Source of the DNA: Chrysochromulina tobinii
Lineage: Eukaryota
Length of the DNA stretch: 36,650 bases
NCBI GenBank assembly: GCA_001275005.1
Contig: JWZX01001800.1
Span: 1 to 36,650 of the forward strand
Direction: 5' to 3'
Shown here: positions 1-36,650 of the stretch, one piece after another
Layout of the letters: each line of letters begins with the position of its first letter
Numbering within the stretch: the first letter of the stretch is position 1
Notes under the pieces: model-generated
Seen by the model: the letters and a program-made list of their open reading frames with translations, nothing else
Told to the model about the DNA's origin: nothing
The model's database searches: none
Made by a program: the position numbers and the translations under genes

Positions 1-5
1 CCGGC

Positions 6-1945
6 ATGGCGCCCGGCACGGGCGAGCCGGGCGCCGGGCCGGGCGCCGTCGGCGCGAGCAGCGACGCGCCCACGACGACGCCGACGAGGCCGCGGCGGCC
101 GCCGCGCACGGGCGTGAACGCAGCCGCCTTGGGCGCCGAAGAGGAGTTGCCTAATATGGACGATGACGACGGTTACGAGAGCTTCAAGACGGCGCTTCCT
201 AATATGGATGAGATCGACTCGATGCCTTCGAGCCCGGGGGCGTTCACACCGGCTGGGCAGCCGTTCACACCCGTGCGGCTGAGCTACGCGGAGCGCGCCG
301 TGCTCGCCTCGCGGCTGGACGGTCCGCAGGCGAACGCGCTGCTGCAGGAGGTGATTGCCACTGATGACCTCTTGATTGCCACTGATGACCTCTTGATTGC
401 CTCGCGGCTGGACGGTCCGCAGGCGAACGCGCTGCTGCAGGAGGTGCGTGAGTGCCACGGAGTGCCACTGAGTGCCACTGAGTGCCACGAATTGCCACGA
501 ATTGCCACTGATTACCTCTTGATTGCCTCCCTCATCAGGTGCAGCAGCGCATGGCGACCGTCGCGCTGCTCCAAGAGGCGCTGGTCAACTCGCTCATGCT
601 CAACGGACCGCTCGGCACGACGCTCGGCCTCGATGCGGACGATGGCGACGAGGAGAGCGGCGGCGGCGACGACGACGACGACGGGAGCGACGGCGAGGCG
701 CTCGATACGACGCTCGTTCGGCGGGGCGCCGAGTTGAGCGGGATCGCGCGCTCGGCTTACTCGCCACTGAAGGAATTGGAGGAGGAGCTGCCTAATTTGG
801 AAGGAGAGGAGTTTCCTAATTCGGTCGCACCGCCGGTCGGCGAGACGAAGACGATGACTCAGCGTCTTCATGAGCGGATCTTGAGCGGCGGACCTCCTTT
901 GCCTAATATGGATGAGCGAATCTTGAGCGGCGGGCCTCCTAATACGGTACCGCATGTCCAATACGGCGCTGCCCAATACGGCGCTGCGCAGCAGGCTGCT
1001 GAATCCCGCGCAGCGGCAGCCGAACGGCGTCCCCACGCGAATGAGGTGGCGGAGGGCGCCGTGATGGGCGGCGGCGCGGAGGCTGAGGGCGCCCTGATGG
1101 GCGCCGGCACGGAGGCGGCGGCGAAGGCGAAGGCGGAGGCGGCGGAGGCGGAGGCGGCACGCGTGGAGGCGCTCGAGACGGCGCGAGCCGCCCTCGCGCG
1201 CAGCGAGCAGCTTGAGGCGGAGGTACCCATGCCCGCCTCCAATGGCCTCTGATTGCCTCTGATTGCCTCTGATTGCCATCTGATTGCGTCCCTCATCAGG
1301 TGGCCTCTATCTGATTGCGTCCCTCATCAGGTGGCCATGCTTCGCTCCGCATACTCGATGGCGGCCTCGACGGCTTCCTCCGCCGCCGACGTGCTGCAAC
1401 TCGAGGCAGAGGTGGCTCTGCTACGCGCGGCAGGCTACGCGTACTCGCAGGCCCCCTCGCAGGCCGCCTCGCAGGCCGCCTCGCAGGCCGCCTCCCGCAG
1501 GCCATCATCTGATTCGGAGACGGCGGAGGCCGTGGCGCCCACGTCGGCGCCCTTGGACGCCGTACACGCCTACGCGCCCACCTCGGCGCCCGCCTTTGCG
1601 CCCGCCTATGCGCCCACCTCGGCGCCCGACTATGCCGAGACGGCGCCCCCCGACCCCCCTCCCGAAGTCCGCAAGTTCAAATCGGGCGCCGAAGCCGCGG
1701 CGGCGGCCCTCGCGGCAGCGAGATCGGGCGCCGCGCCGCTCGTCTCCGCCCCGGGCTCCGAAGTTTCGTTACTGCCGATCAAGTACAAGTCCGGGCGCGA
1801 GGCGGCGCTCGCAGCGCTCGCGGAGGCGCAGCGCAGGCGCGCGCCAGGCGAGACGCCCACTACGGCGCCGGGGGAGGCGCCCGTGACGGCGCCTGGTGAG
1901 GCGCCCGTGACGGCGCCAGCTGGGGAGCCGCCAAGCTTGATTTAG
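6..1945 (+). CDS. Low-complexity Ala/Pro/Glu-rich protein of unknown function, possibly 5'-truncated; exons 6-350, 539-1222, 1331-1945
   Basis: Removing GT-AG introns 351-538 and 1223-1330 (both phase 0, both ending CCCTCATCAG) joins ORFs 6+, 539+ and 1253+ into one frame (LLQE|VQQR, EAE|VAML), ending at TAG 1943-1945. No domain recognised. Confidence 0.6.
351..538 (+). other. Intron containing a 48-bp copy (399-446) of the upstream exon end (306-353), decamer repeats and the type-1 acceptor cassette
   Basis: GT at 351 and GATTGCCTCCCTCATCAG ending at 538; direct repeat read from the sequence. Confidence 0.75.
1223..1330 (+). other. Intron with tandem type-1 acceptor cassettes
   Basis: GTACCC at 1223. 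CTGATTGCGTCCCTCATCAG|GTGGCC occurs twice, with the AG ending at 1299 and 1330. Confidence 0.7.
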
Positions 1946-2337
1946 CTGCCGCGAAGAGCGAGAGCAGGGGAGCCAAAGGTCGTGTCAAAAAGTCGCCGTC
2001 AGGCCCGTGTGGGGAAATCGAGTAGTCTGTCCAGAGCACGACCACCAACGGTGAGAAGCCCCGTTCAGCATGCCCGTCAGTCAGCAATCCGTCAGTCAAT
2101 CCGGGGAGGGAACGTGGGGCATGCCTGGCCATTAAATTGTTGAGCATGCTGTTCATGTCTCAGTCGATTGAATTTTGGACAGCATAAACAATTCGAAGTG
2201 GTCGGAATCCGACCCTATTAAATTACGCTTTACACGGAGGATCGAACATTATTTACAGTGCGCGTATAAAGTAACTGAAAACTCGTTAGATACTGCCGCC
2301 CTCAAAGAGTCCACTTTAGATTGCACCGGAGATTGTC

Positions 2338-5300
2338 TCAGGGCATTGCACGCCTCCGACGCTGCAGCGGCCTCGTCGCCGTCACCTCAAGCGCGACCTC
2401 CACCTTGCGCTTGCCACCCTTATTGCCACTTAGCATGGCGCCGCCCTCGCGCCTCGGAGGGGTGAGGGACACCTCGTCGCCGCGCAGCCAGATCACGTCG
2501 ACGGTGCTCGGCACGGTGCTCAGCAGCGCGCGCAGCCAGTCGTCGCGTCGCACGCTCCCGCGCCGCAAGCACGAGATATTGCACCCGTGCACAGGGCACA
2601 CACTGCTCCGCGCCTGGCACGACTGGTGGCGCCGACTCTCCTCGAGAGCCGTGAGGTTGCACCGGCTCAGATGCATGCAGCCCTCGAGCGTGGCGGGGTC
2701 GATCAGCCGCTGGTGCGAGAGTACGCACTGTAGCCTCAGCTGCTCCCACTCGACCTGCACCTCGAGCAGCGCCTCGTCCTCGTCCTCGTCCGACTCCATT
2801 GCCTGCGCCACGGCTGGTATCGCGCGCACCTCACGGCACTCCTCGTCCTCCTCCTCCTCCTCCTCGTCCTCGGTGGGCGTGAGCTCGAGCTTGACCTCGC
2901 CGTCCTCATCGTCGACCTCGCCATCGGGCTCGCCAACCTCGTCGTCCTCGTCGTCCTCGTCGTCTTCCTCGTCCTGCTCGTCGCTGCTCTCGTCGTTCTC
3001 GTCGCACTCATCGACATGCCCGGCGCCCTCAGCCTCTGCAGCCGCTTCGCCGCCGCGGGCCATGTGCTTTGCATATGCGACGGCGGCCTCGACGGCGGTG
3101 GCGAAGTATCCAAGAGAGACAAGTCGCTCATCACGCTTGTATCTGGCCTGGAAGGGCTTAGCTGGAGGCTGCCCTGATGAATAATTTGGAATGCGGTACA
3201 CGCTACGGTAGCCCGTGTTCGAGCGAGGTGAGAGATGCAGCCGGAGCCCCTCAGCCTCGGTGACCATGCCTGCTGCATCTGCCTCCCCGGCAGATTCGCC
3301 GTCGCGGGCCATGTGCCTGGCATACGCGACGGCGGCCTCGACGGCGGTGGCGAAGTATCCAAGAGAGACAAGTCGCTCATCACGCTCGTATTGGACCTGG
3401 AAGGGCTTAGCCCGAGGCTGCCCTGATGGATAATTTGGCATGCGGCGCACGCGAAGGTAGCCCGAGTTCGAGAGAGGTGAAAGATGCAGCCGGAGCCCCT
3501 CAGCCTCGGTGACCATCCCTGCTGCATCTGGCGTCAGTTCGACTCCATCCTCCTCCTCCTCCTCGCGTTCCTCGAGAGGCCCTTCTTCTTCTGCACCGCC
3601 CTCTTCGTCCCAAGCGCCGTCCCAAGCGCCGTCCCCAACGGCAGCCCGGCTGCGGCTTCGCTGCTTTGCAATCGCCACCTGCGACACCGGCTTGAGGCCT
3701 TCCAAGACGCGAGACGAAGGCCGCCGCTCGCGTGCACCTCTTACCAGCGTAGGAATTTGATGCAGGCCAGCATGCTTGTCCGGTAGGGTGCAGCCAAACG
3801 TACCACACTCGTCCCTGTCCTCGTCACTGTCCTCGTCCTCGCACTCATCACACTCATGCGCGACGTTGCTGGCGTGGACCGGAATGCCACGCGGCACTTG
3901 GTCCGCAGCGTCCTTGGCTGCGCCTTGTTCGCTCTGTGCCTCCTGCTCGTCGTCGTGCTCGACGCCCTCCGCCTCTGCAGCTGCTTCGCCGTCGTGGGCC
4001 ACGTGCATGGCATATGCGACGGCGGCCTCGACGGCGGTGGCGAAGTGTCCGAGAGAGACATTTCGCCCATCACGCCTGTATTGGACCTGGAAGGGCTTAG
4101 CCCGAGGCTGCCCTGATGGATTATTTGGCCTGCGGTGCACGCGTCGGTAGCCCGTGCTCGAGTTACGTGAGAGATGCAGCCGAAGCCCCTCAGCCTCAGT
4201 GACCATGCCTGCTGCATCTGCTTCCCGAGCTGCTTCGCCGTCGCGGGCTATGTGCCTTGCATACGCGACGGCGGCCTCGACGGCGGTGGTGAAGCATCCG
4301 AGAGAGACATGTCGCCCATCACGCTTGTATTTGGCCTGGAAGGGCTTAGCTGGAGGCTGCCCTGATGGATTATTTGGCAAGCGGATCACGTGAAGGTAGC
4401 CCGTGTTCGACTGAGGTGAGAGATGCAGCCGGAGCCCCTCAGCCTCGGTGACCATGTCTGCCCCAACCTCCGCCAGGTCACAAGCCTCCACGCCAGCGTC
4501 GCCCTCAGGTTCGAGAGACTCATCACGCTCAAGCGCGACGTTGCTGGCGTTGAACGGAATGCCGCGCGGCACTCGTTCCGCAGCGTCCTTGGCTGTGCCT
4601 TGTTCGCTCTGTGCCTCCTGCTCGTCGTCATGCCCGGCGCCCTCCGCCTCTGCTGCCGCTTCGCCGTCGCGGGCCATGTGCTTGGCATATGCGACGGCGG
4701 CCTCGATGGCGGTGGCGAAGCATCCGAGAGAGACACTTCGCCCATCACGCCTGTATTCGGCCCGGAAGGGCTTAGCCCGAGGCTGCCCTGATGGATCATT
4801 TGGCTCGCGGCGCACGCGAAGGTAGCCTGTGCTCGAGCGAGGAGAGAGATGCAGCCGAAGCCCCTCAGCCTCGGTGACCATCACTGCTCTTGCATCTGCC
4901 TCCCCAGCCTCAGCCTCTGCAGCCGCTTCGCCGTCGCGGGCCATGTGCTTTGCATACGCGACGGCGGCCTCGACGGCCGTGGCGAAGTATCCGAGAGACA
5001 CACTTCGCCCATCATGCCTGTATTCGGCCCGGAAGGGCTTAGCCCGAGGCTGCCCTGATGGATAATTTGGCTCGCGGCGCACGCTACGGTAGCCCGTGTT
5101 CGAGCGAGGTGAGAGATGCAGCCGGAGCCCCTCAGCCTCGGTGACCATGTCTCCCCCAACCTCCTCCTGGTCATCAGCCTCCACGCCGGCGTCACCCTCG
5201 GGTTCAAGAGACTCATCACGCTCAAGCGCGACGTTGCTGGCGTTGAACGGAATGCCGCGCGGCACTCGGCCCGCAGCGTCCTTGGCTGTGCCTTGTTCGC

Positions 5301-5748
5301 TCTGTGCCTCCTGCTCGTCGTCATGCCCGGCGCCCTCCGCCTTCCCAGCTAGGGTTAGCCCCAGCTGCCCTTCGCTTTCGCGGGCTATGTGCCTGGCATA
5401 CGCGACGGCGGCCTCGACGGCGGTCGCAAAGCATCCGAGAGAGACATCCCGCCCAGGCTCCAGCACACGCGTGTATCCGGCCTGGAAGGGCTTATCCCAG
5501 GGCTGCCCTGATGGATCATTATGACAATTTGGCCTGCGGAACACGCCAAGGTAGCCCGTGTTCGAGTGAGGTGAGAGATGCAGCCGGAGCCCCTCAGCCT
5601 CGGTGAGCACCATGTCTGCCCCAACCTCCTCCTGGTCATCAGCCTCCACGCCGGCGTCGCCCTCAGGTTCGAGATACTCATCACGCTCAAGCGCGACGTT
5701 GCTGGCGTGGACCGGAATGCCGCGCGGCACTCGTTCCGCAGCTTGCAT
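2338..5748 (-). CDS. Intronless protein with seven AP2/ERF-like DNA-binding repeats and a C-terminal SP-RING (zf-MIZ)-like finger
   Basis: Seven copies of LRLHLSxxSxTGYxxV...KPFxAxY...VSLGxFATAVEAAVAYA, resembling the AP2 GV...LG.F.T..EAA.AY signature. C-terminal LQCVLSHQRLIDPATLEGCMHLSRCN...CPVHGC follows the SP-RING pattern. First ATG at 5748; the ORF track start at 5772 is TTG. Confidence 0.8.
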   Translation of the reverse strand: MQAAERVPRGIPVHASNVALERDEYLEPEGDAGVEADDQEEVGADMVLTEAEGLRLHLSPHSNTGYLGVFRRPNCHNDPSGQPWDKPFQAGYTRVLEPGRDVSLGCFATAVEAAVAYARHIARESEGQLGLTLAGKAEGAGHDDEQEAQSEQGTAKDAAGRVPRGIPFNASNVALERDESLEPEGDAGVEADDQEEVGGDMVTEAEGLRLHLSPRSNTGYRSVRREPNYPSGQPRAKPFRAEYRHDGRSVSLGYFATAVEAAVAYAKHMARDGEAAAEAEAGEADARAVMVTEAEGLRLHLSPRSSTGYLRVRREPNDPSGQPRAKPFRAEYRRDGRSVSLGCFATAIEAAVAYAKHMARDGEAAAEAEGAGHDDEQEAQSEQGTAKDAAERVPRGIPFNASNVALERDESLEPEGDAGVEACDLAEVGADMVTEAEGLRLHLSPQSNTGYLHVIRLPNNPSGQPPAKPFQAKYKRDGRHVSLGCFTTAVEAAVAYARHIARDGEAAREADAAGMVTEAEGLRLHLSRNSSTGYRRVHRRPNNPSGQPRAKPFQVQYRRDGRNVSLGHFATAVEAAVAYAMHVAHDGEAAAEAEGVEHDDEQEAQSEQGAAKDAADQVPRGIPVHASNVAHECDECEDEDSDEDRDECGTFGCTLPDKHAGLHQIPTLVRGARERRPSSRVLEGLKPVSQVAIAKQRSRSRAAVGDGAWDGAWDEEGGAEEEGPLEEREEEEEDGVELTPDAAGMVTEAEGLRLHLSPLSNSGYLRVRRMPNYPSGQPRAKPFQVQYERDERLVSLGYFATAVEAAVAYARHMARDGESAGEADAAGMVTEAEGLRLHLSPRSNTGYRSVYRIPNYSSGQPPAKPFQARYKRDERLVSLGYFATAVEAAVAYAKHMARGGEAAAEAEGAGHVDECDENDESSDEQDEEDDEDDEDDEVGEPDGEVDDEDGEVKLELTPTEDEEEEEEDEECREVRAIPAVAQAMESDEDEDEALLEVQVEWEQLRLQCVLSHQRLIDPATLEGCMHLSRCNLTALEESRRHQSCQARSSVCPVHGCNISCLRRGSVRRDDWLRALLSTVPSTVDVIWLRGDEVSLTPPRREGGAMLSGNKGGKRKVEVALEVTATRPLQRRRRAMP
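3020..5745 (-). repeat. Internal modular duplications (AP2 module and VPRGIPxxASNVA linker module) within the AP2 gene
   Basis: Near-identical nucleotide blocks, e.g. GAGATGCAGCCG(G/A)AGCCCCTCAGCCTC recurring for each AP2 unit; the linker module occurs four times. Confidence 0.85.
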
Positions 5749-5934
5749 GGCTGTTCCACGCGCTTTTCCCAAGTTTCACTCCACCATTCCTAATGCGACT
5801 GCATGCAACTAGTCGAGAATGAAGGAAAAACGAGTATATTCCAGCGCCGTACCGGTTTTTCGTCTTCCCGGTCCGGAGTTTGTGCGAATTTTGTGTTTCA
5901 CAGCTGCCCAGGCTTCGGCGAAGCTGCTGTGCCG

Positions 5935-6588
5935 ATGATGCTCGCTGTAGCTCCAACCATCGCCATGGCCTGGGTGATCCGCGTCGCAGCGCCGCACGAG
6001 CTCGCACGCGTTGCCGAACTTCAGTTTGACACGTTTGCGCCGCCGCCCGAGCCGCCCGCTCTTTTGCCGCTTTTAGCCTCCTTTTACGAGCGTGGTCAAG
6101 CGTCCGTACGAGGCAACATGCTACGCAAGCTGATGGATGAGCTGAACTCGCGCATAGACACGGGCTCGGACGTGTTTGTGGCGGCGGAGGCGGACGACGA
6201 TGCTCTTCCGAGCGGCGGCGTGGACGAGAGTGGACGATACGTAGAAAAGGGGGCTCCACTCCTCGGCACGGTGGACCTGTCGCAGCAGGAGATGCAGCTG
6301 CCCACCCATGGCATCGCCGAGGGGCTGTACATGAGCTGCATGGCCGTCGCGCCGGCCGCACGCCGCCGTGGCATCGCTCGTGCTCTGCTGGCGGCGAGCG
6401 AGGCGCGCGCGCTCGAGCGCGGCGAGTCGATGCTTTGGCTCCACGTCGAAGCTGGCAACCACGCCGCGATCTCGCTGTACGAGCGCGAGGGCTTCTTGCG
6501 CCAGCCCGACACGCCGCTGTTCCAGGGCTTCGCACGTGCGCTCAACCTGCAGGAGCAGCCGTTGTTGTTCAAGAAGGAGATTGGGTGA
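5935..6588 (+). CDS. GNAT (RimI-like) N-acetyltransferase
   Basis: YMSCMAVAPAARRRGIARALL (acetyl-CoA motif A) and LWLHVEAGNHAAISLYEREGF (motif B). Start uncertain (ATG 5935, or 5803). Divergent from the AP2 gene. Confidence 0.85.
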   Translation: MMLAVAPTIAMAWVIRVAAPHELARVAELQFDTFAPPPEPPALLPLLASFYERGQASVRGNMLRKLMDELNSRIDTGSDVFVAAEADDDALPSGGVDESGRYVEKGAPLLGTVDLSQQEMQLPTHGIAEGLYMSCMAVAPAARRRGIARALLAASEARALERGESMLWLHVEAGNHAAISLYEREGFLRQPDTPLFQGFARALNLQEQPLLFKKEIG

Positions 6589-6966
6589 CATAGCCGTCGT
6601 GACGAGCCTTGTGGGCCAAGCTGCGGACGAGAGAGGGACAATACACTGCTTAAAAACACACGTTACCCTCACCCAAACCGTACATGTGACTAGCTCAGAG
6701 TATAGTACAGCCGGTATAGTCGTTATACTTGTGGGGGCCGCACTTAGGAGGGTCGCAAACGAACCACCCGCCCTGCCAAGGGGGAGTTGGCAGTTGCGCG
6801 AGTTGCTTCTCTAGCCGCCAGATGAAGGTCGCCCGCCTCGTAAGGTACGGTCCGGTGAGACAAAAGAAAACTTTTCTACAGCCGGTACAGTGATACCCTA
6901 CCTTTTATCACAGACACTCTCAAGACTCCCCCCAAATCGTCATTCACACCGCACTTCACGGTATCC

Positions 6967-7731
6967 ATGTTGTGTGGCGTAGCGCTGCTTGCGCTCCTGC
7001 CCATCGCCGCTGGGCTATGTGAGGACGCCCATACGGACACCGATAGGGCGAGCTGTGCATCATGGGCGAAAGGCGGCGAGTGCGACCGTAATCCTGACTA
7101 CATGCGGCTGAACTGCGCTGCGTCATGTGGTTTCTGTTCCACACCTCCGTCAACTTCTGCTGGACACTCTTCGACTACGAGTATACCCATCGAACCGCTG
7201 CTTGCGAAGCTGAAGACGGCGCGTGCTTGGCCGCCGGCACAGCTAGCAAGTCTGCGCGCAGCCTTGGACCCAGATGGCGATGGGCTTGTCGACGCTGAGG
7301 ATTGGATGACGCTGACTGGAAGCGCGCATGCTTCTGGGAGCATGCAACCAGAACGCTCACTGGGAGCATGCGCCGAGGCCGCATCGCCCGTGACGAGGAC
7401 GCCAAGCTCTTCGGCGCATCCCTCCTCCTCCTCCTCGCCGCTGCCAGGCGACGGTGCGCTCTCGACTCGTGTGGCCGAGCGAATGCCTACGTTCGTTCTG
7501 AGTAAGACGCCGCCGAAGGTCGGGGCCGAAGACCTGTACTACGTCCTCCGAGCGGAGGTGGGCTCCGCCCTCGATGCGCACGCGGAGGACGTGTTCGAAA
7601 AGTGCGCCTCGCGCTGCCTGCAGAGCGATGAGTGCTGGATGATCTCGATCTCCCCACAGGCGGGCGGGCGCCCAAATAGGAACTGTTGCATGCATACCAA
7701 GTTGTGGGGTTTCACGAGCGTGACCGTGTAG
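6967..7731 (+). CDS. Predicted secreted protein with ShKT domain, EF-hand-like loop and Cys-rich (PAN/apple-like) C-terminus
   Basis: Hydrophobic N-terminus MLCGVALLALLPIAAG; six-Cys ShKT pattern CED...CASWAKGGECDRNPDYMRLNCAASCGFC; DPDGDGLVDAED loop; CASRCLQSDEC...CCMH. Confidence 0.75.
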   Translation: MLCGVALLALLPIAAGLCEDAHTDTDRASCASWAKGGECDRNPDYMRLNCAASCGFCSTPPSTSAGHSSTTSIPIEPLLAKLKTARAWPPAQLASLRAALDPDGDGLVDAEDWMTLTGSAHASGSMQPERSLGACAEAASPVTRTPSSSAHPSSSSSPLPGDGALSTRVAERMPTFVLSKTPPKVGAEDLYYVLRAEVGSALDAHAEDVFEKCASRCLQSDECWMISISPQAGGRPNRNCCMHTKLWGFTSVTV

Positions 7732-7998
7732 AGATTCCGGATTATTCGGGTTGTAAACGACTTGTCCGGCGGCTGCCAAGTCGCGCGGCGGCGCGGCAAG
7801 GTCAACACACGAGCCGAACATTGGAGCCGAACTAGTGCGCGTTTGCACATCGGCGCGCCCGCGCGCGCCGCAGCCCGCACTGAGCTCTCGCGTGTGTCGA
7901 CGCGTCGTGGTGGTTGCTGGTTCCGAGACTGCTTACCACGTACAATTGGTCTAGATGCAATCGGCTCCTTACTTGCCCAAAAAGGATCGCTTCACACA

Positions 7999-10900
7999 AT
8001 GGGCGCATGCGCGAGTAAGGAGCCGACTGATGCTAGTCCTGTGGATGTCCGACTGGACCCGGAACCACCAGCTCGAGCAGAGAGTCCGCCGCATCTGAAC
8101 GTCGAGTGGCCTCCAGGGACTGCGAGCACTTGCAAGCAACATCAGCACACCTCTGAGATGCTTGCGAGCGCTGCTCCGGTGGCCGCCAAAGGCGACGCTA
8201 GATGTACGAGCGCTACTCTGCCGTCGCTGAATTCAGCGGCTGATGAAGTCGAAACGCGAGCACCTGCAACTGCGCAGTCGCCTATTTCAGTGGCCGGCGC
8301 AGATGACGATGCAGGTGCAAGCCCTCCTCTGCCTCTGCTCGATCCGGCTGCCGAAGTCGATACGCTAGCAATTGCATCTCCATCGGCCACCGCAGACGAC
8401 GATCCATGTACAACCAACGCTGCTATGCCATCGCTCGATCCAGCAGCTGCCGAAGGCGAGACGCTAGCATCTCGAGACACTATGACTACGCCCACGAAAA
8501 GGAGCTCCAGTGGCAATCAGTCGCAATCAGAGGCCATCAGAGGCAATCAGTGGCAATCAGTGGCAATCAGCACGAAAAGGAGCTCCAGTGGCAATCAGTC
8601 GCAATCAGAGGCCATCAGTGGCCATCAGTGGCAATCAGTGGCAATCAGCACGAAAAGGAGCTCCAGTCAGTTCGCCAGTCCTAGGGTTTCCTTGGCTACT
8701 GCGCAAGTACCTATTCTAGCCACGGGCACCCGTGACTCCCAGCCCACGCCTCCCATGCGCACAAAGTGCTACTCGAAATCAGCCGCGGATTGGGCCGCGG
8801 CACGGGCGCAAACGCCCACACCGGAGATGAAGCTCGTCATCGAGACCGTGCCTGCAGCGTCGCCGCACACGCCGCCAGCTGCGGCTGCCAAGCCGCTGCC
8901 ACATCATCCATCCATCGTAGCGACGCGTGCCCCACCCGTGAGCAGCCCAGCTGCTGGGAGCGTGTGGAATGCCCCACCCGTGAGCAGCCCAGCTGCTGGG
9001 AGCGTGAGCAGCCCAGCTGCTGGGAGCGTGAGCAGCCCAGCTGCTGGGAGCGTGTGGAATGAGTTCCTGGAGGCGTCCGAGATGCAGCCGGCCATGGCTG
9101 CGATTGCGGCGCTGCGAGCTCACTTTGAGATTTCGGATCGAATCCGTGGCCTAGAGGTGATTGAGGCACTCATCACGCGGGCTGAAACGACCATGCCCGC
9201 TCGGGTGAAGGAGATGATGCGTGCCCTGGTGCGCCAGCTGATGGCCTCTGATGGCCTCTGATTGCAACTGATTGCCACTGAGTGCGTCCCTCATCAGGTG
9301 CGCCAGCTGATGGCCTCTGATGGCCTCTGATTGCGACTGATTGCCACTGAGTGCGTCCCTCATCAGGTGCGCCAGCGAGAGCGACGCAAGGCGGCGCCGC
9401 CCGCCGCGGGCAAGCCACCGCTCGTCGTCGTCATCAGTGGCGCGGGGCCTGTCGGCCTACGCTGCGCAGTCGAGTGCGCTCTCTATGGGATTGCCACTGA
9501 TTGCCACTGATTGCCACTGATTGCCACTGATTGCCACTGATTGCATCCCTCATCAGGTGCGCTCTCTATGGGATTGCCTCTGATTGCCACTGATTGCCAC
9601 TGATTGCCACTGATTGCATCCCTCATCAGGTGCGCTCTCTATGGGATGAGTGTTACCGTGATCGAGCTACGCCTCACCTTTAGCCGCGTCAACATCCTCA
9701 CGCTCTGGCCGCAGACGGCGGACGACCTCATGGGTCTTGGAGCCAAACTCTTCTACCCCAAGTTCACCAACCATGGCGACCTGCTGCACATGGGCACGCG
9801 AGAGATCCAGTTGGCGCTCTTTAAGACGGGATTGCTCCTCGGGATCCGTTTCCTGAACGGGGCGGAGCTCGTCGCCGTGCAGGCCCCCACACGCAATATT
9901 GGTTCGAAGACGCACTGGCTGGCATGGGCGCGTGACAAGACCGCCGGGCAGCAGCACATACGGGCAGCCGCCACGCCCCCAGCCCCGCCCATCCCTAGTA
10001 TGGATCGATCCATCCACTCGAGCCTTTCCATATTAGGGACGAGCGCCGATGTGGTCGAGGCGGCAGGTCACCAGCCCGGCGCTGATGGCCTCTGATGGCC
10101 TCTGATTGCGTCCGATGGCGTCTGATTGCCACTGATTGCGTCCCTCATCAGGTCAACAGCTCAGCGCCCGTGATGGCGCCCGTGCGTCCCCGGGCACCTC
10201 CGCTGAGCAGTTGGCGCCCTTGCCCAGCAAGCTCAAGCTCCCACAGCAAGCTCCCACAGCAAGCTCCCACAGCAAGCTCAAAATCCCACAGCTCTTTCAG
10301 GACTCGCAGCCGCTCGTCACTCCCGTCGACCCTCGTACAGCCGCTTTGGCACGCGCTGCCACGGGCGCCTTGTCACGCGCCGATCAGCGCTCGCGCCAAC
10401 CCGCCGCCAAACCTCCGTCGATGGGCAGCTGTGCGAGCAGTCACATCGCGACCAGCGGTTGTGGTGGCAGTGGGCGCGCGCATGGCGTCGCGAGTGGCAA
10501 CGCGCTCGACTCGACTCTCGACCCACGCCTCAAGGCCGCCCTCGACTCGACGCTCGACCCACGCCTCAAGGCCGCCCTCGACTTCAAAGAGGACAAGACT
10601 GCCACGTACACGCGCGGCGCGCTACAGGGAGTGTGCAACACGATGGCGATGGCCGAGGTGATGCGCGGCTTTGTGCTGCCGGGTGCCTCCCATCCTCCAG
10701 ACGACGTGCGCCGGCTGCACTTTGACGAACCTCGTGATTGCGATGGATTGCGATGGATTGCGACTGATTGCCTCCCTCATCAGGTGCGACGGTTACACTT
10801 TGATGCTCTCGTGATTGCCGAGGGCGAATGGAGTACGACCTGCAGCCTGCTGGGCATCACCAAAGCGGTCGACAAGTTTGCCACCGCCATCGGCCTCATA

Positions 10901-12646
10901 GTGAACATGCACCTGGACACCTCGTCCCCGTCCTCCCTACGATCGTTTGTGGCGACGGGCGTCGCGCCGCAGCTTGTGCAGCTGGCCCAGGCGGGTCTCG
11001 AGTGCGAGAATCTCGAGTATCTCAAGGGAGAGACCCATTACATTGCGGCGACGATGAGGAAGAAGACGTTGCTCACCGAGGGGGTGCTCAAGGCTGATGC
11101 CGTGGGCCCCGCACTCCTGCACGCGAGCAACGTCGACATCGAGCAGCTGCTGCGCTTAGGGCGTAACCTCGCTACCTTTGTCGGCATCCCAGACTCTGCG
11201 CCTTTTGCAGACTTCCACCCTGTGAAGCTCTTCGACTTCAGCTCGCGCGCGCGCTGTATTGCTCCCTTTCGCGTGCTCGGCGTCGACCCGACCAACCAAC
11301 CCTGCTGCCTCGACCTGGAGGTGTGCGCGTGCCTGCGCGAGGCGCAGAGTCGCTATCTCGCCCACGAGGTGGCGCAGCAGGAGGCCGTCGTCCGCAGCTG
11401 CGAGGCGAAGCGCAACGAGGCAGCGCAGGCCATCGAGACGGCAGCGGCCGCGGTGGCCGCCGCCAAGGAAGCGTTGCGCGCTGCGACGAGCACACACGAG
11501 AAAAAGGCGCGCGTGCAAAAGCTGGCCGAGGGAGAGGCAGTGCTGACACGAGCACAGCAGGCCCTCCCTCCACTCGAGGCACAGACGGTGAGCGTGATTG
11601 CATGCCTGACTACCTGTGATTGCCTGTGATTGTCGCCCTCATCAGGCCCTCCCTCCACTCGAGTCCCAGACGGGTGAGCGCTCGCGCCATTGATTGCCAT
11701 TGATTGCCTCCCTCATCAGGTGAGCGCTCGAGCCAAACTCGAGGTGCACGTGGACATTGATTGACATTGATTGCCGTCGATTGCCTCCCTCATCAGGTGA
11801 GCGCTCGAGCCAAACTCGAGGTGCACGTGGAGGCCGACGCCGCTTGGAGGCAACGGTGCTCCGCAGCGCGTGGTGCGAAGAGCCTGTGCCCCGTCTTCCC
11901 CATCGGCGACGCGCTGCTGGAGCCGTTTTGGCCGCAGGTGAATGTGAATGTGAATGTGAATGTGAATGTGAATGTGAATGTGAATGTGAATACTTGGATG
12001 ACTGGAGCCGTTTTGGCCGCAGGGGTTGGGCTCGAATCGGGGCTTCCACAGCGCACTGGATGCGGCATGGTCCATGTATGAGATGCAGTGCCACGGCGTC
12101 GTCGAGCAGGCGCTGATCGAGCGAGCGTTTGCGTATGATGTGATGCTGCACACCGCCTTTGCCAAGGGCTGTGTGCAGCCCGGGGCTGGTTGGACGGCGG
12201 ACAGCATGACCCGGTACCCATTGCATGCTGATTGCCTCCCTCATTGTGTGCAGCCCGGGGCTGGTTGGACGGCGGACAGCATGACCCGGTACCCATTGCA
12301 TGCTGATTGCCTCCCTCATTGTGTGCAGCCCGGGGCTGGTACCAGCCGAGTCTGATCAAGGTCGAATTGCATGCTGATTGCCTCCCTCATTGTGTGCAGC
12401 CCGGGGCTGGTACCAGCCGAGTCTGATCAAGGTCGAATTGCATGCTGATTGCCTCCCTCATTGCATGCTGATTGCCTCCCTCATTGCAGGTACCAGCCGA
12501 GTATGATCAAGGGCACGATGCTCACGTACGAGGACTCGGCGTCGAAGCGAAGCCATAAGGGGCGTGCGGCCGTGCCGCCCCGCTACCTGACGCTGATCGG
12601 CGCGTCGCTGGCGGTGCTCGGGGCGACGCCTAGCGATCGGAAGTAG
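7999..12646 (+). CDS. MICAL-type FAD-dependent monooxygenase with N-terminal myristoylation-like motif; exons 7999-9228, 9367-9473, 9630-10066, 10152-10705, 10784-11587, 11797-11937, 12023-12213, 12490-12646
   Basis: The spliced product has VVVISGAGPVGLRCAVECALYG...FSRVNILTLWP...LGAKLFY, FDALVIAEG, ENLEYLKGETHY, and IGDALLEPFWPQ|GLGSNRGFHSALDAAW, which parallel the MICAL monooxygenase motifs. N-terminus MGACASK. Confidence 0.8.
9229..9366 (+). other. Intron made of two tandem 69-bp units, each starting with a copy of the downstream exon start (GTGCGCCAGC) and ending CCCTCATCAG
   Basis: Units 9229-9297 and 9298-9366; removal gives RAL|VRQRE in frame with the GAGPVG motif. Confidence 0.8.
9474..9629 (+). 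other. Intron: two units of an 18-bp downstream-exon copy (GTGCGCTCTCTATGGGAT) + GATTGCCACT array + type-1 cassette
   Basis: Phase-2 removal restores GA|G TGC GCT CTC TAT GGG ATG (ECALYGM). Confidence 0.8.
11938..12022 (+). other. Intron: (GTGAAT)n microsatellite donor + copy of the upstream exon end supplying the acceptor
   Basis: CTGGAGCCGTTTTGGCCGCAGG appears before the intron and again at its end; removal restores EPFWPQ|GLGSNRGF. Confidence 0.8.
12214..12489 (+). other. Patchwork intron with several copies of upstream and downstream exon fragments and cassette pieces
   Basis: Removal restores ACC CG|G TAC CAG (TRYQPSM). Internal repeats of TGTGTGCAGCCCGGGGCTGGT, GTACCAGCCGAGTCTGATCAAGG and TTGCATGCTGATTGCCTCCCTCATTG. 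Confidence 0.7.
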
Positions 12647-13091
12647 CGCCGCAAATCAGCGGAGCACTCAGTGCATATGAGCATTGTCAACCAGTTTTTC
12701 ACAAAACGACACGCGGGGGACCCCTCTCGCCACGTGTACGCTGCCGATATGCGTGTTTTACTTACTTACTTACTAAGCGGGGTACCGCGCCGTCGAGGTG
12801 CGCGTTTCGCCATTGGCATTGCTACGCCATGTCCTGAGACGCGGAACCAGCGGAACCGTCCACACACCAACACGTTCACTCAAATCAATCGAATGATCGT
12901 GGTGGGCGACGCACACCCACTCTTGGTGGGCGACGCACACGGATCAGAGTCGCGTACCCCGAGTCATTCGGAAATGTCCAGGATTTCATACACGCACGAT
13001 CTTCATCATCAACTTTGCCGGCGCCTCCGAAATCTTGATCTCGTTTTCGCTGCATCGACGCGACCCGCGTCCGCGATACAGTCCGTAACAA

Positions 13092-14215
13092 ATGGCCGAG
13101 GACTCGCTCGTGGATGCCGTAGCCAGCATCTCCCTTCGAGAGCTGAATCATGACGTGGTTCGTCTCGTCGCGGTTGCGCTGACCGAGTCGGCATCGCGTC
13201 GCGTGTCGTCGTCGTCAGCTGCTGCATTCAACCCTGCTGACTTTGCTGCCGAACAACACGCACGAAATTGCGCTGGAGCCACGGAAATCGCCGCAATGCT
13301 GCAGGTGTGTCGGGGTTGGCGCGCAGCCATCTGTGCGACGGACGAGATCTGGGCCCGGCTGCTGCAGGCAGCTTTCCCGCGCCTGAACTTTGACGAACGT
13401 GCCGCATCATTTCGGCGAATCTTTGTTGCCGTGCAGCAAGCGCAACGGCTGAACTCCGAGCCGCCGGTGACGAGGACGCCCCCACACTCACCCGGCGCGT
13501 CGCTCGCCGACTTCACCTTCGTCATCATGGCGCGCTTCCAGCGCTGGGATGAGAATGAGCCCGTCGACGACCTCGACCGCGAGGTGCTCGAAAGCAGCGG
13601 CCCGATTGAGACATGGGCGGGAGGCATGAGCGCGTCCAGCCTCGGATCCCGACCGGACACGGAGGCGCCCTTCTTAGGCCTCCTGCAATGCGACGCCGCC
13701 GTATGCACCCTGAGCGTCTACGTCACCGCTCCGCCCGACGCCGAGGGTCGATGTCGCACGTGGCCACTCTATCGGGAGGGCGTGGCCGAGGGGAGCGATG
13801 AGGACTGCAGCGAGATGTGCGTGCCCCTCCCATGGCCTCTCTCATGGCCTCTCTCATGGCCTCAGACTGCCTCTCTCATGGCCTCGGACTGCCTCTCTTA
13901 TGGCCTCGGACTGCCTCTCTCCGCAGGTTCACGTACTACACCACACAAGAGTTGCCGTACGCGCACTACGCCGTTGGTGTGAATGACCTCGACGACTTCG
14001 GCGAGGACGGTGTGAAGTTCACGATGATGCCGCGCAATTACGAGGGAAGCGTCTCACTCGGCCTCCAATATGACGATCAGCTCTACGAAGAGGACTGTGT
14101 GCGCTACCTGCGTGGGGAGCCGATTACGACCCACCTCGTCGATCGCGAGCTCGCCGCGCGGCTCGACGCCGAGAATGGCCCCTGGAAAGTACCGGTACTG
14201 TCAGACACTAGTTAG
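13092..14215 (+). CDS. F-box-like protein; exons 13092-13816 and 13927-14215
   Basis: N-terminal LRELNHDVVRLV...MLQVCRGWRAAICATDEIWARLL resembles an F-box. The GT-AG intron 13817-13926, filled with CATGGCCTCTCT-type repeats, joins AT|G TTC in frame. Confidence 0.6.
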
Positions 14216-14318
14216 TGTACATTGTACCGTACAATCATCTTCCTCCTTCTCTTGTCGTTCGGAGCTGACCTTTTCGCTCAACTCGAAGAAGCGTTGTCGG
14301 TTGCCGGGTTGGATAGCG

Positions 14319-17300
14319 ATGCGGCCCAGAACAGCCTTTGTCGAGTATGGCGGCGGCGCCTTGACCGGCGCGTCGCGCACGGGCACCACGCCGCGGCTGC
14401 ACAGCTCGCCCGCCCTGCAGATGGTCACCGGCGGGTCCACCAACCAGACAGCGCTCTACCAGCCGACATATGAGTACCGCGTGCTGCCTGGGCCATTGAC
14501 TACACCGCCCGGGGCCATGAGCATGGAGTCCAAGGGCATGCAGATGGAGCTCGTCGCGACCAGCGAGCTTGAGGGCGCCAAGAAACGACTCGTCGACGCG
14601 GCCGTGGGGGCGGCGGTCAAGGCAGCCAAGGCGAAGGCGGCCAAGGATCATCTGCATGGCGAGGAGGCGGCGGCCGCTGAGGCGGAGGCAGCGGCGAAGG
14701 CCAAGAGCGCTGAGCCCTCGATGGTCGACCTCATCAACGCCATCCGCACGGAACGGAAGGAGAGCGGCATGGCGCCCGAGCAGGTGCCCGCTCTCGACCA
14801 GGTAGTGGCCCTGCTCCCTCACACCACCGGAGCCAAGTGGCGGCTCGAGCTGCAGTGCACCGGATGGCAGAGCGCCGTTGGAGTGATGACCGAGGCGCCC
14901 ACCGCCACCTTCAAGCTCGCGCGCGCGGGGCAGCTGGCCCTCGATCGGCGCCTCTCCGCGCGCAGCGCCGTCGTGGGCACGGATGGCAAATGCTCGCACT
15001 GGTCCGAATGGCAACACGTCGAGCCGCCGCCCATCCATATTAGGCAGCGGCACGTCGAGCCGCCGCCCACCCATATTAGGCAAGTCGGTGGCGACAGGTC
15101 GACGACGATCATCGGGCGCGCCGCTGCTGATGAGACGGCAGCCAAGGTCGCGGCTGAGGCGGCGGCAGTGGAGGCGGTAGCGGCGGTTGAGGTGCGCATG
15201 AGGCAGGAGGCGCAGGCGCAGCTGGAGGCGCTGCAGCAGCAGCAGCAGCACGCGCTCGAGACGGCGCTCGCCCAGCAGCGCGCCGAGCTGAGCGCTAGCT
15301 TTGAGGCGCGCCTGGCGGATCGGGAGGCGCGCCTGGCGGATCTGGAGGCGCGCCTGGCCGCCGAGAGCGTGGCGCGCCATAGTGAGCCCTTGCATGCGCG
15401 CGAGGCCGCCGAGAGCGCGGCGCGCCATAGTGAGCACTTGCATGCGCGCAACGCGGCAGGCCCGGTGCACCCCGCACGTTACTCCATCGTCGACCTGAGC
15501 GAGGCCGCGACTCCACAAGGCGGCGCGATCGACATCGTCGAAGATCTTGAGGATGCGGAGAAGTACTACACGGACGTCACCAAGGGGAGGGTGCCTCCTC
15601 AGAAACCAGAAAGGCCGCGGCTGATCATAATGTATGGCCCGCCTGGATGCGGCAAGAGCTACGCGCTCAAGGCGCTATACAAGCTCAAGAACTGGTCGAA
15701 AGAGGAGTTTGTCCACCTCGACCCCGATGAGTGTCGCATGTACTGCCGCGAGTACCGCCTGTGCATCTCCGGGGCTCACGCAGCGAAGTTGCAGTCGGTG
15801 CAGGAGGAGTATGGCGACCGGCTGAAGCCTACAAAGTGGATTTCGCCCGACGGCAAGTTCGAAGAGGACGGGTTCACTGTCGACGGTCACTACCTTGCGC
15901 TCTCGAGCGCCACCATGCGCTCGCAGTTCCTTGTGCGAAAGAAGATGCTCTGGCCGCACAAAGAGGAGAAGATGACGGACGCCTTTGTTGACCGTGCGTT
16001 CGTCGCTGGCTACCATGTCGTCTACGACACAATGGGCAAAGAGCCAGATAAGTTCCTGAGAGAACTGATGAGTCGCGCGCGCAGGAACCACAACTACCAG
16101 GTCTTTGTCTGCGGCTGCTTTGCGCCCTGGGAGATGGTGTACAGCCGAGGCCGCATGCGCGCGCTCGAAACAGGGCGGGATGTCAACGCGGGCTTCGCGC
16201 TCGAACAGTTTGAGAACATTTTCCGGCGCGCGAACGGGCAGCTCCGGCCGGGTGAAGTGGACCGATCGCACCACGACAGATTCGAAAAGGAGCTCCGGGA
16301 AGGAGACGAGCTGTTCCTCTTCGACCATTCGGTTCAAGACGAGGATCTGAAGGTGGCCTTGCACTCAGTCAAAGGATCCGACGACTCCTCACGAGACGGT
16401 GAATTTCAACTGGAGGTGCAAGAGCAGCAGCAGGAAGTGGAACCCGACCCTCTGGATGCGGACACGCTGCTCAAACACTTCGATTCGTCCAACCCGGGCA
16501 AATCCGATGCGCCTGTGCAATTATGCGTGGAAGAATGCTCGGCAATGCTCAACGCGCAGACTCGGATGAGGACCACCATCGATGAACTCGCGCATCAGCT
16601 CAAGGAGATGAAGAAAATGGGTACAGAGTTGATGCGCAAGCAAGACCTTTCTCATCACAAAAAGGACATCACAAAGCTCGAGAAGAAAATTTCGGAGAAG
16701 ACGAAGGACTTGGAGGAATTGGAGAAGAGATACCCTGAACGGCGGGACAACACGATCTCGCAGTACACCCCGCTCCTCAGCCAGTCGGTCTTCCGTTTCG
16801 ACGCAGCGTACGAAAAGCTGCGCAAAAAAGAGAAGCAGCGCATCGAGAAGGGCGCACCGGCAATCAAGGAAGACGCACTCGAGCACATGAAGGTGCGCTG
16901 CGAAGAGGTGAACAAGCTCAAGGTGGATATGGTGCAGCCCTTGGCGAAGAATGACTTCACCGACGCCGACGATGCTCTCAACACTCTACTGGCGTTGATC
17001 CATAAGGCGAAGAAAGCCGTTCCAGTGCTCAAGGAGGTTATGGACGCGGTTCAGTCGCATGTTGAGAAAACGTGCCAAGAGTGCCAAGATGAGAAGCAAG
17101 AGTGCCAAGTTGAGAAGGGTAAGGTGACACTCGAGGGCCCTTCAATCAAGGGCGTGCCGCGCTGCTGCGCCAAGGTTGCTGAAGAATATGCCGGCAACTA
17201 CCGGAAGCTTTGCGACCTCGTGCGCTGCACCCTTGTCTTTCCGTCCCTGCACGCGATGGCTGTCGCCTTGAGCTTCCTCACCGACGGCGGACCTTGGACC

Positions 17301-18665
17301 GGCGACGACCAGCACAAGGGCTATCAGGGGGTATCGCCCCACTTGTCTCGCGCAATTGTCTGCCGCGCCAAGGATCGCATGAAACCCGACTTCGACGCAA
17401 GGAAAGCCGGTGGGAACCGCGACATCCTTCTCAACCTGTGGCTCAAGCTCGAGGATTCGGATTGGATCCTCGCTGAGCTGCAGCTGCACGTCAAGCCACT
17501 CTTTGATCTCAAGCACCGTCTTCACGTGCTGTACAAGGGAGCGCGCATCCTCGGTGCGCTCGAACCGGAGACGGTTGAGCATCAGGGCCAGCTCACCGCG
17601 CAAGCACTTGATCGCGCGGGTAGGGGCATTGTGCTCCACCTCAAGTGCTCCAACTCAACGCTCGATGAGCATCAGGAGAAGCTACAAGAGTTGCTGCAGA
17701 AGGACGAGTGCCCGCTTCTTGAGCTTTCGCTGAAAAGCTTTTCGGCTGTGTGGCAAAACGCGTGGAAGGGGGAAAAGAAGCCCTATTGGCCTCCTATCAC
17801 TAAGGATTCGTTGCGGCAGTCTCGAAAGATGAACGACTTCAATTGCTCGCTGCACGACCTGCTCATCAAAAGCGACGACCAGCAGCTCCATTGCCGCCGG
17901 CTGCGTACGCTCGACCTCAAGGGCCGTGGACTGCACGGCACGCTCCCGGAGAAGCTCGCGACCTGTATAGAAATGGAGACCCTGCATCTGGGCTATAATA
18001 GCCTCAAAGGTCCGATCCCGAGGGCCTTCAAGTTCATGACGAAGCTCAAAAACTTGAGCCTCAACTACTGCGAGCTCACTGGCGAGCTACCTGCAGAGCT
18101 CGGCGAGCTCAAAAACCTCGAGCGCCTCTGTCTGGACAACAACAAGCTGACGGGCTGCATCCCATCGAGGTTCGGTGGCCTGTCGGGCGTGGAGAAGGAG
18201 AAGATGAATGAGCTCGCGAAACAGAAAAAAGAGGCAGAGAAAAGCGGCTCCAAGATGGGCAAAGACGATGAGGCACGGCTGAAGGAGCTCACTCGGTTGC
18301 ACAAGGAAGCAGGCCTGACGAAGCTAAAGGGATTGTTCCTGAACGACAATCAGCTGAGCGGTGCGATTCCGGACACGCTCGCGAACTGCCGGGCGCTCGA
18401 AAGAGTGGATTTGACCAACAACCGATTGACCGGCACGGTGCCTCCGGTGTGGCTTGTTGAGAAGCAGTGGCCGAAGCTCGAGTTTTTCTGGCTCTACAAT
18501 AATGAGCACATGACTCAGGACAGTGGCCGCCTCGAGCAGCTGGAGCAGATCGCTAGGGATGGCGACGCATACTGGAAGCGTGTCGTGGATGAGTCAAAGT
18601 GGCGAACCGTTCGCCTGGAGGCCAGTCGTTCGCCCTCCCGTAGCCCCGGCGACGGACCCGCATGA
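14319..18665 (+). CDS. Large intronless multidomain protein: coiled coil, zeta-toxin-like P-loop kinase, RelA/SpoT-synthetase-like nucleotidyltransferase, C-terminal leucine-rich repeats
   Basis: IIMYGPPGCGKS...HLDPDECR...VVYDTMG...RALETGRDV (about 15620-16330); IKGVPRCCAKVAEEY...LCDLVRCTLVF...GGNRDILLNL...LAELQLHV (about 17140-17500); repeated LxxLxLxxNxLtGxIP (about 17900-18500). Start uncertain (ATG 14319 or 14421). Confidence 0.8.
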   Translation: MRPRTAFVEYGGGALTGASRTGTTPRLHSSPALQMVTGGSTNQTALYQPTYEYRVLPGPLTTPPGAMSMESKGMQMELVATSELEGAKKRLVDAAVGAAVKAAKAKAAKDHLHGEEAAAAEAEAAAKAKSAEPSMVDLINAIRTERKESGMAPEQVPALDQVVALLPHTTGAKWRLELQCTGWQSAVGVMTEAPTATFKLARAGQLALDRRLSARSAVVGTDGKCSHWSEWQHVEPPPIHIRQRHVEPPPTHIRQVGGDRSTTIIGRAAADETAAKVAAEAAAVEAVAAVEVRMRQEAQAQLEALQQQQQHALETALAQQRAELSASFEARLADREARLADLEARLAAESVARHSEPLHAREAAESAARHSEHLHARNAAGPVHPARYSIVDLSEAATPQGGAIDIVEDLEDAEKYYTDVTKGRVPPQKPERPRLIIMYGPPGCGKSYALKALYKLKNWSKEEFVHLDPDECRMYCREYRLCISGAHAAKLQSVQEEYGDRLKPTKWISPDGKFEEDGFTVDGHYLALSSATMRSQFLVRKKMLWPHKEEKMTDAFVDRAFVAGYHVVYDTMGKEPDKFLRELMSRARRNHNYQVFVCGCFAPWEMVYSRGRMRALETGRDVNAGFALEQFENIFRRANGQLRPGEVDRSHHDRFEKELREGDELFLFDHSVQDEDLKVALHSVKGSDDSSRDGEFQLEVQEQQQEVEPDPLDADTLLKHFDSSNPGKSDAPVQLCVEECSAMLNAQTRMRTTIDELAHQLKEMKKMGTELMRKQDLSHHKKDITKLEKKISEKTKDLEELEKRYPERRDNTISQYTPLLSQSVFRFDAAYEKLRKKEKQRIEKGAPAIKEDALEHMKVRCEEVNKLKVDMVQPLAKNDFTDADDALNTLLALIHKAKKAVPVLKEVMDAVQSHVEKTCQECQDEKQECQVEKGKVTLEGPSIKGVPRCCAKVAEEYAGNYRKLCDLVRCTLVFPSLHAMAVALSFLTDGGPWTGDDQHKGYQGVSPHLSRAIVCRAKDRMKPDFDARKAGGNRDILLNLWLKLEDSDWILAELQLHVKPLFDLKHRLHVLYKGARILGALEPETVEHQGQLTAQALDRAGRGIVLHLKCSNSTLDEHQEKLQELLQKDECPLLELSLKSFSAVWQNAWKGEKKPYWPPITKDSLRQSRKMNDFNCSLHDLLIKSDDQQLHCRRLRTLDLKGRGLHGTLPEKLATCIEMETLHLGYNSLKGPIPRAFKFMTKLKNLSLNYCELTGELPAELGELKNLERLCLDNNKLTGCIPSRFGGLSGVEKEKMNELAKQKKEAEKSGSKMGKDDEARLKELTRLHKEAGLTKLKGLFLNDNQLSGAIPDTLANCRALERVDLTNNRLTGTVPPVWLVEKQWPKLEFFWLYNNEHMTQDSGRLEQLEQIARDGDAYWKRVVDESKWRTVRLEASRSPSRSPGDGPA

Positions 18666-19264
18666 ACGCGGCGATTTCGTCAATTCCGATACCACGCGAA
18701 CGCTTGAAACCGTCTGCCCGTCATGCGGGCGGGGATGTGATCATTATGCCGGGGATGTCTCTACAGTTGCTTCACAGTGCCCACGACTGCTCCGCTCGTC
18801 CACTCATACTTATAAACCGTTTTAAACCCGTTACCACGTAGCAACATGTGTCGAATACGGGCGCCTATGTATTGAAAATGCAAACATTAATAATAATATA
18901 ATGCTGTTTCGCAAGCGTGACGGCGGTCGCCGGTCGGCCGTGCGTGCTGTGCGTGAGTGTGCTGTGTGGTGTGTGCGGTGCGGACTGGTTGAGACGTCTT
19001 GAACCATTACACCAGGCGTCCGTCCCGGGTCGTCAATTATTATATTGTTTGGAATTTATACTTATCCAACTAGATCCTACCGTGAATGTTATTACTGTGA
19101 GTGTGTCCTCCATTACATTTCATTACAGTCCTCCAGAGACAGTCCACAGGTATCAGGTTCCCCTGCTCCTTACCTCCTTTGCGTACACGTTCGACCTTGG
19201 AGCTCAGGGTCATGGCATATTGGGCATAATGATTGCGCTTTTTGGGGTGGATCTGGCGGACCAT

Positions 19265-21418
19265 TCAAGCGAGCCCTCGCTCGTATGACCAGATGTCACC
19301 TTTGGGAGGGTTGCCGCGCTGCAGCACCTTCCGAATGCGCGCCTGATGAGGGAGGCAATCAGCATGCACTCAGAGACGCAATCAGAGACGCAATCAGCAC
19401 CTTCCGAATGCGCGCCTCGTCCTCATCACTGATCGGATTCGCGCCATTCACGATCAGCTTCGCAAGTTTCTTGTGCTCCTCCTGCCAAATTAGGACGACA
19501 CTTGCCCAATCAGGGAGGTGCTCACAGGCAATCAGGCACTCACAGTCAACCAGGCACTCAGTGGAGCTCGTTGAGGCGCACCAGATGAGTCGTATCTCGT
19601 ACTCCGAGCACCACCCAGCCGCCCTGAGGCCCCAACTGCCGCAGCACCTGTGGGGAGAGGTGAGGGCGCCGTGGTGAGCACTTGCATGCACACCAGGGGC
19701 CCCAGCTGGCGCAGCACCCAGCACACGGCGATGTTGGCTATGGTCGTGCCGTGCCGATCCGCCACGAGCTTGAGTTCTCCGAGAAGCTCTTGGAAGAGTG
19801 CCCAGCTGCCCCACCTGATGAGGGAGGCAATCAGCATGCCATCAGAGACGCAATCAGGGAGAAGCTCTTGGAAGAGTGCCCAGCTGCCCCACCTGATGAG
19901 GGAGGCAATCAGCATGCAATCAGATACGCAATCAGGGAGAAGCTCTTGGAAGAGTGCCCAGCTGCCCCATCGGTCGAGGTTCGCCTTGTAAACATGCGCA
20001 TCATGATGCAATCAGTATGCCATCAGTATGCAATCAGTCAGCCATCAGTCAGCCATCAGTATGCCCCACCGGTCGAGGTTCGCCTTGTACATGCGCATCG
20101 AGACGGTCGACAGCTGCCGGGGCGGCGCCGCAAGCCCAAGGAAGCGGTCCGAGAGCCAGCCTCCCGCGACAGTGCCGAAGCAGGCGAGCTTCAGACGATG
20201 CTCCCTTGCAAATGCGAGCATGCCATCAGAGGTCATCAGTGGTCATCAGGGGTCATCAGTGGTCATCAGTGGTCCTCACCTTGCAAATGCGAGCATGCCA
20301 TCAGAGGTCATCAGTGGTCATCAGTGGTCATCAGTGGTCATCAGGGGTCATCACCTTGCAAATGCGAGCATGTCATCAGAGGTCATCAGTGGTCATCAGT
20401 GGTCATCAGTGGTCATCAGGGGTCATCAGTGGTCATCACCTTGCAAATGCGAGCATGGCATTCTCCGGCCGCAGGTCGATGAGCGAGTACTGGACCTGGA
20501 CGAGTGGCAATCAGTGGCACTCAGTGGCACTCCGTGGCAATCAGTGGCAGTCAGTGGCACTCCGTGGCAATCAGTGGCACTCAGTGGCACTCCGTGGCAA
20601 TCAGTGGCAGTCAGTGGCACTCCGTGGCACTCAGTGGCACTCAGTGGCACTCCGTGGCAATCAGTGGCAGTCAGTGGCACTCCGTGGCACTCAGTGGCAC
20701 TCAGTGGCACTCCGTGGGACTCAGTGGCAATCCGTGGCACTCCGTGGCACTCAAAGGCTCTCAAAGGCACTCCATGGCGAGCAGTGGCGAGTCCTGGACC
20801 TGGTTCGCCGTGAGCGGCAGGCCCTCGTCCACCACGAGCTCGCGCAGGTGCGCCGTGTCGAAGTTGCATGCGGCCGCCTCGCCGAGGAGCCCTTCGCTCT
20901 TGAGCGTGAGTAGGTGGCGAGCGGCCTGCCGGTAGGCGCGATCGGACCAGTCCCACCCTGCCGAGATGATGTGAAGCGAGGGGAGTGCAGCGCGTGAGGC
21001 GTGGCGTGAGGGCCGCACCAGCCAGGTCGGTGTGGGGTTCGTCCGGCCGCCGCCGCGCCGTCGCCCTACAATGAAACTGCACGAGGCTCGGCACGACTCC
21101 GAGAGCGGTGCGAGATTGGGCGTTGACGGCTCGCGCGTTGGCCTCCGAAGCATCGGATGTCACGTACTTGGTGTAGATGTGCTTCGCTCCTGCGCGACCC
21201 AGCAGCGACTCCGACTTGCCATAGATGTCCGCCGTGTCAAAGTGCTCAAAGCCCGCAGCCATGTACGCCCTGACGGTCTCGACCGCCATGCTTTCATCGC
21301 GGTGGCGCTCGAGGAGCTGCCAAGCGCCGATCACGATGCGTGGGCTGCCGCCGTCCGCGCACGACTCTGTCGTGCTCGCGAGGAGGGCGACCAGGAGGGG
21401 CAGAAAGACCGCGATCAT
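19265..21418 (-). CDS. Aldo-keto reductase with N-terminal signal-like peptide; introns 20958-21069, 20496-20799, 20205-20439, 19815-20069, 19648-19717, 19482-19581, 19343-19415
   Basis: The spliced product has IVIGAWQL, FDTADIYG, TKY, LVQFHWWD, CNFD, NQ|VQYSLIDLRP, FGTVAGGWLSDRFLG, IANIAVCW|VLRQ, ending GDIWSYERGLA-stop; typical AKR motifs. Confidence 0.85.
20205..20439 (-). repeat. Intron of three units: GATGACCACT-type decamer array + copy of the upstream exon end (CATGCTCGCATTTGCAAG)
   Basis: CCTTGCAAATGCGAGCATG on + at 20204, 20279, 20354 and 20439; removal restores FAR|EHRL. Confidence 0.75.
20503..20790 (-). repeat. Long GAGTGCCACT/GATTGCCACG decamer array inside AKR intron 20496-20799
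   Basis: Continuous 10-bp periodicity (TCAGTGGCAC/TCCGTGGCAA on +). Confidence 0.9.
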
Positions 21419-22934
21419 TCCGATTTTGACCCTGCTGTGAGCGTGAACACGACAGGGCGTGAAGTCAAAACGGGTCTACGCGAGGGCGCAGTCTGGTCTG
21501 TAAAACTAGCCGCTGCCAGAAGCCGCTGTCATCGATTATGTCCGTCTGTCCGCTCACGAACATTCCGATTTTGACCTGCCTGTGAGCGTGAACAGGATCA
21601 AATTAAAGTCGTCTGTCCGTCTGTCCGACTGTCCGTCTGCCCGTCCCGCTTGAAATCTCGCGCGATCTCCTAACCGCCGGTCCGCCGCATGCGATCCGAC
21701 ACTTCGGGGAACCGGCTGAGTGAATTCACACCTCAATATCGTGATCTTTACTTTCCTTGTATGCTCTGTGTCCCTGCTCCACCACCGTCTGACCCGTGGA
21801 TGACCAGCGTGTGTTAGGTATATGTGTCGGTCCCATCCCCAAGGTCAACCTAGGAGAACCTGGGAATGAGTAAATGGCTCTGTTCGGATTTTCCGCTGTC
21901 TTGCACCACGACTCGGCGGCTGAGAGTGAGACACTGAGAAGGACTGGAGTGCTGAGTTGGAGCGCGCCGCTGTGACCGCTGAGGCCTGACAGCCGCCCGA
22001 GCATGTTCGACGGCGGCTTCGTCTTTTATCTTTTTCGTAGTTGGAGTTGCCTCGGGGGCCGCCTTCAGACTGTAGAGTGTAGTCCCGGTCGTGGCATGAT
22101 CCATATATTCCATAAATTATGAATCTCAGGGTGTCATGATCGACCGCAACCATAGCGAACACACCTCCAGACCCTTCATATGCTACCTCGATGCGCTACC
22201 GCTAGCGCCATGGCTAGCTAGCGCTTCTCGCATCTCGGTTCTCCATGTTCACACCTACACGCTATGGTTAACATTCACGCTTCATGCGCTTCTCGGTTCT
22301 CCCTTTTCGTTTCGCTGTTCGCGCCTCTTCACGCGCCTCCCGCCCGTCACTCCGAGGGACCTGTAGCAAGACCCTTTCGATCGCCGACGATCGCTCTCTC
22401 CTCGCGGATGCCGTACTGTAACATGGATGCAAACTCATGGCAGTCCCTTAGCAGTCCCTCGTGGCTTTCTAGCGGCGAAGACAGGGCGCCCTCTGCCCCT
22501 GTTCTCGCGGCCGTTGAAGCAGACGCACGGTGCATCACCAAAAGGCCGCACGCGGCCCTGCACAATGCAGAACGCGACACTTGGTGCGCGCGGAGCCTCA
22601 CCGCGTGAGGTCGCGCATGCTGAGCGGCGGTGGCGCATGCAAGGCGGGAGCAAGACCCCCCCCGCAGAGGCAGCGCCGCCGCTCATGGGGGGGAGGGCAC
22701 GCTTCTTGCGGCTGGTCCGAGGGAGGCTCGCAGCTACTCCTTCAAGCAGCCGCAGCAGTTTCACGTCGAGCTGCCACACCTCCACTCCCAGCAACAGACC
22801 CTGAGCGCAGCAAGCCGGGTGGAGCAGGCGTGAGGGGCAGGAGGGCGCTCAGCGGTGGGAGCACACGAGGGGCGCGCGGGGCGGGGACCAAGCCGAGCGG
22901 TGCGGGAGGCTGCGGGTTCGAATCCTTCGGGGAG

Positions 22935-25077
22935 CTACCAAGGACGCCCCCCATTGGATCCTGCGGGCACAAGGCCATGTGGAGGCACGCCGGCAGAAAG
23001 TAGCGCCTGAGCGCGACGCTCCTCTTTCGCGCGAAGTGCTGCGGCGGCCTGCGCGGCCGATAGTTCCGCGGCGGTTGCAACGGTGCACTTGAGCGCCGGC
23101 TGCGCGGCCCACGCAGAGCTGCCAGCTGTAGCAGGCCTCGGATTTATTTTAAGCTCAAGCACCTTCAACTGGTTCGGAGCTGGGTCTCCAAACAATTCGT
23201 TGACGGCCTTCAGCTGCCCTTTAGCTAGAAGACCGCATGCCTGCTCTGTCACAACTTTGCCTTGAGCTGATCGGGTATCCTCTTGACCATGAGACGTGTC
23301 GGTCGCGAGAAGCCTGGCCCCGTACCAAGCCTCTACGATGTTCGATGCTGAGGGCCCATCGTCCGAAGCCTGGACGACATCCCCTTCTTTGAAGGTCATC
23401 TTCACAGTCTTGGCCTCAGCGGCGCTTGCTTGCCAGATCGCGGAGCTCGCATCCGGGCTGGCAGCATCTGCGTCCGTGAGCATCAGAGCGCCCTTCTTCT
23501 GACCAAGGTCGGCCTCGGGCTGCCCACGCCAGTCAGCTCCGTCGAAAGCAACCCAGCAGCTTCCGTTCGTGTGCTTCCACGCGGGCCGGCCGTTTACAAT
23601 ACCATCGAGCATGTAGAGGCCCATGTACTCGGTCGCTTTGCCACGCAGCGAGCCACCCTCAATCTTGAGTCCGAGCGGAGCCCGCTCCATCACGATCGGC
23701 ATCACGCCGCGCTTGATCGCCTGCGCGTGCGTCTGCTTGGCCATGCGCGCGGCCGCCGCCTCGCCCTCAGCCCTTGTCATCGCCTCCGCTAGGGGCACCA
23801 CTTTGGCGTCCTCTCGCTCCTTGGCCGCCCGACACTCAGCCTCCGCTCGCGCGCGTGCGGCCGCCGCCTCGCCCTCAGCCCTTGCCATCGCCTCTGCTAG
23901 GGGCACCACTTTGGCGTCCTCTCGCTCCTTGGCCGCCCGACACTCAGCCTCCGCTCGCGCGCGTGCGGCCGCCGCCTCGCCCTCAGCCCTTGCCATCGCC
24001 TCTGCTAGGGGCACCACTTTGGCGTCCGCTCGCTCCTTGGCCGCCCGGCACTCAACCTCCGCTCGCGCCGTCGCCTCCCGGCACTCACGCTCGCCCTTCT
24101 GGTGCTCGGCCTTTGCACGCTCCACCGCCCCGGCGTTCGCCGCAACCAGCTGCTCCAGCTGCGCATCGATCGCTTCGAACGCGCCTTGCACCGTGGCGTC
24201 GAGCGCCTTGATCTTGGGCAGCTGGTCTTGCTTGTCGCTCTGGTTGGTCACCATCACGTCCGGCTTGGAGAGGAAGTCGAACGCCTGCTGAGGCGTCTTG
24301 GTGGCCCAAGTGTCGACGAGCGCCTTTTTGTACAGCTCAGCCTGTTCGGCGGCGCCCTGGATGCACACGATGTGGTAGCGCGCGTTTTCTGTGCTAACCG
24401 CCGACTTGAGGCCGTTGGGCGTCGCAAACTGCATGCCCAGCCACGCCTCGAACTGCGTCCAGAAGCGGGATGCGTACGAGAGGTCGTAGAGGATGAGGAC
24501 GGTCGTGCCCAGGAAGAGCATGTTGACCTGCGCGCAAGTGTACGGGGGAGAGCCATTGCGGGGTGTTAACATAACATAGGCGGCTGAGTCGCAGGGAAAG
24601 GGTGGCGAGGAAAGTGCGCTGTCCGAGGCAAAGCGCGGCACAGACCTCCGACAGCATGGTCTTGAAATCGGCCGTGTCCTCAACGCTGCGACTGAGGCCG
24701 ATGGTAGGCTGGTGCTGTGGCATGGAGCCGCCGTCGATCCACACGAGCTCGATCCGCTTGCCAGCCGACGAAACGAGAAAGGCCTTGATGGCCTTGAGCT
24801 GTTCGCCGTCGGGGTCGGGCTGAGTAGGCTCCATCCAGCGATGGGAGATGGACAGAATCTTCTCGACATGTGCCCCGCGGACCACCTCTTCATAGCTGAT
24901 GGTGACCTCGACGAACGCACTCGGGTGCTCCGCGCGCAGCTCCTGGAAAAAGGGCAGGTTCGTGCCGGAGAAGGTGCGCAGGAAGTCCGCCTTGATCATC
25001 CAGAACCTGCACGAGACTGGGCCTGATGGCGCTCGAACAGCGTCGGCTGGCGCTACGGCACTCTTAGAACGAGACAT
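22935..25077 (-). CDS. HET-like domain protein with 36-aa coiled-coil repeats and C-terminal beta-rich domains; one ordinary intron 24528-24645
   Basis: ILSISHRW...PDPDGEQL...VWIDGGSMPQ...MLSE|VNMLFLG...YASRFWTQFEAWL parallels the HET-domain motifs (SxxW, WID..C..Q, RxWTxQE). 3' end uncertain. Confidence 0.7.
23749..24068 (-). repeat. Three tandem 108-bp coding repeats (36 aa)
   Basis: GGCCGCCGCCTCGCCCTCAGCCCTTG at 23751, 23859 and 23967; encodes ARAExECRAAKERxDAKVVPLAEAMxRAEGEAAAAR. Confidence 0.9.
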
Positions 25078-25549
25078 GTTGAACGACACGATGCCGCCCC
25101 ACCGCAGGTAACAAACAGAACTTCGTGAGATATGCGCATCGGACATTCAGTTGGCGACATGTGATTGCATTTTGATTCTACTTGAAGGACCATGTCAATT
25201 ATCAAATTTCGTGTGCTTTTGTGGGAGTTTTTTCCGTTTTGTTGTTGTGTGCATGCTTCGAGGTGAACACGAGGTGAACTCGACGGTCGTCGCACACATG
25301 TCCGTTGTATGCATCCGATGTGACCGCATGAGTTTCAAGGCGGTGACCCGGTGTGAGATTCATCTTCAAGTCCGACGGCGCGGGGCGCGCGCGCGCATCA
25401 TCGGTACTCGGATCCGTCGCTCCGGACGTCCGCGCGCGCACACTTAGTCCGGTCTCACACTTCTTTCACACTTCGGTCTTCGCACGGCAAGCCTTCGAAC
25501 TTTTAGACCAACTTATACCCATTACCTGAACTCACATGTACCAGAAGGC

Positions 25550-27479
25550 TTACAGTACACATCCTCCTTCACCTTTGACCTTGCGAAGTTCCCAATCGAA
25601 TCCCTCGGCCTCGGCGCGCTGCTCGGCGCACTGATAGCCGAGCACAGTGGCGACCAGCGCCACCTTCGTGGGGCTTCGTCGGGATGGTGTGGCGAGACGC
25701 TTGGCGTGAGCGCGCCATTCCTTGACGCTCCCATTGCCTAATTTGGGTGGCGGCGGGCGAGTGCTCGGGAGGACGCGCCCTTCCTCTACGCTCATCGCGT
25801 CGCCCATGGCGTCCACCCATCGGGCGGCAAATTGGGTTACGTCAATTGAGACGCTCATCACGGCGCCCATTGAGTCCACCCGTCCGGCGGCACGTTGTGC
25901 TACCGGTACGTCCCTCTCGTCCTCCTCCGCTGCTCGGCCACTCGCGCTGATGACGGAGCTCATCATGGACTCGAGGACGCTCAAGGCATGCAGCTCGCAG
26001 GGCAGACGCGCCACCGCTTGACGAAGCTCCGCCACGGTCGCCGTCCGGCACGGCCCCAGTTTTGATGGGTGCGCCCACACCTGTGGGGAGCGGTGAGGGC
26101 GCCGTGGTGAGCGCTTGCATGCGCGCCAAGGCACACACCAAGTTTGGGTGGGTGCGCCCACACCCAACGAGGGCCAGTCTGGAGGCGCTCGCTATCGGTA
26201 CGCGCCGTCCTGGGCGAGCCAGCCCGACCCACTTCGAAGCGGAAACGCGCGTCCAGCGCCGTGCCGAGCGCTTGCATGTCTGCCTTCTCCTCGGCAGTGC
26301 CCTGCGGAGCGAGATGGCAATCAGTGGCCATCAGTGGCCATCAGTGGCCATCAGTGGCCATCAGTGGCCATCAATGGCAATCAGTGGCAATCAGTGGCAA
26401 TCAGTGACCACCGCCAGCGGTTATCAGCGCGGCAATTCAGTGACATTCACCTGTGGAGCGAGGCGGGAAAAGGGGACGACCGTCCGCGTGAGCGTTGGCT
26501 GCTCGATCACCTGTGGGGAGAAGTGATGGCGTCGTGGTGAGCACTTGCATGCACACCCGAGCGTTGGCTGCTCACACCAGGAGGCTGCGCGCATCGCAGG
26601 CCTCCTCCAGCTGTGGGGAGAGGTGAGGGCGCGCGCGCCGTGGTGAGCACGTGCATGCACACCAGGAGACTGCGCGTGTCGGAGGCCTCCTCTAGGCAAA
26701 GCTCTCGCGCTCCGAATGCCTCGTCGCCCGCCTCGCCCGCCTCGCCCGCCTCGCCCGCCTCGCCCGCCTCGCCCGCGGCGACGTGCCGTCGGATGGCACG
26801 GATGGCGACCAGTGCGAAGCGATTGGACGATCCAGCGCACCTGTGGGGAAAGGGCGCCATAGTGAGCACTTGCATGCACTCGAAAGCACGAGCGCGAAGC
26901 GATTGGAGGATCCAGCGCACCTGTGGGGAAAGGGCGCCATAGTGAGCACTTGCATGCACTCCAAAGCACGAGCGCGAAGCGATTGGACGAGCCAGCGCAC
27001 AAGCTCGCGAACATGGCCCGAGCGCCGCGTACGAATGCGTCGCGGCTCTCCTCGCCAGGAGCGGCGTCGGTTTGCAAGTGGAGGTACAGGACCTGGGCGT
27101 CGGCGTCGTCCAGCAAGCGCCGAAGCCGATCGGCGGCGCTGTGAAGGCGCGCAAAGTCTCCATCATGCACGGCCGGATCGTGATGGCGAAAGATGTGCGC
27201 GTGCTCCTTGGTGCGGTAACGCAGGTGCCCACCATGGCGCTCACGTCGAGGCGTTGGAGCGGAGCCGCTCACGTCGGGGCCTGCGTCGACGCTGTGCAGC
27301 TCGCGCCGATTGAGCAAGGTCGCACATCGATCTTCCAAGCACGCGCTGACCATCTCGGGCGTGGAATGGATCCAGTCGAACGGCAGCGCGAAGGAGGTGT
27401 GGCCGCGAGCTCTCAAAAACTCCGCGCCATGGCACGACGGCCCGAGGCTGCAGCAGTGCGTGATCGTGGAAATCAACAT
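25550..27479 (-). CDS. DUF1796-like putative papain-type cysteine peptidase; introns 26841-27000, 26511-26662, 26302-26450, 26081-26163
   Basis: N-terminal CSLGPSCHGAEFLRARG...LPFDWIHS...FRHHDP matches the SLGxxC/PFDW/FxHH pattern of this family. Removing the introns keeps one frame. C-terminal half unrecognised. Confidence 0.65.
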
Positions 27480-27770
27480 CGCGAAAGATTCGCGTTCTGT
27501 CGGTGTGAAGGACACGTGTGAAGAACCACTTCAAGTTGAACGAGGGTGCGCCAAGCGCGGGCACGCGACGGGCAGACGGGAGTCGGACTTAACGGGGTAG
27601 GTGTGGACGATTACAAAAGTTCAAACAATAATTTCAGACTGTAAATACACTCTACAGTATTGGTGCGCATGCTGCACCTCAAGCCCGAGACGTGGCATGA
27701 GCGCGCAGGATGAAACGTAGGTTACATAGACAGCAGCTCGTTGCCGTGCAGGCATTCTTGTGCTCACGCG

Positions 27771-29097
27771 TCACGGCCCATGCTCTTGTTGTGCAGATTC
27801 GGGCGGGTTCACTTTCTCTTTGCTTTGTCGGCGTACTTGCCGGCCCTCGGCAGGACCCTCCGCCTGCTGCTTCCATATCTTGGCAGTCGCAGCCGCGGCC
27901 GCATCCTGAATGAGCGCCGTCACGGCGGCTTCCGGCGCGACCTCGGCCTTCATCTCGGCCTTTATCTCGGCCTTCATCTCGGCCATGGTCGGCTCGCGCA
28001 CCTGCAGGTTCACAGTGGGCAGCTCGACATTCTCCGATTAGTCAATGACAGCGCTCATCAGTGAACACACAGTCGCGCACCTGCAGGTTCACAGTGGGCA
28101 GCTCGACGTTCTCCAGACGCGCTTGCATTCGGTAGTCGCCCGGGACCGACGCGCTAAAGTTGATCGCATACGAGCCGTCGCCGCGGTCGATGACCTGATG
28201 AGGGAGGCAGGGATTGTGCACTCAGAGACGCAATCAGAGACGCAATCAGAGACGCAATCAGAGACGCAATCAGATTGCATACGAGCCATCGCCGCGGTCG
28301 ATCACCTGGCAATCCGAAGCCTTCGGTCATCAGCGGTCATCAGCGGTCATCAGTGTTCATCAGTGGTCATCAGTGGTCATCAGTGGTCATCACCTGGCAA
28401 TCCGAGGCCTTCGGGCCAAAGACTTTGGCCTCGAGCCGACTGCCGCCCACGTCGACGTTGTTGTTGAACCGGTCGACGAGCTGCACGAGGACCTCGCAAG
28501 GCTGGCCCGTCGAGGGAGCCCCCCCCCCGAGGCTCGTGGCTGGGAAGAGCTTTGACTTGGGCGCGAAGGGTGGGCCGGGGCGCACGATGAACTCCATCGG
28601 GGAGCCTGTGAAGATGGGGTGTGAAGATGGGTGTGAAGATGGGTGTGGAGATGGGATGGGGATGCCCGTTGAGCATGCACTCGGACGCAATCAGTATGCA
28701 CTCGGAAGCAATCAGCATGCATTCGGTGGTCATCAGTGGCCATCAGTGGTCATCAGTGGCAATCAGTTGGCAATCACCTGTGATGGGGTGCCCGTTGAGC
28801 TTGATCGTGGCCGAGTAAGTTCCCTTGAGGGTGAGCTCCGAGCTCGAGCTGAACTCGTGCGCACCTGTGGGGAGGCGAGGGCGCCGTGGTGAGCACATGC
28901 ATGCGGGCAGGTGGAGGGTGAGCTCCGAGCTCGAGCTGAACACGAGCGCACCGACGACCTCGGCCTGGCGCACGACCATCAGGGCTCATCAGTCGCAATC
29001 AGTGCTCATCAGTCGCAATCAGGGCGCACCGACGACCTCGGCCTGGCGCACGACCGCCGCGGACTTGCGAGCGTTCGCACCGCCGCCGCCGCCGCCT

Positions 29098-29135
<38 letters not shown>

Positions 29136-32100
29136 CTCGCCCTGTGCCGAGCCTCGGTCGCCCAACACGGCGCCCACATTGGCCCTCAGCTGCATCGGAT
29201 GCTCGCCGTCCGGCGCATGCAAGATCGTCTTGAGCTCCGATTCCACAGCCTTGAGCGTCGCCTGTGGGGATGCGGGGGCGCCGTAGTGAGCACGTGCATG
29301 CTGGCTGAGAGGGGATGTGCATCGGGACGGCTCGGCCTTCAGGGTCAGGGCGCCGTGGTGAGCACATGCATGCTGGCTGAGAGGGGATGTGCATCGGGAC
29401 GGCTTTGGCCTTCAGGGTCACCTGATTGCTATACTCATCAGTGGTCATCAGTGGTCATCAGGGGTCACCTGATTGCCATACTTATCAGTGGTCATCAGTG
29501 GTCATCAGTGGTCATCAGTGGTCATCAGTGGTCATCAGGGGTCATCAGGGGTCACCTGATTGCCATACTCATCACGCATCTGCACACGCAGCAGCAGCCG
29601 CTCGCCCGCTGGGTGCTCTGTGATCGCGTCGCGCAAGAAAGACGATGCGGCCGTTGGTCGGCCAGGGTCGACATGCACTGCAAACGGGCAGCCCGGTAGG
29701 AAGATGCGCGTCAGGATCGCCTCGCCTCGCCTTGCCTCGCCGCCGCCGTCGACAACGGCTGCCTTGGCGGCAACGGCCGCCTCATGCTCCGCGTTGGCTT
29801 TGGCGCCCGCCGAGTGCTTGCCTGATGAGGGACGCAATCAGTTTCAATCAGTGGCAATCAGAGGTGCAATCAGAGGTGCAATCACTGCGCATGCAAAGTG
29901 CTTGCCTTCTCCGACGTGCTTCACGGCTGCCTCAAGCTTCTTCTTCTCTTCTGGACTGACGTGCACGTCCGTCCACATGTAGAGCTCGTAATCTCCCGAG
30001 CTGTGAGGCTCATAGCTCACCTGTGGGGAAGGGACGGCGCCGTGGTGAGCACATGCATGCAAGGCAGGGGCTCGTAATCTCCCGAGCTGTGAGGCTCTTA
30101 GCTGACCGCGATCGTGGAGCCCTGCCATGAGCTGTGATACTGCAACGTCTGCATCGCGCGCACGAACGCGTTGCGCTCCGCCTGGTTCATCAGACGCAAT
30201 TCGTGGCAATTAGTAGGGCGCTCAATCGCAATCGGTGGCACTCCGTCGCACTCAGTGGCATTCAGTGGCATTCAGTGGTACTTAGTGGCACTCAGTCGTA
30301 CTCCGTGGCACTCAGCGGCACTCAGTGGCACGCACCTGCTTCATCAGGCTCGGCGCCTTCTTGTTCGGATCCGCATCGGTGTGTGCCTCCGTCTCCCCCT
30401 TGAGCTTCAACGGCTTCTTGCCTGTGGGGAAGGGACGGCGCCGTGTTGAGCACGTGCATGCAAGGCAGGGGCCCATCATCTCCCTCGAGCTTCAACGGCT
30501 TCTTGCCTTCGTTCGATGGAGTCTCGACGATGAGGGACGCCATCAGTGGCAATCAGAGGTGCAATCACAGCGCCCGCCGAGTGCTTGCCTTCGTTCGATG
30601 GAGTCTCGACGAGACCGAACCCAAACTTGAGCGACGACTGCGTCGACGGCACCGCCGAGTTGCCAAACGCATCTCGACAGATGATCTCGAGGCGCATCAT
30701 TTCCCCACAGGCCGCGCTGCGCAGCCCGCCGACACCAGTCTTGCCCTTCCAGAGCACCTCGCACCGCGCCACGTCGGGCGCCGCCGAGAGGACCGTTACG
30801 GCCGTTGGAGAGCCGCGCACCTGTGGAACAGGCCAGGCGCGCCGTGGTGAGCACTTGCATGCAAGGCGGGGCTGTTGGAGAGCCGCGCACGGGGGCGTCG
30901 TTGATGGTCACTAGGAGAGAGTACTCGCCCGCGACCTTGCCCTTCCATGAGATCTCGTAGCTCCCGTTGCGCAGATCGCTGATTTGGGGCACGGGTGCGG
31001 TCTCCTCCGGCGTGATGCGCACCTGATGAGGGAGGCAATCAGCATGCAATTCAGATCGCTGATTTGGGGCACGGGCGCGGTCTCCTCCGGCGTGATGCGC
31101 ACCTGATGAGGGAGGCAATCAGCATGCAATTCAGAGCTGGTCAAGGTTCGTCAGGTGAGCTCCATCGGGGCCTGCCTCCGTGATATGCCCCTCTGATTGC
31201 ATGCTGATTGCCTCCCTCATCAGGTGAGCTACTCCATCGGGGCCTCCGTGATATGCCCCTCTGATTGCATGCTGATTGCCTCCCTCATCAGGTGAGCTAC
31301 TCCATCGGGGCCTCCGTGATATGCCCCTCTGATTGCATGCTGATTGCCTCCCTCATCAGGTGAGCTACTCCATCGGGGCCTCCGTGATATGCCCCTCTGA
31401 TTGCATGCACCTTGATGTCCGCGCCGCCTTCGACGCCCATCATCAGTGGCAATCAACGCACATCATCAGTGGCAATCAACGCACCTTGATGTCCGCGCCG
31501 CCTTCGACGCACAGGTTGCCCATGTTGTCGCACAGCCGAAGCACAAAGGCGCCCCGGTTGCCCGCCACGCTGCTCAACGGCAGCTGCTCGGACGGCATCA
31601 AGGTCGTCGGGGCGTGCGCAGGGCCGGGCTTCACGTGGAGTGTGAAAGGCGAGCCTGGGAGGCGCGGGCGCCGTGGTGAGCACATGCATGCGCTCGGCCC
31701 GTTCGGGTTCAGTGTGAAAGGCGAACCTGGGAGGCTTGCGGACTGTTGACGAAGCCCCACGTGGAGCTTGTACGTGCCGGCCGCCCCGATGGAGTAGCTC
31801 ACCTGATGAACCTTGACCAGCTCGCCGTGTGCATGCAACCTGCCCGGGAAGATGCCCCCGAATGCAAACGCGATGCCGCGGGCATCAGCCGCGAGCTCAT
31901 ACGAGAAGCTCGGACCGACCTGTGGGGAAGAGGCGGGGGCGCCGTGGTGAGCGCTTGCATGCTGAGGCTCATACGAGAAGCTCGGACCGACCAGACGCTC
32001 AGCCAATTCCACAGCGCTTGGAGCCAACCCACTGAGCAGCTGGCTCGCTAGGCTACTCGTCGCCACGCCGCTGTGATTATTCACGCCAAGCGCCCCAGCT

Positions 32101-35100
32101 GCCTTGTAAGGCGCGACGCTCTCATCCAGATGGACGCCAGCACCGCTGTTAGCCTTGAGCGCCTTTTCGAACGCCTTGTCGGCGGCGAGCCGCTTATTCC
32201 ACAGCTCAAGCTGCAATCGGCGCTCATTAGCGTCGACCTTGGCGTGCTGGCGCGCGAGCCGCTCCTTGCCGCCCTTTTGGACCGCGGTCACCCATCCGCG
32301 TACCTGATGAAAGAGGCAATCGGTGGCAATCAGAGGCAATCACATCCCCTACTTGGACCGCGGTCATCCATCCCGCGTACCTGGATGAAAGAGGCAATAA
32401 TTGGCAATCAGTGGCAATCACATCCCCTACTTGGACCGCGGTCATCCATCCCGCGTACCAGCGTCCCGTCCGGCAATCATTGGCAATCAGTGGCAATCAT
32501 TGGCAATCAGTGGCAATCAGTGGCATCATCCATCCAGCGTACCAGCGTCCCGTCCGGTAGGGTCGCTCCCTCGACAACATACTGCACCTTAACACCAGTC
32601 GCCACAAGCACCTGTGCAGCAGGCATGGCGCCGTGGTGAGCACGTGCATGCACCATGGCGTGCGCCGTGGTGAGCACTTGCATGCACCTCAGCTCGCGTG
32701 CCGCCGTCGGCCGCTTGCTCTCGCCGCAGCTGCTTGAGGAGCGCGCCGGGTAGCACCTGATGAGGGAGGCAATCCGCATGCAATCGGAGGTGCAATCTCA
32801 GAGGAACGAGCCGGCAATCACCATGGCCAACTCGGCATTCACTGGCAATCAGTGGCCATCAGTGGCAATCAGTGGAAATCAATGGCAATCAGTGAAGATC
32901 AATAAAAAATCACCTTGGCCAACTCGGCGCTCTCGGTACTCAGAGCCTCGCGAAGGATGAGCGGCTTGGTGCCCACGACGGCGCGCGCCGTGCCGAGCCG
33001 TTCCCACAGCGCCGTGTCGGCGCTCTCCATCAGCCATGGGGTGGACGAGACCGGAATCGCCACGTCATCCGGATCGGCGCTGTCGCCCCCCACTTCCAAA
33101 TCGGGCAAGTTTGGCAAGTTTGGCAAGTTTGGCAAGTGGCTCCCAAAGGAGCTCGCGCCCACCACGGCGCTACCGCCACCGCCCTTGGCCCCCGCCTTGC
33201 CCCCCGCCCTGCCCACCCCCTCCTTGGCGCCCACCACGACGCCCGGCGTTGCCCTTGCCGTTGGGCGATTTGTTACCGGCCGGCCCGACGTCGGGCGCCG
33301 TGGTGGGCGGCGCCGTGGTGGGCGGCGGCAGCGACTTGGCGGGTGCGGGGGGGGGAAGCGACTTGGACGTGACCGGCGCCGTGCTGGGCGACGATGGAGG
33401 AGATGCGATCTCGATCTCGTCGGCGAGCAGCTGCGGCCTCGCTGAGGGCAAAATCTCAAGCGGCTCCACGTGCACGTCGAGCTCCTCCGCGTACGCGACC
33501 TGATGAGGGAGGCAATCCGCATGCAATCAGAGGTGCAATCTCGGTCGCATCTCGGTGCCTCCGGCGTGATGCGCACCTGGCCCAGATTGTCGACGAACTC
33601 AATGGCAATCAGTGGCAATCAGTGGCCATCAGTGGCAATCAATGGCACGCACCTGGCCCAGATTGTCGACGAACTCAATGTCGAACGACATCGGTTGGCG
33701 CGCGACTGCATGCTTGAGTGCGTCGCCGCGCAGCAGGCATCGGGAGGGCTCCGCCTTGAGTGTCACCTGTGGGGAGGCGAGGGCGCCGTAGTGAGCACTT
33801 GCATGCCGCGCAGCGGGGATGTGCATCGGGCCCTTCACAGCCGATGCAATGACGCCGTGATGGGCACATGCATGCTTGGAGAGGGGATGTGCATCGGGGC
33901 CTTGAGTGTCATCGCATCGGCTGTGGAGGGAGCTGTGAAGGGGCTGTGCAGGGGCTGTGCAGGGGCTGTGAAGTGAGCGTCACCGCATCAGCTGTGAAGG
34001 GGCTGCCCGAGATCGCGATCCCATCGCACGAGATCGAAATCTCGAGCTGGCCTGAGACCTCGGGCTTGTAGGTCACCTGTGGGGAGGGGAGTGGGGAGGG
34101 CGCCGTGGTGAGCACTTGCATGCACACTCGAGGTGGCCCGAGACTTTGGGCTTGTAGGTCACCGTGTAGCAGCCGTTGTCGTGGTCCAGGACCTTGGCAT
34201 GTAATTTCTGCGGGTTGGGGCGCACCCCGCGCACCTGTGGAACAGGCAGGGCGCGCCGTGCTGAGCGCTTGCATGCAAGGCGGGGCCATCCGTGTGGGGC
34301 GCACGCCGCGGCAATCAGTGGCCATCAACGCACCTTGACCACAAACGGGTCGCCGCCGGTGGTTCGTCAATCAGTGGTTCGTCAATCAGTGGTTCGTCAA
34401 CGCACCTTGACCACAAACGGGTCGCCGCCGGTGGTTCGTCGATTGCCATCGCCATCATGGGCCGTGATGACAAACTGCGCGGCCTGATTGACCAATGCCC
34501 ACTGCAAGCCGCGCCCATCGCACTTGCACTTGCTCGCGAGCGCTCGCGACGGCGCTTGCGGCACTGTGGGGTCCTTTGACGGATCCGGCAGCACCGTCGC
34601 CGCCGGCGCTCGCTCCACTGCGACGGGCTCCAAGACCGCCTCCTTCTTCTTCTTCTTCTTCTCATCGGCGCGCTCACCACGGCGCCCTTTCGTATCGGCC
34701 GGTTCGCTCGCTTTGGGCTTCTCGGCCGCCGCCGGCGCCCTGGCCGTGATGAGCTCAAACGCGAGCTCGGACGGCCTGTGGAATCCGCCGTGATTGCTCG
34801 GGCACTTGAAGAAATAACGGTCGCCGATTCGGCCGTTGCACGTGCCCACGGGTTCGTCGAACTGGATGCCGCACCAGACCCCCTGGCCCAGCGTCGGGAT
34901 CGTCCCCACGAACTGCACGACGCCGTGCTTGTCGCCCACGCGGCAACGGTCGCCCTGCCGGTAGGTCGGTATTCGGGTGTTTGGCGGCTCGACGGCCACC
35001 GGCGGGCTCAACTCTTGAGAGTCGGCTCGCCGGTGCTTCGCATGGGGCTTCTTGTCCGTCGAGCCGGATGCCTCGGGTCCTGGCGCGGCCGCGGCAATGT

Positions 35101-35257
35101 CCGTCAACGTCGAGGACAGCGAGGCCGCGGGCTCTGCGGCATCGCCCTTTCGCTGCTTGGCGTTCTTGATGACCTCCTTACCGACCGCTCGGAGCTTCGC
35201 TTTGGGGCCTTTGTCCGCGGCGGGCGACGCCAGCCCGGAGCTGAGGACGTCCGCCAT
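27771..35257 (-). CDS. CAP-Gly domain + multiple filamin/ABP280 Ig-like repeat protein, interrupted by roughly 20 duplication-type introns
   Basis: First exon (34406-35257) has GVVQFVGTIPTLGQGVWCGIQFDEPVGTCNG (CAP-Gly). Filamin motifs DHDNGCYT|VTYKP...ISGSPFT, DLRNGSYEISW...VRGSP, LPGSPFTLHVKPGPA, IDRGDGSYAINF. Checked introns include 34235-34405, 34077-34162, 33500-33652, 31023-31484, 28195-28393 and 28002-28080; the full exon map is not resolved. Confidence 0.75.
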
Positions 35258-35644
35258 GCTGCGGCGGCGGCTTTGCCTGCTTCGCGCCTATCGCTGCCGT
35301 CTTGACGACCTGGTGTGGCGGACAGCCCGTTCCGAAAAAGAGGGTCGCTCAATTCCTTCGCTCTTTGCGTTTCGCGTTTCAAACCGATTCTATTTTTGGA
35401 ACCTCTTCGGGGAAAAACAAGCCGGTCAAGTCTAGTCATACGTGTCCTTTTTTGTCTGCCCCTGGTGTGCCCTCACCCTGTCGTGCCCTTTCCTAAGCTC
35501 TGGGTGTTGAAGCATCTGTGAAGCTCCCGGGATCGGAACGGTCGTGGCTGTCGACGACCTCTACGTGCTGCTCGGCCGAGAGCACCCCAATAGACGGGCT
35601 GCGTGCCCGTGACGAGCGACTCGGCCACCTTGTCCTGCTCCGCC

Positions 35645-36650
35645 ATGGGCGATCTCGACAAGCTGGACAAGGACAAGTCCAAGCTCATGCTCGCGTGCGA
35701 GATGCGCGATCCGGCCGCGGTGCGCTCTCTGCTCTCTGCCAAGGCGACGATCGACCTGACGAACAGCGACGGCCAGACGGCGCTGTACGCGGCGGCCAAG
35801 GCAGGCGCGTACGATTGCGTGACCATGCTCATCTACGCGGGCGCGCAGACGCACATCGCGACCAAGGCCGGCTACAGCCCTCTGTACATCGCGGCGCGTG
35901 AGGGCCGCGCCGAGGTGGTGCAGGCGCTGCTCGCGGCGCGCGCGTCGGTCGACCAGGCGGCGCGGAATCGCGCGACGCCTCTGTCAGTCGCGTCCGAGCA
36001 CGGGCACGTGAGCGTCATGTCCGTCCTGCTCAAGGCGCGCGCCGATGTGAACTCGGCCAAGAATGACGACTCGACCTCCCTCATCATCGCCTCGTATCTG
36101 GGCAAGGCCGAGTGCGTCCAGCTGCTGCTGGACGCGAAGGCGTCGCTGGAGCCGCGCGACGATGGCGGCACGGCGCTCGACAATGCGATCAAGCAGAAGC
36201 ACGACGGGGTGGTGCGCTTGCTTCGCGCCGCTGCGAGTGTTCGCGCGCGCGAAGACGGACTCCGTTTCGAACGTTTCGAAGGGCATGGTGACGATGAGGT
36301 GATCGACGAGGTGGGGAGCCCGACGCAGAACTCGCCGCCGCGTGCGCATGCGCGGGGAGGCGGCGGCGGCGGCGGCGGCGGCGGCGGAGGAGGAGGAGGA
36401 GGCGATGAGGAAGATGACGTGGATGAGGAGCTCGCCGAGGTCGCTGATTACGTTGATGACGAGGTGGAGGAGGAGAAATTCTCCGCGCAACCCCAATTAG
36501 GCAATGGGGCTCCGCGACCCCCGCCGGCCAAGGCCTCAGCTGCCGGCATCACGGCCAAACGGACCGCCCGACCGGGCACCGGACGCGCCCGAGACGGCGC
36601 CCGACCGGGCACAGCGACCGGGCGCACGATGGCGGCGAAGCCCAACAGCT
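35645..36650 (+). CDS. Ankyrin-repeat protein with acidic/Gly-rich tail, runs off the window end
   Basis: Manual translation from ATG 35645: DGQTALYAAAKAGAYDCVTMLI, GYSPLYIAAREGRAEVVQALL, ATPLSVASEHGHVSVMSVLL, STSLIIASYLGKAECVQLLL, GGTALDNA. Apparently absent from the ORF track because no stop is reached. Divergent from the filamin-repeat gene. Confidence 0.85.
   Translation, partial: MGDLDKLDKDKSKLMLACEMRDPAAVRSLLSAKATIDLTNSDGQTALYAAAKAGAYDCVTMLIYAGAQTHIATKAGYSPLYIAAREGRAEVVQALLAARASVDQAARNRATPLSVASEHGHVSVMSVLLKARADVNSAKNDDSTSLIIASYLGKAECVQLLLDAKASLEPRDDGGTALDNAIKQKHDGVVRLLRAAASVRAREDGLRFERFEGHGDDEVIDEVGSPTQNSPPRAHARGGGGGGGGGGGGGGGGDEEDDVDEELAEVADYVDDEVEEEKFSAQPQLGNGAPRPPPAKASAAGITAKRTARPGTGRARDGARPGTATGRTMAAKPNS

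Follow-up and report, generated by a model that had tools for sequence, protein, structure and literature searches.

The window analysed here, a 36,650-nt stretch of Chrysochromulina tobinii DNA (contig JWZX01001800.1), carries about 40 short introns within 37 kb, most of which consist of a copy of about 4–51 nt of a neighbouring exon joined to half an intron that is shared with the others. These introns are real, spliceosomal and recently gained. They have GT/GC...AG ends, are removed from mRNA, and recur as similar introns at unrelated sites, as introners in the broad sense do. Our preferred explanation, to which we give about an even chance of being right, is that half of an existing intron was copied in when a break in a gene was mended, coming to lie between duplicates of a short exon stretch, and that seamless products were then selected.

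Architecture of the half-shared introns

Two types of acceptor cassette were found, A and B, the latter without a decamer array. The acceptor cassette CCCTCATCAGG occurs 24 times in the window (0.04 by chance) and GCATGYANGYGCTCA 20 times (0.00 by chance). A shared cassette is present in 28 of the 38 modelled introns, and cassettes lie sense to the gene in 21/24 (type A) and 19/20 (type B) cases. The type B core has 19 invariant columns across the 11 sequences aligned. Cassette-ended introns take their donor GT or GC from the copy of the downstream exon, and the 5' ends of A and B introns are site-specific exon copies, the similarity between introns not extending to the 5' boundary. An exonic GT or GC had been noted after nearly every cassette; CCCTCATCAG is followed by GT 21 times and by GC three times (24/24), and exonic GT/GC directly follows all 28 modelled introns ending in either cassette; the acceptor at 26611, whose donor is unassigned, is followed by CT. 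AG lies immediately upstream at 14 of the 28 A/B sites.

The nine introns offered as examples in the original prediction were all recovered, each with its copy of the downstream exon start, and the duplication length varies as claimed. The proposed layout of copy, decamer array and shared cassette needs correcting on two points: the acceptor cassettes are two, and type B, to which four of the nine belong, has no array. Likewise, limiting the shared portion to the 3' part is incomplete, since a mirror class combines a donor cassette and array with a copy of the end of the upstream exon, which supplies the acceptor.

Type A introns on the plus strand lie at 1223..1330 (diverged downstream copy, two cassettes), 9229..9366 (two tandem units, 2x69 nt, 10-nt downstream-exon copy), 9474..9629 (two tandem units, 18-nt downstream-exon copy), 10067..10151 and 10706..10783, where the copy of 20 nt (about 35 with one indel) differs from the exon at synonymous sites. 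Those on the minus strand, at 19343..19415 (21-nt perfect copy) and 29822..29905 (RNA skip of 84 nt), have GC donors. Type B introns, all on the minus strand, lie at 19648..19717 (20-nt copy; skip of 70 nt), 26081..26163 (23-nt copy), 26511..26577 (donor at 26575 or 26577), 26611..26710 (38-nt diverged copy, donor unassigned), 26841..27000 (two tandem units, 2x80 nt, 27-nt copy), 30021..30106 (37-nt copy), 30821..30890 (skip of 70 nt), 31920..31991 (25-nt perfect copy; skip of 72 nt) and 34077..34162 (36-nt copy). At 32612..32687 (minus; skip of 76 nt) there are two B cores, and at 31655..31726 (minus; skip of 72 nt) a B core without its tail sits between a downstream copy and a 9-nt upstream copy.

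The mirror introns at 11938..12022 (plus; hexamer array and a 21-nt perfect upstream-exon copy that supplies the acceptor), 20205..20439 (minus; three tandem units), 28002..28080 (minus; 34-nt upstream copy, 79-nt skip in an RNA piece) and 30182..30335 (minus; skip of 154 nt) are all preceded by AG, and two are followed by GG. A mirror-like intron lies at 28606..28777 (minus; skip of 172 nt).

Some composite introns contain a copy of the intron-free junction, and tandem or composite units are spliced out together (as single introns of 255, 462 and 294 nt). On the plus strand, 351..538 joins a donor, an array and an upstream-exon copy of about 45 nt to a full-looking donor–array–type A cassette; 11588..11796 is a composite type A with an internal upstream-exon copy (copies of 16 and 35 nt); and 12214..12489 pairs a 44-nt upstream copy with type A cassettes cut off before their AG. 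The minus-strand composites comprise 19815..20069 (54-nt intron-free junction copy, spliced as one 255-nt intron), 28195..28393 (mirror plus A, 54-nt junction copy; skip of 199 nt), 28865..29029 (type B, 64-nt junction copy; skip of 165 nt), 29262..29555 (mirror plus B; 294-nt skip in an RNA piece), 32304..32542 and 32757..32913 (type A; skips of 239 and 157 nt), 33500..33652 (type A, in which 17 nt match an exon located 1.3 kb further downstream in the coding sequence), 33767..33983 (type B, 11-mer array) and 34235..34405 (mirror plus B). A further one, 30422..30588 (minus; skip of 167 nt), begins with 19 nt of another exon of the same gene and an A cassette truncated before its AG at 30588. 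Within the composite at 31023..31484 (minus; skip of 462 nt), inverted type A units on the plus strand (31155-31359) copy an exon piece about 250 coding nt upstream.

Some introns carry an array and no cassette: 19482..19581 (minus; skip of 100 nt) and 26302..26450 (minus; decamer array). The intron at 20496..20799 (minus) consists of a 13-nt downstream copy and a long decamer array. In the 12-mer array intron at 13817..13926 (plus) an exon copy was not detected. Finally, two antisense insertions survive in frame, both without acceptor ends: a decamer array in MICAL exon 1 at 8493..8648 (minus; 18-nt duplication, 2x78 nt, no cassette end) and a type B core without acceptor tail within a coding ORF at 15348..15449 (minus; 2x48 nt).

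Splicing and recent gain

Among the RNA matches listed, 18 of the 32 tested introns are skipped at the predicted lengths; among the same matches a skip was not seen for 14, and none was seen for the MICAL introns. The RNA contigs X11 and X16 match the window without substitutions. The expectation that splicing would be seamless is borne out by the 18 junction skips and by comparison with orthologues, against which the codons are restored. It should be noted that the low-depth contig X16 retains 30182-30335, 32612-32687 and part of 29262-29555, and here DNA and unspliced RNA are indistinguishable. A non-cassette filamin intron guessed at 33080-33173 was rejected, as RNA contigs read through 33080-33124. 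The stop-free 1405-aa filamin model had needed this intron, and 150 alternatives fit.

Recent gain, as originally proposed, is supported by empty sites. A strain 1.3% divergent from the window (L011) lacks the intron at 20205-20439, and six sites in the AKR gene are empty in five more distant orthologues (L012, L013, L019, L020 and L023), a count that leaves out L015 and L017 for poor alignment at some junctions. Sharing of positions with distant relatives, which would have spoken for old introns, was seen once: at one distant locus (L024) an intron occupies the position of 20496-20799 but consists of an unrelated telomere repeat. The same copies recur in L011 alongside substitutions particular to that strain; it has the intron at 19648, and the window's intron copy there equals L011's exon, a comparison which indicates that copy and exon were probably identical at insertion. 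Tandem number differs between strains (L011; P0048/P0049 versus P0039): L011 has one A unit fewer at 19815..20069, and P0048/P0049 have one unit at 8493..8648 versus 2x78 nt in the window. L011 also has a shorter array at 20496..20799.

Searches for cassette and array patterns gave 0, 1 and 0 matches in viral contigs and 6, 0 and 4 single matches in prokaryote genomes, the latter treated as chance. The viral-contig match (L007), where a phage-like contig ends in this composite layout, is likely a chimera.

Proposed break repair and its alternatives

Of the preferred explanation, three things were observed: the order of exon copy, array and/or cassette, and exon; the 18 exact splices; and the one empty allele. 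In the proposed repair, 2–5 nt of microhomology would let an exonic 3' end anneal to another intron's array or cassette, in some cases within the same gene. Synthesis would copy part of that intron before returning to the gene at a point set back by a few to 50 nt, and so duplicate the stretch. In-frame stops would come with sense-strand arrays, so that only products with a usable splice site would persist, namely a copy starting with GT/GC as donor (types A and B) or a copy ending in AG as acceptor (mirror); antisense products would survive only in frame. Unequal recombination between copy and exon could then repeat the unit in tandem, and composites could result from additional events at the newly formed donor. 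Every new intron may serve as template for the next, and the family would spread while encoding nothing.

Microhomology at 15 copy/array junctions, chosen by a script rule from 22 rows, averages 2.3 nt against 0.67, a value that junction slippage can inflate and that none of 20000 simulations reached. Matches of 17–27 nt to other exons of the same gene were found, one of them inverted. The nearest relative of a type A cassette lies in the same gene in 9/15 cases (null 3.9, P 0.011); type B has no such excess (10/16, null 8.1, P 0.26) and no distance trend. The candidate intron-generating system of the original prediction was not borne out as a dedicated one that moves a defined cassette. Truncated cassettes, antisense survivors lacking the acceptor end, the mirror class and other-exon copies are better explained by templated repair followed by selection. 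The B core, on the other hand, is long and conserved, looks like a master element and counts against repair. Further, cassettes are absent from the 4717 intergenic nt of the window, some genes hold about 2 introns per kb and several of the long ORFs hold none; this is more targeted than generic repair predicts. No repair enzyme or intermediate was seen in this one window.

Three subsidiary ideas were discarded. Copies need not come from a diverged allele or homeologue: differences between copy and exon are synonymous in 28/61 cases against 25% expected (P 3e-4), divergence after duplication combined with selection on the exon gives the same, and L011 suggests identity at birth. Copies are not demonstrably GC-richer than exons (8 versus 11 at third positions). 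Junction copies do not call for an mRNA template, since the same layout results when a site is hit twice in succession.

More tentatively, break repair might be part of a transcription-coupled factory across haptophytes, in which RNA would supply the sequence that fills breaks in expressed genes, and introns would arise by the thousands with no transposon; the RNA source might be intron ends here and a telomere template in other lineages. We hold this to be possible rather than probable. If true, such a factory went unnoticed by introner screens because no more than half of any one intron is common to the family.

Target-primed insertion leaves a fixed 3' end, variable 5' truncation and a variable target duplication. 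The main rival to break repair is non-autonomous retroposition, in which a LINE-type reverse transcriptase would prime at a staggered nick on the ends of excised introns or pre-mRNA, giving a fixed acceptor end, 5' truncation with microhomology and variable duplications. A and B introns, which are fixed at one end and ragged at the other and show duplications of variable length, microhomology and a sense bias of their cassettes (21/24 and 19/20), fit this non-LTR pattern except for a tail. LINEs are reported in Phaeocystis in the available text of PMC12480563, and non-LTR introners exist according to that of PMC12130899. The mirror, truncated and antisense copies do not fit: the fixed end of the mirror class is its 5' side, and the 3' end is missing from antisense as well as internal copies. 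No reverse transcriptase domain occurs among the 14 window proteins scanned, and we consider retroposition rather unlikely.

Full-length introners (donor, array and acceptor with a short duplication) may instead have come first, the exon copies arising later by local duplication and deletion. The segment 444-538 resembles such a complete element, and haptophyte families scored as having target-site duplications and no terminal inverted repeats (TIRs) are catalogued in the portion of PMC9860276 available. We nevertheless think this improbable, as the youngest event, 20205-20439, has no acceptor cassette and simple A and B introns keep no relic of a donor cassette.

Equally doubtful is a telomerase-like, RNA-templated enzyme that would write arrays at gene breaks. 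It would account for the lineage-specific TTAGGG/CCCTAA-type introns of the AKR loci L014-L016, L018 and L024, some of which have short exon copies and are present or absent between close loci (putatively other haptophytes); the Prymnesium parvum telomere is TTAGGG, and interstitial telomeric tracts are pervasive in Calcidiscus. The decamer differs from this repeat, type B has no array, and arrays run in the same direction on the donor side and on the acceptor side, where end healing would be expected to leave them opposed.

That the introns are assembly artefacts, or old introns invaded by microsatellites, is largely refuted and scarcely credible: the contigs are short-read only, array length varies between assemblies (P0014/P0016; 10 nt in L008) and L024 has its intron at a shared position, but two independent assemblies (L009 and L010) are 100% identical to the window over 11071-21714, more than 10 kb, another strain has the same copies with its own substitutions, and the RNA skips and the six sites empty in five orthologues agree with recent gain.

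Relation to known routes of intron gain

Genome-scale intron gain is ascribed mainly to transposons with defined ends. As already noted at the outset, the window gives no sign of these. TIRs are absent from the 38 introns (best 12-nt end match 4–9/12), no reverse transcriptase, transposase or other mobility gene occurs among the 14 proteins scanned, and Rfam returned no match. The short, fixed-length target duplication of TIR/MITE introners is replaced here by one of about 4–51 nt. About 72% of introner families are unclassified according to the accessible part of PMC12130899. The 2022 introner screen, as far as PMC9860276 describes it, requires similarity at both intron ends and would therefore drop most window introns; published screens, which filter out such a class, may thus put the proportion of introns born by repair too low. 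Gain here is dense and still polymorphic, and each intron records duplication length, microhomology, donor template and, from copy/exon divergence, age. Cultures and many lake strains exist, which makes repair versus retroposition directly countable.

Other routes share single features with the window. In tandem genomic duplication, as outlined in PMC3443670, a duplicated exon gives the splice sites with coding unchanged, but both sites come from duplicated AGGT with no foreign DNA, whereas here a shared cassette gives one. Published direct-repeat-flanked inserts likewise have direct repeats around inserted DNA, with a repair origin proposed; in the text available they are not described as one family, whereas the window's insert is a piece of other introns, found dozens of times in 37 kb. 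The expansion of intron-containing repeats in Cryptococcus, on the available account (PMC2395259), multiplies intron units by unequal exchange or slippage and explains only the tandem units, which here are spliced out together. Fungal introner-like elements and Hypoxylon sister stwintrons also spread without transposase, break repair being proposed, but have long inverted repeats and, so far as PMC8469720 was available, no target duplication. Window introns have a duplication, and the eight that were folded gave no stable hairpin, their folding being no stronger than that of shuffled sequences (z -1.5 to +1.3).

The closest relatives are introners that carry one splice site and obtain the other from the target duplication, described in the available text for Symbiodinium and for Polarella classes 4/5 and 6/8/10 (bioRxiv 10.1101/2020.10.14.339549). 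Like the window introns, they show mass gain in exons and recruit donor or acceptor from the duplicated exon, and family 5 of a Chrysochromulina sp. MAG, by the account in PMC9860276, co-opts one splice site and has no TIRs. The claim of a distinct mechanism thus survives as that of a variant; haptophyte introners that co-opt one splice site, lack TIRs and have a 4-bp duplication are already in the literature. In the available descriptions, on which alone the families were compared, duplications are fixed at 3–8 nt and the body is shared end to end, whereas in the window duplications span 4–51 nt and sharing is limited to half of the intron; the two polarities occur side by side with composites, and some cassettes are truncated. 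The window family is a variant of one-splice-site introners that has neither their fixed duplication nor their defined ends.

Cassettes, exon copies and further layouts

Re-examination of the window sequence bore out all nine introns that had been described as a copy of the downstream exon start followed by a shared acceptor cassette (9229-9366, 9474-9629, 10706-10783 and 11588-11796 on the forward strand; 19343-19415, 19648-19717, 26081-26163, 26841-27000 and 34077-34162 on the reverse). The type A cassette consists of an array of decamers or dodecamers that ends in CCCTCATCAG and occurs in 24 copies (0.04 by chance). The type B cassette, which lacks the array and joins a GCATGC-containing core to a variable pyrimidine tail, occurs in 20 (0.00 by chance), with 19 invariant columns across 11 aligned sequences. 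Modelling covered 38 introns of five genes, with type A closing 16 of them and type B 12; exonic GT or GC follows all 28, and AG stands just before only 14 of the 28. Duplication length varies from about 4 to 51 nt. Cassette and array motifs are absent from the 4717 nt of intergenic DNA. A 14-nt resemblance to the beginning of some type B cassettes lies in intergenic 22590-22650.

The downstream copy and acceptor cassette of the original prediction stand; it missed a mirror class, composites, cut cassettes, antisense survivors and pieces of other exons. Mirror-class introns (11938, 20205, 28002 and 30182) consist of a donor, an array and 12-34 nt copied from the end of the upstream exon; the AG of this copy is the acceptor. 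Composites at 19815, 28195, 28865, 29262, 30422, 32757 and 33767 enclose the exon junction as it reads without its intron, copied without gaps and with at least 14 nt per side; in several, the upstream exon ends in something other than AG, so that the part on the donor side arose secondarily. Cassettes are cut before their own AG at 12214 and 30588, a type B core without tail lies at 31655, and antisense in-frame survivors without acceptor ends lie at 8493 and 15348. Introns also enclose 17-27-nt pieces from other exons of the same gene, one of them inverted. In filamin exon 1, an 18-nt in-frame stretch that resembles the type B core in inverted orientation (34667-34690, forward strand) is possibly another antisense relic.

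Read-through proteins of other contigs also display duplication-array-duplication (for example P0047, P0066, P0096 and P0115, among 112 matches), and many of these translations may be antisense readings of introns. A Prymnesium polylepis protein bears an antisense translation of the decamer array. The P0066 family (18 of the 112 proteins) is a lake-strain gene with peptide duplications and several in-frame antisense array insertions, which vary in number; it occurs across many lake strains. A phage-like viral contig (L007:1860-2060) ends in a composite element of the same intron family, with a 10-mer array, a junction copy and a type B cassette; the contig was probably joined chimerically.

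Splicing and the interrupted genes

Splicing of the AKR gene was confirmed by RNA contigs that skip 100, 70 and 255 nt; at least 3 of the 12 introns in the stretch compared are skipped among the RNA matches listed, and no MICAL junction is skipped among these. In the filamin gene, at least 15 of 20 introns are skipped (13 in the joint table and two more in the pieces table). Composite and tandem units are excised as one intron. Contigs X11 and X16 show no substitutions against the window, and their skips are therefore splicing; X12 is from another strain, and an intron skipped in that contig alone could instead be missing from the allele. Introns are retained in some RNA contigs of low depth.

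Intron removal yields stop-free frames of 1206 aa (MICAL), 334 aa (AKR) and 1405 aa (filamin-like). The last requires a guessed extra non-cassette intron, which RNA contradicts; at 33080-33499 the same gene has a frame change needing an intron or indel, where RNA contigs give no settled junction. AKR matches the protein P0006 at 59% over 328 aa, and MICAL matches P0007 at 65% over 802 residues, with zero offset at 6 of 7 junctions. All named relatives are haptophyte proteins, a Chrysochromulina tobinii MICAL-like protein (49%) and the Prymnesium polylepis protein mentioned above, which makes it likely that the window comes from a haptophyte. Pfam scanning of 14 window proteins supported MICAL, AKR and CAP-Gly, gave weak filamin domains and found no reverse transcriptase or transposase domain. 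The window DNA is eukaryotic and GC-rich, and matching DNA occurs in mixed-culture and freshwater runs. An intron-free 1136-aa ORF (2338-5748, reverse strand) contains a repeat of ~85 codons seven times and has no Pfam match; judged by eye, it is presumably AP2-like. A 1531-aa ORF without introns (14070-18665, forward strand) encodes zeta-toxin-type P-loop kinase and LRR domains and is multi-copy, with many divergent copies among sequencing runs.

Orthologous sites and recency

The structures withstood the check for assembly artefacts, two loci from other assemblies (L009 and L010) being identical to the window over >10 kb. Empty sites were found as well. The locus L011, differing at 11 of 839 exon sites, entirely lacks the mirror-class intron 20205-20439; it also has one type A unit at 19815 versus two in the window, and a shorter array at 20496. 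Further, six AKR junctions are intron-free in L012, L013, L019, L020 and L023 (53-75% protein identity), in a DNA-level orthologue comparison covering AKR only. L012, which retains the intron at the seventh, ordinary position, and L013, a 15-kb contig, are therefore likely genomic; L019 and L023 could be transcripts. In L024, telomere-repeat introns occupy both the position of 20496-20799 and that ordinary one, and therefore parallel gain or an old position is possible there.

Telomere-type-repeat introns occur in AKR orthologues of other putative haptophytes (L016:1860-1950 and 2010-2115, L015 near 2430-2500, L018:1287-1581, L024:707-865 and from 1113). In many of them a G-rich tract meets a C-rich one head to head, and some include short copies of exon sequence; one of those in L016 is missing from L015.

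Origin of the introns and known systems

Junction microhomology averages 2.3 nt versus 0.67 nt expected by chance (15 junctions). Type A cassettes show weak same-gene kinship (9/15, P 0.011), which was not found for type B. No TIRs were found in the window introns examined, and no hairpin in the folded introns. During break repair, template switching would copy part of another intron and then rejoin upstream, and selection would fix whichever end has to meet a splice site. We give this combination about an even chance; as a single process it would cover the two polarities and the truncations as well as the antisense survivors and the use of local templates. The marked confinement to genes, and among these to some only, lacks an explanation. 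Retroposition of intron ends would account for the A/B introns and the strand bias but leaves out the mirror class, and is rather unlikely. Full-length introners inserted and later remodelled would suit 444-538 but not the youngest event; this origin is improbable. Equally improbable is a telomerase-like repeat writer, suggested by TTAGGG/CCCTAA introns at orthologous loci; the decamer differs from the known telomere repeat.

The Emiliania huxleyi genome paper reportedly describes 10-11-bp tandem repeats enriched in introns. An open literature search returned no paper describing the present layout; most subscription journals lay outside its scope, and published introner family sequences could include these families. 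The part of an introner screen that lists its genomes names both C. tobinii and C. parva (PMC9860276). The window introns function like introners that co-opt one site and like introns born of duplication or repair, but neither definition describes them fully. They represent a real, spliced and still-active mode of dense intron gain.

What the first reader, a model, noticed from the sequence alone, without database searches (positions are those of the whole stretch)
29803..33652. Introns carry sequence copied from other junctions of the same gene
Seen: intron 33500-33652 contains CCTCCGGCGTGATGCGCACCTG (33558-33579), identical to the exon start/acceptor junction 2.5 kb away (31004-31025); the two sites share CAG|GTGCG. 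The intron starting near 30588 begins with GCGCCCGCCGAGTGCTTGCCT (30570-30590), identical to the junction at 29803-29823. Those two sites share GAAG|GCAAG, and both introns contain GCAATCAGAGGTGCAATCAC. Inference: new introns are templated from existing neighbouring introns by microhomology-guided template switching. A cDNA of a mis-spliced transcript is an alternative source.
Basis: partly seen in the sequence, partly recalled or inferred. Interest (0 to 1): 0.85.

Follow-up and report, generated by a model that had tools for sequence, protein, structure and literature searches.

The report
Introns copied within one algal gene
In a gene of a small alga that is crowded with young introns, several introns carry short pieces copied exactly from other intron junctions of the same gene up to 4.5 kb away, which likely records a copying enzyme jumping between junctions while introns were being made or rebuilt.

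Summary
Both exact copies (22 and 21 nt) are there, are far beyond chance, and recur in independent assemblies. The organism is a Chrysochromulina-type haptophyte. Its introns are typically a 15-40 nt duplication of the target exon plus one of two shared branch-point/acceptor cassettes. The scan noted this cassette family before on another piece of this genome (e1-2577349). New here is local copying. The gene holds three more within-gene copies, one inverted, and six other loci show the same thing, including a whole intron copied 2.9 kb with its donor's exon duplicate still attached. In 737 kb, rare cassette variants are shared by 5% of same-gene intron pairs within 3 kb, against 0.35% between loci and none between neighbouring genes. 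Limits: copying of a distant junction is rare (2 of 269 sites by a strict test); microhomology above background appears only in some whole-unit copies; birth versus later rebuilding, and DNA versus RNA template, are unresolved; no RNA data were obtained. A mis-spliced cDNA does not explain the copies that contain intron-only sequence. Verdict: new variant of known intron-gain routes (same-gene duplication, tandem duplication with repair filler).

The parts
27770..35257 (-). Host gene, CAP-Gly domain plus filamin/Ig repeats; 17 cassette-type acceptors plus about 3 more introns read by eye; 3' end approximate
   Evidence: Pfam CAP_GLY and Filamin on exon 1; collinear homologue P0002; acceptor list
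33500..33652 (-). Recipient intron 1 (153 nt, GT..AG): 5' repeat module 33652-33603, copy of upstream exon end 33602-33577, borrowed piece, cassette A
33558..33576 (-). Borrowed 19 nt = first 19 nt of the exon starting at 31022; the cassette behind it best matches the intron ending at 32757 (29 nt exact, best of 272)
31004..31022 (-). Donor exon start for case 1 (duplicated inside its own intron at 31102-31084)
30422..30588 (-). Recipient intron 2 (167 nt, GC..AG): borrowed unit 30588-30529, copy of own upstream exon 30528-30507, copy of own downstream exon, cassette B
30529..30588 (-). Borrowed unit: 19 nt of the exon starting at 29821 followed by a cassette whose best match among 273 is the intron of that same site (26 nt exact)
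29822..29905 (-). Donor intron for case 2
29262..29555 (-). Recipient intron 3: two copies (from 29421 and 29348) of the exon start at 33766 joined to 20 nt found otherwise only inside the intron at 33879-33898; target shares 12 of 14 nt with the donor site
33767..33983 (-). Donor intron for case 3, 4.5 kb upstream (5' end read by eye)
31134..31412 (+). Inverted insert inside intron 31484-31023: copy of exon 31783-31823 interrupted by tandem cassette A units, an intron-bearing version of a site that now has no intron; 3 units here, 2 in L016
31783..31823 (-). Exon source of the inverted insert
30813..30833 (-). Cassette B variant plus junction shared exactly (21 nt) with 34227-34247; downstream exons share 8 nt

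Best explanation
These introns contain sequence copied from other junctions and introns of the same gene, most likely because a broken or stalled strand left its template, copied part or all of another intron of that gene, and rejoined at the exon site it had left. Shown: the usual product is a variable duplication of the downstream exon plus a branch-point/acceptor cassette; cassette variants are shared among introns of one gene; some copies carry the donor's exon piece, switch part-way at a few shared bases, or are inverted. Inferred: the jump and rejoin at short homologies (at least the AG|G of the splice site), selection for products that splice cleanly, and that the same step creates introns at empty sites. 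The template is taken to be the gene's own DNA strand or its cDNA/pre-mRNA held in cis; these two are not separated, and no enzyme was identified.
For: Exact copies beyond chance and in independent assemblies. Own-exon duplication in 175 of 301 acceptor sites, median 25 nt, 10-90% range 15-41. Two clean empty/filled site pairs between strains (L073/L014, L045/window). Type A introns: best rare-variant partner lies in the same locus for 17.5 of 89 against 1.9 expected, p 0.001; 10.5 of 70 against 1.4 without the window. Same-gene pairs under 3 kb 15 of 298 against 93 of 26,509 between loci; other-gene pairs under 8 kb 0 observed, 2.9 expected at matched distance, p 0.02. Case 2 cassette points to the same donor site as its exon piece. 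L008: whole intron with donor's exon duplicate copied 2.9 kb. L058: switch in mid-duplication at 6 shared bases. L054 and the window: inverted copies. Donors lie upstream in 4 and downstream in 4 resolved cases (read by eye).
Against: Distant junction copies are rare: 2 of 269 sites by the strict test, both in this gene; the exact 16-mer test showed no excess over offset controls. Type B enrichment is not significant (p 0.09; 0.34 without the window). Sharing pairs have no extra target homology (2.41 against 2.33 nt, p 0.42), and case 1 has only 2 nt. The 29-nt filler tested from the one polymorphic type B intron has no source in its own 8.7-kb contig, and one filler is shared between two loci, so copying between genes also happens. 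Gene boundaries were set by a GC heuristic and the pairs are not independent. Cassettes are sense in 173 of 176 cases with a clear orientation, which a blind DNA process explains only through selection. Splicing itself was not verified with RNA.
Confidence: 0.5

Rival explanations
1. Later gene conversion or repair between introns that already existed: the shared cassettes pair, and the flanking bases are dragged along. This remodels introns but does not create them.
For: Window cases 1-3 sit in composite introns that also hold local duplications; unit numbers differ between assemblies and strains; sharing decays with distance.
Against: The L008 recipient is wholly a copy and has no duplication of its own site. 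Borrowed exon pieces start exactly at the donor junction, at the end away from the cassette.
Confidence: 0.2
2. Intron transposition by reverse splicing of an excised intron into its own transcript or into R-loop DNA, then reverse transcription or repair.
For: Whole units start at the donor's 5' splice site (case 2, L008); sharing is limited to the same gene; orientation is sense; the model is in print (PMC3443670, PMC4540971, passages).
Against: It does not give 15-40 nt target duplications, mid-duplication switches (L058), chimeras of two donors (case 1) or inverted copies.
Confidence: 0.13
3. A non-autonomous introner mobilised in trans by a transposase or a retroelement protein, with a preference for nearby targets and sloppy ends.
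For: Two cassette families are spread over the genome; variable long duplications, one fixed end and inversions resemble target-primed reverse transcription (own knowledge); Chrysochromulina introners are reported (10.1101/2022.06.06.494994, Fig. 2C legend); a Replitron with fuzzy ends and variable duplications is described, and one locus is noted in C. tobinii (PMC10288648, passages).
Against: No terminal inverted repeats seen, no fixed duplication length, no conserved 5' end, no stable fold (z -1.79 to +0.83); no element-encoded protein was seen in the introns.
Confidence: 0.1
4. The borrowed pieces come from cDNA of exon-skipped transcripts, or the first one is a real 18-nt micro-exon (33576-33559).
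For: In both quoted cases the donor lies downstream, and the junction phases read by eye agree. 33576-33559 is six codons flanked by AG and GC.
Against: Cases 2 and 3, L008 and L040 include intron-only donor sequence; four donors lie upstream; the homologue has no insertion at this junction.
Confidence: 0.07

Closest known systems
Same-gene intron duplications in fungi and intron transposition in Oikopleura/Mycosphaerella (PMC3609843 and PMC3443670, passages; PMC4122922, passage)
   Same: Near-identical introns at unrelated positions of one gene.
   Different: There they are a few whole-intron pairs (82 members in 24 fungi, half of them segmental duplications; 14 transposition events listed). 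Here copies carry the donor's exon duplicate so direction can be read, many are partial, chimeric or inverted, and they ride on a genome-wide cassette family.
Introners / introner-like elements (10.1101/2022.06.06.494994, passages and one methods section; 10.1101/2020.10.14.339549, parts 1-2 of 4)
   Same: Repeated intron families that carry one splice site and take the other from a target duplication; a Chrysochromulina sp. family is reported with 4-bp duplications and no inverted repeats.
   Different: Duplication length is variable and long (15-41 nt) rather than fixed at 3-8 nt; only one end is shared; variants cluster by gene. The published screen needs similarity at both ends and removes pairs whose proteins are alike, so it would likely miss this class.
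Intron gain by tandem genomic duplication and by staggered double-strand-break repair (PMC3443670, PMC4202315, passages)
   Same: A duplicated proto-splice site supplies a splice site; Daphnia new introns have terminal direct repeats of 4-12 bp and internal repeats.
   Different: Here the filler is not anonymous: it is a ready branch-point/acceptor cassette traceable to other introns, often of the same gene.
Templated insertions by MMBIR or polymerase-theta end joining (PMC8421209, abstract and outline; polymerase theta from own knowledge)
   Same: Short copies of nearby sequence, switches at microhomology, inversions, several switches in one event.
   Different: Known as sporadic scars, not as a recurring source of spliceable introns; no enzyme was identified here.
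Template switching during reverse transcription (Roy and Irimia model, as cited in PMC3609843 and PMC3443670; original not read)
   Same: Predicts intron sequence copied between sites by a polymerase jump.
   Different: A proposal without such footprints in the passages seen; an RNA template is not shown here.

Membership tests
Introner (TE-derived intron family) | Many introns of one genome share sequence | tested here: met
   378 cassette-type acceptors after collapsing tandem units in 737 kb
Introner (TE-derived intron family) | Similarity at both intron ends | tested here: not met
   5' part is a copy of the local exon in 175 of 301 sites; only the 3' cassette or a 5' repeat module is shared
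Introner (TE-derived intron family) | Presence/absence at orthologous sites with clean empty site | tested here: met
   L014/L073 (88 nt) and window 20205-20440/L045 (235 nt), among 12 locus pairs aligned
Introner (TE-derived intron family) | Removed from the transcript by splicing | tested here: inconclusive
   Homologue collinearity and GT/GC..AG ends; no RNA data
MITE-type introner | Terminal inverted repeats and fixed-length target duplication | tested here: not met
   Duplications 15-41 nt; no stable fold in five stretches; no terminal inverted repeat seen in the introns read
Fungal introner-like element | Stable RNA secondary structure, seamless insertion | tested here: not met
   z-scores -1.79 to +0.83; insertion duplicates exon sequence
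Same-gene intron duplication | Near-identical intron at a non-homologous site of the same gene, flanking exons not duplicated | tested here: met
   L008 7380-7456 and 10250-10324; window 30588-30529
Microhomology-mediated templated insertion | Junction homology above chance | tested here: inconclusive
   Above background in three window cases, marginal in L008, absent in case 1 and in the 17 cassette-sharing pairs
Microhomology-mediated templated insertion | Dependence on the repair polymerase | not testable with these tools
   No whole genome held; needs genetics
Replitron or non-LTR non-autonomous element | Autonomous partner with matching ends | not tested
   No whole genome held; cassette absent from bacterial genomes and nearly absent from viral contigs (0, 1 and 0 hits)

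The most novel reading that the evidence does not exclude
Chrysochromulina makes introns without a transposon: a gene's own transcript, held in cis, is the template from which a polymerase copies the acceptor end or the whole of one intron into another exon site of the same gene, so introns breed inside the gene that already has them and leave a readable family tree.
Probability: 0.25. Interest if true: 0.88.

Novelty: new variant of a known kind. Interest (0 to 1): 0.68.

Why it matters
How new spliceosomal introns arise is an open question, and intron-to-intron copying has rested on a handful of cases. Here each copy keeps a tag of its donor site, so donor, direction, distance and breakpoints can be read, and strains differ in presence and structure. 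A complete genome with RNA-seq would turn this into a direct test between DNA template switching, RNA-templated copying and reverse splicing. It would also explain why introns cluster in some genes while neighbours have none, and suggests that introner screens needing two similar ends miss a class.

Tried and rejected
Filamin-repeat paralogy: rejected, matches are exact, end at 21-22 nt and lie in stop-containing inserts. Single-assembly artefact: rejected by L001 and L016; a shared short-read artefact is unlikely for unique 19-mers but long reads were not seen. Exact 16-mer junction test: no excess of distal copies over offsets of 20-80 nt. Plain edit distance between cassettes: little signal, swamped by the consensus; replaced by rare 12-mer sharing, first without and then with collapsing of acceptors closer than 250 nt. 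Two masking attempts were too loose or too strict. Of 9 loci inspected by eye, L012 (coding repeat) and L010 (segmental duplication) were dropped and L037 shared cassette only. Third-position bias of mismatches between exon and its intronic copy: not general (26 of 71, p 0.32). Rfam: no match at a family threshold in 27500-35500. Viral or bacterial source of the cassettes: 0, 1 and 0 hits; the one viral hit, L128, was not examined. No RNA or raw-read evidence and no check of the full spliced reading frame are available, so splicing of all introns stays open. Not found in print in searches; the library lacks most subscription papers, the C. tobinii and C. parva genome papers were not among the hits, and the supplements of the 2022 introner preprint, not seen, may list these families.
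Full report
Check of the observation. Both matches are present at the stated places and are maximal at 22 and 21 nt; the first string has a third copy at 31084. In 200 Markov simulations of the window no match of 21 nt arose. Two independent assemblies agree over these positions. They differ from the window by one tandem unit of an inverted insert and by one base near 33248.

Setting. The region is a minus-strand gene with a CAP-Gly domain and filamin repeats. A 1358-residue homologue aligns exon by exon and supports the junctions that matter. A neighbouring gene's protein clusters at 90% identity with a Chrysochromulina parva entry, so the organism is taken to be a close Chrysochromulina. No whole genome was held. 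A cassette pattern fetched 127 metagenome loci of the same organism or close relatives, 85 sequences and 736,664 nt after removing redundancy. These loci were chosen for an exact consensus cassette, so they are not a random sample.

Anatomy. The gene has 17 cassette-type acceptors. An intron typically begins with a copy of the start of the downstream exon, which supplies the GT or GC donor, and ends in cassette A (for example 33525-33500) or cassette B (for example 33806-33767), each with a branch-point-like motif and the acceptor (motif reading from own knowledge). Such a copy was found at 175 of 301 sites, median 25 nt. Other introns duplicate the upstream exon end around a 10-nt repeat module that carries the donor. 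Strain comparisons gave one clean empty/filled pair of each kind among 12 pairs aligned, so the process is recent.

Distant copies in this gene. Case 1: 33576-33558 is the start of the exon at 31022; the cassette behind it best matches the intron ending at 32757, not the donor site, so two templates were used. Case 2: 30588-30529 is the start of the exon at 29821 followed by a cassette whose best match among 273 is the intron of that very site, so it looks like a whole sister intron. Case 3, not in the finding: the intron 29555-29262 holds two copies of the exon start at 33766 joined to 20 nt that otherwise occur only inside the intron at 33879, and its target shares 12 of 14 nt with the donor site. 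Case 4: 31134-31412 is an inverted, cassette-bearing version of exon 31783-31823, a site with no intron today. Case 5: the acceptors at 34234 and 30820 share a cassette variant and 8 nt of exon.

Other loci. Nine loci picked were read by eye. Six show the same thing: L008 (whole intron copied 2.9 kb with the donor's exon duplicate), L040, L054 (with an inverted third copy), L058 (switch in mid-duplication at 6 shared bases), L063 (weaker) and L078. Two were dropped as coding or segmental repeats and one shared cassette only. Between loci, one shared non-cassette filler was seen among the 87 rows left after dropping orthologous locus pairs, of which only those of 18 nt or more were printed. The sample is about 1% of a genome (size recalled), so donors in other genes are mostly unseen.

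Statistics. With 306 acceptors, type A introns find their best rare-variant partner in their own locus 17.5 of 89 times against 1.9 expected, and 10.5 of 70 against 1.4 without the window; type B is not significant. Same-gene pairs within 3 kb share rare variants in 15 of 298 cases, against 93 of 26,509 between loci. Pairs in different genes within 8 kb never do, against 2.9 expected at matched distance, p 0.02; gene limits came from strand and a GC heuristic and pairs are not independent. Random sites share 5 nt of downstream exon 5% of the time, so splice consensus accounts for part of the 9-nt overlap in case 2.

Mechanism. The products are best read as a strand that leaves its template after copying part of an exon, copies from another intron of the gene, and rejoins at the splice-site bases it left; only spliceable products would persist in exons. 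Partial, chimeric and inverted copies favour a polymerase jump over reverse splicing. Intron-only sequence and upstream donors argue against a mis-spliced cDNA. The limit to the same gene and the sense orientation (173 of 176) keep an RNA or cDNA template in play; inverted copies and antisense cassette fragments kept in frame in two exons show that orientation is not strict. Birth against rebuilding is settled only for L008, and there by anatomy alone.

Comparison. Same-gene intron duplications, tandem-duplication gain, break-repair gain and introners are all in print (passages or parts as listed under Closest known systems; also passages of PMC4540971, PMC4122922, PMC8469720, PMC11282704, PMC12130899 and PMC10288648; abstract of PMC8421209). 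The combination of long variable target duplication, a one-ended cassette and traceable within-gene copying was not found in ten searches. The 2022 introner screen needs two similar ends and removes pairs with similar proteins, which would likely hide it; its supplements were not seen.

Verdict. Real, recurrent and mechanistically informative, but a variant of known routes with the key step inferred. Interest 0.68.

Noticed in passing
window 15367-15453: Two antisense fragments of cassette B (best match 24 nt) lie in tandem and in frame inside the 1545-codon open frame 14028-18665, so a wrong-way insertion seems to have become coding.
   Followed up: partly
window 34660-34700: An antisense cassette B fragment (21 nt match) lies in exon 1 of the host gene, in frame.
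   Followed up: partly
window 29348-29319 against 33766-33737: The borrowed copy differs from today's exon at four internal bases, all synonymous third positions, as if copied from a diverged allele; not a general pattern.
   Followed up: partly
window near 33248: The window has one extra base relative to two independent assemblies, probably an assembly error in an exon.
   Followed up: no
window 20205-20440: Intron made of repeated upstream-exon copies and a donor-carrying repeat module, absent from L045.
   Followed up: partly
L014 (minus strand, 88-nt intron) against L073: Polymorphic type B intron with a 16-nt duplication and a coding-like filler of about 30 nt with no source in its contig.
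   Followed up: partly
window 2338-5748, 14028-18665, 22935-24995: Long open frames with no cassette-type acceptor sit beside genes with many such introns, as expected if introns breed within genes; not tested.
   Followed up: no
window 2338-5748: Intronless 1136-residue protein with seven near-identical repeats that look like AP2-type DNA-binding domains (label recalled, not searched).
   Followed up: no
L128:4495-4519: One viral-collection contig ends in cassette B; probably host DNA, not examined.
   Followed up: no
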